Under the pieces are notes generated by a model. It was not told the DNA's origin and did no database searches. It saw nothing but the letters and a program-made list of their open reading frames with translations. This document shows, one piece after another, positions 1 through 64,000 of a stretch of 64,000 bases of DNA; positions within the stretch are counted from its first letter, which is position 1; each line of letters begins with the position of its first letter. The position numbers and the translations under genes are program-made. Origin of the DNA: Bispira polyomma (lineage: Eukaryota); NCBI GenBank assembly GCA_965649765.1, contig OZ287748.1, positions 44,020,001-44,084,000 of the forward strand, read 5' to 3'.

Positions 1-1280
1 GTAAAAATTAAATTGTGTTATTCTACAGTGTAAAGTCGGTGTCAGTACATTATGAGTGTGAATAAAGTTAAACTTGTTATTCGTGTTAAATATAAATTAT
101 AAAGAATTTCTCTCTGATATTTGATACGGTTTTTCTCACACATAAAGAAAAAAATGTCCTTTAAATTAACTAGACAGTGTCAATCAATATCAATTGTTTA
201 TTTTCACTTTACCAACAAGGCGGTTTGTGATATAAAATAAGTATATCCGAGTTCAATCTCCACCATACAGTGTAAATGGAAATTTTTATTAGTGATTAAT
301 ACTGGCCAATTTCTATCAGGCTGAGCCTTGTATTGTTTTCGTTCTAAAAAATTGCACTGTCATCTTAGAAATGATATGTAAGGCCTTTTGGATTAATTGG
401 AAGCAGTCAATCCGTCCAAACTGAGGAATTTATTTTTATCAGGCGCATTTGACCTTTACAACACTTGGACCCGTCATTCGACCCGATGTTTCAACCTATA
501 TTATATTCAATTACTTAAATGGCTGTATCTATATCAATACTTCACCTATAGTGTCTGTTTTGATATAATCAGAAAGCTCTTATTATTTACTATCTGATGG
601 GTTTATGTTATTTTATTTTACACTGTGCTCCTCACAAATCCTGTTTCTAATGGAGTTGAATAGTGAAAAATAATTGTCTCATAACACAGTTACATAAGCA
701 CTTAGCTGTTCAGTAAAATAGGGAACAAATAAATCAAAAATAAATTACACTTTTGGCCAAAATTTCCACTTGAGGGTGGCCTTCACTCAATAGAAAACAC
801 ACTTTCCCTATTGTAATGATCTGACACTTTGTTTTATACTTCAGTAAACAGAGACGTTTTTCTTTATATGTTTCAACACAAAATGTTTTCTATTCATATT
901 TGTTTCAGCACAAAAGGGTGTACTTGATCACGACTTCTACAGAATTCCCTCAAGCACATAACTTTTGGTTTCTTATTATCTTCCCTGTTGTAAATTTTAT
1001 TTATAGTTTTGAAAAATTTATATCAATGTTTGGAATATTAAAGAAGCTTCATTTGTACCATTGAGGGCATTTCCTTTTGAAAACAAAAAATAAATTAAAA
1101 TAATATAATATATAAAGAACATCTGTATATATTATATATACAGTGTATCTTAATATACACATGTTACTATAATAATTTTTCTTTTTAAATATAGTAAATA
1201 CAAATGTAATAATTCTTCTTTAATAACAATAAATCTAAATTGATGGGTACGTCTCCTCCCCTCTCAGTTAGGCAGGCTTA

Positions 1281-1420
1281 TGGGCACTTCTCCTGGTGGA
1301 GAGCTTACTGATGGGCACTTCTCCTGGTGGAGAGCTTACTGGTGGGTACTTCTCCTGGTGGAGAGCTTACTGGTGGGTACTTCTCCTGGTGGAGAGCTTA
1401 CTAATGGGGACTTCGCCTGG
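1281..1420. repeat. 31-bp minisatellite (about 4.5 copies) inside a dispersed element
   Basis: Unit tgggcacttctcctggtggagagcttactga starts at 1281, 1312, 1343, 1374 and 1405; related single-unit copy on the - strand near 26560-26680. Confidence 0.9.
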
Positions 1421-2056
1421 GGACTTATCAGGGATTCATTGTTCAAAGGTTTTAACAGGTTTTTATTTTGGTTTATTATTGTCAAAACATTCCTTTTTCT
1501 TAAAATTGAAAATTAATTAATTAAAAATTACTCTCAACAGGAGTGTATATCTGGGGCCGTATTCACGAAGATAACATTATAAACATAGAAATCTTAAGTA
1601 CCACGTTTTAAGTGTGCAAGTAGTTTTTATCATGTCCTATCATACAACAAAAATCAGCTTGCTGTCTAATGAGCAATATTATATAGAATTTAACATATAG
1701 GAAGTAAATATATCTCAAAACCTTATTCAGATTTGTATACATTTTGGATGAGGCCAAATGAATAGTATACTACTTCACAAATATTTTATGACAATATTTC
1801 TCAGCTTTAGATTATGCCCCCCCCCCCAAAAAATGAGACTATCGCTCAATACATAGCTTTCCTTAAGCCTCAACGTTTGTGAGAAAGCCATTTAAAAACT
1901 GAAATGTATATATTTGTGTATTTAAATTTGTGCATTTCGAAATAAATATCTATAAGTTTAATTGATCAAAATACACTCATATGAGTAACAGTTTATACTT
2001 ATTTGAGGACATTATAATGAATTATAATAATTATAATAAGTTCCAAATTGACTTTT

Positions 2057-2314
2057 CACGGAAGCCTATACAGGCCATACAAAAAAAGTTCTTGTAATTG
2101 TGCTTCCTCGTAATTTCAACATAAAGTTATCGCTTATTTTAACATAATGCTCTCTCTCTCTCTCTCTCTCTTACGAGATATATGTTGAAATTACAAGAAG
2201 GACTCATCTTGTAATTACAAGATATATCTCATAATTCCAACAAAGTGCTTTCTCGTAACTTCAACATAACACTATCTTGTAAAAAAAATTGCATGACCTG
2301 TATAGGCTTCCATA
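2057..2314. mobile_element. MITE with approximately 24-bp TIRs, internal (CT)n and candidate 6-bp TSD actttt
   Basis: Ends cacggaagcctatacaggccat and atgacctgtataggcttccata; actttt at 2051-2056 and 2315-2320. Confidence 0.75.
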
Positions 2315-5138
2315 ACTTTTCAACAAATATGAGCTCTAATTAAAAGAGAATTGAGCACATGCAAATATTATATAAATAATGAAACAATGCAAACATAAAA
2401 AGTGATAAAAAAGTACAACAAAGTTGATGATGCTTAATATAACATATTAGTCATTCTTAAATACAGTTTAGTTGCTAAATGTGCCCTTCCTTTAAAAACA
2501 TTGTGTATATAGAAATTTCCCATTTTGATTACATTGTTATAATATTTTGGCTAAAATCTCAGTTTTATTAAGACTTATTTACACAGTGACAGTTTTTAGT
2601 ATAAAACAACTAATATATGTGTGGGGAAAAAAGAACATTTAAAGTGATTTTATTCAGCGAAGGACGAAGTTTGCCTTTTTTTCATATTCATTAAACAAGA
2701 AGAAATTTGTGTGTGTCTGTGTTTGTTAATATATACATGTATGTTTATTAAGTACCTTATATGCAGTACTGCAAGTCATACGACAAATTATTGTATTCAA
2801 GGATAGATAGTTTTAAAACATAAGGACACACACATATTTGTGTTTACTAAGCACCTAATAAGGTCTTCTGAAGCTCATGCCTTACTATATGTTAATATAA
2901 GAACATATAATGACATGAAAATATTATTTCAAGACACAGTATATTAATATTTTGGTGGTGCATGTGTTAGTTTTGAGCACAAACATTCTGAGGAATACGT
3001 TAAATATCAAAGAAGGAAGATCGTCACTAAGTTGTGGTACATAATTAACTGTAATATATAGTTCTCAAGTATTCAACACATTACTAATGTAGTTTTACTT
3101 CCTGTTCAAAAACACAATTGATTTAGATTGTCAGACAAACAATGTTATTTGGTATGCTAGCTCTGCTCAAAAAGGTGGATATACGTTGTAATAGATGCAC
3201 TACATGGCACATTTTAAATGGATAATTAATGTAGGAGTAATTATTTTTTGTACTAAACAAGAACAAAATTGTACAGTGGAGGCCAACAGACTACTTAACT
3301 GTGAGTAAATATTGCTGTCTCTGTGTATTTTTTTTTTCCACAAACAAATGTAGTTTTTGGTAAATTGTCGTAGTCTATTGTTGATAGGTATATATCTTAT
3401 TATAGTTATATGTCATTAAATATGTCAGCGAGTTTTGTCGGTGGGTTGATTTGTCGGCGACCTGCATATAATTTATCTATTATTTTATATAATGTATATT
3501 TTTATTATTAATCCACTTTATTTATAGCTTTAGATACCCTAATGTACACTTATTTTGCATTCTTAGTTATATTTACCACTGGACCTGAGTACCAAGATGA
3601 CGCTCTTTTCGGTGATTAGACCGACGCCTGACAAATACTGGCATGGTGCCATAGTGACTGTGTCCATATATCCTTATAAGAACTGTGTGTAAATTTTAGC
3701 ACTAATGGACTATTATTGTTTTCTCATAGTTTTGCTTCAAATTCTCCTGTGGCGTTGGAGAAATTACCTTGAAAAATATTTTCTGGGCCATGTTACTTAA
3801 ACTGTTGCTGTAACACGGGATGAATTTTGTGAGACAATTCCAAGTGATCAAATTTGACAAGTCTATTATTAACTCCAGGTTTGCAACACATTGCTAGGTT
3901 CTAAAAACAATAAATATGTATAAATAAAAAAATATAACTTTTAATGAAGTCACAAAGGTGGCCTTAAAACCTATTTACATGCAATGAAACCTCGTCAGTA
4001 TAATGATTCAGCCCTACAGATATATTGTATTATGTTTAATATAACGAAGAGCTTTAAGTCACGGTAGCGTGGGTTGAAGTTTTACCTTTCTGCCACGGCA
4101 TCGAGAATAATTTAAAGTCAGGACCAACAATATTTTGCTGAAATTTATGTGTGCATTAGTGTGCAAGTTCCTATTTTTGTAAATTTCGTTTCATATTGAT
4201 TTATCGGGTCATCAAATATAACTAACAAATGTGTAGATCGAAGGTAATATATGTAGCGATTACTGCCGAGTCAAAGGTCAGAGATAGTTAAATACCCTTA
4301 TATGGAAGTTGGTGCTCGGGGTGCTCCCAACAATGATCGATTGCCTAATTTGCAACAAATTCTTCCATTGTTGCTCATATACACATGCTTTACTTCCTGG
4401 TCAGTATCATAGACGTTGGGTCTTTGATATATAGTTGCTTGATTTTTTTGGAAGGAAGCTTGACAGAAGTCCCCGAAAATAGCTATATTTATCTCTGTCT
4501 TCAATAAAAAAATATTGTAAAGTATAAATATGTAATAAATATCATGATGTAACATCTGACCAGCTAAACAGTGTTAAAAGGTTGTGTCTGTTTGACCCTA
4601 GTTTGACCTTGAACCCAAGATCATAGTTTAAACGTTACCACTCCAGTCCATTCGCGGACCCATTCGTGTCCTATATGCTATCATTTGCATAAAAACTTTC
4701 AACGTTTGTGGTCTTCAAACAGATTTACGGTCAGCACCTTGCCAATTACTTTCAAGTGCCACATAAAGGTATAGCAAATTGATTGAGGTTCACATTTGTT
4801 ACCAACAGGCAAAATGTGACCATGCACTGTATTGAATTATCTGACACTGGATTTCTGTATGTCTATATTACAATTACAATACATTCCATGACTCTAACAC
4901 TAGTAGTAGAATAGCTATAAAACAAACACCGAGTCCATGGCCAAATGTTTTGTAATGAATCCTTGTAATATCACAATGCACCCATATTTAGTTGGTCACA
5001 TAATGTAAGTCGAAATGATTTACAATATTAGCTTTACAATAATGTCCTCATGTATTTCTTGGACACGTGTGATAATTTTCTTTTATTCTGCCTGTTGCCT
5101 GTATTCTTTTTATATGTCTGTGTTCATATTTTTCAGAA

Positions 5139-5196
5139 ATGGAGAAGTTGATAATACATTTGTGTTATATGTTGATTTTGTCGGAATCACTGAAAG
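5139..5196 (+). CDS. Gene A signal-peptide exon
   Basis: tttcag acceptor just upstream (implies a 5' UTR exon), ATG at 5139, hydrophobic 19 codons, phase-1 donor G|gttagt. Confidence 0.7.
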
Positions 5197-8100
5197 GTTA
5201 GTGAATCAAACAAATGTTTATATCTCATCTGTAAAATAACTGAAACACTCAAACAGCTTAAGTTTTAAGTTTAATTCCATTTCTAATGCTATATTGTGCA
5301 CTAATGCACTTTTTTGTGACTGAAATAGGATAATGTTTTATACCACTTTATACCACTTAACCAAATATCTTTCGAAAGAGTGGTGTGATCAATGCTAGAA
5401 ATATATATCAAGTCATTGTAGATGTTTAAAGGCTAGCTGATCTGACAAAAGTGTATTTCAGACAAGAGATTTCCACCGCATGCTGGATCTGTAGTGAGCT
5501 CATACATGATAGGTATAGGAGGAGAAATACAAAGGCTTGAGCAAGTCTAGATCAATCCCTGAGTTGTAAAGTTTTATGGTGTGAGATGTAGGCTATAGAA
5601 ACAGGTGAAAAGTACATTCCAAAATTACATCAAATCTTCAAAACATAATTGTTATTTGGGGAAAATACAATTGTAGTTTGTTTGACCACCTGACTATTTT
5701 ACTGGCATGGTTCCTGTTTTGACATAGTAAACCTTTGGTAAGTTTTAACCAGAAAGTTTTGGAGACAAAGCAAGTATATGTTTTCCAACATGGATCTAAC
5801 TTATTGCACTACACTCACATTTAGTAGATAATGCATTGAATAAGGTTTTCAGTGACAAAAGTAAATCATTTTTATGTTGTAAAATTAACCATATGTTGAG
5901 ATACCACAGATATGACGAGTATTCTTACTATTTTGATATGAATATCTTCTAAATTCACACTTTGCTTTGTAAAATAAACTTATACGTAACTTGTTTAGTT
6001 ACAATACAATTATATAAATGACTCAAACTAAACATATGTATTTTATGTAATGTTATATTATGTATATACTTTTATAAACTAGTATAATGACAAAAGTGAT
6101 AGTACATATTGTATTCATATTTATGTATTTTATAGCATGTGATAAATCTTACTGTGAGTTTACAACAACATACACTAAGGACGTAGGATGGACAAATAAA
6201 GTCATGGAATGTTCTAACGCATCACATGTAATAGAGATTATCACAGTTTTCAAAAGTTGTGACTCTTCTTCTGATGTAACATCTGACCAGCTAAACAGTG
6301 TTAAAAGGTTGTGTAATACACATATCAGATGTGATATTTCTGATGATGGCACTACCACGGTATTAAATAGTACTTGCCAGGATAATGTCCAGAACATTTC
6401 AATACAGTATGCATGTAAGCAAGGTGAGTAGAATCATTAATTTATCTTTTACTTTATCTTAGATTAAGCATGAGCAGCAATACAATATTTTTCAAATAGA
6501 AATTGTCAGAATTATTTGATTATAACGCCACATATATTGCTGTGACGTTTTTGATACTTAAACTATCGGCAGGTATATTGTGCATTCAAACAACAATTTA
6601 TCTAGATGCTTCTAATTATAATGCCGATACTGCAGTGATATTTATTGATGGCATAAAAATTTTTAAAAGCATCTTGAGTCACCAGTGATTAAAATCAGCA
6701 GCACCCAATTAACATGACCATATTTTTCAAATCAAGAAACAATTTTCTTTTTAATTGCTGTTATTTATTAACTAAACACATGTCAGATTTCAAGTGTCGA
6801 TTACATATCAACGCTGAACGGAACACATTAAATGTTGCAAGTAAAATACTTTGTACATGGAATTTTTGTAGGCAGTGCTATAACATTTCAGTAAGTGAGG
6901 ATTATTAGCTCGGTCATAAAAGTTTCAAACTGTTAAAAATATCGCCGAAGATCTGTAATCTATGGCTGCAGCTTGAGGGGAGTTTCTGAATCTTTTCGGG
7001 ATTCATTTGTAAACATATCTAACCAGAAAAAAAACACTCTGTAACAGCTTGTTGTGGTTTGTTTTGCCTTAGTGACCGCTCATCCTGCTTTGTCTGTAAA
7101 TTATACATTGACTACAGCTTGTGAGACTAATGTGGGTATACGCCACAGTGTGTGAGCCTGTTACATGTCGTTTTTAAAACTGTAGTGTAGGTGTTCTTTA
7201 ACAATTTTCATCTGAATTTTGTCACAATATCTTGGAAAAAGACTGCAGTGTACCCAGCAGTTGGACAAAAATTGACACAGCTTTCATTGAACCAGATGGA
7301 TCTTTAGTTTCTTTGTGTATAAAATGCTAACTATTGGTTACCACACGACAGATTATCTCTAAAAGCCTAAATTATTTTAGAGTTGTGTATTTTAAGTCAC
7401 TACAGTGTTAAAACAATTAAAATTATTAACAGGAAAAGGAAGTTACGAGACTTGAATATGATCATGATATGTGCACCTTAGAATCCACCTAGATGGAGAT
7501 TTAGCACTATAAAAGTTTTAATAGATTAAAGGAGATCAACAATACAATTGAAAGCCTTATAGTTCAGATAGATTGAGCCACCATTGGGTGGCAACGTGAT
7601 CTTGCATGCTTGCCATGTAGGGCATCCAAGGTGTGGTGTAAGTTGGATGGAATTAGACCAAGTATTCTGCCACCAATGATGGCTTTTTGAACTGATGTAT
7701 ATGCGATTGGCGACAGAGCGGCTACCATAAACAAAACGTAGAATCTGGTGGAAATAAATATATACCCTCATTCCTTATACATGATATAGTAGCCAATTTT
7801 CTGTTATTTCATGCCGACATGGTACATATCAATTAGTACAAGATAAAAACCACAACCACAAATATTGGCACAATTCCGTTGGCCATTTTACGTCAGGCTA
7901 AATTTACAACATTTTTGTACTAGTTTTCAGGCTGTTCTTTGTTAAAACAATGGCACTCATATGCGTTTCTCAATTTCATTTTTGCTTGTAAATTATACTT
8001 ATTGACCAAATCGCCATGTATGTTTGTAATATGGTCATAAATATTATATACTCTTACAGCATATTTGCTTCATATGTTCTTATCCATATTCTTTCAGAGC

Positions 8101-11100
8101 CACAAAGGATGTGTTCAGCATTTACTGTTTCTTCTACTGAAGCAATTAACTTATATAATCCTAATTCATATGTCCCTTTCTACAAAGACAGACAGCGACA
8201 ATGTCAATGTCTTGTAATTCCTGGGATGCAAAAAAAGCAAGTTAAAATCAAATTGGTACAACTTGTATTAGACAACACATATGAGACACTAGGATTCAGC
8301 GGCTATTTTGACCAAAATAGAACAAAATGGGAGAAAGAATATAACACAATAACCTCAGCCATTGATGAAGTTGTAGTAGATGAAAATATGCTAAATGTAT
8401 CCATAACCTTCACGACATGGGGATATTCATCAAATGGATCATTTTATCTTACTTTGGAAGGTAAGAACCTGTATATTTTGTGTTTACAAATATGTTTTGT
8501 GTCTGTGACAGTTGTAGTACTTGTGAAAATAATTATTTTAACATGACAAATTTAATTAGCTTTAAGAGAAAATCTATCCTGCTAAATTTTCCTTTGAATG
8601 CACCAGACTGCAAAATTGTAAGTTTCATCAAGTTAAAGTTTTTGTCATATATATACCCTTATAATGGATTTCTGTGGCGCTATGGTATATACGTCAGTTC
8701 TCGGGTAGTGTCAGTGTAATATTTAATTTTAATTACAATAATTAGACAGTATTATGTTTTTATGTTTTATAAGGAGACGGTCCTCGAACACTCACTTGCT
8801 ACAATGGATCAATTAATGAACAAGACAGTGAAATCACCACATTTGGAACTGTAAAAAATCAAGATAACCCTCAAACAAGTGAGTCATCTACACAGACAAG
8901 TGCAACTATGTTTTCCCCTACTGCGGATATTTCAGTATCCAATACAGCGAATACACAAACAAGTAATAAACCATCAATATCTATAATATTACCATCTACT
9001 CAAAAATCAACATATTCAGTTTTGTTAAAAGGTACACCTGACTATTTTAGTGACGCTTCTTCAAAGATCGATTCCACTGTGAACCACCATTATTAATTGA
9101 CCTCAACTGAAATATTCAATTCACCTGAAAAAAATAAGTGCACTAACACACGGACAGGTATGTAATATAAGCTAAAGAGGCACAGATATTTGAGTCCATA
9201 GATGAAGTCCTTGTCATGAGATTAGATGTGTTCTCAGCCTTGTCCTATTCTAACTAATTTAGGGGTTTCCTTTTTGTGCAATCTGAAAACTCACGTTTCC
9301 AAGTACTATACAACCAAGTTTTATGCTAATGCCTGTTTAACTCCAAACAATGTTTATATTTTGTGATTTTGTTTTGGGTCTCAGGTATTATTGCAGGGGT
9401 CACTGTGGCTCTCGTCATTGTTTGTCTGATTATCACTGTGGTGATTGTTTGCATCTTTAAAAGGTAAAGTCTGCATACTCTATACAGTGGTAATTAATTT
9501 CATACATAAGGAAAGTGTTCAGAAGTGCTTTTGAATACTTCCAGCCGGGGGATTGCATGTTTGTCTGTGTCCATTGGTTTGTTTTCTACAAGGATTACAA
9601 AAAATCTAATGAGCTGATTTTCATGAAATTTGGTTGTGTGATGGGCCATTTTAGAGCACATCTGGGGTTGTGGTGGTATGTGGAAGTTTGCTCTACTGAG
9701 TACCCGTCTAGTTGTCAATTTATTGAGTTTTGTCATTTTGAATGCAGCTTGTTGGAATCTATATATTAATAATAAGAAGGTGCTGTCATAGATACTTTTA
9801 CATGCATTTCCCAATATAACTGTAGTTTATGGAACATCAGTCAGATAAGCACATTCCTGTTTTCAGATATTTAAATTGATACTGAAAATCTAAAGGTGAT
9901 AAATCAACTAGGTGGTGGTAAAACATTAATAAATGCAATAAGAAAATTTCATTATTTATCCCTACCAGCATATTAGCATGTACCAATTATTCATGTTTTA
10001 CCATGCTTGAGGGTATTTATTTATCTGAAATGTTGTACAAATGATATCTTTGTAAACCTTATGATAAATTGTGAAGATAATTGAAATGTTCATGTATCGC
10101 AAATATATCTAATGATACATCCGCAATCAAAGGATTTATTCATTTTTAAATGTCTGATTAAACCGTAAAATATTTATAATCATCATTTGTCACTGTCTGG
10201 TATGTAATTAATGAACATCAGTCTTAAGTGTATAACATATGGTATTTCTTTTGGATTTAAAGGAAGAAAAAATGTCATAAAAACAAGAAACCAGAGCCTG
10301 TTGAAATGATAAATGGACACAATGCAGACGTTAATGACTTTCATAATTTTCCAAGTGGACCAACAATAGATAAATATTTATTGCCTGTACAGAATCTTAA
10401 CAACAATTCAGATGCTCCTGTTACATCAGTTTCACCTAAGGCATTTCTAACAAAACATACCAAGGCCATACAAGAATCAGATTGTGGTGAAAGTCATACC
10501 AGTGGGTTAAATAACATTTATGGAAGTTCTCAGTCCGGTATAAATGAAGGCACTGATTACGAACCCAGTGGTTTTGGGGCAAATAGCAATACAGAGAAAG
10601 CAAAAGACTTGTATGACCAAGCATTACCTGTAAGTCACAACCCTGAAGCATACATCAGTACTGGCTCTGGTATGGAAGAATCCACCTTTCATAAAGCAAA
10701 TTGTATTAAGGACAGTGACAACATAGAGACAGTTAAGGATATGTATGATGAAGCATTGCCAGCAAGTCACAACCCGGAGGCATATAAACCATCTGTACCA
10801 CAGGCCAAGCCGAGTGACCCCCCATACTTTCTGTATGATGACTCGCACAAGAGACCACCAGCAAAAGAAAACTCAGGTACTGACAATAGCGGGAGCTCTA
10901 GAGAAGCTGTCCTTCATCCCACAATTTTAGACTATACCCAATCTTACCTGAAAACTGAAGGGTCGTCTATAAATACTTTAAAACCTTTGGGAGTCAAAGG
11001 TCAATTACCAAATCTGGGTGATTCCTCACAGAATCTACAAGCCTATTCTTACGCTGACACTAGAGGGCGATTCATTGAAGGTGTTACTCCACATATGAGA

Positions 11101-11490
11101 GGTGAAGGGTATGATGTTGAGAAACATGTTGCACCAACCACTGATGACGGTAAATATGAACCTTTTCAGATTCCAGCTGGGAACGACCATTTAGACCATA
11201 CTGGATCCAGAGGTATTATGGCTCCTTATTCCTATGCTGACTGTGGTGGTGTTAAACCTAAACCAGGGTCAACGAAAGATGTTAAACCGGTCAAGGATCC
11301 TTCTAATGAGCATTATGAATCAATGGGTGTTATATATAACCCTCAGACTATGACGGCTAAGGAAGATATAAGCACCACGGAACCTGCAGCTGAATATGAA
11401 GGAATAACCTTTGTTAAGAATGATGCCAAAAAGCCTGTTATAGTGAATGGAGTAGAACTTTTTGAGAACGATGTGTACAGTAAAGAATAG
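5139..11490 (+). CDS. Gene A: spliced type I receptor (signal peptide, SUEL-like, CUB-like, S/T stalk, TM, Tyr-rich tail). Exons 5139-5196, 6136-6423, 8098-8460, 8774-9031 (or to 9157 with internal stop), 9385-9463, 10263-11490; 757 aa via the 9031 donor
   Basis: All junctions are AG/GT with compatible phases (1,1,1,1,2). Exon 1 MEKLIIHLCYMLILSESLK; TM GIIAGVTVALVIVCLIITVVIVCIF followed by KRKKK; the last exon continues in frame into the 394-aa ORF at 10306. Confidence 0.8.
6136..6423 (+). CDS. Gene A SUEL/Gal_lectin-like exon (divergent)
   Basis: tatag|CA to G|gtgagt; 8 Cys with SUEL-like spacing (MECSN..VIEI, VKRLCNTHIRC, ISIQYAC); no YGR or DPC motif. Confidence 0.7.
8098..8460 (+). CDS. 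Gene A CUB-like exon
   Basis: ctttcag|AG to G|gtaag; C..LYNPNSY..Y....CQCLV....VKIKLVQL and terminal VSITFTT...NGSFYLTLE resemble a CUB domain. Confidence 0.65.
8774..9157 (+). CDS. Gene A S/T-rich stalk exon with in-frame TAA at 9094-9096 and two phase-1 donors (after 9031 and after 9157)
   Basis: ataag|GA acceptor; GDGPRTLTCYNGS..TSESSTQTSATMFSPT.. S/T-rich; donors AAG|gtacac and CAG|gtatgt. Confidence 0.65.
9385..9463 (+). CDS. Gene A transmembrane exon (79 nt)
   Basis: tctcag|GT to AG|gtaaag; 25-residue hydrophobic run. Confidence 0.85.
10263..11490 (+). CDS. Gene A cytoplasmic exon, low-complexity tail with 21 Tyr
   Basis: Open frame of 1228 nt starting with stop-transfer RKKKC; motifs YDQAL/YDEAL, YSYAD x2, YEPF, YESM, YEGI, terminal ENDVYSKE. 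Confidence 0.85.
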
Positions 11491-12451
11491 AAGGTTTATC
11501 AGGGTTCCATCTTAAAAAATTATTATTTATGCTCCAGCATTTATGGTTTTAACGTTTCGTACATCTATTGTCTATATGCTCTATTGTGTAAGCCTTTCAA
11601 AATCCCAGAAGAAAAAAACACAAATGTATATGTGAAGATAAATGTCACTATATAACTATTAAAGAAGAGAGTTTCAGTAATAACCAGATTCAATTAGTGA
11701 CATACAATAGAATTTATAAATGTTTTGAAGTGTCTGCCATTTCAGTATATGTTATTGTTACTACCAGAGGATAAAATATGGTACACATTTTAATGCTTAC
11801 ATACATTTGTTTAATTCTATACTGGTTAACTTATTCTGTTCTTGTGCTTTAGAAAATGCCTCGCATCAATAATGCAGGTTAAAAATTCAAAATACAATTC
11901 AATACAAAAGTAAAGGATGTTATAGGAGATATGTACCCGCTTTTAGTTGAATTTCTTAAAACTTTGAAAAAGGGAATTTAACTTTGTAATTTATTTGGGT
12001 ACATACACTCAATGGTGGATAGATGATACAAAAATATTGTAATGTTATGTCATTTAGAAGATAATAATACACATTGAGGTTCAGTTCTTTGATTTAGCAA
12101 TTAAAATTATAATACACTACAGTAGGATTGGATGTATTACAATTTAAAGTTTCATTTTCAGCTATTAAAATATGATAAATTTTTAATGCGCCTAATTGAT
12201 GCCAGGCATCTGCTAACATGCAACATTATTGACAAAGTTGTTAAATCATAGTCTAATTCCAAAGCAAATTCGTGATCAGGGGGATGTGGACGAGTCATGT
12301 CACAATAGTGTATCAATTCTAGATTATGATAGAACCAAAAGGGTGTAGGATTAAAAAAACAATAGTTTGCTACAAATCTCTTCTGGGTTTCTTGTCTTTC
12401 ACATTTCGTCAAAAACATTGAGGTGCATGCACTGTATATACAGTAGTCATT

Positions 12452-13509
12452 TTATGTATATGTTGTATTGAAAGTAGATAACCGTTGAATGTATACATTC
12501 CATGGCACCAACTGATGAATGTGTACATTCAATTGCCATTTTGTCGAATGTGTACATTCAATGATTTATCTGTAGAGAGTATACATTCAACAGCTAAAAC
12601 TGTTGAATGTATACTCTCCATGGGATGAGTTCTTGAATGTGGAGTACAAAAACAAATGTGCAAAAAAATTAAAGAAAGCAAACACATATTACAAAGAAAC
12701 ATTTTTAAAAAATGTTGGGATCTTGATACTGCCATGATAAAAATGAATGAACTTGCTCTCATACACCCCAGTGTTTATACCAGTTTATTGGGAAGATTAA
12801 AGCAGTATATATTTTGTCATTTTAAAGGGCTTCATTAATATCAAAGCCAGGTGATTAAATAGATCACCAATATAATCTGTAGTTGTGTAAGTCCTGAGTA
12901 TAAATAGAAGACCTATTTGTACCCTTGATATACTAATGTGTTTAATTGTTAAGATCACAGGAACACCCCCTAATTTTACAGCTAGGTGATTAAAGAGATC
13001 AACAATGTAATCTGTAGTGGGTAAGTCCTGAATATAAATAGAAGACCTATGTATACCCTTGATATACTGATCGATTTAATTGCTATTAAGATCACAGCAA
13101 CACCCCTACTTTAACAGCAAGGGGATTAAACAGATCACCAATATAATCTGTAGTTGGGTAAGTCCTTAGTATAAAGAGAAGACCTATTTACCCCTTGATA
13201 TACTAATCCATTTAAAGCAATACGTTCTTTCAAGTAAGGATTAACAATACATATATGGTTGAAGAATAAAATCAAACTGATTTGTCCAAATTGAAATAAT
13301 AAAATTATTAAATTGTTTCTACATTCCATGACCTGGACTGTGGAATGTACACTCTCCACAATATTCTCATTAAATCTATACATTCTATGGATGTCAGCTG
13401 TTGAATGTACATGTTCAATGACTGGCCTGTGGAATGTATAGATTCAACAGTTAAGCTATGGAATGTATACATTCAACGGTTATCTACTTTCAATTCAACA
13501 TATACATAA
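12452..13509. mobile_element. Foldback-type non-autonomous element with long TIRs, subterminal gaatgtatacattc repeats and an internal tandem array of about 135 bp
   Basis: ttatgtatatgttgtattgaaagtagataaccgttgaatgtatacattcca is mirrored at 13459-13509; internal units start near 12850, 12985 and 13121. Confidence 0.8.
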
Positions 13510-15679
13510 TGATGTTTAGTCTAATTAAACCTCAACTAACACAAAGAAAATAGATACATGGTTAGTTTTAATGTTACAAATACTGAAGTACATTATTGTA
13601 GTTAGCAACAGGAGAATGAGTCTCCATACAGTAGTGGTACATTTCTATATCAGGGGCTTTTAGTTTGATCGTACACAACACCAAGCTAATTTGCAGTTGT
13701 CTAAACATACTAACAAGTCTTTCTTCTAAGATGGTGGTATCATAAGTCATGTCTTCTGCCTAACAATGTTACCACTTATACAATTAAAAACTATTTATTT
13801 TTTGTTGTGCGATTATAGTCTTCCTGAATGTAACAGTATTATAATGTACTACTAATAGTTTACCATTAGTATTAGTAATTTGTCAACATTTAATTGAAAA
13901 TGTGTGAGAATAAAATTAATAAAACATTTTTGTCAGACTTAGAAAGTCGTACATTTGTAAACCTTTATCAATAAACAATTTAAGTCAAGATATGGCCTTT
14001 TTACTTTCCATTAGCATTACTATCTAAATCCTACTTGCTACAACATAAGAGACCCAACAGGGTACATAGGAATATATAGTGATGACAAATAGCTCCACAA
14101 TTATGTCCAGACACCCTCTAAGGTGTGCCATCCATTGAGTTAACTGATAGAATAGTCCTATGTATACACTGGGGTTCGTAAGCAAAGTAAGGAGTGTGTA
14201 CCGAGAGAAATGTTAAACGGGGGAAAAACCTGCTTGAAAAGGTATGACTTGTGGTTTGTTCTGAAAACACTTAAACCTGTCTGATCGTGGAATTCTATAT
14301 TATTATTAAGCTAGTTCTATTCACTAGGAGCTATTTAAGTAAAACAACAACTACCAATCGTGTTTTGGGGCTGATAATTTGAGACTGAGAGTCAACAAGG
14401 ACATTTAGTTTCAAAACGTGATATTGAATAGAAAGCCATTTTGGGAAGAGGGTGGTGTGGCTTCAGGTACCAACTTGATGAACAATGCGACAGACTTTTG
14501 AACAGTCTGGAGCTTTTGAAAATTGACCTTACTGACACCATATAAGACAAAGCTATTGTAGTCCAGGCAACTACTACCAAGCGCATTTGTCCCAATGACT
14601 GCAGTATCCAGACTGAGATGGTGATCGTTTATTTCCATGAACATATATAGTAATATTTTTGCATAATTGGAAACGGTATTATTGATATGAATGAAACTGT
14701 AAAATTTAAAAAATTATTCTTCATTGTAATCCAAGTGTTAATTTCACACAGGCAAATGTTACAGCAGTCTAAACGATTACCTATGATTACAATTGCAGCT
14801 ATGATTATTTCATCACTTGTCGCATGAAAAACAAACTTTCAAAATGTACTTTAGTAAAGAATAATCAAAATCATACAGTCTACATTAAGACTACTAACAT
14901 GTACTTGGCTGCAATGTGTCAAAAATTACTCTCTCATCCATGTCAACCCTTGTTTTCTCACCTCGCAACCAATCGCATCCTCCTTGCAGAAATAAACGGA
15001 TCTGCAATAGGTTATAAAAGTCAGGGAGAAAAGATTATTTTAGCAGTGTCCGTTCAGCCAAATTTTGTTACTCTGACAAGCAATTAAATTTCTGTTATTG
15101 TCATTCTAAATAAAGAAGCAGAATTGAAAGACACTGGTGATACATATATAAGAAATAAAACAATATATATACGGGATATGGTATCTTTTTTATGCAATAG
15201 TTCACCATAAAAGATACTTCAATTAAATTACACGAGACAACACTTTTTAATGACATGGTCATACTTAATAGTGTTACAATTACATCTATAATTAATCAAC
15301 CTTCAGAAACTACGGATTCATTTAACAAAATACCAGTCAGCCATTTAAAATGGTAAGTGGAAAGTGAGGTATAAATTCATAAGCTGAGTTTCGCCAAGCT
15401 TCTTCGTGACAGTGACATAGACATTCGCAGTATTGTAAGCCTGAGCACTGTAGCAATAGCCTCTGTCACAGATCAAACAAAGCTGCAATCGGTTGTAAAA
15501 CTGAGACAGAAAAGATCATCATTTCAGAAGTGCTGGTTTTAGATTTCGATAAAAAGGCAACATTTGTTAGATGTTGAGCCAGAGTTCTGGTAATCGGTCA
15601 GTGCACATACAGAAGCATAATCAAAGGACATTGGTAAGACATACTGTTGATCGCTTCTTCTTTAAGACATATGGTAATA

Positions 15680-15970
15680 GATACGTATGCTATTAATGTT
15701 CAGGCTTTCTGAACCAGAGCGCCTAAACCTAATATTATTCTAAAGTCACTCCACTGGCTCACTGTTAGGTATCGGGGTGTTTTTAAAACTGCTACAATAG
15801 TATATAAGTTTCTCAATTCAAGTTTGCCTAAATACTTTGAACCACACTTAAGTTAATACAAGTGTAATATCAATTCCAGGCGAGCTGCTTCAAAAAATAG
15901 ATTCCTTCTTGTTCCAAAATATAAGTCCAAAGTACATAGGTCAAAGGTTCACTTTGATAAAAGTTTTGAT
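15680..15970 (+). mobile_element. L2/CR1-group LINE 3' fragment
   Basis: Translates LKSLHWLTVRYRGVFKTATIVYKFL, typical of the ORF2 C-terminus. Confidence 0.6.
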
Positions 15971-16209
15971 TGAATTTCCTCCAAAATCTCTTTCCTGTTC
16001 TCGGTGGACAATCATGACGACTTCCTTCTGTCTGTCACCAATGATTTTTGGTTCTGGCTTTTTGCGCCTTAGAATTCTTTACAATGACAATAAGTGCTAA
16101 AAAAGTCTGATATATTAATATCATTATGACATTAAGTGTGGAAACACCACTTCAAGGAAAATTGCCTCCTACCCACCCAGCTTCAAAGTATGGGTTTGGC
16201 TGTTCCTTA

Positions 16210-16728
16210 TGGCCTGGTCACACCTACACGTGCTAACGTCACACAACATATCTAAGCAATATACACTGAAAACGTGGCAGTTTCATATTAAAGTCACATC
16301 ATTTCCATAAAGGTGCAGTCGATTGTGACGTTTCATGATGTTCCGGGATGATGTTGGTACTTGTACACACAAAGATGGGGCAAAAAACGAACCCTTTACT
16401 GGTAGGATATCACTACCTACTACTACGTAGAGCTTATGTACTGCTACCTACGGCTGCGTTCTGCTGCCTTCTGCTACTTAGTCAAACTTTCTTGACTAAC
16501 GGAGACGATCTCACTACTTACTGGGAGTTCCTTGCTATCTACTACTACATAGAGCTACTTACTGGTATGTCTGTGCTACTTTCGGAAACGTTCGGCTGTG
16601 ACTGTATTGTTTCAAACAGTTTGAAACAATACACGCAGAAGACAAAACAGAGACGTTTCAAAACGTTTCCAAAATTAACACAACATGACACAAACATAAC
16701 TCTAGAACGTGTAGGTGTGACCAGGACA
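16210..16728. mobile_element. PIF/Harbinger-type MITE
   Basis: TIRs tggcctggtcacacctacacgt and acgtgtaggtgtgaccaggaca; TTA on both sides (16207-16209, 16729-16731); CTA-rich interior. Confidence 0.8.
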
Positions 16729-17779
16729 TTAAGCGCTCATTATAAACCAAAACATACTCAGCAGTGTTAATTTTATAATTTTATATGTAACTCTTTTAAA
16801 CTAATGTCATGTTATGTTGTGGGGTCACAATGATCTCATATAATGTACTTTTGATACACTGGGCAAAGATTGTCTTTATGCACTAATGTATACCATCGGT
16901 TATGTAACTGGGGAAGTTATTCCCCTTATTAGTGTAATAGTAAAAAATATTATTTTAATAAGATGACACTTTTAATGTGTAGGAAGTTAATAGAAATTAA
17001 CTTGAGTGATTAAGGTATTAACCAGATTATATATGTTAGACATAGGATGGTTAAGCAGTGTTGTTTGTTTAAGGGCCATGTCAGTAGGTCTTGTTGTATG
17101 TTGTTGATTAGATGTCTGTTGACTGCCCAGGTATGGTGCTCAACTTAAAATTATATGTCAGTATTATGGTATGATCACGATTGTATCGATCACCTTCTTT
17201 CGTAGTTTTTATTAATTTTAGTTATATGCATAGAATGTAGATGGACTAATAAAAATAGGGTAGGGGATCTGGTGTGTTAATGTTTTACTTCTATAGCGCC
17301 ACCATTGATGACCAGACATCATTTGTGGCACACATCCCAATCGCTATGCAAAAGAATAGTCTGATAGGAAAAAAGTCTTACGATCAGGGTTCAGTCATGG
17401 CCAGCAGATAAATGGTGAGGCGGAAAAGCGACTTGATACAGATGTGTAATGAGCTTTTCCCTGAAGCCTGTAATATTCGACTCTGCCACTTTAAATGTTT
17501 TTGAACCAGCAAGTTTATTGGTTAAGAAGCCAATTTCCTCTAGTAAGATTAATGGGAGACAGCATATAGATGATAAGTGGGCAGGTCTTAAAAATGGATA
17601 TAGACATTTACCTTGACTTTCATACCGAACTCAATTGGCAGCCAGTGCATTTTTTTAAACAGAGGTGTTGTATGTGAGCGCAGACTAGCATGGTGCACAA
17701 TTCTACACAGGTTGTTTTAAATTTTATGCAGCTTGTTTATTTTCCCCTGTCTAATTGTATACAGTATTTAATTGCAGTA

Positions 17780-18460
17780 ATCAAGTCTACTTGCAAACAG
17801 TACATTCGCAACTGTAACAGTATTTTCCACAGTTAGGTGTCGACAAATCCTTTGGACGTCTTGGATGTTGCAAAAGCAGGATCGACAAATGTTTGAAACA
17901 TGTTTTTGTTTTTTTTTAATAAAAAATAAGAGTCAAAAGTGACTCCCAGGTTTTTGGCACTATCGGCAGGAAGAGTGTTGCTAGAAAGAACTTTAAAGCC
18001 TTTTCCCTTTTATGTTTGGAACCAATAAGTAGAAATTATGTTTTTTTTTATTCTTTAATTTGAATTTAGAACATTTCATCCAAGATTCAATTGATGTGAG
18101 GCAGCTTGAGAGCTGGTCTAGGACCTGGGAACAATTTTTTGGGGTGAGGGAGCAGCCGATCTGTGTATCATTTGTATAATTCTGCATAAAAATGATATTG
18201 TGGTGCAAGAATAATACTTTTCCAAGTGGAGTTGTGTACAATGAAAACATAAGGGGGCCAACGACAAGACCCATGTGGGAATGGAAGATGACTTGGCTCC
18301 ACTGACCCTTATGATTTGATCATGATGGTCTGGCAGGTAACAATCCATTTAAGAACTGAGTCTGATGGATCAAACCAAGACTTAAGACATCTTGTGATCA
18401 ATTGTGTCGAACGCGCCAGACAAGTCAAGGAGGGTTAGGGCAACTACACCATTTATCATT
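17780..18460 (-). mobile_element. Decayed L2/CR1 reverse transcriptase fragment
   Basis: LTLLDLSGAFDTIDH, GLVVGPLMFSLYTTPLG, NYTNDTQI, TLPADSAKNLGVTFDS with frameshifts. Confidence 0.75.
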
Positions 18461-20704
18461 TATATTCTTCTCTACTTCAGATGGAGCCTAGGCATCAAAA
18501 ACAATTTTACACCAGATTAAGATTGGCTTGAAATTCATTTTCTTTCTTTGCAAATAACAACTACTATAGGTACATCTGAATTAAATATATTTGGGTTTTA
18601 TGTCACTTTCAACATAATATTATTTGGTCATTTTGTTATGGTTAGATTTATTGGTCGATTTGTTGATCAGTGCTGTTTGTGACTTACGGTAAGTACCTGG
18701 CAAACTTTCACACATGAGGGAAGCAGTTAGATTCGATCCAGTTGTTATCACAGATAACAGAAGAAATCCATTAAATCACTGGGACACTGTGCACCACGTG
18801 CAGAAAGTAGATGTGCTTATGTAAATATTGTAAATATTGATATAGCAGGTTGCATTTAAATTTTTTTTTTAAACTTATCTCTCTCTATACTGGAATTTAA
18901 TTTCGATGTCATGTAGTCCTTTTAAAACTGCAAATCTTTTGACCTTGTCAAGGTCACTTAACCTCTACCCATTGTTATATCCAAAGACAGTATAACCACA
19001 TTTGGAAGTGCCGAAATGTTTTTGTCCATCCATAAAGCATACTTTGAACTATGTGCTATATGAACTTCGTGTTTTATGGGTTTATTGTCAGCTAAAAGTA
19101 TTTTTATTCATGTAAAACAAATACTAACTGTCTGATTGTCAATACGTAAACAGTTTTGATTTGTGCGAGTTTGCCTTGATTGTGAAACTTAAAATATCTT
19201 TGTCCAAGAAACATAAAAATGTTGACAAAAAGAATATTTTGGTGCAGATATGGAAAATAAGAATTAGCAACTAATTTCAATTATTAAAAGATAGAACTAA
19301 ATTACCTTATCCTGGAGACAATGATATCATAAGTTTGTCTTGGTACATTCCCTCTGTATTATGTGTAAAACTAGAAATATATCTAGGTATTCACATATTT
19401 AAAAAATAAGGCACAATTTGTCTATTTTATAAAATAGGGGGTAGGTCCAAACTCCAGTGCCAAGATCAGCTTTCTTTTTGCTTATTTTAGCGTAGTTTTT
19501 TAGTATTATACATATATACATGATATACAAATTGCGTAAATATATTCAGGAGTTGTAGTAGACTGGAAATAAATATATTACAAAACTTTTCAAGTTAAGG
19601 TCACCTTAAGGATGCAAACACATCCGAAGGGCCTTAGTTTAGGGTGACCTTAATGTTGAAGGGGGTAATAGTAAGAAGTATAAAATGTATGTATGCTTCA
19701 TAAATAAATATAAATATGGTTTTAGAATAAAAAGGTCTGAATCATTAAATAAATGTATTAATTGCTTGAACTTGCACCCTCAATTTGGAATGACTGAATG
19801 AAATAAATATATTGATTGCTGGAAGTGAATGATAACGAAGTAAAGACTCTTCCATTCAGAAAATTGACACTTGATCTTCCACAAACACAAGACGATAAAT
19901 AGAAGGAACAGTTATATCCACATAATATTAAGATACAGGAAGTTTAAAATAATAATGTGGCACCGAAAATGAGTGTTGAAGCGTAGTAGAGGTTTTAAAG
20001 AACCATATTTATTTATGATGGAAAAACTGTTTTGGTTTATTATTTTTAACCTTCCAACAAGTTTTATGTGAAAGAACTTCATTGTATATTAGACAATGAA
20101 TTTAATTAGAAAGTAATTTAGTCGGAATAGGCAGTGATTAATGACTGTTAGGATATAAGCATAGATCAAAAATGTTGATTTATTCGTGAATATTTTATGT
20201 ATATCTATAAGGATCTCCATTCTTGAGTGGTCGGTCACATTACATCAGTTGGTTACTCGCAAAAGGCTAAAGCAGAAAACTAATTTACATTTGCTGAAGC
20301 AAGTAATTATGTTTTCTATAAGTTATTTCGTGTGTAACCCTATACTTTGCTCTGGTGGCTGCATTAGCTAGCCACGTTTCTGTAAATAAATCTATTAAAG
20401 TTATGACACTGCTTTAGGTTTTAGGAAAGCCAACTTCACAAAGACACTTATGATGAGTGCTTTTTACCAAAAAAAACTACAGATCCACCACTAATATCAA
20501 CATCGTCATCCACATAGATTTAACCACATTTTTATGTTTTTGGGGCAAAGTGAGGATGATAGTTGTTGAAATCTATTTCAGGATCATCCACTGTTTTGTT
20601 CACTGATCACTCTTTAATACATTACAAGGGCAGTGGTGGTCTACAGATTGTAAGTGTTGGCTTTTAACATCTCCTTATCATATATTATTATATCTTTGTT
20701 TTAG

Positions 20705-20989
20705 GTATGATAATTGGCCTTGAGTGGTGTGATCTAGATGATGATGTCAGTATTATTTGTACTTCTTCATTAATAAAAGTGACACAAGCGTTCTTTGGCT
20801 ACACAGACAGTTGTGGTAACAGTGAGTACAATGTGAGGCGTGCACAGAATGTGTTACCTTTGCTACAGACTAACTGTGGTGGGTATAAATGTTGTAAAGT
20901 GAAATGGGAGGCTGTAAACTGTACCATGGTCACCTGTGATGGTGAGGAATATTCTGTCAACTACATGAACACTACTTACAGGTGTCGAG
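20705..20989 (+). CDS. Gene B SUEL-like exon
   Basis: ttttag|GT to G|gtaatt; LEWC..IC....IKVTQAFFGY...C....V...LQTNCGGYKCC....C....VNYMNTTYRC. Confidence 0.75.
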
Positions 20990-22366
20990 GTAATTTTTTA
21001 ACATGTGAAATGACAGAATGTATTTAAGACACAACCTAATAAACCTAACCTAAATATAGTGAGTGATGGGTATATTGATATATTTGTCATATTCAAGATA
21101 AGCCCCACTTAACCATTTATCATTTTAAAATTGTTAATGTACCACATATAAACAGAGTAACATTTTAATATTTTTATTATTTAAACACATAAAATTATCT
21201 TATGTCAACTATTGCATGGTGGTCTTTAAAAGATTTTATGTGTTTTTCTAGTTCTACAAATATTCTTAAAACTTTTTGCCAGTTGCATTATATGGAACAT
21301 CTTGAAATATATTCTATCACCTTATATCATTACCAAGAGATGTTATATTAACCTACCTACAGTATGCCTTTTTTAATATACACTTGCTTAAATATTAGTC
21401 AGCTATTTCAATACAAATTACAGATAATACGTGGAATTTATATTTAATTATTTCAGGGACTTCATCATTGACCAGGGGCATTGACACATGTGATGATTAG
21501 ATTATACCAGATACCCCTTTAGTATCAACACAAACACACGTATTATTCTTACTTTTGCTTTTACAATCTATGTGATTAAGAATGATTGGCATCAAGAAGT
21601 GTTTAAACAGTATTCTAGATATGTCTTATGTATCACAAAGTAGCAGCTATATTGGTATGACTGACTCTAACTAAAGGAAATGTTAAATATTGAAACTCAG
21701 TAATACTGCAGTTGTAAGGTATGGATCAGTAATTAATTATCTTTAACATTGCATAGTTTAGATTGTTTTGTAATAGAAATAAGATACATGATACAATAAA
21801 AACCTTATGATTATTCATTATGCTATGCTAACAACCATGTGATAAAATTGATTAGTACTTGACTTATTTTTAAGTATGCCCCTTGTACTAATAACCATAT
21901 CACAAAACTCATCTATACTTGACATATTATTAATCAACATTTCTGTTTACTTCAGGTCGACAACAAATCCCAATGACCAGACTGAGCACATGAACCCCAC
22001 TAGTACATTGTTATCAACTGGCCTGACAGAGGAGATGGAAAATCTAACTCCTTCAACATATTCTTCAGAAAAGTCACTGTCAAACAGCCATGGCTTCGGT
22101 ACAGCTTCAGCTAGTGATGTATCTCAGTACAGAATAAAATGTGAATTTTGTTTCAGTAAAAACGTTGCAAATCATGTTTTAAACTGTCAAAATTACTTTG
22201 CCAGTACAGCCCATTATTTTTATTATTGTACGAGTCAGTATAATTGAATATGTTGCTACAGGGTATTGTGTTTACAATCACACTCTTCTACTGATCAAAT
22301 GAAAAACCTAAATGAGATTACCTGATAGTGTTAACTATTAACTTACATATTCAATATTTATTTCAG

Positions 22367-22454
22367 ATTATACCGCTGTTGCCGGTTTGGGGACTGTGTG
22401 TTTTGCTTTGGTTATTACAATAGTTTTGCTATCTGGATTTATTACCTACAAAAG
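22367..22454 (+). CDS. Gene B transmembrane exon
   Basis: tttcag acceptor, phase 1 to phase 2, ends TACAAAAG|gt like gene D. Confidence 0.7.
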
Positions 22455-23879
22455 GTTTGTATTGTACTTCTTTCACCATTATTTAAAGTATGGTCTGAAT
22501 TTATCTCTAATACTGCATACTGTTATAGTGTATGCTGTGTCGTAAAAGTGACAACATTTTAATTTAACTTGTCTAATTAGCTAGACTCTGCCCTCGGTAA
22601 AGTAGTGAATGATTGGAATAGATAATACCGTCACAAATTGAACATTTTACTTTATTATTGGTTTAAAACTGGTTGAAGTACTTTTAGGAGAACCTAAACG
22701 GACTACATGAAAAATGCCTCTGTTTCAATAAATTTCTTTTTTACAGGGTGGATATTAAAAGAAAATACTTCTTTCAACTGTAGTTTTTCTCTACATGAAA
22801 AAGGCAATTGAATTTGAAATTGGCTAACTACAGTTCTACTTAAGGAGGTTTGACTGTATGTACATGTTGTTGATATAAGCTATGTTATTGTGTTTTAAGG
22901 AAAAGCAATAGAACCAAATACATCGATGCCAGGACTACATAGGACTACAGGACTACATGTTTTTTTGTTATCATGAAAATAATAAGTTGGATTAAATTAC
23001 TTCACACACAATGTATTGCTTTTAAATTTTATATCATTACATTTATTTACCTTTATCTCGCAAGGGCTAGTTAACCTTGATGACTGACAAACTACAGCCA
23101 ACCACATTCACTAACCATCATTTTACTCAATGAACAGAAAAGCTTGAGGATGAATATGTTGCATTGTCCCAAGACTGCAATTTTAATTGATAATTGGACT
23201 CACTATGTATCTGCCTGTATTTTTTTTGTCGGTTCAACCCATTCTGTGCAATCCTAATAAATAATCTATAATCTGGGTATGAAGTCTTTTACAGTCTCTG
23301 ATGATCTTACATTTTTGAAGTCATGTGTGGTCTGACGGAGATCAAAACCTCTGTCTTACACACAAGGCCACAATGGCAGATACATGTGTACTGCCTGATA
23401 TTGTATCTCTGTGCAATACATTTAAAATATTGACTCTTTGGTTGCAGTTACATTTACTGATTCTGATAAAGCTGTTACATATCAAATAATCTATTTTAAA
23501 TAAATATTAAACACGTGTTTCATATGTTGTGGTTTTATGACGCCTTCAACAGCTTATGTCCTTTCATGACAGTCATCCAGTGTATGAATCCAGTGTACAT
23601 CAACTTCTAAGCACTGTGGCCCTTTGAGGACGAAGAATCCTATTATCTATTCTACTGGCTATCTCTATTGCTCTTGAATAAAATTATTTTTAATAATAAA
23701 CTTACATGAAACAAAGTGTTTAAAACGACTCTTAATGGATTAAATACTAAAAAGAGCATTTTCATGTTCATTAAAATCTTGACAAAGTATATAGAATTTT
23801 TTTGAAATTTAACCTATTACGTGAGAGAGAAAGATAATTCTTTCTGTTTGATATAATCAGGACGCTGTTAAAACAATTA

Positions 23880-24135
23880 GAGACTATGCAAATGGGATCT
23901 AGTTTTTACAAATGTTCCATCTATTGGTGGACTCCCATACTAGAGCAGCTCTAAAAACAGTTTTGCAACACACAGGAATGAATTATTTAACACACGGTTT
24001 TCATACATTCCGCAGATCGGGAGCAACCCTAACATTCAATACTTACAATCAACTTCACAAGCAGCGGCTATTAGTCCCTGCCACCTTTTTATCCATTATC
24101 CCTTACTCTCTCTAACTTGGGTTTGGGTTGATTTA
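23880..24135 (+). mobile_element. DIRS/Ngaro-type tyrosine recombinase C-terminal fragment
   Basis: HGFHTFRRSGAT (H-x-x-R catalytic motif) followed by a ttgggtttgggtt tail shared with the copy near 37230. Confidence 0.65.
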
Positions 24136-24339
24136 AAATTTCCATATAATTTACAATTCTAAATATTATGTAATAACCTTATACATAGATACTAAGATGT
24201 ACAGGAAAAATAAATCCGCAAACCTATCTTTTTATTGTGTACTTAAACTGAAAACTCACATTAAGAAAATAATTTAACTTAACCAAAACCTATTGAACTT
24301 GAACTGAATATTCTTACAAAGGGAACTGTTTGCAAACTG

Positions 24340-25110
24340 ATTGAGGAAGCTATTACAAAACAAATCTCTGACCATTATCCTTGATTGGATTAGATCCTAT
24401 CTGGCTCTCAGAATCCAAAAATGTTATTTAGATGATGACTTCTCATCCTCTTTTAACTTACCATACAGGTGTCAGGCCTTTTCTTTTTACCCTCTCTACA
24501 TATTCCTTCAGCACTGTTTTTAATAATCACAATATTAAGCACCACATATGTGCGGATGACTTTCAAATTTATCTTTCTCTCAACCCCCATAATGACTAAA
24601 AAAATTGATCTACCTACTAGCAGGTTTCTATCCAAATTCAAATTAAATCTTGACAAAACTAAAATTATTCTCATTGGTAGAAAGAAACACAGTGAGTACT
24701 TAAAATCATTATTTTCTATTGTACTACAGGGCTAAGATACACAACGTTCCCCAAATATCAAAACCCTTTGTGTTACTAGTAACTGCTTTCTCATTTGATG
24801 TGTCAGTGATATATGTCCCTCCTGCTACTATCACATTCTGCTATTATTGTGGCTAATGCCCTTGTGAATAGCTGCCTTGATTACTGCAATTACCTTTTGT
24901 TTAGGTAAAACTTTCTCAAAAAGTTACAGTTCATTCAAAAGTATCCATGTAGGGTAATTTTTCGCCTGGCCACTGACACAAATGCCAAAATGGTTGGCCA
25001 TGGAGCTTTCTCTATAACTGCCCCTATGTTATTGCATAGTCTCGCTGTTGAGCTTACATCATAAGAAACACTATCTGGGTTTAAGAGAAAACTTAATACC
25101 TATCCTTTAG
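24340..25110 (+). mobile_element. Decayed L2/CR1 ORF2 fragments
   Basis: ILDWIRSYL, HIcADD-like, KLNLDKTKIILIG, ANALVNSCLDYCN. Confidence 0.65.
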
Positions 25111-25826
25111 AATTCACACACACCCTCACCCCACCCTCCCGCCCCCACATCACATCCCTTTTACAATCTGGATATATTTTTGGATAACATGCCTTGTTTA
25201 TTGAATCGCTTGTTGCACGTAACAAGATGCCTCGCATTTCAAAATTGTTTTTGGAACAAGGAAATTCCAGTGTCCTTTTTGACAACAAATTGTAAAGTTT
25301 AAGAAAAAGTGGGTAAATATTTTGGAATTTGTTTGAATTTTTAGAGTTTACCAAACTTTTAACACATTTGATCATTGTCAGATGACCATACTTATTAATG
25401 CAGGAAACAAACCAGTACTATTTGTAAAAAATGACCCACATGCATACTTGTTAACCATATGTTAACCTATTGACATTGATAAATGAATATTCTAAAACTA
25501 CACATATTCTATACGGTATAATTTAGAATTGGAAGAATACGTATGGACAAACAGAAAATATATTGATTATTTGAAGTTACACATTGTCAAGAACTACTTC
25601 TAATACAAACATTAAGTTATTCTACCGTGGTAACACTTGAACCTCTGTGAGAAATACACAGAGGAAGGTAAATAGTATAGAGTAAACATATACACTGACA
25701 GGTCCTTTGACACACAAAAGTACCATATCCCCATACTCTCATTCAGTATATGGAGATTTTCATGCAAACATATTATGTAATAACGAGGATTTAACTTGTT
25801 GAATGTAATATTTGTGGAGAGTAATT

Positions 25827-25869
25827 ATGGCAAAATTACTTTGTTTTATTATTTGTCTTTTCTTATTGG
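25827..25869 (+). CDS. Gene C signal-peptide exon MAKLLCFIICLFLL(G)
   Basis: ATG plus 14 hydrophobic codons and a consensus phase-1 donor G|gtaagt; joins in frame to 35991 giving MAKLLCFIICLFLLGNIISSLEWC. Confidence 0.65.
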
Positions 25870-26739
25870 GTAAGTATGGAGTCAAAATGTGAATATACTG
25901 CAGATGTAAAATGATAACTATTGGTAATATTATTTACACTTGTGTGGATTGTACATAGGTCATTATACATGTGTGATATTTTATTTTACACAGTCAAAAA
26001 ATTACACAGTTCAAAAATTAGTCTTAGATAAGCTTATTTGTGATTATGTCCATTGGGCTCAGACTAAAACTAAGGGCCTTGCCTTCACTCAAAATATCAT
26101 TATAAAAGGCTTTGGGCTTAAATTTGGTGGTTTTTTAAAGATTCAGGTTTATCCAAGTGTATATAATTGAAACAAGTAAAGAGTGGACTTAAGTTTTATT
26201 TATTTACTTTTTAGTGTAACATAATTTAAATTCCAGGATGGGGACTTTGGTTTCTACCACGTTTGTTTGTACCACTCAAGCATGTAGTGTTCGGTGACAA
26301 TAATACATTTGATAACATGATGCTAAAGCCTGACATTAGGATATTGCTCTGTGCCAAGGTTTGATTTGTATCTTTGGAACATTTAGCGCTTGCAAAAATG
26401 GGGTATTCTCTTGGATAAACATTGAGGCTTCAAGATGACTGTTTATCAATGTATCCAATGTTTTTAATCTGCAACTGAGAATCATAGACAGCAAAGCAAT
26501 ACATGTTTATGCCTTAACTGTAAACCCCAGGATGGGATTGAACCCTAAACGTCTGCATTCCTGAATCCCTGATAAGTCCACATTAGTAAGTTCCCCACCA
26601 GGAAATGTCCCCATCAGCCTAAGAGAGGAGGTAGGAAAAGTCTCCATCAAGTTTGATTTTTTATTAAAGAACAATTATTAGCTTTTTTTATTTGTTTAAT
26701 TTATTATATTTTAAATGTAACAGCTATATATCTAAAGCC

Positions 26740-27375
26740 TATATTTTTTTTCAATTTGGGAGACAGCTATATTAAAAATTCCATATTTCGGAAGAAAAAC
26801 TTCAGCAGCCCTGTATTGAATTAAATACTGGTGAAAAATCATTTAAAACATTTCTCTAAAGTGTGGTTCAAACAATAAAATTTCATGTATGACAACTATA
26901 ATAGACTACACTACATAAGGTGAACTATGAATGTGTTATACATTATCATGTCAATACTAAATTTTAGTTCTATTAATATTTCTAATAATTCCAAGCTGTT
27001 CAGAAAATTGAATAAGGGAAATATTGATTTTACTAAAGTGATATATGTTATAGACAATAACACAAAGGGAATATTGAGTTAATATGATATAGAGAACAAA
27101 TTTAGTTGTAACATTTTGCAATATTTAACAATAAAAGACGCTATTCCTCCTAGTTGGATACAAAAGTTAAAGCGGACTCCAATTGAGAATAACGAAAGGA
27201 TGCCTGATTTGATTTATATCAAAGTAGGACACAGATTTGTTAATGTTGAAAAAATTAAGACAAAACATATTTTTTTAGATCTTGTTAAGAAAAAGACAAA
27301 ACTGCCTTCAGCATTGAATACTAGGATGAATATCTTTCTATTTTCAGAAAACCATATTTGAAAGGAAACCTTTCA
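26740..27375 (+). mobile_element. Tx1/L1-like LINE ORF2 C-terminal remnant
   Basis: QYLTIKDAIPPSWIQKLK resembles the Tx1 'Y.qLisAIP..W' block. Confidence 0.5.
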
Positions 27376-27380
27376 GTTAT

Positions 27381-28060
27381 GCTGTGGTCACACTGGCCTT
27401 ACGCGATTACGCACAAAAAGTAGCCAATGTAAGGTAAAACGTAAATAACCTGAGTAAAACATGAGTAAGATGGTACCTTAAGTTTAGTTATCCCCTGTTT
27501 TTAAAAAAACCTCTTATATTTCGGACTGCTCGAAAAAAATTTACGTTTTTAGCCGTGTGCTGAAAATTTTCCGGAAACAGGTGGTGTGTTCACGGAAAAC
27601 GTATGACAAGTATTCAATGCGTAAAAATTTTACATTTTGAGCGGTTTGCTGAAAATTTTACGGAAACAGGTGGTGCGTTCATGGAAAACGTATGACAAGT
27701 ATTCAATGCGTTAAATGCAATGAGTAAAACAAACTATACCTACAAATAATATTAAAAGCGAGGAGAACGAGAACGAAACAGGATTACAAACGTTAAAAAG
27801 GAGGAGAACGTGACCGAAACAGGTTTAAAAATGTAGCTAACGTATTTCTAAAACGTGGCTAATGATTCAAACATAATTAAAACAGCTATAAAAAAGTATT
27901 AAATGTGTGTACAAACGTGTACAGATTTATACTAAACGTGTACAAAATGGCCCATACATTGATTTTGCTACATATTCCCGATTTTCCCACGGTTTTTCAC
28001 TTCGTTTTCTTCTGTTTACCAAATTAGAAACGTAACACGAACGTACTCAGTGCAAAGCTT
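27381..28060. mobile_element. Harbinger-like MITE remnant with an internal direct duplication of about 90 bp
   Basis: Starts gctgtggtcacactgg (like the 16210 TIR); unit ...gctgaaaattt.cggaaacaggtggtg.gttca.ggaaaacgtatgacaagtattcaatgcgt at about 27540 and 27630; right end unclear. Confidence 0.45.
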
Positions 28061-28942
28061 ACAATAAACTCTTAAGGGCCAGTCACACAGCCCTCACAAG
28101 CAGTTAAAGAGCTGCTGCGAGCTGAAAAATGAGATAGGTTGCTGGAGGTTTTTTGTTATCTTTAAACTCTCTTGCATTTGATCTGTGGAGGTTGCTAGAG
28201 GTTGACCTAAATCCTTGTTGATCATGAAAAGGTTCCGCTCGTGGAGAGGTTAATTCGTTTACAAGTGATTCCTCTCTATGATTCAGAATGGTTGCTGGAG
28301 GTCTTTGTTTGATCTCCCACTGGTCTCCGATAGGTTCTTTAGAATGTGCCACTTCCATGTCACAAGTCTTCACAGGTTTTTGTTTGTCTTTAACTGGTCT
28401 TTAATAGTTTTAATCGGTAACCTATCTTGAATATGTCGCCGACCAGTCTAAAAATCAGTTGCCAATCCAGAAGCCAATATTTGGTGATTTCAGCAAGACA
28501 GCGACTAATCCCTAATCGGTTGTGTAAACAATCCTCGAGCAATCCCACCACTTGTTGCCGACAAGTCTAGCATCAAAAGAAAATCCTCGACAGCTATTTA
28601 CTGATCTCTATTCAGTGTCCAACCTATCATCGACAAATCCCTGAGTGGACTTGCCACCACCCACCACCTATCGCCGACCAATCAAATTATCGGAGAACGC
28701 TCTTTTATTATTTGAAAAACCCCTCCCACCGTTTGGCGACCAATCAAAAACCTCTCGCAGAGTAACTAAAGAGCAAAAAAAGACTGGTCAGCGATAGGTC
28801 ACACAGGGTATAAATGGGGGTCTTTGCTATTCGCCATTCAGTTACATGAAGTCTTTTGGTGTATGCGGATGTTTTCTACTACTGGATATTATAGATTTTG
28901 AGTTGTTTTTAACTGTTTAAAAACTTTTATTTGGATATAATA

Positions 28943-30622
28943 ATGCCCCCTAAAGTGATTACTAAAAAGGGAAAGAGGAAGGGGAAGAATAAGGGAGAGA
29001 CTGAGGAACTTCTTCTGTCTCAAGAAACCAGAGTTGGCTGGGGCTGTAATAAAGATTCCAGACGCCATTATCACAAATGAGACTAGTGGCACCACTGAAC
29101 CAGAAGGTGCACCAGGGACAGGGACCGTCAATAACTGAGGGAGGAGCCACCACTGTCACTACAGATACTGAAACCACTCTGATGGAGGAGACATTTGCCT
29201 TAGTGAGTGTGGACCTTGAGCCTCCCCAATCCCCTGCAGGGGATGACGAGGAGGAGGAGGACAAATATGAGGGGGCCAGCAAGAAGCCAAAGGTCACCGA
29301 CCAAATGTCAGAAGAGCAAGAGCAGCAATTGATGGACTTCTTTGCGGAACAGTCTTTGTTCTATGACCAGTTGCTGCGGGAATTTAAAAATAGGGCCAAG
29401 AATTCCCAGGTGCTGGTAAGACAAGGAGATATTATGGACCTCACTGGTAAGTTGCATTAATATCTAATTAAAATTCTGACTGCATATATTTCAGGTTTAT
29501 ATTGGGCTTAATGTGTGTAGTTTTAACAAGGTTGTCAAAAGTAAAACTTTGTGTAATTATGTAATTCAGTTCAGCTTTAAAATATCAAATTACTGTCAGT
29601 AAATGTTTTTCATATAATTTTGTTATCCAGCTTGTTACTAGTAATAATTTACATTAATGTATAATTAAAATTGTGGCTGCATGTATTTTAGCTTCACATT
29701 CGGTTTAGGTTGTATTTAATTTTAAGAAAGTTGTCAAATGTTGAATGTTATTCTCTGGGTTCTTTCTAGTAATAACTTACATTAATGTATAATTAATACC
29801 TAATTACAAGTGTAACTGCATGTGTTTCAGCTTAATAGTATTATTGGTTTGACCAGTAACGAGTAATTGTTTACAGGCCAGAGCTAATGTTCTGACTGGG
29901 TTTATTATGTACTTACCCAAATACTTACCAAATACTTACCATTGTACTTAACAGCTGTATTTGTACTTTTTTATTAGGTGACCGGATCAACACCTGGTTC
30001 AAGTCCATGATGACTAATTTTGGTAAGCTGAAAAAGTAAACAAAGTCTGGCCAGGCAACCAAGGCTCCAACTGCTTGCCAGACATAGACACACACTAGCA
30101 TCATATCAATTCCTAGAGGCGCATCTGGTTGCCCGTTCTGAGAATCGAAGGCTGCGGCTTGGGCCTTCCCAGTCAAAAATTGATGACTTAGAGAATGATG
30201 ACGAGATCTCCAATCTGGCCACAGCTCCTTCTTTCGACGTCAGGGCGGAGGCAAGTCCCATATACCCAAACCTTTCCGATTCCAGCCATGCTGGTCAAGC
30301 CGGGCCCAGCCAGTGCAGCGCCGCCCAGTCAGAAGGTCTCACCAACCAGCAGTGGTATAGTTTTATGCAAGAGACTTTTCAGGCCATGATACAGCGGCCG
30401 TCACCCCAACATGTCTTCTCACAGCCCATGGTGTGGCCTGTCTCGGCACCGTCTGGCCAAGTGGCAGATCAAGTACATTCACACCACCAAATATCTGGTT
30501 CCCACCAACACCACAAACCAACAGCACAACCTATCACAGAGCAGTTTTGGGACACTGAACACGTCTGGCCTATTGAACATGCTGGACAGCTACCAAGGCC
30601 AAAGAACACCTTAAATGACTGA
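28943..30622 (+). pseudogene. Harbinger Myb/SANT (MADF-like) DNA-binding protein, disrupted
   Basis: MSEEQEQQLMDFFAEQSLFYDQLLREFKNR, intron, then DRINTWFKSMMTNFGKLKK*; stops and frameshifts. Confidence 0.65.
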
Positions 30623-31063
30623 GGCCGGCAGTGCAGATGTGGTGACATATATCCTCTCGATTGACCAAAGTAGTGGTGGCGACGCACAGCAGTAGAGGGG
30701 GGACATTGTTGGTGGTAGTGTGACTGTTATGGATGGAGTTGGGATGGGGAGGGTGGTGGGAACTGTGCTCTTTGGGCATTTGTGACAATACTGACTGTGA
30801 CCTATGCATGTATGTTATATTTAAGATGATGTTATTTTGTTAAATAAATTAATTTTATGTTATTTACAGGCTTTTTTTACTTGAAATAAATTTATGGATT
30901 CAAAATTTACCTTTATGAAATCAAAGTGAAAATTTGAAAATTGAACTTGAGCTTTGGTGTATAACTTAAACATTTTGAATTGACCTTTGGTGTATAACTT
31001 AAACATTTTAGATTTTGATCTTTTGGAGATTGATTTTGTGGCTGTGCCAAGCTTATAGTTAGC

Positions 31064-31384
31064 CCTGAGGCCGTATTCAGGAACAAGCGAAATCCCATTC
31101 CTAACTTAGATTTCAAGTATTGTGGCTATTTTTTACTAACTTAGATCCAAGTGGTATTTACGAAAGAAAACTTACTTACTTTGGAGAGAAAACTTACTTA
31201 GATTTCAAGTAAGCAGATGAGGTACCTTAGATTTCTTTCCTAACTTTGATTCTTAGTAAAACAGAGGTAAGTAGAGTTTTCCACTTGTTCATGAATATCA
31301 CTTCTAAGAAAATCTTAAAAAAAATTTACTTACTTTAGACAGTAAGTAAATTTTTTTTCATTCGTTCGTGAATATAGCCCCTGG
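31064..31384. mobile_element. MITE nested in the Harbinger element
   Basis: Ends cctgaggccgtattcaggaac and gttcgtgaatatagcccctgg; a similar end occurs at 1551 (ctggggccgtattcacgaag). Confidence 0.6.
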
Positions 31385-31909
31385 TTTCACAGACTTGGTC
31401 CACATTAATTTATTGTTTAGAATCAGACAAGGTCAAATTCATACTCTTAAGGTAAGCACAAATGTCGACTTCAAATAAGAAATGTTGTGAAGTTTCTAGC
31501 TTAAGGTTTACCACAACATTTATGATTTGGAAATCAGACAAGGTCAAGCTCATACTCTTAAGGTCAAGCTCAGCATCTCCTGTGGTCTCCCAGAAGACTA
31601 GGTCATCACAAATCCCAACTTCAAATAATAAACGTTGTGAAGTGTCATACTTAAGGTTTACCACAACATTTATTATATGAAATTCACATAAGGTCAAGCT
31701 CAGAGTCTCCCATGGTCTCCTGTGGTTTCCTGTGGTTCTCTTGCCAGCTCAAGATTATTCCCTACTAGTTTTAAGAAACACAATGACAATACTGAAATAA
31801 CCTATTTTATTTTATAAACAATTCACCTGGAATGATTGATTGATTGATTTAAAAAAAATAATGTAAAAATCACATAGAGATAAGATAACACTGTCACAAT
31901 CACAGTCAC

Positions 31910-33121
31910 TTAAATCATGTCTCTCTGCCATGGTACAGCACCAACATTATTAAAATAGTGTTTTAAGTATATCCTCTGTCTCTTTTTACCCTACGTGAAA
32001 ACTGTGTAGGACCCCTGACATTCTGGCACTCTGCAAAGACAGCTTCATCTCTCCAGGCTCCAGGAATAATTTGCTGATCGTTTCCCTCATGGTCCATTGC
32101 CGCATTCTGAAATGCTGGATACCAGTTGTGCATTGGATTGTGTAAGCAAAAACACTATTGACTTAACAGTTTCTGACTCTTGTTGAAGAGTAGTCAGCAG
32201 GGCGCGAAACTTATTGGCAAGGATACCAAAGGCATTCTTAACAATCCTTCGAGCACAAGTTAACCTGTAGTAAAATATTCTCTCTTCATCTGTCATATTG
32301 GGTTGGAAGAATGGCTTCATCATGTAGAGGGCCAAATCAAAGGCATCGTCACCAATTAAGATGTAAGGGATGTCCTGAACATCATCTGAAAGTGGCTCAG
32401 TCGATGGTAGACCCAGTGTGTCATTGTCCAGTTTTGTTTTCAGGTCTGAGTTGTTGTAGATGGAACAATCCAATGTTGAAACGTTGACATCGATGTCTAC
32501 AAAGATGAACCAGTAATATGCATCGACCACACCAAGCAGGATAATGGAGAAAAAGCCATTGTAGTTGTAATACAACGAGCCAGAGTTCTAAGGAGCCTTA
32601 ATTACAATGTGTTTCCTGTCAATTGCATCTATAGCATGAGGAAAGTTCTATTTGGTTGCAAATCTGTCAATCACTGCATGCCAGGCATCTGGAGTTGTGG
32701 TGAGATTCACCAACTCGGCACCGTATTCTTCCATTATGGTCTCGCATGTTTCTTTTACAAACACAGAAATTCTGTTGTGGGGCACACTGAAGGCATAGCT
32801 CAGGCTGTGGTAGCTGTTACCCGATGCTAGATATCTCAATGTGATGGCCAACTTCATACCAGGCGGGAGGTCATCCTGTACAGCAACTCTCGGAACATCA
32901 CTGGTTCCATCCTCAGTTAGTTCAGAAAATCAAAATATGATTCTATCTCCAGCTCCACCATAAGTTGTCATATGCATGCACCCGCTGATCCAGGGCCTCA
33001 CTCAGTACTGCCTGTTGCTCCTTCGCCTCCTCCTGAGGTAGGCCAACAACACTAGTCCTGCTGCCTGCCTTCTCGCCGCCATGACTTGACCTACTGCTGG
33101 TGCTGGACCAATAAATGCCAT
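31910..33121 (-). pseudogene. Harbinger (HARBI1-like) DDE transposase, disrupted
   Basis: RRRR..Y*VRPW, KLAITLRYLASGNSY, AIDRKH, YYNYNGFFSIILLGVVDA, IGDDAF, ARRIVKNAFGILANKFR, GAVPWQRDMI*. Confidence 0.9.
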
Positions 33122-34479
33122 TATTGTAATCTATGTAAGTACTAACTAACTACCATCTATCTAGGATCTATAACTACTATGTTTACTGCTCAATAACTGA
33201 TTTCATACTGACAGCTATAGCATTGTTACCAGTATTTATACCTCCTACCAATATGCTCCCTGAGGGATCTGCGACGGACCTGCCACCACTGTGCAGTGAG
33301 TAGTCTTTGATTGTCTCACGACGATCTCAGACTAGACGGCAACAATCACATGAAGGTATTGGAAATTCACCAATCATCGCACAAACAATCTCTACAGATC
33401 GCAGACGATCACTACAAGCTCTGCAGAGCTGCCGTGAATTGAATGCTGCTCGTCACTGGTCATCGCCAGAGTGGTAGGCGACTGGTTGCCATACCAAAAA
33501 GCTGAATTCATGTGTGACTGCTACAAAAAAATCTTAAAGGGATCCTAGGCAATCACCAGCAATCGGCCGTTTTTCTTCGATTTCCAGCTCACAGCAGCTC
33601 TGCAACCAGTCGGTACGGCTGTGTAACGGGGGCTTAAAAGGGAGGAGGCATGATAGTTCTCTTGAAGGTGTACAAAAACCCATGTTAAAACATTTACTGT
33701 CAAAAATACAGATTATTTGGATCATAATCTGGTTTCTTAAAAAAAATGTGTCAAATGATTGGGCAATTACTGGCTTCCAGAAAGCACCATATTTCATTTT
33801 GCATACATAAATTACCCTTTGCCAAATGCGTGACAGTATGCGCAGGGAAACAAAATGGGGTTGGGTGAATTTGTTATCACACATTTGACTTTCGGCGGCA
33901 GTTATCCCAATAATTCTGTCGGAATAGCTTGGAAATGTCCATTGACTCTCGGAATCTTGTTTTTTGCGGTTCGAACTCAAATCTTCCTTCCCCGAGGTGC
34001 ATACACGCACCACTCTTTGCGACACATGTATCATTGTTATGTCTAGAATGTTGGCAGATAAAATTTGTACTTGCACAGTGAAACATTTCTTTTATATATC
34101 TTCAACCAAATCTGGTGGACTTGTTGGTGTGTTATAATTGTTCGCGCAGGTTTGTGTCTACTTATGTGGAAAAATCCACACTACAACCTCATCACTGCTA
34201 AAGCTCATGCCATATTTGGGCAAAAACTAAAGTTCTATAATACTTTGGCCTACTTGGCTGGTATTTTACTGGTTTCTCCTTGTTACAGGGGTACTTGCAT
34301 AGAATTAATAATAAAAATGAGTTTAGCAACTTTCTTAGCACACGGTTCTGGCTCATGTACGAGTTTAATTTATTTTTTGTCAGTGTTTTGACAGGTGTCT
34401 ACAAACAAATGTAAGAACTAAATGTATTGTCCGTGATGAATCACAAATGCCATGTAAAGTTGTAATACGACTATTAACT

Positions 34480-35880
34480 GGTTATGTTAAACAGTGTGTG
34501 TATGTTATTATCAGGCACATGTGTGCCAATAACAAATTTGTCATTGCTTGATTGAATTATGTTTTCATGTGGCACTGGTTACATTTGTATTGGATGATTG
34601 TCATCAACACAGCTCAAGTTAGAATTAAGAACATACTTAACTTATTTGAGGTGCACATATGTTTGCTACTGACCTAGTCTCACACATACTGGGTGGTTTG
34701 TTATTGAAATATGTCGAATTCTCAATGCACAGCCCTCGGGCTCATAGGAAGGTAATACCAGTTACCAAATTCACAGACATAGGCAGTATTCATAATGAAC
34801 TTCCTTCATATTATAATGGTTAGTATGTCCAGTGTATCTTATCCTGGACAGTTTTATTTTGGGGTTACAATGAAAGCACTTGTGAGTCATCGGTACAGCT
34901 GAATAAGTTTGTCACCCAGCAGGGTGGTTGTTATAACTTTCTACATCCACGTATTCCGGTACAGTCTACACTTGGTGTTTTGTTATTACAGCCAGGGTTA
35001 AAATGGCATATCAGCCCAAAACTAGGGCTTTGTATCATAGGAATATGTCCACTTTTCTTAATTTTTGTGTTAGTGTGATACTGGCGTACATTGAACACTT
35101 GGTTCAGGTGGGACTCACTTACCCCTCCATTCAAAATTATTTGTCAGTTTTAAAGCATCATTTCAGAAGGTTTTGCCTAGATGTAAAATTTTTAGTGACG
35201 TACATGTGGTCATGTTACTAAAGCCTATCAACAACAATGTAGCTAAAAATGTCAAGGTGAAAGACATTTTTGGGGTACAAGACCTCAAACATATTTGTGC
35301 TCAATGTGACAGTATCCCACTTGGGATGGTTTTAAGGCAGTGTTCTTGGTGGCTTTCTTTGACCTATTTAGAATAAGTAACTTCTTGTCACATACAGTGT
35401 TTCAGTATGATTGTAAACGACTCTTATTACATTGTGATGTACAGTTTCAGTCGCTAGGTTTGGTGATGCAGGTTAGATGGACCAAAACCATGCAAAGTCG
35501 ACTAGTGTGTCATTGCAGTTATCTTTTATTAACGGTTCCCTGCTTTGTCTAACACAAGCGGTTAAATAAATGTTTTATTGTTAACTGGCTTCCGGGGATG
35601 CTCCACTTTTTGTACTGCCTGGCTTACCAAGTCCATACAAAATTTTGACAGATGTCAAAGTGCGCTATGTATTAAAGGACATTTTAGGAGTCCTTGGCCT
35701 TAATACTAATATTCTTGGTTTTCATGAATTCAAGCGCTCAGGGGCTTCACTCCTGTTTCAAAATAATGTTTCACTGCAGTGTCTTCAGGCACATGGGACT
35801 TGGACCTCAGACTCAGTTTAGGCTTACTTGCAAACTGGGGAATTCTCCTCCACTTTTTAATACCCTTAATACTTAACATT
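34480..35880 (+). mobile_element. Decayed DIRS/Ngaro-type element (RNase H remnant plus tyrosine recombinase)
   Basis: MAYQPKTRALY, SIQNYLSVLKH, LVAFFDLFRISNFL, VRWTKTMQ, GFHEFKRSGAS, HGTWTSD. Confidence 0.75.
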
Positions 35881-35990
35881 TAAAAAGCACATGAATTTGT
35901 CTCTATGCATGGATTTGGTTAATGATTGCAGTGAAAGTACTAAACACAATAAAAACTTTTTTAGTTTGAATATTATTATCTTTGTTTTAG

Positions 35991-36278
35991 GTAACATAAT
36001 TAGCAGTCTTGAGTGGTGTGATCCAGATGTTGATATCCATATCACATGTACTTATTCATCAATAGAAGTGGCACAGGCATTCTTTGGCTACACAGACAGT
36101 TGTGGTGAGAGTGAGTTCAGTGTGAGGTGTGCACAGAATGTGTTACCTGTGCTACAGACTAACTGTGATGGGTATTCATCTTGTAAAGTCAAGTGGGAGG
36201 CTGTAAGCTGTAACATGGTCACCTGTTATGATGAGGAATATGCGGTCAACTATATGAACATCACTTACAGGTGTCACG
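35991..36278 (+). CDS. Gene C SUEL-like exon; no own downstream exons found
   Basis: ttttag|GT to G|gtaaca; about 86% nt and 73% aa identical (hand count) to the gene B exon, with similar flanking intron sequence. Confidence 0.75.
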
Positions 36279-36589
36279 GTAACATTTTAACATAACGTGT
36301 GAAACTGACTAATGTGTTGTAGTAGACAACGTAATATGACTAAATATAGTGAGCGAGAATGAAATAATTGTGATATACAAGGTCAGAGCTACCTAACCAT
36401 TTATCTTTATTTAAAGTAAAATGTACCACAAGTTTATGCAGTATGTGTATGGACATTACCATTTTATGCAAAAAAGTATGAAAAAGTTTTACATATATTC
36501 TCAAAAGATTTTTTTCAGTTGCATTATCTTGAGATTGCAATGTCAACTGTTTGTATTATATTTGATCAAGTTATACGATTACCAAGCTA

Positions 36590-36795
36590 TGGTGGCTTGC
36601 GGTTTTTTATGTTTGTGTCACAACCATTAGCCTCCCTTCAGTGTGGACTTGAATCCCATTTGTTTCTTCATGTGCCATAGTTTTTAGGTACTTGCCAATG
36701 GCCAGTGGTTTAGAGTGACTGACACTAATTTCCCCTACCATTAAAGTTGGCGCCATGATATGACCTAGTATGTTGAAAGTAACACAAAATCCATG
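36590..36795 (+). mobile_element. Probable SINE remnant
   Basis: B-box-like ggacttgaatccc and a tail ccattaaagttggcgccatgatatgacctagtatgttgaaag of the type seen in invertebrate tRNA-SINEs. Confidence 0.35.
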
Positions 36796-37199
36796 TTCCC
36801 TAACTAGTTTGCCTGAGGAGCAAGGTTGTCATACCTAAGAATAAGGTCTAAAGAAGAAGCAATGCAAAGCTAATGGCCAGTTTGAGTATGGAAATGAAAT
36901 TTTAACTTCAAGTTCAACGGAAGTATATTTAGTTAAACATAGGATATTTAGAGGTAGTCAACATTTAGTTAGTAAATGTGTAAGCTAATCATGTGAGAGG
37001 TGAGGTAAAAAGCTTAGGTCCATGAATCAAGAGTTAATGTGTTTAACTAAGAAAGCACCCTTGGTAGTAAACTAATTGGAATTAAGATCAGGTCAGTAGG
37101 CAACTTTTAACCTTGACACAGTAAAAATAGATTTGGACTTTTATTTTGTATAAATTAGTATAATAGTGTATAAAGGTTAATTATTTACAATTTTAAAGT

Positions 37200-38600
37200 G
37201 AAACTTACTAAAATTGACCAATGAACCCAAACCCAAGTAAGAGGAAGGAATCACAGTAGGAAAATTGAGGGAAATGCCTAATATGAAGTTTTCTGAATAT
37301 ATTACCATGCAGAAGAACTATGCCATACGCCACAGGACATTATGTTCTGTAATGAGATATCATTATTGGAAGAGAAGGTTGCCACCGACCTCTGAATGTA
37401 TGGAATTCATGAGTTTTAGGATCAAACCCTATGTGATGAAGGATGGACTTAAGTGAAGCTCTCCTAAATGGATCAATGTTGGGATGCTTGGGGTCCACAG
37501 GTTGCCAACAAAGGGGAAGGATATGAGAAGGTCTTGAGACTAACAGCACTTTTAATACATAAGAGTGTGTCAAATCTCAGGAAACTGTAGCCCATGAGAA
37601 TGTGATCTGTTCTACATGTTCGTGACGTTTCTTATTTTAATAGGCTTTTAGGTCCAGGAGGTAAAAAAATAAGTTCAGTCCCAAGTAAATGTTTGGTTTG
37701 ATTAAACCGAGCTATTGAGTGTGAGGCCAAATTAGACATATTAAAGAAGCCATAAAAATCAACTAAGAACAGAGCCCTACATGAAATGGGATCATGGAGG
37801 ATGGAACAGGTTGCAAAAACTTTTGAAGAATCCTGGACTGAAAAATATTTTTTGTGGTAGCCTGAAGGAAGAATTTATGGTTATACCTTTTAAGAATTCT
37901 AGACATTTTTTGGTCTCACAGTGAGGATAATATGTTACAATATAGTAGATCACAGCTTAAGCCATATCGTAAGAGAAATACATAATACAATAGGAATAAT
38001 TTACCATAGAATTTGGTGGAATTGCGTTTAAAGATAGTAGTGAATTTTAAAGTAATTCTGCTAAGTAAACAAAATACTTAGAAAGATATATATGGCTCTA
38101 ATGGTCACTATTAAAGTAACTATTTGATTGCTTCTGGCCGACATGAATAATATTACAAAAGTAAGGTGGTTGGCATAACTGTAATGTTTTATATTTGATG
38201 AGATGAAGTTTATATATTATTCCCTGTCAACTTGGACACCAGTGTGATGTTTTTAATCGTGACATAGTTTTTTAAGACTCCCAATAGTCAATGCAACTGA
38301 TAACAAGGTCATTAGCCAGAACTACAGCAATTGGGACGTCCAGCATACCACATATGGTACCAGGGGGTTTACAAATGTCAGAAACATATGCAGCGCAGAG
38401 AAATAGATTATCAAAAGTGACAGCTATGTTTCTAACATTGATTTTGTTCTAAAAAGGCACGGCCATATGGGAATAATCTATCATGGATTGGTTGGAAGCA
38501 ACCAAACCGGCCAAACTGAGGGGTGTCATATTAATATTTCTCATACTGTGTGTCTGTGTTTTGTTAAATAGCCAGCTACAAACCCATTTTGTAGCAACTA
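37200..38600 (-). mobile_element. Decayed DIRS/Ngaro-type element (YR, with upstream remnants)
   Basis: LKSILHHIGFDPKTHEFHTFR, then CGVWHSSSAW; ttgggtttgggtt tail. Confidence 0.65.
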
Positions 38601-40027
38601 AAGAGGGGTGACAGATTTAATGTTCAATGGCTGCAATTTTACCACTTAGGTATGCCTGTTAAAAAGAAGTGAACCACTTTACAGTGGTGCTAATAAAACC
38701 ACAATAGAGAGTATAGATAATGATCAAAGGATACTGTAAGATCAAGCGCCAGCCCTTCGGCTATGTGAATTTCAAAATATTCTTTATATATATAAAGGAG
38801 GCCACTCCCAAATTGTGTCGATGGAGTTGTAGGCTGTTTGGTACAGTAATAAATCTAGAGTTCTAGATAGTTTTGTCAGTTATTTTGCTACAAAATTAAC
38901 AGGTAGTTTATATATAAAACTCACATTGGCCATCAGATAGAAAAATGCAAAGGCTAATGGTGAGTTGATAAAGCTTGTGACTGGCTTTATAAGTATTTCC
39001 ATATATTCAGTAATGTAATTCAAAAACTTTAAGAATGATCTAGATCACAGGGTTTTGCAGGTTTTTCTTAATCCTTTTCCATTTATTCTTTTATGTGTAC
39101 CATGAAACTGAACCACTTGTTTGCAATTTGCAAACAGTATGGTTTGATCAAAAACCTGAAAAGAAAATTATTCTGATTTGGGGAAAAACTGAAGCAGAAG
39201 TGTCTTGTAAATTTGTAAGTAGAATGTTATCCAATATAAAAAGCTTAATTAATAAATTCCAATTTGCTCTGAGATTGAAGTAAATCTATGAGTATTGTAC
39301 TGTATAACCAATATTAACATCTTAACAGGTTAATACATACTAATGTGGCTTTCATACACATTTGTCTTGGAACTCATCTACAAACTCAAGTATCTTCAAT
39401 AATAGCAGTCTATTGCTGTCAAGAATATAGGGGAGATTCCAAGTAGATTTTTAAAAGATTTATACACAGGGAAAAAATTATTTACCAAAGAATAAAATCA
39501 AAATGTGTCAAGACTATGTCATAACGTAAAAGGCAGTTCAACACAAGTTTTAGGATCGAGAAACACTGAGAATATATATTATTATGAAGGTGTTTTCTCT
39601 AAAAGTGAACATTTTATATCATTCTGACAAACGTATACCCTCTGCATGAGTTTTTAGGGTGTTTTTCTTGTTTGTTTTATGTTAAGGGGGTACTTCGTCA
39701 AGCAAGTATGAGAAGTAAATCGATTTTAAATATAATAACTAGACTGTTCTAGATCTACATTTTTAATAAAAGGCTCTTGTTTACACCTCCGTGAGCCGTC
39801 ATTGTGAAAGATACACAACAAAACAGGATTAACACTGTGTCTTGTGTACTGAATATTTACCACTACCTCTTTATGTGACTCTACTTCCTCAAAGTAATAT
39901 ATGTATGGTCATTCCTATGGAATCAGGTTTTCCAGAAACTGCTTGGTGATCGTGTATATTTCTTATTTCACAAAGCTAGAATGACCAATTTGACATAATC
40001 ATTTAAAAAATATTTACAATGAAAAAT

Positions 40028-43000
40028 ATGGATAGACAGTTCCTGTGTCTTATTTGTTGCCTATTATTTGGTTTTCTACTTGGTGAGTATTTTTAGTAAA
40101 CAATATATATACTAAAAACACCATATTACTGTCAATACTCAACCTGTTATATAACTTCAGAAAGGTTGTTTACAAAAATATCTTACTTGAGTGGAGAATG
40201 ATTTTACTTTATTTTTTCGCACTGCACCATAGTTTTTATTTATCTGTAGCACCTGATTCAGTAGTAAGACAGGAAAGTTTACAGTCTTGTAAAAAAGAGA
40301 GAACAGGTGATCCAAATCTTATCTGTGCGGGTTTGGGTGCTGTACAAGTAACAACTGCAATGCTAGGTTATAATGAAGGTTGTACGACAATAATGGGAAA
40401 TTATTCATTCCAAAAAGATGTCTCCTTATTATTCCAAAGAACCTGTGATGGATATGGAAATTGTGAAATTACATGGTTCTCTATAGAGTGTCTAACTGAT
40501 TCTTCTACAGAAAATATACTGAACAGTCTTCACATGGTTTTTAACTGTACAGCAAGTAAGTTTTACTTCAGATGCCTTGGTTACGAAATAATGTCCCTGA
40601 TTATAATTATTTTAAAAGTCAAATTTAAGTGGAATACTTTACACTTTTTTTGTGAGCAACAATGATTACATGGTTTTATTAGTACTGGGTTTATGTGTAT
40701 CATACTCTAATTAGGGACATAACTTGTTTCCTAGTGATCAATGGGACAATGCATGCCGCCTTTTTCAGCATATGTAACATCACATACATCCCAGTCGCAG
40801 AAAAAGTGTTAAACACGTCTACTTTAGGAGACTGTTATCCCAGTCCACGTTAAATACAACGCCCTCAATTAAAAAATATGTTTTGCTATCATCAGGGCAT
40901 TTTACCATAGCTACACTAAGGCCAATCACACTGCTGAATTAATTAGCAATTCCCGGTCTTCTTGGGGTTATACCTCCATATTGAAATTAACTTTGAAGAA
41001 GCAACAAGCAGAAATTATTTTAACTTATATGGAAAATCATACAGGTTTTGTTTTTAGTAAATGGTTTTAAACTTTACATTTTATCATTTACCATACTATA
41101 AAGAAGTTGTTATTGGAATTGTGTATGCATATAACGATGAGTAAGATGACTAAAACACCACTACAGACAAAGAAAGCAGTCAACCGTAAGACCAAGGTGT
41201 TGAAAGCTACAAGTGGAACAGATGGGTCACAGGTAACTAATGGTATTGTTCGGGCCCTTCGTAGCCATCTTGGCGAAGTAGATGAACCGTTAACTTGTCC
41301 ACCGAGTGCTGGCTTGTTCCAGGCTGATTCCCAGTTGATACAGCCACCGGTCAATTCAAGACCATTAGTAGATCCACCTAACAAGATGTTAGAAATACTG
41401 AGAAGATTAGAATCTAGGCTTGAAAAAATCGAAGCTAAAATGGTCACGGCTACCAACTCGGTGAGTAGTTCTAGCCAGATCACGAGCAGTACTACACCAC
41501 TAGGACGTGGCGGTCAGACGGCCAATAGTTTACCACTACCTCGGTACACTCCGCCTTCAGAAGTCGGAATCACACAGAAACCACCATTTGGGCCCATGCA
41601 CCATGAATACAACTGGGATGGCATTATTCCCAACTTAGAGATTCTTTGTTCCATGCCTGACGTGGAGTCAGTAGTTACACCCCAATAGGCCAGTTATGAG
41701 TCATTGGCACAAAAGGAACTGTCCAAAGGTAAGCCGAACCAAAGGGTTAAGTCTGGCAGGTTTAATTCTACTGATGTTGCCACAGTTGATCCGAGATACC
41801 GTTGGCCTAACGAGGGTTGTTTAGCAATGAATGTCAGCACTTTCTCTTGTAAACGTCCCGCCTATAATGATCTGTCTCTACCACAATGAGCGGCAGGACA
41901 AATCTCTAACGCACTCCTTGTCACAGATAACAAAGCCATGAGGGACATGATGGCTCAGATAGAATTCGCGCTTCGAGATGCTTTGTTGCTTCCCTGGCCA
42001 GTGGTAAGGACTGTGTGGGCATCAAATATGCACAAGATTGAGGAGGTGCCCTTGATGTGGCAAGATCACACGCAATGGGCGAATTAATTGAGCGTGTCTC
42101 AGTTAGCTATGGTCAACAACCACCATCAGGGTACGTCCAATGTTACAGAACAGAAAACAATATGTAAGCTATTTAATAATGGTAAATGCAGTCACAAAAA
42201 TGATCATGGAAATTATAAGCATCGATGCTGGTACTGTGCCAAAGTTCTAGGGAAGGAATCTGGTCACCCCGAATTTAAATGTTTTAAGGCAAACTCTAGT
42301 AAGCAATCTGACAATCAAAATGTGAAAAGCAGCAGAGACATTCAACAACCAGTTAAGCAGGAAGGAACATTGATAAATACTGTAGATTTGAGAGTAGATG
42401 AAGACAATTCTTTAAGTAAAAACAGTCTAAGTTATGTAGACAAAGACAATTTAAAAAATGATTTGTTATTGAGAGACAATAGGTTTCAGTCAAACTGTAA
42501 TCATAAAACTAATGTGTTGTCAAATGTAATATCTGAAAGCATTTCAGGAAGCACTTATAGCAATGTCGGGTCTGTCCAGAGGTAGCAGCAAATGCTTCCA
42601 TCTACCAGGGTGCAAGGAATGGTCAAGTCGGCCTCAGGGGAGTGTAGCTTAAACTACTGTGAGATAACAGGAAATCATCATGACAAAAATCATACAGGCC
42701 ACATACAGAGTGACCACCCTGAAGGGGGGGCCATCAAGGTAAAACTTAGTGTGACCAATTGGTCTTTACCTGATTTCACCACTGAAAGAAGTTTTCCAAT
42801 TATTCACATAGGGGACCTGCTTATTTTGCAAAGGGGTTTTATTATAGCTACATTGATAATGTCACAGGCTTAGAATGCTACACTCCTCTGGATTTCAAAC
42901 CCAACGGTATGTTGCATATTATTAATGTTTTTGAAATACTGGTCAGTAAAGTCAGTGACATTTATAAAGATTGATGACATTGAATGTATTTCAGCTAAGC

Positions 43001-46000
43001 AACAAAAGCAAGCTAGTAATGACTTTTATTATTACCAAAAATACAGTGTCTGAAATAACATGGTGAAACTTACACTCAATATGTAGAAAATGTAATTGAC
43101 AAGTTAATTGAATGTTGGAAAGATGAAAGTACAGTTAATACTGAAAAAATTGTAAAATCAACAGGCGAACCTGAACAGAATGGAAGTAGTAGCTTTAACA
43201 CTACTAAAAGCCTGGTAAGTTATTGTGATGAAAAATATACTCACACTGCATTGTCCGAATTCTTCTCCCAAATGGCTTATATGGTAAGGGCCAGTGAACC
43301 TGTGAACATGATGGTCACTGACATCAATGACAAAGTAAGACTGTAGGTTTTATTGCACTATCAGATACTGACTTTGAATTTCAAGACCCAGATAGGCAAC
43401 CAATACATATTAAAACAGTAGAAGACATGATTACAATTGCACAAATTATAAAACAGACAGAAGTTCCAAACTATTGATCAGCCAGAATACCACTAAGTTC
43501 TGGTCTAAATACACAAGCTTGGATTATCCTGACAAACTATTACTCCAATATATTAGATTTGGATTTCATTTATGTTTGAGTACTCCCCCTAAGTTAGAAA
43601 TTATTAAGGTAAAGAACCATTACTCTGCTTTCCAGTATCCCTATGAGGTTGGGGAATATCTGAAGAAAGAAACTGATTTAGGGGCCATGTTAGGTCCAGT
43701 TAAGGAAGTAAAGACTTCAGACTACCATTGTTCTCCACTTCTAAAAGGATAAATACGATGGTGTTTCATTTGTATTAAAATTTTCTACAATTGATGACAT
43801 CACACAAGCCAAATGTGATACGGAGAACGCCACCTTATTTAAAATTGACATTGCCAGGGCATTCAGGAACCTAAGAGTTGACCCTGTGGGCACAATAAAG
43901 CTAGGCATTTCTTGGCCAGATGAGTATTACGTGGACCCTGTGATTGCATTTGAGTGTGTTCATGGAAGCAAGGCTTTTCAGCGATGTATGAACGCAATTA
44001 CTGCACATATGTGGAAACAGGGCTTTAGGGTATTCGGATACATAGATGATTAGGCTTGTGTCATCCAGAAGGAAAAAGCTATGGAAGGCTTTGATAAGCT
44101 TCACACATTGTTACAAGAGCTAGGCCTCTCAATGAATCAAGTTAAGTTGACTCCACCAACAAATAAGCTTACTTGTCTAGGAATCGATTTTGATATCACC
44201 AAAGGCATTATAAGTATACAAACAGAAAAGCTAAAAAAAGTTGATGACATTTGTATTAAAGTTTTACACAAAAGTATATATCCCACTATATAAGTCTACA
44301 TTTATAAATGTGTTACTCCAGCACGAATTTTTGTGAACAGATTATTGGCTGAATTTTGAGCTGGTCATGTAAATAAGCGTTTTAAAATAACTGATGAAAT
44401 AAAAAATGACCTGCTATGGTTTAAAAAGTTTTTAGAACGATATAATGGCATAAATTTTATTAACCATGATGTCATACCACATGCAGATGAGCTGCACCTA
44501 GACGCTTGCCTTACAGATTTGGGAGGCATTTAGAATGGAGAGGTTTATGCTACACCATTTCATGACATTTTCAACAGAAAATTAACAATTGCACACCTCG
44601 AAATGCTTATCATAATTATCGCTTTATGTGTATGGGCAGAGAAGTGGAGACATAGTAGTCCAATGATCAACTGTGACAACATGACAGTGGTCTGGTTGTC
44701 GAATCACATAAAACCAGAGATAGTTTCCTGGTATTATGCTTGAGAAACATCTAGTTACTAACAGCTACTTATCACATTAATTTAAAAATTACATATAAAC
44801 ATATACCTGGTAAGAAAAATGTTATTGCAGATGCTCTGTCTAGATTATATTCAGACAAGGCATCGGATCAAGACCTCATAAATAAAATAGACAGTAGCTT
44901 TAAATGGCATCAAGTACCAAATGAATGCTTCAATTTTGACCTATCTATATAATTTCAGGTTCTACATGCATCAGCCAGGCTCTGATGTCTTCAGCCAATG
45001 CCAGAATTGACTTAGCCTTAAGACCAAAGAAAACCACAGCATACAATGCACAATTTAAAACATTTATAGCTTCACAGGAAGTTCACAGGAATTGTTACTG
45101 TCAATGTACAGGCAGTTATTGCTTTTTTGGAATATCTGGTGCAGAACCAGCTATCACCAGGAGCAATTAATAATTATCTAGCAGCTCTAAAATTTGTAGC
45201 TTCTAAGCTCAATTGGAATCTTACTCCATTTACATACAATGCAGTCCCATTATTTACTAGAACAGTTGATTCTCATATCTGAAGCTTGTGAAATCCTGGT
45301 TGACCCATTATCTTTTTAGTGGCTTTCTTTGGTTTCTTGAGGCTATCATAGCATAGCTCCTCATTCTAAATATACCTCCATATTAAAATTGACTTTGAAG
45401 ACGCAACAAGTAGAATTTTTTTAACTTCCCACCACCTCCCCTTAGTACCACAGCTAGGATTTGGTCAGTTTGAGGGCCACTTGGCACTCTAACTAAATTG
45501 AGAAATTAATAATAGTGAATGTAGATGTTTAGACGGGGTATAACACGGTTAGTGTCAAATTATGTAGATTGTAATTACTTACATAGTCGTTTTGACGTAT
45601 TACAAAAAGGGTTACTGTAATGCTCCTCTGGCTGTGTGGAATGAGGTTCTGCCTTCTTATACTTTCCTCTGAGTTCATGTCTAGGGTTCCAGAGTAGAAT
45701 AAAGGCTCTTAGAGGTTTAACCAAGGTTGAGATGATGTTTATGGAAACTTATGAAGAATTAAAATTTTCTTCCTTTATATAGAGCACAAGTGTAAAATTA
45801 TCATAATAAATGGTACAGTGACAAGCACAATAATTAAATAGTTAAAAGCTATGAAGCCACAGTACTGAAGTAGGAATGTATCTTGTGTGACATGCATGGT
45901 GTAATCTCACATAAAGTGTCAAGTAAAATGTATCTTGTGACAGAAAGGATTAGCCACTCAACTCAATTTAGTGCAAGGTTTGAGGTACGATAGATTTAGG

Positions 46001-49000
46001 ATATGGTTTGTGTGTCACAAGTAAATTGCATTAATATGACCAAATAGCCCAGAACAGGGAAATTCTTTTGTTAAAGCAATTGTTTGAAAATGCCTATTTT
46101 GTTTGTGTATGTGTGTGTCAGTTTGGAACTCTTCATTGTATGACCTATACAATGCTTTAAAGCATACATATCAATTCGCATAAATTTTGCTTTATTCTTA
46201 AAATATATTCTTTAACTTTATTCTAAAAATGTATTATTTAAAGTTTTTTTAATGTTTTTTTAATCAAGTTCAATAATTTGTTGTCAGTGTAGTCACCACA
46301 AAAATAACTTATGCACACCCGAGTGTTAAAGTTCATTAACACAAATATTTTTGGGGCATATATGTATTGCCCAGTATTGCCCAGTAAAACCCAGGTTAAC
46401 CTGGGTTATCCCGCTGGGCTGGGAAATACTCATAAAACCCGGGTTTTACTCAACCCTGGGTTTAACTCTCATCTGCTAGGCGATTTGGTGTCCAAAGCCA
46501 GGGGTTGCAAAAAACAGATTGTATAAGCAAAAGAAATTTTAAAAAAGGGTTTTGTTATACCAGTATTAATGTAAAAAATCAGGGCATATGTAAAGTCTAG
46601 ATAGGTAAACTATGATCATTTGAAGTGTGTATGTCAGGAATGACACTACAACGTATGTATATAAATTGTTACAAACGTAGAGAGTGTGTGATCAAATGTG
46701 TAGAATGACGTGGTTAAAGTGTGAATTGGACATAACATAACATAACATATTGCATTTGCTATTGCGCATTTTTACAATTCTGTTTCAAATGCGCATTTTC
46801 ATGAAAGTCTACTTGTAATACTTGTCAAAGAGATATTTCTTAATTTTTTTCCTAAACAGTTTTAGATTGTTACAGTCCTTGATGTTGCAGGGTAACTCAT
46901 TCCACAATGATGGGCCGCTCACACTGAATGATCCTGATGCAAAAGTGTGTCGGCTTGTTTTAGGTACAAGAAGATTGTTTGAGAAAGTCGAGGATCTGAG
47001 TCCTTCTCTAAACACTGGTTTTTGAGTCAGCAGGTTTTGCAAATATTCTGGAGCATTTCCTTGCAGGCAATTGTATACAAGCACCATAATTTTGAATTTA
47101 ATCCTGGCAGCAATTGGTAGCCAGTGAAGTAGCTTTCTGGATTCAGTCGAGCTTTCATATTTTGTCCTGTTAAGTACTAATTTGGCAGCTATATTTTGAA
47201 CTCTTTGCAATTTCTTGATTGAGTTTTGTGGTAGACCAAACAGTACACTATTACAAAAATCGAAATGTGACATTACTAAGCCTAGAACTAGTGTGTGTGT
47301 TGCTTCCATTGTAAGGGTGGATCTGATGTTTCTAATTCGGTGAATGTTTAGCATAGCTACTTTGCATTTATGGGTAATGTGTTGTTTGAAGTTGAGGTGC
47401 TTATCTAAATAGACTCCTAGATACTTAATGTCAGCACTTGAATTAACATCTTCACCATTCACTTTTAAACTATGTAAGAAACATTTTCAAAGTTGCTTTG
47501 GATGGCCAAAGAGAATGAATTCAGTTTTAGAGCTGTTTATTTTAAGACGGTTGGAATCCATCCACAATTTTATATCCTCAGCACAATTTTCTAATGATCT
47601 AAGAGTGGTGGCTTCAGCTGAGATGTTGTTGGCTGAGAATGACAATTTGATTGCATGGTCGTCTGCATATCCGTGCGGTGACATATCAGCTGGAACTACG
47701 TATTTCAGGGTACTTGCATAGCTAGAGTAGAGAGTTGGACCCGCACAACTGCCCTGTGGTACTGAGAAATCTAGTGGCGTTTTATTAGAATAGCTTTTAC
47801 CTATGTTCACACAGCATGATCTTGGGTTTAGATAGTTATTGAACCATTTCAGAGCACTTCCAGATATACCATATTGTTTGTTTAAAACTTTAAGTAGGAT
47901 TTCATGATCAACTGTGTCGAATGCAGCTGATAAGTTGATCGCCATCATTGTAGTTACTTTTTGATGTTCCATGGCCCACAAAATGTCATTTGTTAATTTT
48001 ACCAGTGCAGTCTCACAGGAAAAACCCTGTCTGTAAGCAGACTGATAGTCAGGAAAGAGACTTTGAGTTTCAACATGGTCATTGAATTGTTCCAGAACTG
48101 CCTTTTCTAAAACCTTGGATAAAAATGACAAATTACTAACTGGTCTGTAGTTACACAATTCTAAGTCTAGTCCTTTTTTCTTGAGAAGTGGTCTGATAAC
48201 TGCGTTCTTCCATGTACTTGGAAAGGTACCGATTTGCAATGACTTATTGATTATGAGAGTGATGTGTTTAATAATGGCTCCAATAACTTTTTTTAAAACT
48301 TTGGTTGGAAGAGCATCTAATGCACAAGTTTTGCTAGCCATGCCACAGATTATACTATGTACTTCATCTTCACTTAGGGGAACAAAGTTATGTAGTATTG
48401 TACAATCATTTTGTTGTGGCTCAAATTTGGGACAACTTTCTAAATCTGTTCTAATTTTCTTAATTTTGTTCAGGAAGAAATCAGTAAATTTATTGGCTAG
48501 ACTATCATCATCAATGTTGTCAGGAAAAGGATTTTCTTTGGGGCCTCCAGTGTTCGGTGATCAGTTTATAAAGTTTTTTTGAGTCTTTACCACATTCTTC
48601 AATCTTTTCACTTAAGATTAAAATTTTGGAATTTTTTAACATATACTTGTACTTGTTTCTTTCTATTTTTAAAGCTTTCAGAGTGTCTGGTGTTCGATAT
48701 CTTCTCCATATTCTTTCTCTTCTTCTCACTTTCTGTTTTTGTGATTTGATTTCTTCATTATACCATGGAAATTTTCTTCTAGGTACAATTTTTTTTTCTA
48801 CCTGTTTGTCTAAGCATAACTTCAAATTATCTTCAAAAAATTCAACTACATTATCAATAGTCATTGACTCATCAGTAGGCAGTTCAATTTTGCTTAAATC
48901 AATGTATAACTTGTCCAGTTTTCTATTCCATTTTCTCACTGATTTTACTTGACTTTTTGGGCTATTTTTGTGACATCTTAAATAACAAATTACAGCACGA

Positions 49001-52000
49001 TGATCTGACACAAATTTTCCTGGAACACATTTGAATATTAAGTCACTGTCAAATTTGCTAATTACTGCATCTAATATGTGTCCAGCAACATGAGTATAAA
49101 AACTAACATGTTGTTTATATCCCAGTGAGTTAATTATTTCATTCAGTGTTTCAGTGTCATAGCTTTGCTTGTCATTTAAATGAATGTTGAGGTCACCAAG
49201 AACAATTGAGTTTGTATTGTCTTCTATTGCTAGGTCAGAGAGTTTATCACTGAATTCATTTAGAAAGGTAGCATTTGTTATTGGATGTTTCTTTGAGTAT
49301 GGAGGATGATATATTGCATTTAGCGTGACTACCTTTTGTGGAAGAGAAACCCTCCATTTGGCAAACTGAAATGACTGTAGTTCACACTCATTAAGTTTCT
49401 TAACTCTATACTCTTTCTTATAAATAAGTACCAGACCCCCACCTCTTGATTCTCTGCTAACAGCATCAAGGCAGTATCCACGTTTTGTCAGTTCACAGGT
49501 ACTTATCCAAGCATCCACCTCATCAGTGTTTTTAGCTAGCCAGGTTTCAGTCACAACACACAGATCTATGTTTAAATCATTGATGTATTCTGCGAGTATA
49601 ATATCCTTGTTTTTAATAGACTGGGCATTTATGAGCAGTATACTGATGTTTTCACTGCTATTTTGTCCTGGCTCATTATCTATACATATTTCACATTCTG
49701 ATACAGTAGTTGTATTTGTATCCAGGTATTTCTGTTTATTGCGGTTTTTTCCTGCTCTTTTTCCTCTTTTGTTCAGCCTATTTTTTTCTTATGACTTTTA
49801 CTGTATCCAGTGATAATGACTTTGATGTTGTGCTTGATTGTACTTTTTGTCTAATCTCTAACAAATCAGATTGGTTGTACCGTACATACATTAAAAATGA
49901 ATAGTACAGAGTCTGCTACAGGCTATTGTATTTATCACACAAGTACACATCAATCTCATATGCTTACCACTGCTTATAAACTGGGTTTACACAGAAATAT
50001 TTATCCATTATTTATCTGAAATATCCTTTTTTTGTCTTCTCAAAATTGTATTTACTTTACTCCTGGATCCTTTATGAACACCATATTGTAAAATCATAGG
50101 ATAATGACTAATATTTCCAGTAACAATCAGCTGATTAAGTGATAATTTTCCCAGTGCAGCCACTCAGAGTGCAAGATGGGGGTAAATTCATACATTAATG
50201 GCCTGTTTATAAGCAATAAATGTCGCAACACGAAGAGTTCAATTTCAACCAAAAACACCGTTTATGGGTGGTTTATGGCTGTTTGGAGTTGTCGAAACCC
50301 AAATGTACTTATAAATAGATAGAACACCAATAATGGTTAATAACAATAATACTGATACACTGTTTTAGTTTATAATTTTATTGTGATGGTTGAAATATAC
50401 ACTTTTTGATAGAAATTATGTTAAATGTAATGCAAAGTTTATTTTGCCAATTTTATTGTGTCGTATGAATAGCTATTATGGATGCTATGATGCTATTATT
50501 GTTTTGCCTAGTCCTTTTTTTATTAGGCTTGTCCTGGTTTTATTATTGTTAGCTTTGCCTAGTTGGGGCTGTAAACATTTGTCATGTTTAAATAAAAATT
50601 TTAAGCATTTTACCTTATATGTAATATCATGTACACAAACTACTAACATGTAAAAAATAAATCCTCAAAGTGAAATCTTTTACTATCTCTGTGTTACTGA
50701 ACTTCCACCACAAACTTGCAAATTTGAATTCATAACTTTGACCTTGTATATTAACCTTAACAAAGGGGACTGACAAACAGAGGCAATATATACATCTATT
50801 TTTAAATCACTATTCAGATATACACAGAGGCAATATATACATCTATACTTTTAAATCACTTTTCAGATATACACATCCACAACTAGTTATTAATCAAATA
50901 TGCAATTCTACTGTCTATAAGCAGTTCATGAACCATGATATAAATTGTAGTAACAAGTAGCTGATATATGTGAACATAAGGTATGTGAGGTTCCATTTAT
51001 TCATTATCCACTGTGACATAAGTATAACGTTTTCGTGGCTGATACGGGCCGGGTGATACAATGATCTGTATTAATCGGAGGCCGTGAATGTGTATATGAA
51101 CACTGTAGTATTTACTAGATTTTCCAAGGTTTTATTCTCAATTTAAGCAATATTTAAGGTAGAAAGTTATTAAAAGTGTGACTAAAATAAAATATGGACC
51201 TTAAACAACAGAATTGTCTATTATACTCGATTTTTAGTATTTTATAAATACAAGTTTGAAGCTAATTCTATAAAGTGGCTGTCCCACTATCCCGATAATA
51301 GCTCCTGACTGTCCCGATTGTACAATCAAGAGGCAATCGAGAGAACAATCGGGACATCCAGGAAGTTGTCCCGACTTATTAGTGTCAATCGGGACACTCG
51401 CGGTCACTTGTGCAAATTCCTAACATGTTAGAAAACCTCTACGATTGAATGATATGCAGCCGATCGATCGGGGTCGATCAGGGTTAATCGTTAGCTGCTA
51501 ACGTGTTATCTTAACCTTATAATGACTTATCTTTACGATCGACATCTAAATTGGGAGAAAGAAATTGCCATTTTGAAAAGGAATAATCGTCTAATCCCTC
51601 CTGATAAATCGCAAAGAACCCCCGACTGTAAAGAAGATTTATCGCCCAATCCGTCTCAGTTGGTCGGGATTATCCTCCCGATTGGTCAGGAGCATTACAA
51701 ATAATTGTCTACTTGTCCAGAGTTACCGTGTCATATGTTAACAAGATAAAGATAACTCTGAAAATGTCATGAGGATAAGTCGTTACCAAGTTCCTGATTG
51801 TAAAGATAACTCGAGAGAAGCAGCCAATAAGTCGTTAGGAAGTCCCGACTGTAAAGATAACGAGGATTAACAATAGGTCGGGTGGAATAAAAGATAACTC
51901 GGGAGTGAAAGCGATGACTCGGGAAGCAATGGGAGATAGGAGCAGACTGTTTAAAAGGAAGAAGGCACACTCATTTTTCATCAGAATCATCCTAGCTTTC

Positions 52001-55000
52001 AGAGAGTCAACATCCACTTGCAATTTTTATGATTTTTAATTATAACAGGCTTTTATTTCTTCTTGTAAAGAAAAAGTGAGCCTAGTTAAATAAATATTGC
52101 AATAATGCCAGGAAAAAAGGAGTTACAAAGAAAGGTAGGGTACAACCAAGAGGAGGAGGAGAAAGAGTTTAAAGGGAGAGATACAGATGATGAGGACTCA
52201 CAATTTTTACAACAGTTGAACCGGCCTACTCTGAATGTAGCGGAAATAGAGTACACCCAGGAGACCCAGGATACTCAGGATACCCAGCATAATAGGGATA
52301 CCCCGGACAGTGAGGTGGCGGGCTTGAGTAGGAAGCAGAAGAAGGGGAAGATGAAGACTGTGTTGTTAACAGATGAGCAGGAGAAGGCTGTGGTCGACTT
52401 GAGTGACTCTACAATGAGCGTGATCCACTGTATAAAGACAATCAGAGGAAGGTCCTGCTGTGGGAGTAGTATTGCTCAACCAAGGGATTGGATTACATAT
52501 TAGTCATGAAGTGATTCCAGTCCCAGAGGACTATCTTTGGCAAGCTGAGTGTTCACAAGTCTGGGCAAGCTGCCCCAGAATTGACCAAGCGACAGCAGTG
52601 GTTGAAGACCAACTTCTCGTTCCTCAAGCCACCAAGCATGTGAAACTGGTCAGCCCATCACCCAGCAAACAGTTTTCAAACCCACCATTGAATACCTCCA
52701 CATATGACGACACAGCACACAACAACTCATCTGTTTTCAGTTTTTCAGATGTTTTAACACAGACTTGCCGCCGCATATCGGATATGAGCAACTCCCGAGT
52801 CCAGCAACATCCGTACTGCTTTTAATACTACTCAGAGATCAGCAGCAACAGCATGGAACGTGTTAACTACAACCAGCCAGCGATCAGCAACAACAACTTG
52901 GAATGCTTTAACCAGCCAGCAATCAGCAAACACAGTTTGTAGCGCCGCTTCCACTGCCACTACCAAACATCACCTCCTGGCAGTCTCCTGGCAGCCCTTT
53001 TGAGACCGCCATTCGCCGAACTTCCGGGTCCTTTTTAAGACCACCCGAATGTTGTAAGAACTTTGTGTGAGTTGTTTTGTTGAAAATCCCAAACAAACAG
53101 ATTACACAGTCCCCTCAAAAAACAATTTGCATACATAGACAGAACTTATAAACCACTGGCCAGAGTTTAAACCCCAAATAATAAGCCCAAACAAACAAAT
53201 TACACTGTCTCCTCAAAAACAATTCACACACAGAACTAATAAAAAGCCCAAATAATTACCAACTTGAAAAAAACACCTGTATTTCCTTTGCAAATTGTAA
53301 CTTTTAAGAAAGACAAAGAAAAAAAATAATTTAGAAAAAAAAGTAGAAACTCTTTGTAAGCCCATAATTTGACAATTGTGCAATACAAAGAGTTTGTCAT
53401 TGACAAAAAATCATTTCCTGAAATGTCACTTTCCCAAACAAGTGGTCACACCACTGACAGGGTTTGAACCCAGTCCCTTTACCAAAAATGTGGTCACACC
53501 ACTGACAGGGTTTGAACCCATGACCTCTGACACTCAATAGCCCATTAACCTATCTATTGCTGGGGAATCTTCAGATTGTATTATTTGGGTGGCCAAAGTA
53601 GGAATTTTTTATGTCAGTGATAGGCCTTGGGTTCAAATCTCTTTCAATAAGGAGTATATGAAGCTACCCAACAACAATATTAGAGCTGGATAACCATCTC
53701 CCACTTTCTGCCATCCATACTGCCACAATACCACAGGCTTTGCAACAGAGAGTTTAGTAATACCAATGTGTCTGGCTTCTGGTATTTCTTTCTAGTGTTC
53801 TTTTTCTTCCCAGGTGGATCTTAAACTGCTGATATCTGCTACTTATTGTTCTCGTATCAGACTCCAAACGACTACATTGCATATATTTTTTCAACCCTAC
53901 TCTGGTCACAAGTAACCTTTTTGACATATTTTGGATTTATGAATCATCCTGCAAAGTACAGCTCTTCTTTGTCTATCTCTAGACTTTTAAACTATATAAC
54001 CTGAGGATCATACCTGTCAAATACATCCACAAGACTGTTGGCACTATATTTGCTGTGTAAAGGTTTTTCATACATGTCATACAAGTTGTTAAAATGTCTA
54101 AAAGAATTACTTACTACTGACTGTATAATTACTCAAAATTTCTTATATATACAGTTTTCTGTCTGGGAAAATACATGTACATGTAACACTGTGTTTTTGC
54201 CAGCAAGTTTCTCTGGCTTATGACCTAGTTCCGACTTGTCAGTCTTTCTCATTGTTACATCTTCATGAAAGTAAAACAGTGACACAGCTCCTTGAGTGCA
54301 ATCAACAAACTCCTTGATTACATCCTCCCTTCTTGAAGATATTGACAAAGCTCTTCTAAAAACCATTATGGATCTATATTATTGTTACAGTGATTCCTTT
54401 AGGAATCCTAAGATTTATCATTTTGTTCTTACTTAAAAAACTCTCACAGTGCAACATGGTACGGAGGCATAAATACTCTTCTAACCAGTGCAGAGATTAT
54501 CTATCGCTATTAACCATCTTTTCATTCCCTTTCTGATAAAGTACTGCACTCATACCAAATGTTTGCACTCAGGAATCATGTGAAACATTAGAAATCACGA
54601 TTGGATTTGATTCAACATCAAAAGGATTAGTCATCCTGATGTATGCATGTTTGATAAGCTGTTGTCCACCATATTAATAAACCTTCCAATAACAAAATAA
54701 GGCATGTTGTGTGTATAAGGCTCTAGGATTTTAAACTTCCAAATCATAAGCCTTTTCTGGGTTTTGTCTCTCGTTTAATTGTGATAAAATACGCAGATGT
54801 ACAAAACGACACAACACAAACTAATTGAGATTAGTCGATTAAACATACTATAAAACATTTCAGGTGGCACAAATGTATATGCATTGTTTTTACTGAATGT
54901 TATTAAGTGATAATGCATGCCCAGTCCTGGACATTTGTGGCTGAAGTTGTAGTAAGAATTAGACAATTTTTATCATCCGTGGAAATTGGGTTTGTTCGGC

Positions 55001-57883
55001 GGCATCTGTTGTAACAATTTGAGTGTGTTAAAATCTAGAAACAAACATACAACAAAAACCATCTATAAAACCCGCCAAATTCTATTGGGTTTTGATGTTC
55101 ATCACCAAAGTCAGTAATAGAAGATGCGATTTAAACAAATAGTAATACTAATTTTTTGTTTAGTTTCTTATTTCATTTTACAACAAAAACATAGAAATGA
55201 TTTAGTTAAGTGAGCTATTTTACAGAAGATCTTATCACAGTATTTGCCAAAAGTTTATATAGTCCACATGAGATTTTAGACATTTATATTGTTAAATTTT
55301 ATTATTTTTATGTAGCTGGTCAGAGAACTCGTGATATTACAATAAATATTTGCAGTGACTGGGTCTTCCCAAACACAACACAATCGCCTTCCACTTTGCA
55401 AGCAGCATTAAGCACGTAAGCTATGACCTTATTTTTTGAAGTAAAAATGATCTTTAATATTTATTAATACAAAAATTCTTATTTAATATTACATTGATAT
55501 GATAATAAACTTTTATCTTACATACAAATGTTGTCAATATTCAGTTAAATAACATTTAAATTTGTGGAAGGGCTAAATTTGGTTTTATGTGTCAGTTTCA
55601 TATACCACAGCAAATGTAAAAATCGCTTTTGTTTAACTCTTCAAACTCATTTTTGGTTACTAATTTTATTGATAGCAAATCTACTGTAATTCATAAATAA
55701 TGCATCAATGGCTGTGAAAAATAGTTGTTGAAATTTTATAGAATTATAATTCCGAACAAACAATATGCGAAAAGCATCTTGCTTATTTACTGATATGTTT
55801 TTATTATTTTATTACATATTTGCTCTTAATTACAGATTCACTTCAAGTATAGTAGCTTCGATTGGTGTTGATACATCACCATTCATGAAATTTTATAGAA
55901 TTTATAATATGATGCTTTGATCATTCTTAAGTGGCCATGTGAGCAAATTCAGCCAGCTCAGTTACTTTAATATGCTTTCCTATACAATTTCTCTCAATTA
56001 CAGAGTCACTTCACACACGACCGAAAATTTCATGTCCACAATTGTCAACACAAGAAAATAATTTTAATTTATCTTAGTATAGTACATTAACTACTTTAAC
56101 TGGCGTTTATATGCTTATAATTAATATTTTCATTATATCCTTGCTCTCAATTTACAGATTCACTTTAAGCACAAAAGAGAAAGCAATGACCACATTATCA
56201 ACTAATTTGGATACATCAAAGTATAGCACTGCAACTCCTTCAATTGACTTTGATACATCACCATTCAGTTTAAATCAAACAGGTTCTAAACTGTCAACTG
56301 CTGAAACATCAACATTTACACATACACCTGGTGGCAGTACTGACCAATCAGCCTCTTACACCATTCCTCATGTGGCAAATAAAGAAAAAGGTATATATTA
56401 CATTTGTGTAATAAGATTTTTATACTAATGTAAAGTTAATAACTTTAAATACTTTGTACCAAACTATGACTTACACATTTTGTTTGAATAGTCTAATCTA
56501 ACCTAGCCTTTTTTGCATTAAATCCTCTGGGAGAACTCAAAGCGCGAGAACATCCCAATCATAGGTAAAATAATAGGCATTAATAAGAGGTCATCAATAA
56601 AGGACAAGCATTTAGCCAAAGAAAAAGGGAACTATATTACAAAGGCTTTGTTTAAAAGATAAGATTTAAGATGTTTTCTAAAACGTTGCAATGTTCTTTG
56701 TTGTTCTGATATGTTATAGAGATTATTCATGAAATTGGCACTATGCATTCCATCAGGTCATGACGCATTCTGCTTATACTGTTGATATGACGAAATATAT
56801 GCATTTACACTTCAGGAGTCCATATCTCAATTTGTTTAAAGATGTTTTATTCCACAAAAAGTAAAAGAAACCTTTTTTAAATATTCTTTATGTATAAAAA
56901 TCACTGTACCGAATTATCAATAGTGAAGCATTTAGCATATTTTAAATGTTGTGTGCTTCAATAAAATACAATGAACTTAGTTTTAACTGGATTCAGATGC
57001 AAATCATTTGACGCCATCTACTCCAAAGATATTGCCTATAATAATCATCTGTTGAGTAGCTTAAAATTCCAGCTGTATATAATGGTATTTGAATGCTACA
57101 CACTACTGTCTCATCATTTGTAAAGTAGATTACATTAGTGTAAATACATTAAATCAGATATAGAGAAACATGTGATGTGATAAAATACTCAATGACTAAG
57201 TGTCTGTCTCTAGCTCTAGGAGAGTTATTTCTACACTGTTGTTTAATGTCATATGCAATAATGTTTAGGTGTTATAGCTGGTGTTGTATCCTGTGTGATA
57301 CTGTTGCTGATATGTTTTGCAACTGGAGCAGCCTACTGGTACAAAAGGTATACTCCTTACAACTCATTTATAACAAGATAGGGGATCAGTCATTCATTAA
57401 GATATGAAGGAAAATATTTGATTAAGATATCTGTCTTTAAGTATTTAGAGCACACATTATTTTAGCAAATGTAAATTAATGCTAATAAATAGGCAATCAA
57501 GATTATGTTGTTTTTTAAGGCGACAGAAAAAGAACAGCCCACAAGAACATACATATGAAAACTCATCTGCTCCAAGCATAGAGGTGACCAGTTTTGATAC
57601 AGTTAAACATTCAAGTGAACTTGCAGATATAACATCAACATGCATTGGCAGACCAAATGAGACTGCAGAAGCTAAGAAGGATGGAGAGTATGATGATATC
57701 TGGATACATCATGCCGAAGAAGCACCAACAAGAACCAATGGAATTGTTCCAGAAAATAATGCTGAAGAATCAGTTGTGAAAAACATTGAAGGTCACTATG
57801 CTCCTCTAATAACATATGAAAATGTACCCAGAAATACACAAGATAACATTTTAACCAGTGAGTATCAGATGTTGAAAAAATAG
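40028..57883 (+). CDS. Gene D: intact type I receptor (signal, SUEL-like, linker, S/T stalk, TM, ITIM-bearing tail), 378 aa. Exons 40028-40082, 40250-40555, 55316-55415, 56158-56390, 57269-57347, 57520-57883
   Basis: Six AG/GT exons, phases 1,1,2,1,2, total 1137 nt with no internal stop. Signal MDRQFLCLICCLLFGFLL; TM GVIAGVVSCVILLLICFATGAAYWY then KRRQKK. Confidence 0.8.
40250..40555 (+). CDS. Gene D SUEL-like exon
   Basis: gtag|CA to A|gtaagt; SC..LIC....VQVTTAMLGY...C....DVSLLFQRTCDGYGNC....C....NSLHMVFNC. Confidence 0.75.
40969..45500 (+). mobile_element. Ngaro/DIRS-type tyrosine-recombinase retrotransposon (gag-like, RT, RNase H, truncated YR) with direct repeats
   Basis: Direct repeat of about 57 bp at 40969-41026 and 45371-45427; gag Zn finger CKLFNNGKC..HRCWYC..HPEFKC; RT FKIDIARAFRNL and GYIDD; RNase H LDACLT, HLEML, NCDNM, HIPGKKNVIADALSRL; YR start ALRPKKTTAY, and FFGFLRLS. 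Confidence 0.85.
46731..49700 (-). mobile_element. L2/CR1-group LINE, near-complete ORF2 (APE plus RT) with few frameshifts and a (TTATG)n 3' tail
   Basis: INAQSIKNK, VTETWL, VLGDLNIH, VSDHRAV, NYRPVSNL, INLSAAFDTVDH, VPQGSCAGP, YADD, LHWLP; cataa repeats at 46731-46750. Confidence 0.92.
50776..50874. repeat. Tandem duplication of about 48 bp
   Basis: acagaggcaatatatacatctat..ttttaaatcact.ttcagatatacac occurs twice. Confidence 0.85.
51274..53060 (+). mobile_element. Left half of a second PIF/Harbinger family element with a decayed Myb/SANT-like gene (52105 to about 53050)
   Basis: Left end taaagtggctgtcccactatcccgat; many cccga/atcg subterminal motifs; LTDEQEKAVVD and a KSGQAA.ELTKRQQWL block matching the 28943 gene. 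Confidence 0.7.
53442..53520. repeat. Direct duplication gtggtcacaccactgacagggtttgaaccca
   Basis: Two exact 31-bp copies about 48 bp apart. Confidence 0.85.
57269..57347 (+). CDS. Gene D transmembrane exon (79 nt)
   Basis: tttag|GT to AG|gtatac; same length, phases and G-x-IAGV start as the gene A TM exon. Confidence 0.85.
57520..57883 (+). CDS. Gene D cytoplasmic exon with YENS, YDDI, YAPL, ITYENV and SEYQML
   Basis: ttttaag|G phase-2 acceptor; open to TAG at 57881-57883. Confidence 0.85.
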
Positions 57884-59399
57884 GAATTAAAGCACTTGCT
57901 GACACTTTTGAAATGATGCAACTTAGCAGACTCACAATTAAAACAACTTGCTATGTGGTAGGTACATACCATCCACAATACATGCTTTCAATGATTTTTA
58001 TAGTTTTAGAGCAATATTGTACTGAATACTTGCATTAGAGCTGATAGTCTATGTTTTAAACTAGTTCAAATTAACAGGAGAAGACTGATATATATATATA
58101 TAATCTGAATCCACAGACGTTACAAATAGTATATAACCGGGAAAAGGAACATTGTGCTCTTAGGAAGTGACAAATACCTCAAACGTTAATTTTTCAGTGA
58201 GTACCTGCAACAACATTTCTGATGGCAAACGAACCATAATTCCAATAACATATTATTCAAATAGGTCAATCTCGCTAAATTTGCAAGGCCTGCAGTGTGT
58301 ACCATTCGCACCATTGCAACATGTGAACATTGATGTTAGGGAAACTATTTTCTAAAGAGTGTGGACAAATTATACTGACCTACAATGACATAAAATCTTT
58401 TCTTTCTTATAGAAGTAATGTGGCATTTTTTTGGTGAAATAGGTAAGGTTCACCAATTTAAATTACTTAAGTATAATATTGGATATAAGTTTGTTTAATT
58501 TTGGTACATTTTACTGCTAATTAAACATTTAGTTTACAACATATGTAGAATACCAGTACACATAAAGTCATGATGATGAGATTGTTTACTAATTTTTACT
58601 GCTATAGATAATTTATACTGAAACAAAATCTCATCTGGCAAGGCTCCAGTTTTTTTACCACTAACCTTAGAATTCTTATCTGACCTCACCGTTCCATGTT
58701 TCACTTAATTAATTCAATTACCTATAGCAAGATCTCATCAACCTACCTGTAGTTGAATTCATTTGAATTCATCTTACCTCTTATCTTACTTTATTTGACT
58801 TGTGAACCTCCACCTGAAGATTTTACCTTTAAAGCGCATTGTTGCTCCATCTTAGGAACTGATATAAAAGGTCAATTTTAAAGGTTGTTGCTCAACCAAG
58901 TATAATCTTGTAATGCAGCTTTCTGACCAAGGCACTGTATGTGCCTGTTCAGTTCCTCCATTCTCTTATTTTATCACATATCCTTAACTATAATTATTAT
59001 ATTTATCTGTAATTTATCAAATTAACCTCAAGTTCATGCTACCCAAGCTCACACATACTCTCTTCATATATCTAAGCCATATTTGTAAAATAACCTAATA
59101 CACAAATTTCTACTCACTGGAACAGAAGAACGCATTGGATTTAGACTCTCTTCAATTCCTTGCTTTAAGTCCTTGTCTAATCCTTATCTACTCTACCAAT
59201 TCAATTCCTTGTATACATAAATATGTCATGATTTTAACTCATTTAATATTGAAATTAAATATTTAATTAGGTTCTTTTTCCCCCATGTATATCTAAACAT
59301 GATCAACAAATGGTTACCACAATTGACAATCTTCGACAATTGACAATCTTTCAACATTGGTGATTATTAGGATACCAATTACCATATCTGATTTGCTAT

Positions 59400-60490
59400 A
59401 GGTTCCCCCTACATTATGACAGATCAAACAAGCTTAACCATAATAAACAAAATCATCACTCAGCTTTTCCTAAATTATTTAGATGATGTAATCGGGTACA
59501 TATATGCACAAAAGCACCCTTAGGAAATCTAAATCTGACAATCGAGCATTTAGAAATGTTGAATATTCTCCTGAATATTACAACATATCCTCTCTCATTT
59601 GTTGTCCTTTTCGCAAGTATTGGTCGCCAAAAAGGTGTCACAACCTTCACAGCAAACTACATGGCTGCCATAAAAGCAACACTGAGCCTACATGGCCCAG
59701 ATATATTAGCATTTGGGGACCTACATATAAAATATTTTCAGAAAGCCCTTACCTTACAACAACCTTACATGGCAAAAATAATAAAATGATAGACATAGCA
59801 CTTATCATACAGATAGTTCAGCTATGTGACTCGATGTTTATTGCCATCTGTAACGTGGTCTCTGAGGCCTTGTGGTTAGAGTTTCAAAGTTTGGATCTCT
59901 ATTCTATCCTCACTGCAAGCCTAAAGATTGTACTCTTGGACAAGATGCTTTACACAAAGTTGTCCCTCTTTACCCAAGTGTATAAATGGGTACTTGGCTG
60001 CTAATGTGTGTTAGTCTTTGTTCGCCGCATGTGGCAGCACGGTTACTTCCTAAAGAAGGTGAGACTGAACAAATATTTGACAAGTTGGAGAACCCAGGAT
60101 GGGGTGTAAATTGTAAAGTCAGCTGATATCTCCATAGAAGTGCTATTAGATTATAAACTTACACACACATTTACATTTATAGGTCAAATGTTTAAAGTCG
60201 AATATCTGCTGGTAAAACTTCAACAGGTTAGGTTCCCCTTACAGTCTCTAAGATACGACTAAATCTGAAACAATTATTTAAAAGGTTAAACTTAGTGAAG
60301 TCCCCTTTCTCCTTTCATGACTTTCCATCTTCAGGTGCAACCCTAACCTTTAATATATTCATTTCTCCCTTCAACACCATGGGACATGGACCTGAGACTG
60401 TGTCTAACAAATATGTTCCTAGGAATCACTAGGCATCAGAGCGGGTTGCCCTGGAGTTCTTCCAACTATACCCACTAATTGGGATTTAGT
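59400..60490 (+). mobile_element. Highly decayed DIRS/Ngaro-type pieces (RT motif and YR C-terminus)
   Basis: FLNYLDDVIG near 59470; FHDF..SGATLTFN and HHGTWT*DCV near 60315-60405. Confidence 0.5.
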
Positions 60491-60756
60491 GTTATGTTTA
60501 TGAAGCTATATCAAAATATAATATGTTTTCATTATGTTTTCATTAATACACATTGTGAATTAATAAATAAATGTTTCATATTATTGTTGTCATGAATGTA
60601 TACATTATGTGCATAAACATTAGAAATAAACTCTAACAAAGTATGTAGTTTCAGGTACCAAGCTTCACCAGCATGAGTTCCAATGTATCATTTAGAGGAA
60701 ACATTCAAGCATGCACATGGGCAGTCACAATGCTTCGATCCTACCATATACGTTTA

Positions 60757-62060
60757 TACCTCTCTTTCACTATGCCAATCATAGCCCCCAATCGTTAAGA
60801 TTATAAGATCTGGGCAAAATTATTGGGGAGGTCAGGGGGTTTTAACGACTTATCATTTCCGATCAAAGAGGTCGCAGAAGTTTTTAAACAGGTTTGATAA
60901 CCTCTACCAAAAGGATAAGTTGGGGAAAACAAAGGATAAGTCGTTTGGAAAGACCAATCAAAAAGATATGTTGGGAGAGTGAAACAATAGATCGGGGTGT
61001 CAAAAGATAACTCTGGCCCGAAATCTTATTGGTCAGCGCCTGTTTCGGGAGGCAGCCTGAGGCATTTAAGGGGGGTCTGGACAACGATCTGCATTCATTC
61101 AGCTACAGCATCTTAAAGACTTCACAACTATCAACAATTCTACAGAGAGCTTTTTATTGAGATTATTATTGAGAAAATAGGACTTTGCTGTTTTTTGAGA
61201 AGGAAATATTGCTGTGTTAGAAAATTTTAAGCATTATGGGACCAAAACTAAAGAGAAAGACAGAGAAGAGGAGGATGGAGGAGCATGTGGAAGCACAGGT
61301 TGAGGAGAACTAACAATTTGATGTGGGATTGCCCTTTGTCATTCCAGAGACACAGCTTTCTCGGCGTTCACAAAAGTTCATGTCCATCCAACGTCAGGAG
61401 TACGGTTTCATCAACCATGTCTTTAGGGCAAATGCGTCAGTTCTCAGGTTGAAGTAGGGGACAGGGGCTCGGGCATCTCATAGTAATGTGTTTGCCGTCT
61501 ATGGCCCCCAGGGCATTCGGAATGTTCCATGTGTTCCAGAACATGAACTCGACCTTTAGGCTGGTGGGGCATGTAAAGAATTCTTCCTGGTAAACTTCTG
61601 ACAAGAACTTGGCTATGGTTGACCTGCCCACTACAAACAAGTACTACAGCGATGTGTAGCGATGTGTGTCTAACAACATGATTGTAACACCCTTACGACC
61701 TATCTTTTGGATCATAAGTAGTTCCAATGACGAAAGGTCGGGAGCAAACAATGTGATCCTGACGTTTAATCGAGCAGATTGATTGTAATTCTAACGACTT
61801 ATCCGAGAGGTCGGGGGATTCGAACTAGTTATCTTCACCAATTGAGGAAGTCAGGAACCCAAAAATGTGATCCTGAATACTAATCAGCGCAATCAATCGT
61901 AATGCTTACGACTTATCGGGGCGGTCGTATAACTTATCTTACAGATAACACCTTTTTTCCCGCCCTGTTTTTAAAACATCATGGGAAAATGCCAAGGATT
62001 GCTCATGATTTCATAATCAGGACCTCTGCCCGACCGTTCATGATAGTGGAACAGCACCAT
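60757..62060. mobile_element. Internally deleted PIF/Harbinger element
   Basis: Degenerate left end (tttcactatgccaatcatagc), start of a Myb-type ORF MGPKLKRK (+), transposase remnant NALGAIDGKHITMRCP (-, 61437-61640), right end gatagtggaacagcacca followed by ttaa. Confidence 0.75.
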
Positions 62061-63460
62061 TAATGTATCATTGTATTCGATTTACTTTATTTTGACCTTC
62101 TGTCTATGGTCGTAACACAAGGCCTTTTTTAAACACATAGGAATATCACTATTACCCTAATCAAGGACTTCAATACTACCAAAACCATGACTTGTAGTAC
62201 ACGTTCTTTGAACCATTGTTATTACATATACTCACTTGAGTTGTACCGTTATAAACTTTAGGCACACTAAACATAACAGGTTAAACCTGCTGATCCATAT
62301 TTTTGTCCTTATTATAACGCACTTGCAGAAAGGGTTCCTTTTCCTAGTTTCCTTGAAACAATAGGTATTGTAATGCTCCAACTTGGTGCCCTTAATAATA
62401 TAGTCATTAATTTTTGTTAATTCATTATTGTACATTAAGCAAACTCTGACTTTGGCGTTGGAGCTACTTTTTGGTATACTTAGCACTAACCAATATGTCA
62501 TTTCTCCATTTCTTGGAGAACAGCATTAGCTTTCTTGGCTGTATTATAACCAATATCTACTGCATCTTGCATCAAGCTGTCAAAATAATGGAACATGACA
62601 TATTTAAGCTCAATGTTAATGCACATCCAATAAGACCTTGTAACCACTGAACAGGTGACATCTCATCACATTGGGCTTTTATTACTATCTGCCACAGTAC
62701 AGTTATCACATAATAATCATGACAAACCTGTTGTTCCCTCTAAAATGATGAATGTTGAAAGAAATCATAAAATGGAAGACATTGTTGATCCAGAAGTTAC
62801 CCATCTTAACTATGTTGAATCATATGCAAAGACAAAAATGGAGATAAATAACAAGGGCAAGCCTTCAGTAAAATTAAACCAGAAAAGCAAAGTGCCAATA
62901 TGAGGAAAAATGAAGAAGAATATGATTATGCTGAGATGAGAGTAAGGCAGGACGCAGTAAAGGTGTCTACTGAAGATCAAAAAGACAAAATGGACTCAGA
63001 TATTGACAATGTTGAAAAGATGAAGTCTTAGATTCTGAATATGCTTTTCAGTTTTCAGTTATTTCAGTATTCTGTAAACATTAAAGCTAATCAATCGTTT
63101 GAATGTGTGAAAAATATTATGTTACATATTTAGCGATGACAAAAATATTACTTATCATTATTAGTACTTTTTCAAGTCAAACTATTTAATGAAACAGCCA
63201 ATACCAATTTTTTAGAAAATTTGAATTAAGGCATATGCTTATCAAATGCATTTCATTTTTTTCTACAGTGACTTCACAGCAATTAATTAAGTTTCAATGG
63301 AAATTGTATGATTTGAGGACTACAATAGTTCAATTGAGAGTAATGTTTTTTGGATTAACCATTTTGAAAAGGCAGTTTTTCAGTTCTGGGGTGGTATTTT
63401 GACACTGAACCCCAATGATTACTTGGCGTGGCCATTTTGACACCAACAAGAATTAGCCTA

Positions 63461-63735
63461 TGCTTCCTTTCAGCATATTTTTCTCGACCGACGTCAACAT
63501 ATTTCCCTCAGATCAGATCAGGCATGGGCCGACATCTGTTGCCTTAAAATATTTAATCAGTCAGAGAGCAAAAAAATCGAGAGGTCTGTCTCATTTACGA
63601 ATAAATATTAAGGAAAAAAAATTATTTTATTTTACATAGAAAATATTGGATGAAAGGAAGCACAACATCAGCCCACGTCGGATCGGATCGGACACATACA
63701 AATCGGCCGACATTGGGATGTGCTGAAAGGAAGCC
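63461..63735. mobile_element. MITE, probably Harbinger-type
   Basis: Ends tgcttcctttcagcata and tgtgctgaaaggaagcc, with degenerate inverted similarity for about 80 bp; flanks cta and taa. Confidence 0.7.
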
Positions 63736-64000
63736 TAAGCTTAATGTTTAAGATTTATTGTTATAAAATCATTATTTTATGCTTGATTTTAAAGTGTATA
63801 CAACACAGGGAATTTAAATGTTGTGTTGCATAATTACAGCTGATTTATCAAACAGATACACAGTAAATTGCTATTAAGATGAATTTAATAAAATTAAAAA
63901 TTTTTAGCTAGTTATTGACAAAAGTTGAACATCGATTTACTTAATAAACCAGCTAAAATTTTTGTTATGTTGAAATCTCTGTGTTGTAAGCTATTAAAAA

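Follow-up and report, generated by a model that had tools for sequence, protein, structure and literature searches.

Which kind of gene family do the four cysteine-rich loci in this part of the Bispira polyomma genome belong to, and do they represent a lectin-like protein of known type or a system of recognition receptors? The window under analysis—the whole stretch of 64,000 nucleotides, positions 44020001-44084000 of contig OZ287748.1 (C1)—contains four loci, termed A to D, that were rebuilt from the sequence and are described below in window coordinates.

Four loci of differing integrity

Loci A, B, C and D all lie on the + strand, with canonical GT-AG sites according to splicing predicted from the sequence only. 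The first-pass annotation had proposed four same-strand loci with defined exon phases, one intact, one conditional, one disabled and one partial; splice sites and phases re-derived from the sequence agree with that proposal, and the four states apply to D, A, B and C, respectively. The description of the transmembrane exons of A and D was likewise exact, as both are 79 nt long, have phase 1-2, start with G(I/V)IAGV and end with K-AG|gt. Two statements had to be revised. The loci do not follow one exon plan, with A containing an extra 363-nt CUB-like exon and B and D having two stalk exons each (phases 1-2 and 2-1); two plans can be distinguished, one CUB-bearing (A) and one CUB-less (B, C, D), and the window spans the boundary between these classes of the cluster. 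Moreover, the ectodomains, previously termed very divergent, are 71% identical between B and C. The features of locus A are:

5139..5196, + strand: predicted signal-peptide exon (exon 1), phase 0-1 (sequence; paralogous exons upstream)
6136..6423, + strand: SUEL-fold exon, class I, phase 1-1, 8 Cys
8098..8460, + strand: CUB-like exon, 363 nt, phase 1-1 (structure model of low confidence)
8774..9157, + strand: S/T-rich stalk exon with an in-frame TAA at 9094
9385..9463, + strand: transmembrane exon, 79 nt, phase 1-2
10263..11490, + strand: long (L) cytoplasmic tail exon, 409 aa, 21 Tyr

The long tail of A carries YDE/YDQ repeats, YESM, YEGI and a terminal NxxY. Within the stalk exon, a weak internal donor after 9031 would bypass the stop and yield a protein of 757 aa. 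The donor kept in the paralogues of A is the equivalent of 9157, and their reading frames run through to that site; an intact A spliced from the 9031 donor is therefore possible but disfavoured. An assembly slip can be ruled out, as unbroken contigs from all three public DNA runs for the species (two samples of a single study) show the TAA at 9094. Because the paralogues use the 9157-equivalent donor and the DNA runs carry the stop, A is probably a nonsense allele or encodes a secreted form. Locus B shows more extensive decay:

20018..20060, + strand: probable signal exon, its donor degraded (tentative)
20705..20989, + strand: SUEL-fold exon of the CUB-less class (PF02140 E 1.5e-4, below the cut-off)
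21457..21539, + strand: short stalk exon with a TAG at 21498
21956..22118, + strand: S/T stalk exon, 3' end uncertain
22367..22454, + strand: transmembrane exon, 88 nt, phase 1-2, a third transmembrane type
23040..23190, + strand: candidate decayed tail exon with stops and one acidic YxxL (tentative)

The TAG at 21498, the poor donor of the signal exon and the decayed tail disable this locus. The stop occupies a position at which both D and the paralogue L025 encode W, and the candidate tail exon belongs to a stretch that two downstream paralogues have kept. Locus C is reduced to its 5' half:

25827..25869, + strand: signal exon, phase 0-1
35991..36278, + strand: SUEL-fold exon (PF02140 E 6e-6)
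37819..37895, no strand: apparent deletion junction between C and D (paralogues L024 and L026)

No stalk, transmembrane or tail exon was found for C after its SUEL exon. Near 37820-37895 the homology switches from an intron of C's paralogue to the region upstream of D's paralogue, which looks like a deletion. Finally, locus D is complete:

40019..40082, + strand: signal exon, phase 0-1
40250..40555, + strand: SUEL-fold exon, phase 1-1
40556..55315, + strand: intron 2, 14.8 kb, transposon-filled
55316..55415, + strand: short stalk exon, phase 1-2
56158..56390, + strand: S/T stalk exon, 39% S/T, phase 2-1
57269..57347, + strand: transmembrane exon, 79 nt, phase 1-2
57520..57883, + strand: short (S) tail exon with two YEN, HYAPL and a terminal YQML

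Between 40019 and 57883 the frame of D stays open; it encodes a protein of 381 or 390 aa, according to which tail acceptor is used—57520 agrees with the paralogues, and 57493 is also in frame. Intron 2 contains a LINE reverse transcriptase and endonuclease on the minus strand (46809-49554). A false join across these transposons is ruled out by the paralogue L026, in which the same exons occur with an equivalent intron of only ~0.55 kb.

The head has a SUEL fold and lacks the rhamnose-binding segments

Domain searches were run exon by exon, and the joined models were translated as a frame check. [quoted passage not shown] The AlphaFold model of the SUEL exon of C (pLDDT 70) retrieved latrophilin lectin domains, CSL3 and SUL-I first in Foldseek (TM 0.58-0.66, probability 1.0, E 2e-3), and the best 13 among the matches listed were SUEL-type or similar folds. 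A structure/language-model atlas agreed on this fold (TM 0.70). The structure and profile comparisons that the first-pass annotation had called for thus bear out its assignment of a SUEL fold to the Cys-rich exons. In the Pfam comparison, none of the four heads reached the PF02140 gathering score of 31.4 bits (26.9 for C, 22.5 for B, 14.4 for A and no match for D). The whole 1.035 Gb genome contains 146 PF02140 matches, many of them in tandem arrays on other chromosomes. It also carries two genes that score above the threshold of the giant-haemoglobin linker family PF16915, which makes an annelid likely, although linkers are present in some further spiralians; the molluscan haemocyanin domain gave no match, a negative that carries no information.

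No YGR, DPC or KYL/KY[LI] motif occurs in the SUEL exons of A to D. In SUL-I, sugar is bound by Glu7, Asn71 and Asp76 (PMC10377782), and alignment to SUL-I indicates that the motif segments absent from A to D are those bearing the rhamnose-binding residues. Since the YGR, DPC and KYL segments with these residues are missing, the SUEL heads of A to D are unlikely to bind rhamnose; judged by this alignment, the word lectin here names a fold and not an activity.

The exon of A at 8098-8460 had been left unnamed in the first-pass annotation. Among its 30 language-model atlas neighbours, 21 were CUB domains, with values up to 0.94 (the recognition value was 2178, under 2300). The exon matched neither Pfam (including PF00431) nor PDB sequences, and a HMMER search with a profile of the CUB-like exons found no match among 1.84 billion representatives. 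Its structure model was poor (pLDDT 38), with best Z scores of ~7 that included TMPRSS6 219-329. With moderate confidence, we consider the exon to encode a divergent CUB domain and refer to it as CUB-like.

A tandem array of about 26 units with few intact copies

Genome searches placed the close relatives of these loci in one array on OZ287748.1 at 43.43-44.15 Mb (~715 kb), all on the + strand. The array contains 22 SUEL exons, 18 CUB-like loci, 15 short tails of the D type and 5 long tails of the A type. Ordered by position, these exons form ~26 units—19 CUB-bearing units, the last of which is A, followed by 7 CUB-less units, the first of which is B. The cluster of four originally described was therefore too small, as the genome search for copy number gives ~26 units. 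Because the SUEL profile match (E 5.8e-9) is accompanied by ~20 paralogues that keep the same exons, loci A to D are, by sequence comparison, not a product of chance.

Contiguous reading covered 264 kb and 10 units, and the 3' units downstream are known from 3 kb loci. Two of these 10 units are fully intact, namely D and an upstream long-tail gene at C1 43955490-43972078 with an open frame of ~825 codons, and the remaining 8 carry stops, frameshifts, truncations or a lost acceptor. The introns of the cluster genes are rich in transposons. The birth-and-death dynamics suggested in the first-pass annotation are supported by this small proportion of intact units in a ~26-unit array.

Codon models were fitted to small sets that included probable pseudogenes, and yielded ω values of 0.55 for the CUB-like exon and 0.47 for the long tail, both fitting much better than ω = 1. 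The short tail gave 0.74 and the SUEL sets 0.72, 0.59 and 1.33, the last not significantly greater than 1; for no domain was the whole-domain ω significantly above 1. Because their ω lies well under 1, the CUB-like and long-tail exons qualify, according to the codon models, as constrained coding exons.

Tyrosines of both tails are conserved in a second species

Relatives of the long tail were found in one ENA assembly (54% identity) and in one Logan run (34%). The ENA contigs contain CUB-like, stalk, transmembrane and long-tail exons in matching order, and the assembly also includes one gene with the order SUEL-CUB-stalk-transmembrane-short tail. In addition, a B-type transmembrane and tail region follows a long-tail gene, the same gene order as in the window. 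Cross-species alignments showed invariant tyrosines at 13 of 21 positions in the long tail and at all five of those in D's short tail, compared with ~14% and ~21% invariance, respectively, among other positions, the corresponding Fisher values ignoring relatedness. The terminal NxxY of the long tail is also conserved. Between the species, identity of the long tail (54%) is only slightly above that of the SUEL exon (44-46%); for the short tail, identity beyond the motifs is 35%. Two long-tail genes of the ENA assembly, which may be alleles or paralogues, share 41% identity in the CUB-like exon, 55% in the stalk and 89% in the tail, with 80-88% identity in collinear downstream DNA. With one transmembrane exon per gene, an ω of 0.47 for the long tail and conserved tyrosines, the single-pass plan with Tyr-motif tails under constraint stands as first proposed.

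The short tail contains two YEN sites and a terminal YEN(I/V)-x12-Y(Q/E)(M/I)L pair. In D's copy, two sequences fit the ITIM consensus (post hoc shuffle P 0.004), and the terminal pair, which reads as ITIMs in D, reads as an ITSM or as an ITAM-like pair with x12 spacing in the paralogues. The strict ITIMs of D are not kept in the paralogues, no ITAM with x6-9 spacing was found, and the long tail contains neither ITIM nor ITAM; since D's ITIMs are not kept and an x6-9 ITAM is lacking, the tails cannot be assigned as activating or inhibitory. The transmembrane helices have no central charged residue. Taken together, the predicted proteins have the anatomy of a type I membrane, kinase-less family with variable heads, a glycosylatable stalk and two conserved Tyr tails.

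Heads are shuffled between tails

Both tail types occur with CUB-bearing ectodomains, and the CUB-less class of D uses the short tail as well. One pair of genes captures this exchange at close range. A 26 kb 5' block comprising upstream DNA, the signal exon and the SUEL exon is present in two copies of 83-97% identity, one belonging to the intact long-tail gene and one to a short-tail gene at C1 43864871; directly after the SUEL exon the similarity ends. Within this pair, dS is 0.017 for the SUEL exon, 0.36 for the CUB-like exon and 0.35 for the stalk. AU tests on groupings picked post hoc, after the distances were known, pointed in the same direction—the CUB data rejected the pair as sisters (p 6e-6), and the SUEL data rejected both the CUB pairing (p 3e-7) and a long-tail clade. 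The short-tail member has lost the acceptor of its transmembrane exon (AG to AT), and the near-identical pair may thus show the process rather than a working pair, as a dead recombinant. This mosaic of heads and tails, missed in the first-pass annotation, is the most informative feature of the cluster.

Comparison with known receptor and lectin families

The cluster resembles Hydractinia Alr in its clustered single-pass genes with one domain per exon, many pseudogenes and ITAM/ITIM-type tails (bioRxiv 10.1101/2022.03.04.482883). However, Alr ectodomains are Ig and Fn3-like, whereas those described here consist of SUEL with or without CUB and have no Alr-type Ig-like domain; Alr tails are too diverse to align, in contrast to the two conserved tail types of the cluster, and a link to allorecognition is drawn here by analogy. 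Biomphalaria PTC2 and GRC also comprise clustered, divergent single-pass proteins of similar size (PMC7494358), although PTC2 has no known domain besides the transmembrane segment and was mapped to parasite resistance, while the cluster has identifiable domains and is known from its genes alone. Paired immune receptors are likewise encoded by linked genes whose binding domains are almost the same and whose tails differ, a product of duplication and conversion (PMC13358205). The duplicated pair has such a near-identical head (SUEL dS 0.017) on different tails, its short-tail copy being without the transmembrane acceptor. Paired receptors differ in their fold and in having activating partners that combine a short tail with DAP12; in the cluster, both types have long Tyr tails.

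EVA-1/EVA1C is likewise a SUEL-fold single-pass protein that binds proteins (PMC4133157), but it is a conserved gene with two lectin domains and a short or FAM176 tail, whereas the cluster genes have one SUEL domain, an optional CUB domain and a mucin stalk and are unstable. SUEL exons occur singly, one per unit, in the ~26-unit array, and neither tail matched FAM176. Rhamnose-binding lectins (SUL-I, CSL3) and latrophilin lectin domains have the fold and core cysteines in common with the cluster; the rhamnose-binding lectins are secreted and keep YGR, N..FGDPC and KYL, which the cluster heads lack. The GAIN domain and 7TM region of latrophilin are not found, with the single transmembrane exon followed by the tail and a stop. 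The first-pass annotation had named one-to-one orthology to a known conserved gene as a result that would speak against a new family; for EVA-1/EVA1C and latrophilin, such a relationship is contradicted by this domain composition and by the number of units. On the basis of these comparisons, the cluster genes are not EVA-1, latrophilin, rhamnose-binding lectins or Alr. A tail-profile search returned no full-length annotated relatives and no named entry in protein collections. The earlier remark that the family was not recognised as described also held, in that searches of the open-access literature for the architecture or the genome assembly gave no description. This kind of locus is known, but the open-access papers searched gave no account of the scaffold, which combines one SUEL domain, an optional CUB domain, a mucin stalk and two tails.

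Proposed function and alternative explanations

We propose that this tandem family of ~26 type I membrane genes evolves by duplication, unequal crossover and loss. Each unit is predicted to comprise a signal peptide, a SUEL head, a CUB-like domain in the 5' class, a mucin-like stalk, a transmembrane helix and a tail that lacks a kinase and belongs to one of two or more conserved types. The head would bind a foreign or conspecific surface ligand, probably a protein or a non-rhamnose glycan, upon which receptors could cluster, a Src-type kinase would phosphorylate the tail, and SH2/PTB proteins would dock. By SH2/PTB consensus rules, the short tail would suit Grb2 (at YEN) and a tandem-SH2 enzyme (at the terminal pair), and the long tail a multi-adaptor scaffold with sites of Nck type (YDE), PI3K type (YESM) and PTB type (terminal NxxY), along with YEGI. 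A head swapped between tails would couple one specificity to two different outputs, in the manner of vertebrate paired receptors. Because of their turnover, head swapping and likeness to Alr, PTC2 and paired receptors, our best guess (with a probability of roughly 0.6) is that the genes encode recognition receptors of immunity or allorecognition that form a paired-receptor-like, birth-and-death family.

Adhesion or guidance co-receptors, with a SUEL head that binds an endogenous protein in the style of EVA-1 or latrophilin and tails serving development or wiring, would be in keeping with the latrophilin lectin domains as top structural matches, the absence of sugar motifs in A to D and the conserved terminal NxxY. 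EVA-1 also uses its lectin-like domains to bind MADD-4, and its tail is required (PMC4133157). Nevertheless, ~26 copies, most of those read being broken, with ω of 0.5-1.3 and shuffled heads, make this account unlikely. Adhesion and guidance genes are normally few and conserved. Fast-evolving recognition outside immunity, involving gametes, larval settlement cues or the choice of partners or symbionts, would also fit rapid head turnover with conserved tails, and SUEL proteins are known from eggs (PMC8878817); two Tyr tails on common heads together with heavy pseudogenization are, however, closer to Alr and paired-receptor loci, and we regard this explanation as improbable to a similar degree.

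The lesions in 8 of the 10 units read, the transposon-rich introns and the high ω would also suit a mostly decaying array driven by transposon-mediated unequal crossover, in which the mosaic is a neutral by-product and few copies matter. Such an origin appears very unlikely, given that a second species retains both tails, their tyrosines and the arrangement in which a B-type gene comes after a long-tail gene, and that ω of the CUB-like exon and long tail is well under 1. Splice models that wrongly combine exons of other genes, for instance secreted lectins separate from the transmembrane and tail exons, could be suspected from the length of D's second intron and from splicing predicted from DNA; with exon order, phases and splice sites recurring in paralogues and in the second species, D's exons present in L026 over 0.55 kb and the upstream paralogue open for ~825 codons, this suspicion is scarcely credible. 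Recognition receptors of immunity or allorecognition thus stay our preferred reading. A more specific form of it, which we advance tentatively and hold to be doubtful as a whole, is that of an invertebrate, probably annelid, paired-receptor system on a SUEL/CUB scaffold, in which highly polymorphic heads would recombine between two ancient tails of opposite output for self/non-self or parasite recognition, independent of Ig and C-type-lectin paired receptors.

In spiralians, self/non-self recognition is poorly understood outside a small number of snails and bivalves. Direct candidates for such recognition come from this compact locus, in which the domains are defined, the two signalling tails conserved and the exchange of heads visible. 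If the two tails signal oppositely, the logic of paired receptors would have evolved once more, this time with a third protein scaffold.

Possible alternative products, exon duplicates and tails

The donor of the gene C SUEL exon and the first stalk acceptor of gene D, the intact short-tail gene, are both in phase 1 (window 25827-55415), and because of this shared phase the head of gene C, with its signal and SUEL exons only, could be spliced to the stalk, TM exon and tail of gene D. In the short-tail cluster gene of locus L007, the TM-exon acceptor reads AT instead of AG (574-576; C1 43880574), with the rest of the ectodomain open. Judging from sequence, skipping of this TM exon would yield a secreted ectodomain, as would the stop in the stalk exon of gene A; both would be possible soluble decoys.

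Partial duplicates of the CUB-like exon, at L015 8659-8895 and L019 8831-9052, directly precede the complete copy in two genes of the long-tail type, and loci L035 and L037 also carry partial duplicates. Locus L046 of the second species (18111-18606) has a B-type TM exon and, after it, a tail of 102 aa that carries ITIM- and ITSM-like sites and may be a third tail type. A third, more distant long-tail relative (P0003, Logan run SRR20820736) keeps the Tyr motifs and has additional repeated YQE(I/V) sites.

Mobile elements and repeats

Elements in the window include:

28100-33531, Harbinger-like DNA transposon in the gene C first intron (DDE_Tnp_4 at 32090-32575)
34900-35830 and 41100-45500, decayed DIRS/Ngaro-like retrotransposon elements (gag-like, RT-like and recombinase-like pieces, resemblance by eye)
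12452-13509, element bounded by 55-nt terminal inverted repeats, with a 136-nt tandem repeat inside

A copy of the Harbinger-like transposon, at 78-81%, lies at C1 43.935-43.940 Mb. The tested DIRS/Ngaro-like pieces gave no match in a Pfam search, and the element with inverted repeats is probably a non-autonomous DNA transposon. The second intron of gene A contains a very high-copy repeat (7430-7920), with a depth >1000x that of its flanks in public DNA runs.

SUEL exon copies and expansion

Located 1.7 kb upstream of its counterpart in the gene A SUEL exon (6272-6314), an identical 43-nt stretch (4545-4587) is flanked by unrelated DNA and looks like a recent templated insertion. Across the genome, PF02140 gave 146 matches, and further large tandem SUEL-exon arrays were located at:

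C2 98.68-98.91 Mb
C3 83.9 Mb
C4 13.9, 26.9, 36.9, 88.2 and 99.3 Mb
C8 45.7 Mb

The expansion of the SUEL family is genome-wide.

Follow-up and report, generated by a model that had tools for sequence, protein, structure and literature searches.

A candidate phosphotyrosine docking tail in a tandem cluster of lectin-like receptors from Bispira polyomma

Gene D lies in a 64,000-nucleotide stretch of Bispira polyomma DNA (here referred to as "the window") and is predicted to be an intact gene for a type I single-pass receptor of the cell surface. It belongs to a group of more than 20 tandem relatives with similar outer domains and differing inner tails. We consider it probable (roughly 60%) that its tail exon is part of a tandem receptor family in which lectin-like modules have been recombined onto short and long tails, the short tail acting as a phosphotyrosine docking platform centered on a twin-tyrosine site. 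An initial annotation of the window had singled out two ITIM-consensus matches in this tail and proposed an inhibitory receptor; the element under constraint is instead the block holding the tyrosines Y93 and Y99, and an inhibitory sign of signaling is no more than putative. For motif scanning, the case is cautionary, as the eye-catching ITIM matches are not what selection retains, whereas the adjacent twin-tyrosine block is.

Gene model and outer domains

The gene D model has six exons, all with GT-AG boundaries, and is stop-free over 381 amino acids (aa), laid out as a signal peptide, a SUEL-like domain, a mucin stalk, one transmembrane (TM) segment, and a 120-aa tail (Table 1). Six-exon stop-free models were also obtained for two paralogs, D' and D''. 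Both have counterparts of exon 1 and keep 85 to 87% nucleotide identity in exon 3, and all six exons are in frame between gene D and D', at 78 to 91% nucleotide identity. The size and phase of the 79-nucleotide TM exon are common to D-type and most A-type TM exons. On the terminal branch leading to gene D, omega is 0.63, a value not distinguishable from neutral (P = 0.36), and the second intron contains retrotransposon remains.

TABLE 1 Features of the window, in nucleotide positions from its first letter
Feature	Position	Strand	Remarks
Gene A	5139..11490	+	Model with in-frame stop
Gene A signal	5139-5196	+	Gene A model
Gene A lectin	6136-6423	+	Gene A model
Gene A CUB-like exon	8098-8460	+	Fold search and Atlas, both weak
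Gene A stalk	8774-9157	+	Gene A model; in-frame TAA at 9094-9096
Gene A TM	9385-9463	+	Gene A model
Gene A long tail	10263-11490	+	Gene A model; 408 aa
Gene B	20705..22945	+	Lectin, stalk, TM, 14-aa tail; model not closed
Gene C	35991..36278	+	Lone lectin exon; exon only
Gene D exon 1, predicted signal peptide	40019..40082	+	ATG, hydrophobic stretch, GT donor, phase 1
Gene D exon 2, divergent SUEL/rhamnose-binding-lectin-like domain	40250..40555	+	Resemblance at family level
Gene D exon 3, stalk	55316..55415	+	AG/GT, phase 1 to 2
Gene D exon 4, Ser/Thr-rich mucin-like stalk	56158..56390	+	AG/GT, phase 2 to 1
Gene D exon 5, single uncharged TM helix	57269..57347	+	79-nucleotide exon
Gene D exon 6, 120-aa cytoplasmic tail	57520..57883	+	Five Tyr; terminal, phase 2, AG acceptor, TAG stop
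HTYENS, Y12 site, YxN	57548..57565	+	Asn+2 in 13/13 tails, Tyr in 12/13
EYDDI, Y57 site, acidic YxxI/V	57686..57700	+	Tyr in 12/13 tails, deleted in one
HYAPL, Y93 site	57794..57808	+	Part of twin-tyrosine block
ITYENV, Y99 site	57809..57826	+	Part of twin-tyrosine block
Twin-tyrosine block (Y93, Y99), HYAPL-(T/I)TYEN(I/V)PRN, ITSM-like plus YxN	57794..57838	+	Most constrained block; omega 0.13
SEYQML, Y115 site, terminal YxxL	57857..57874	+	Strict ITIM in 7/13 tails; Tyr and Leu each in 12/13
Remnant of long (E-type) tail exon	62712..63048	+	86% nucleotide identity to tail behind gene C's paralog

The lectin-like domains are divergent. The gene D lectin has no Pfam match to PF02140, and those of genes A, B, and C score 14 to 27 bits, below the cut-off of 31.4, although 15 of 17 cluster lectin exons match this profile at an E value of ≤1. 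Searched against the PDB, the lectin family profile had a rhamnose-binding lectin (RBL) as its sole match (E = 3.5e-7). The top Atlas matches of the gene D lectin are SUEL domains at 0.94, with recognition below the Atlas threshold; its AlphaFold model is uninformative (pLDDT 40). RBL sugar binding is reported to need a Glu after the first Cys and a DPC loop (PMC2430599). In a register read by eye, that Glu is replaced by Lys in gene D and by Asp or Tyr in the B and C types, and the DPC loop is absent from all 17 cluster lectin exons. The CUB-like domain forms the second exon of A-type ectodomains and is absent from gene D. None of 11 CUB-like exons has a Pfam CUB match; a model of one (pLDDT 56) resembles GOLD and CUB chains weakly (Z of 7 to 8.4), and its top Atlas matches are CUB at 0.94, with recognition again under threshold.

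Tail motifs and selection

All the tail motifs of the initial annotation were found on the plus strand in a single frame, with exactly five tail tyrosines, and the two matches to the ITIM consensus, (S/I/V/L)xYxx(I/V/L) as given in PMC8631942, are indeed present on a single-pass receptor model. Chance levels were taken from 100,000 shuffles of the gene D tail, with P values uncorrected for the number of genes scanned: at least two ITIM matches arose at P = 0.012 (mean, 0.18), at least four Yxx[ILV] motifs at P = 0.002, and at least two YxN motifs at P = 0.055. For this one tail, the enrichment thus modestly exceeds chance; that five of five tyrosines fall in motif contexts means little by itself because the listed motif classes are short. 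One of the Yxx-hydrophobic motifs sits at the extreme C-terminus, and a search of the tail for an ITAM found none. Y93 and Y99 are 6 residues apart, and Y115 follows them by 22 and 16 residues, respectively.

Selection was measured among paralogs only, using 13 D-type tails, 8 of which come from genes broken elsewhere. Omega across these tails is 0.58 (P = 3e-4 versus 1), and a positive-selection test gave a likelihood ratio (LR) of 2.0. Conservation of the motifs, which the inhibitory proposal entails, held for the tyrosines, which are under purifying selection (omega of 0.15 versus 0.60; P = 0.011) and have the lowest omega among 16 residue classes, but not for the two ITIMs as such. The ITIM-defining −2 positions show no constraint (omega of 0.57 versus 0.58), and the SEYQML hexamer evolves at an omega of about 1.0. 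ITYENV is private to gene D, the 12 other tails all reading TTYENI/V/K, with the Thr at −2 of an ITSM type; 11 of these 12 match the ITSM consensus at Y99. Two strict ITIMs occur in just 2 of the 13 tails, so that conservation of the ITIM consensus among paralogs fails, while 10 of the 13 have two or more ITIM/ITSM-type sites. Constraint is concentrated around Y93 and Y99, both invariant in all 13 tails. This block is the best 15-codon window (omega of 0.13 versus 0.65 elsewhere; permutation P = 0.002), and the difference persists among five intact or near-intact genes (0.09 versus 0.67). Asn+2 is invariant at Y12 and Y99, which points to Grb2 as a partner.

A tandem cluster with exchanged tails

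Fifteen D-tail loci lie at C1:43.44-44.14 Mb, in a cluster of ∼0.7 Mb, and the five A-tail loci and all 23 CUB-like matches fall within one cluster. Seven of 13 fully modeled cluster genes are stop-free, so much of the cluster has decayed. The initial annotation had likened genes D and A to paired receptors. The motifs that it listed in the gene A tail are there (YSYAD at 11044 and 11227, YESM at 11314, and YEGI at 11395), but this particular pairing does not stand: the two lectin domains are 13% identical in amino acids, gene A has a CUB-like exon that gene D lacks, and gene A has a stop ahead of its TM exon.

The intuition nevertheless holds for the cluster through other genes, since each of the two ectodomain families is found with short as well as long tails. 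The lectin exons of short-tailed G14 (lectin-to-CUB intron at C1:43.871 Mb) and long-tailed G17 are 98.6% identical in nucleotides, versus a median of 80%, and D'' joins a lectin of gene D's family (80% nucleotide identity to gene D) to an unrelated TM segment and a 357-aa tail. Grouping of the A-tail genes as one clade is rejected on both the lectin and the CUB tree. The tract common to G14 and G17 extends for about 14.5 kb, promoter and introns included; it resembles unequal crossing-over, and selection for matched ligand binding is not required. In Xenopus ceacam pairs, gene conversion is reported to be restricted to the exon (PMC5112662). The G14/G17 pair amounts to a natural experiment, a near-identical lectin on differing tails, of which D/D'' is a looser instance.

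Lectins of the lectin-CUB family (12 exons), which is separate from gene D's own lectin family, are under diversifying selection (M2a versus M1a LR of 44.7, with 17% of sites at an omega of 3.7); none of 15 recombination simulations reached this value (maximum, 17.2). Positive selection on the CUB-like exon is not supported, its LR of 15.2 lying within the simulated range. Gene D's lectin family has three copies and an omega of 0.59. None of the tails searched (13 D, 4 A, 1 E, and 1 F) has an ITAM, and a charged TM residue occurs in 2 of 26 TM exons, both from broken genes and none from unbroken ones; no activating partner is thus marked. All four A tails are free of ITIM/ITSM-type sites and retain YxxM, and the long E tail also contains an ITIM match.

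Candidate partners, mechanism, and alternatives

The genome encodes a predicted SHP2-like tandem-SH2 phosphatase: PTPN11 is the best match of the tandem SH2 exons at C3:64.047-64.048 Mb, which are followed 20 kb downstream by a PTP exon in the same orientation. The genome also has a SHIP-like SH2, on C10, and SH2 exons like those of the Syk and Src families. No Grb2 SH2 was recognized by eye among the 38 SH2 matches and 30 of 81 SH3 matches inspected; Grb2 is presumably present in the host.

The cluster genes probably encode recognition receptors that dock SH2 proteins and whose tails recombine. A ligand, probably a protein or surface rather than a sugar, would cluster the gene D receptor, and a Src-family kinase would then phosphorylate its tail. 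Phosphorylated Y99 (in T/I-x-Y-E-N-I/V-P) and Y12 could bind Grb2-type SH2 domains, and SHP2 could bind bivalently through phosphorylated Y93 or Y99 plus terminal Y115. In long-tail genes whose ectodomain is similar, the same recognition event would feed into other adaptors through YxxM and YDxP-type sites. By analogy with vertebrate paired receptors, the most likely role is to recognize surfaces that vary, whether non-self or allo-self.

A classical inhibitory receptor, which would dampen activation by bringing in SHP2 or SHIP at tandem ITIM/ITSM sites and would have the long-tail genes as activating counterparts, is a reading that we regard as possible yet doubtful. The above-chance ITIM matches, the paired ITIM/ITSM-type sites of most D tails, their absence from A tails, and the SHP2-like and SHIP-like genes all suit it. 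So do an oyster two-ITIM receptor reported to act through SHIP2 (PMC11841013), the Ala at +1 of Y93, described as favoring the SHP1 nSH2, and the Y93-Y115 gap, near the 25 residues quoted for PD-1/BTLA (PMC8631942). Both gene D ITIM matches, however, have Glu or Gln at +1, given as poor for SHP1 in the same source. Further, the −2 residues are unconstrained, the last hexamer has an omega of 1.0, the strict pair is rare, the invariant Asn+2 favors Grb2, an E tail shares the motif, and no ITAM or charged-TM partner that it could inhibit was found among the tails and unbroken genes examined. If the tyrosines served a scavenging receptor chiefly as Yxx-hydrophobic signals for endocytosis or sorting and not as SH2 sites, the four Yxx[ILV] motifs, the C-terminal position of one, and the mucin stalk would fit. 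Sorting signals do not require Asn+2, Thr-2, or Pro+4, whereas Asn+2 is invariant at two sites and Y99 has Thr-2 and Pro+4, which are SH2-type preferences, and we rate this as the least likely of the alternatives.

The same receptors might instead serve in gamete recognition, adhesion, or neural wiring, like other SUEL- or CUB-bearing proteins, although we think this unlikely. Positive selection is also a feature of reproductive proteins, and the altered sugar-binding positions of the cluster lectins would agree with such a role. Birth-and-death with many pseudogenes and tail exchange are, however, more typical of immune clusters, and guidance receptors are usually conserved, yet no orthologs were found here (weak negatives). 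The RBL domains of latrophilin and EVA-1 are argued to bind noncarbohydrate ligands (PMC2430599), which also favors a nonimmune role. Finally, gene D could be an unexpressed recent duplicate whose motifs reflect shared ancestry only: many neighboring genes are broken, its terminal branch is not significantly below an omega of 1, and its segment starts inside gene C's intron and contains transposon remains. We find this quite improbable, as a neutral 1.1-kb coding sequence would often be broken at the distance at which all six exons remain in frame with D', and as constraint is concentrated in one block.

Comparison with known systems

Most described paired receptors are from vertebrates; Hydractinia and Botryllus have provided Ig-type candidates. 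Vertebrate examples (KLRC/NKG2, Ly49, PIR, CEACAM1/3, and Xenopus ceacam) are described as sharing a tandem cluster, rapid evolution of the ligand-binding exon, ectodomains that are alike across differing tails, and recombination between members (PMC3210942, PMC5112662). In contrast to these, the present cluster has SUEL-like and CUB-like domains rather than Ig or C-type lectin domains, no ITAM or charged TM, only putative opposite signaling, and an exchanged tract covering promoter and introns rather than one exon. Hydractinia Alr and Botryllus fester co-receptors (FcoR) are reported to form clusters of single-pass receptors in invertebrates, to include pseudogenes, to have ITIM-type and core Yxx[ILV] motifs in several classes of tail, and to occur in hosts with SHP, SHIP, and Syk homologs (PMC9546547, PMC12065747). 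They differ in being Ig-superfamily genes tied to a mapped allorecognition locus, ITAM or hemITAM tails among them; our cluster has no Ig domain or ITAM and is known from sequence alone. GRC and PTC2 of Biomphalaria are likewise spiralian clusters, made up of hyperdiverse genes for single-pass TM proteins (PMC7494358), but they were defined by resistance mapping and allelic diversity, and the likeness is one of description.

The twin-tyrosine block itself resembles the docking site of MET (Y1349/Y1356), with two close tyrosines near the C-terminus, the first after His and the second in T-Y-x-N-V, a site reported to bind GRB2, p85, PLCgamma, SHP-2, and SHIP (PMC5344233). Gene D has no kinase domain and its tyrosines are 6 rather than 7 residues apart; this likeness, drawn by eye, is analogy, not homology. 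Latrophilin and EVA-1 also carry an N-terminal SUEL/RBL-like domain with altered sugar-binding residues on a membrane protein (PMC2430599). The cluster family differs from them in being lineage-restricted and amplified, with tyrosine-rich, kinase-less tails.

Membrane RBL proteins of the latrophilin and EVA-1 type are few and conserved. Database searches gave weak negatives: no ortholog of the D-tail alignment among longer proteins at an E value of ≤0.1, no match to the CUB-like profile among 1.84 billion representatives at ≤0.001, and no homolog of the E-type tail at ≤0.01. The literature surveyed, largely outside subscription journals, showed no tyrosine-motif receptor family of SUEL or SUEL-CUB type in an annelid. 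We tentatively raise the possibility that an annelid independently built a paired-receptor system in this 0.7-Mb cluster. Recombination would move positively selected lectins and promoters between SHP2-recruiting short tails and long tails of a PI3K/adaptor type. A single specificity would thereby exist in an inhibitory and an activating version, with no use of Ig domains, ITAMs, or charged-TM adaptors. If the same logic operates in a probable annelid on another scaffold, the tyrosine-motif signaling module would be old or repeatedly co-opted and the ectodomains interchangeable.

Neighboring genes in the window

For gene B, neither a signal exon nor a stalk donor was found. The intron of gene C passes into gene D's upstream segment at about position 37890. 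The gene A stop was considered as an assembly error, and this was rejected because the TAA recurs in contigs of all three DNA runs (from at most two samples); an in-frame cryptic donor at 9032 could possibly allow the stop to be skipped.

Gene D and its tail motifs

The tail exon is the terminal exon of gene D, whose 381-aa model has GT-AG at all junctions and zero internal stops. The predicted layout is a signal peptide, a lectin-like domain, a Ser/Thr stalk, a single uncharged transmembrane (TM) segment, and a 120-aa tail. Intron 2 (14.8 kb) holds reverse-transcriptase and endonuclease remains; because the D' (distal duplicate) counterpart is only ~0.5 kb, the exon 2-exon 3 join is supported. 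The five tyrosine motifs of the initial annotation lie in one frame on the plus strand (Y12, HTYENS; Y57, EYDDI; Y93, HYAPL; Y99, ITYENV; Y115, SEYQML), and those it gave for neighboring gene A are likewise present. Over 100,000 tail shuffles, chance accounts for two ITIM matches at p = 0.012, four Yxx[ILV] at p = 0.002, and two YxN at p = 0.055.

The entire D segment starts within an intron of gene C, which matches its duplicate C' as far as 37888 and then D' upstream DNA. Gene C has no TM exon, a C'-type long-tail remnant follows D, and a DDE_Tnp_4 fragment lies between B and C.

Locations of features, in window positions or as genome:contig (G000, the Bispira polyomma genome; C1, contig OZ287748.1, on which the window spans 44,020,001-44,084,000)
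Feature	Location	Strand	Basis
Gene D exons (last, tail exon)	40019-40082, 40250-40555, 55316-55415, 56158-56390, 57269-57347, 57520-57883	+	gene model
Five D tyrosine motifs	57548-57874	+	
Gene A tail motifs	11044-11406		
Gene A stalk-exon TAA	9094-9096		
In-frame GT, gene A	9032		
Copy of A lectin-exon part	4545-4587		
DDE_Tnp_4 fragment	32087-32929		
D segment	37890-59330		
Retrotransposon remains, D intron 2	41071-49788 (RVT_1 at 43745 and 47487; endonuclease at 48523)		
C'-type long-tail remnant	62712-63048		
TM-exon AG lost (G2, G11, G14)	G000:C1:43,762,805; 43,478,545; 43,880,574		
Divergent lectin exon, L069	G000:C1:44,001,727-44,002,038		
Single-pass gene L010	G000:C1:43,413,814-43,416,046		

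A single cluster of predicted receptors

We searched the 1.04-Gb genome and examined C1 from 43.36 to 44.22 Mb whole, plus 40-kb flanks. One SOCS gene from this genome matches, as its best named full-length hit, a protein of the annelid Paralvinella (50% over 98%), which on this single gene makes an annelid probable. All D-tail matches (17 at 15 loci) fall within C1:43.44-44.14 Mb. The second ectodomain of A-type genes may be CUB-like, and 23 of its 23 matches lie in the same cluster; the A tail occurs at 5 loci, and the flanks held zero further matches to exon queries. The commonest plan among the proximal loci (G1 to G18) is signal, lectin-like, CUB-like, stalk, and TM, then a short D-type or 408-aa A-type tail. 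The distal part, comprising B, C, D and duplicates B', C', D', and D'', is without the CUB-like exon, and a third, long tail class (E) follows D'' and C' as well as a single broken locus.

Seven of 13 genes modeled end to end are stop-free (G5, G8, G14, G17, D, D', and D'') and six are broken (G1, G2, G6, G10, G13, and A); other cluster genes were judged by exon matches only. G14 is stop-free only with an acceptor 9 nt downstream. The related G2, G11, and G14 have lost the TM-exon AG in common, and the AG 9 nt downstream preserves frame. A strongly divergent lectin exon stands ahead of broken G18. Upstream of the cluster, L010 ends in a 308-aa tyrosine-rich ORF that contains a YxxM and two YxN and is not related to any of the three cluster tail classes (D, A, and E); its ectodomain was looked for and not found.

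Lectin exons matched PF02140 at E ≤ 1 in 15 of 17 cases, with D's exon outside the 15, and three scored singly fall below the PF02140 cutoff. The sole PDB match to the lectin profile was a rhamnose-binding lectin (RBL; E = 3.5e-7), a likeness with which an Atlas comparison of the D lectin weakly agrees. In RBL domains, sugar binding is tied to the DPC loop and to a Glu following the first Cys (PMC2430599); because D has neither, its ligand is more likely a protein than a sugar.

Selection on the tail

We fitted a GY94 codon model (F3x4; our own code rather than PAML) to 13 of 15 D tails, excluding two frameshifted ones. Overall omega across these 13 paralogs is 0.58 (p = 3e-4 versus 1), and a site-model test for positive selection gave LR 2.0. 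Tyrosine codons have omega 0.15 versus 0.60 elsewhere (p = 0.011), the strongest constraint among 16 residue classes; 1.7% of random five-column sets are equally low. By hexamer, omega is 0.51 at Y12, 0.49 at Y57, 0.15 at Y93, 0.18 at Y99, and 1.0 at Y115. Among 15-codon windows, the one starting with H92 is lowest (omega 0.13; p = 0.002 by permutation); in five intact or near-intact genes its omega is 0.09 versus 0.67. Since tyrosine codons and the Y93/Y99 block are constrained, the tail tyrosines matter.

Thr occupies -2 of Y99 in 12/12 tails other than D, 11 of which satisfy the ITSM consensus TxYxxV/I (PMC8631942), and all 13 tails carry Asn at +2 of both Y12 and Y99. Ser precedes Y115 at -2 in 8/13. 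ITYENV is thus a change private to D at a site that is ITSM/YxN in the family, while SEYQML retains just Tyr and Leu.

Exchange of ectodomains and tails

D and A had been likened to paired receptors, a view contradicted by lectins only 13% identical, differing architectures, and an in-frame TAA in A's stalk exon. The TAA recurs in contigs of 3/3 DNA runs (at most two samples); if the in-frame GT does not serve as donor, A is either a pseudogene or encodes a secreted form. A 43-nt segment of A's lectin exon is repeated exactly upstream of its signal exon.

Ectodomains and tails have been exchanged within the cluster. The lectin exons of short-tailed G14 and long-tailed G17 are 98.6% identical (median 80%), and the CUB-like exon of G14 is 96% identical to G2's. 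The G14/G17 tract, mostly at 91-97%, extends for ~14.5 kb from upstream DNA through the signal and lectin exons, after which identity drops to 78-82%; the tract is long, unlike the conversion restricted to exons in Xenopus ceacam pairs (PMC5112662), and could be ordinary unequal crossing-over. A single clade of A-tail genes is rejected by lectin and CUB trees (AU p = 9e-8 and 3e-10), also without G17 (0.014 and 3e-8). D'', a stop-free 641-aa model, joins a D-family lectin (80% nt) to an unrelated TM and tail.

The lectins have diversified: across 12 lectin exons of genes with both ectodomains, M2a is preferred over M1a (LR 44.7; omega 3.7 at 17% of sites), a value reached in 0/15 one-breakpoint recombination simulations (maximum 17.2; 2/15 above the 5% line). 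A tails are constrained from Tyr to +3 (omega 0.28 versus 0.56) and keep YESM in 4/4, with zero ITIM, ITSM, or ITAM in these four; YDAP occurs three times in the E tail, together with a single YxxM and a single ITIM match. Charged residues occur in 2/26 TM exons, both from broken genes.

Possible partners and function

Judged by eye, the HYAPL-(T/I)TYEN(I/V)P block recalls the two-tyrosine docking site of MET, whose partners are GRB2, p85, PLCgamma, SHP-2, and SHIP (PMC5344233); the spacer between the tyrosines of the D block is one residue shorter. SHP binding is described as involving ~25 residues between tyrosines, SHP1 wanting a medium non-polar +1 (PMC8631942). In D, the tyrosines of the two ITIM matches lie 16 residues from each other and are followed at +1 by Glu and Gln; Y93, 22 residues from Y115, has Ala+1 but Gly-2. 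SHP2 is present in the same genome as tandem SH2 exons with best match PTPN11 and a phosphatase exon downstream, alongside SHIP-, Syk-, and Frk-like SH2 exons; Grb2 was not recognized by eye among the matches examined (38 SH2, 30 of 81 SH3).

We favor, at a probability of roughly 0.6, receptors that act in recognition: ligand would cluster D, a Src-family kinase would phosphorylate its tail, Grb2-type proteins would bind pY99/pY12, SHP2 would bind bivalently involving pY115, and the long tails would deliver different outputs. A strictly inhibitory D, as the initial annotation proposed, overlaps partly with this docking platform; both ITIM consensus matches are present and the tyrosines constrained, but -2 positions show no extra constraint (omega 0.57 versus 0.58, 13 tails) and two strict ITIMs occur in 2/13 tails (two ITIM/ITSM-type sites in 10/13), and we consider it doubtful. 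Because the cluster showed neither ITIM conservation nor an ITAM or charged-TM partner, we do not class it as an ITIM receptor or paired-receptor family.

The favored recognition system would work like vertebrate paired-receptor clusters (PMC3210942), Hydractinia Alr (PMC9546547), and Botryllus FcoR (PMC12065747), and belongs alongside spiralian single-pass clusters (PMC7494358); functional precedent comes from a two-ITIM receptor of an oyster (PMC11841013). A non-immune role for D and its relatives is unlikely. That D is an unexpressed copy seems more unlikely again: its terminal branch (omega 0.63) is indistinguishable from neutral, which favors this reading, but its stop-free model speaks against it. 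Tyrosines serving as sorting signals only are the least probable reading.

Orthologs were not found for the D tail (E ≤ 0.1), the CUB-like profile (E ≤ 0.001, 1.84 billion representatives), or the E tail (E ≤ 0.01), all weak negatives, and no annelid SUEL or SUEL-CUB receptor family with tyrosine motifs appeared among the papers that a literature search listed.

Other gene arrays

Genome-wide, SUEL-family matches number at least 150, many in other tandem arrays (contigs C2:98.68-98.91 Mb; C4:13.9-14.0, 36.9, 88.2-88.3, and 99.3-99.4 Mb) that may hold similar receptor systems. Many clustered tyrosine-phosphatase exons (C9:45.3-46.0 and 59.9-62.5 Mb; C5:20.6-22.5 Mb) suggest PTP gene amplification on C9 and C5.
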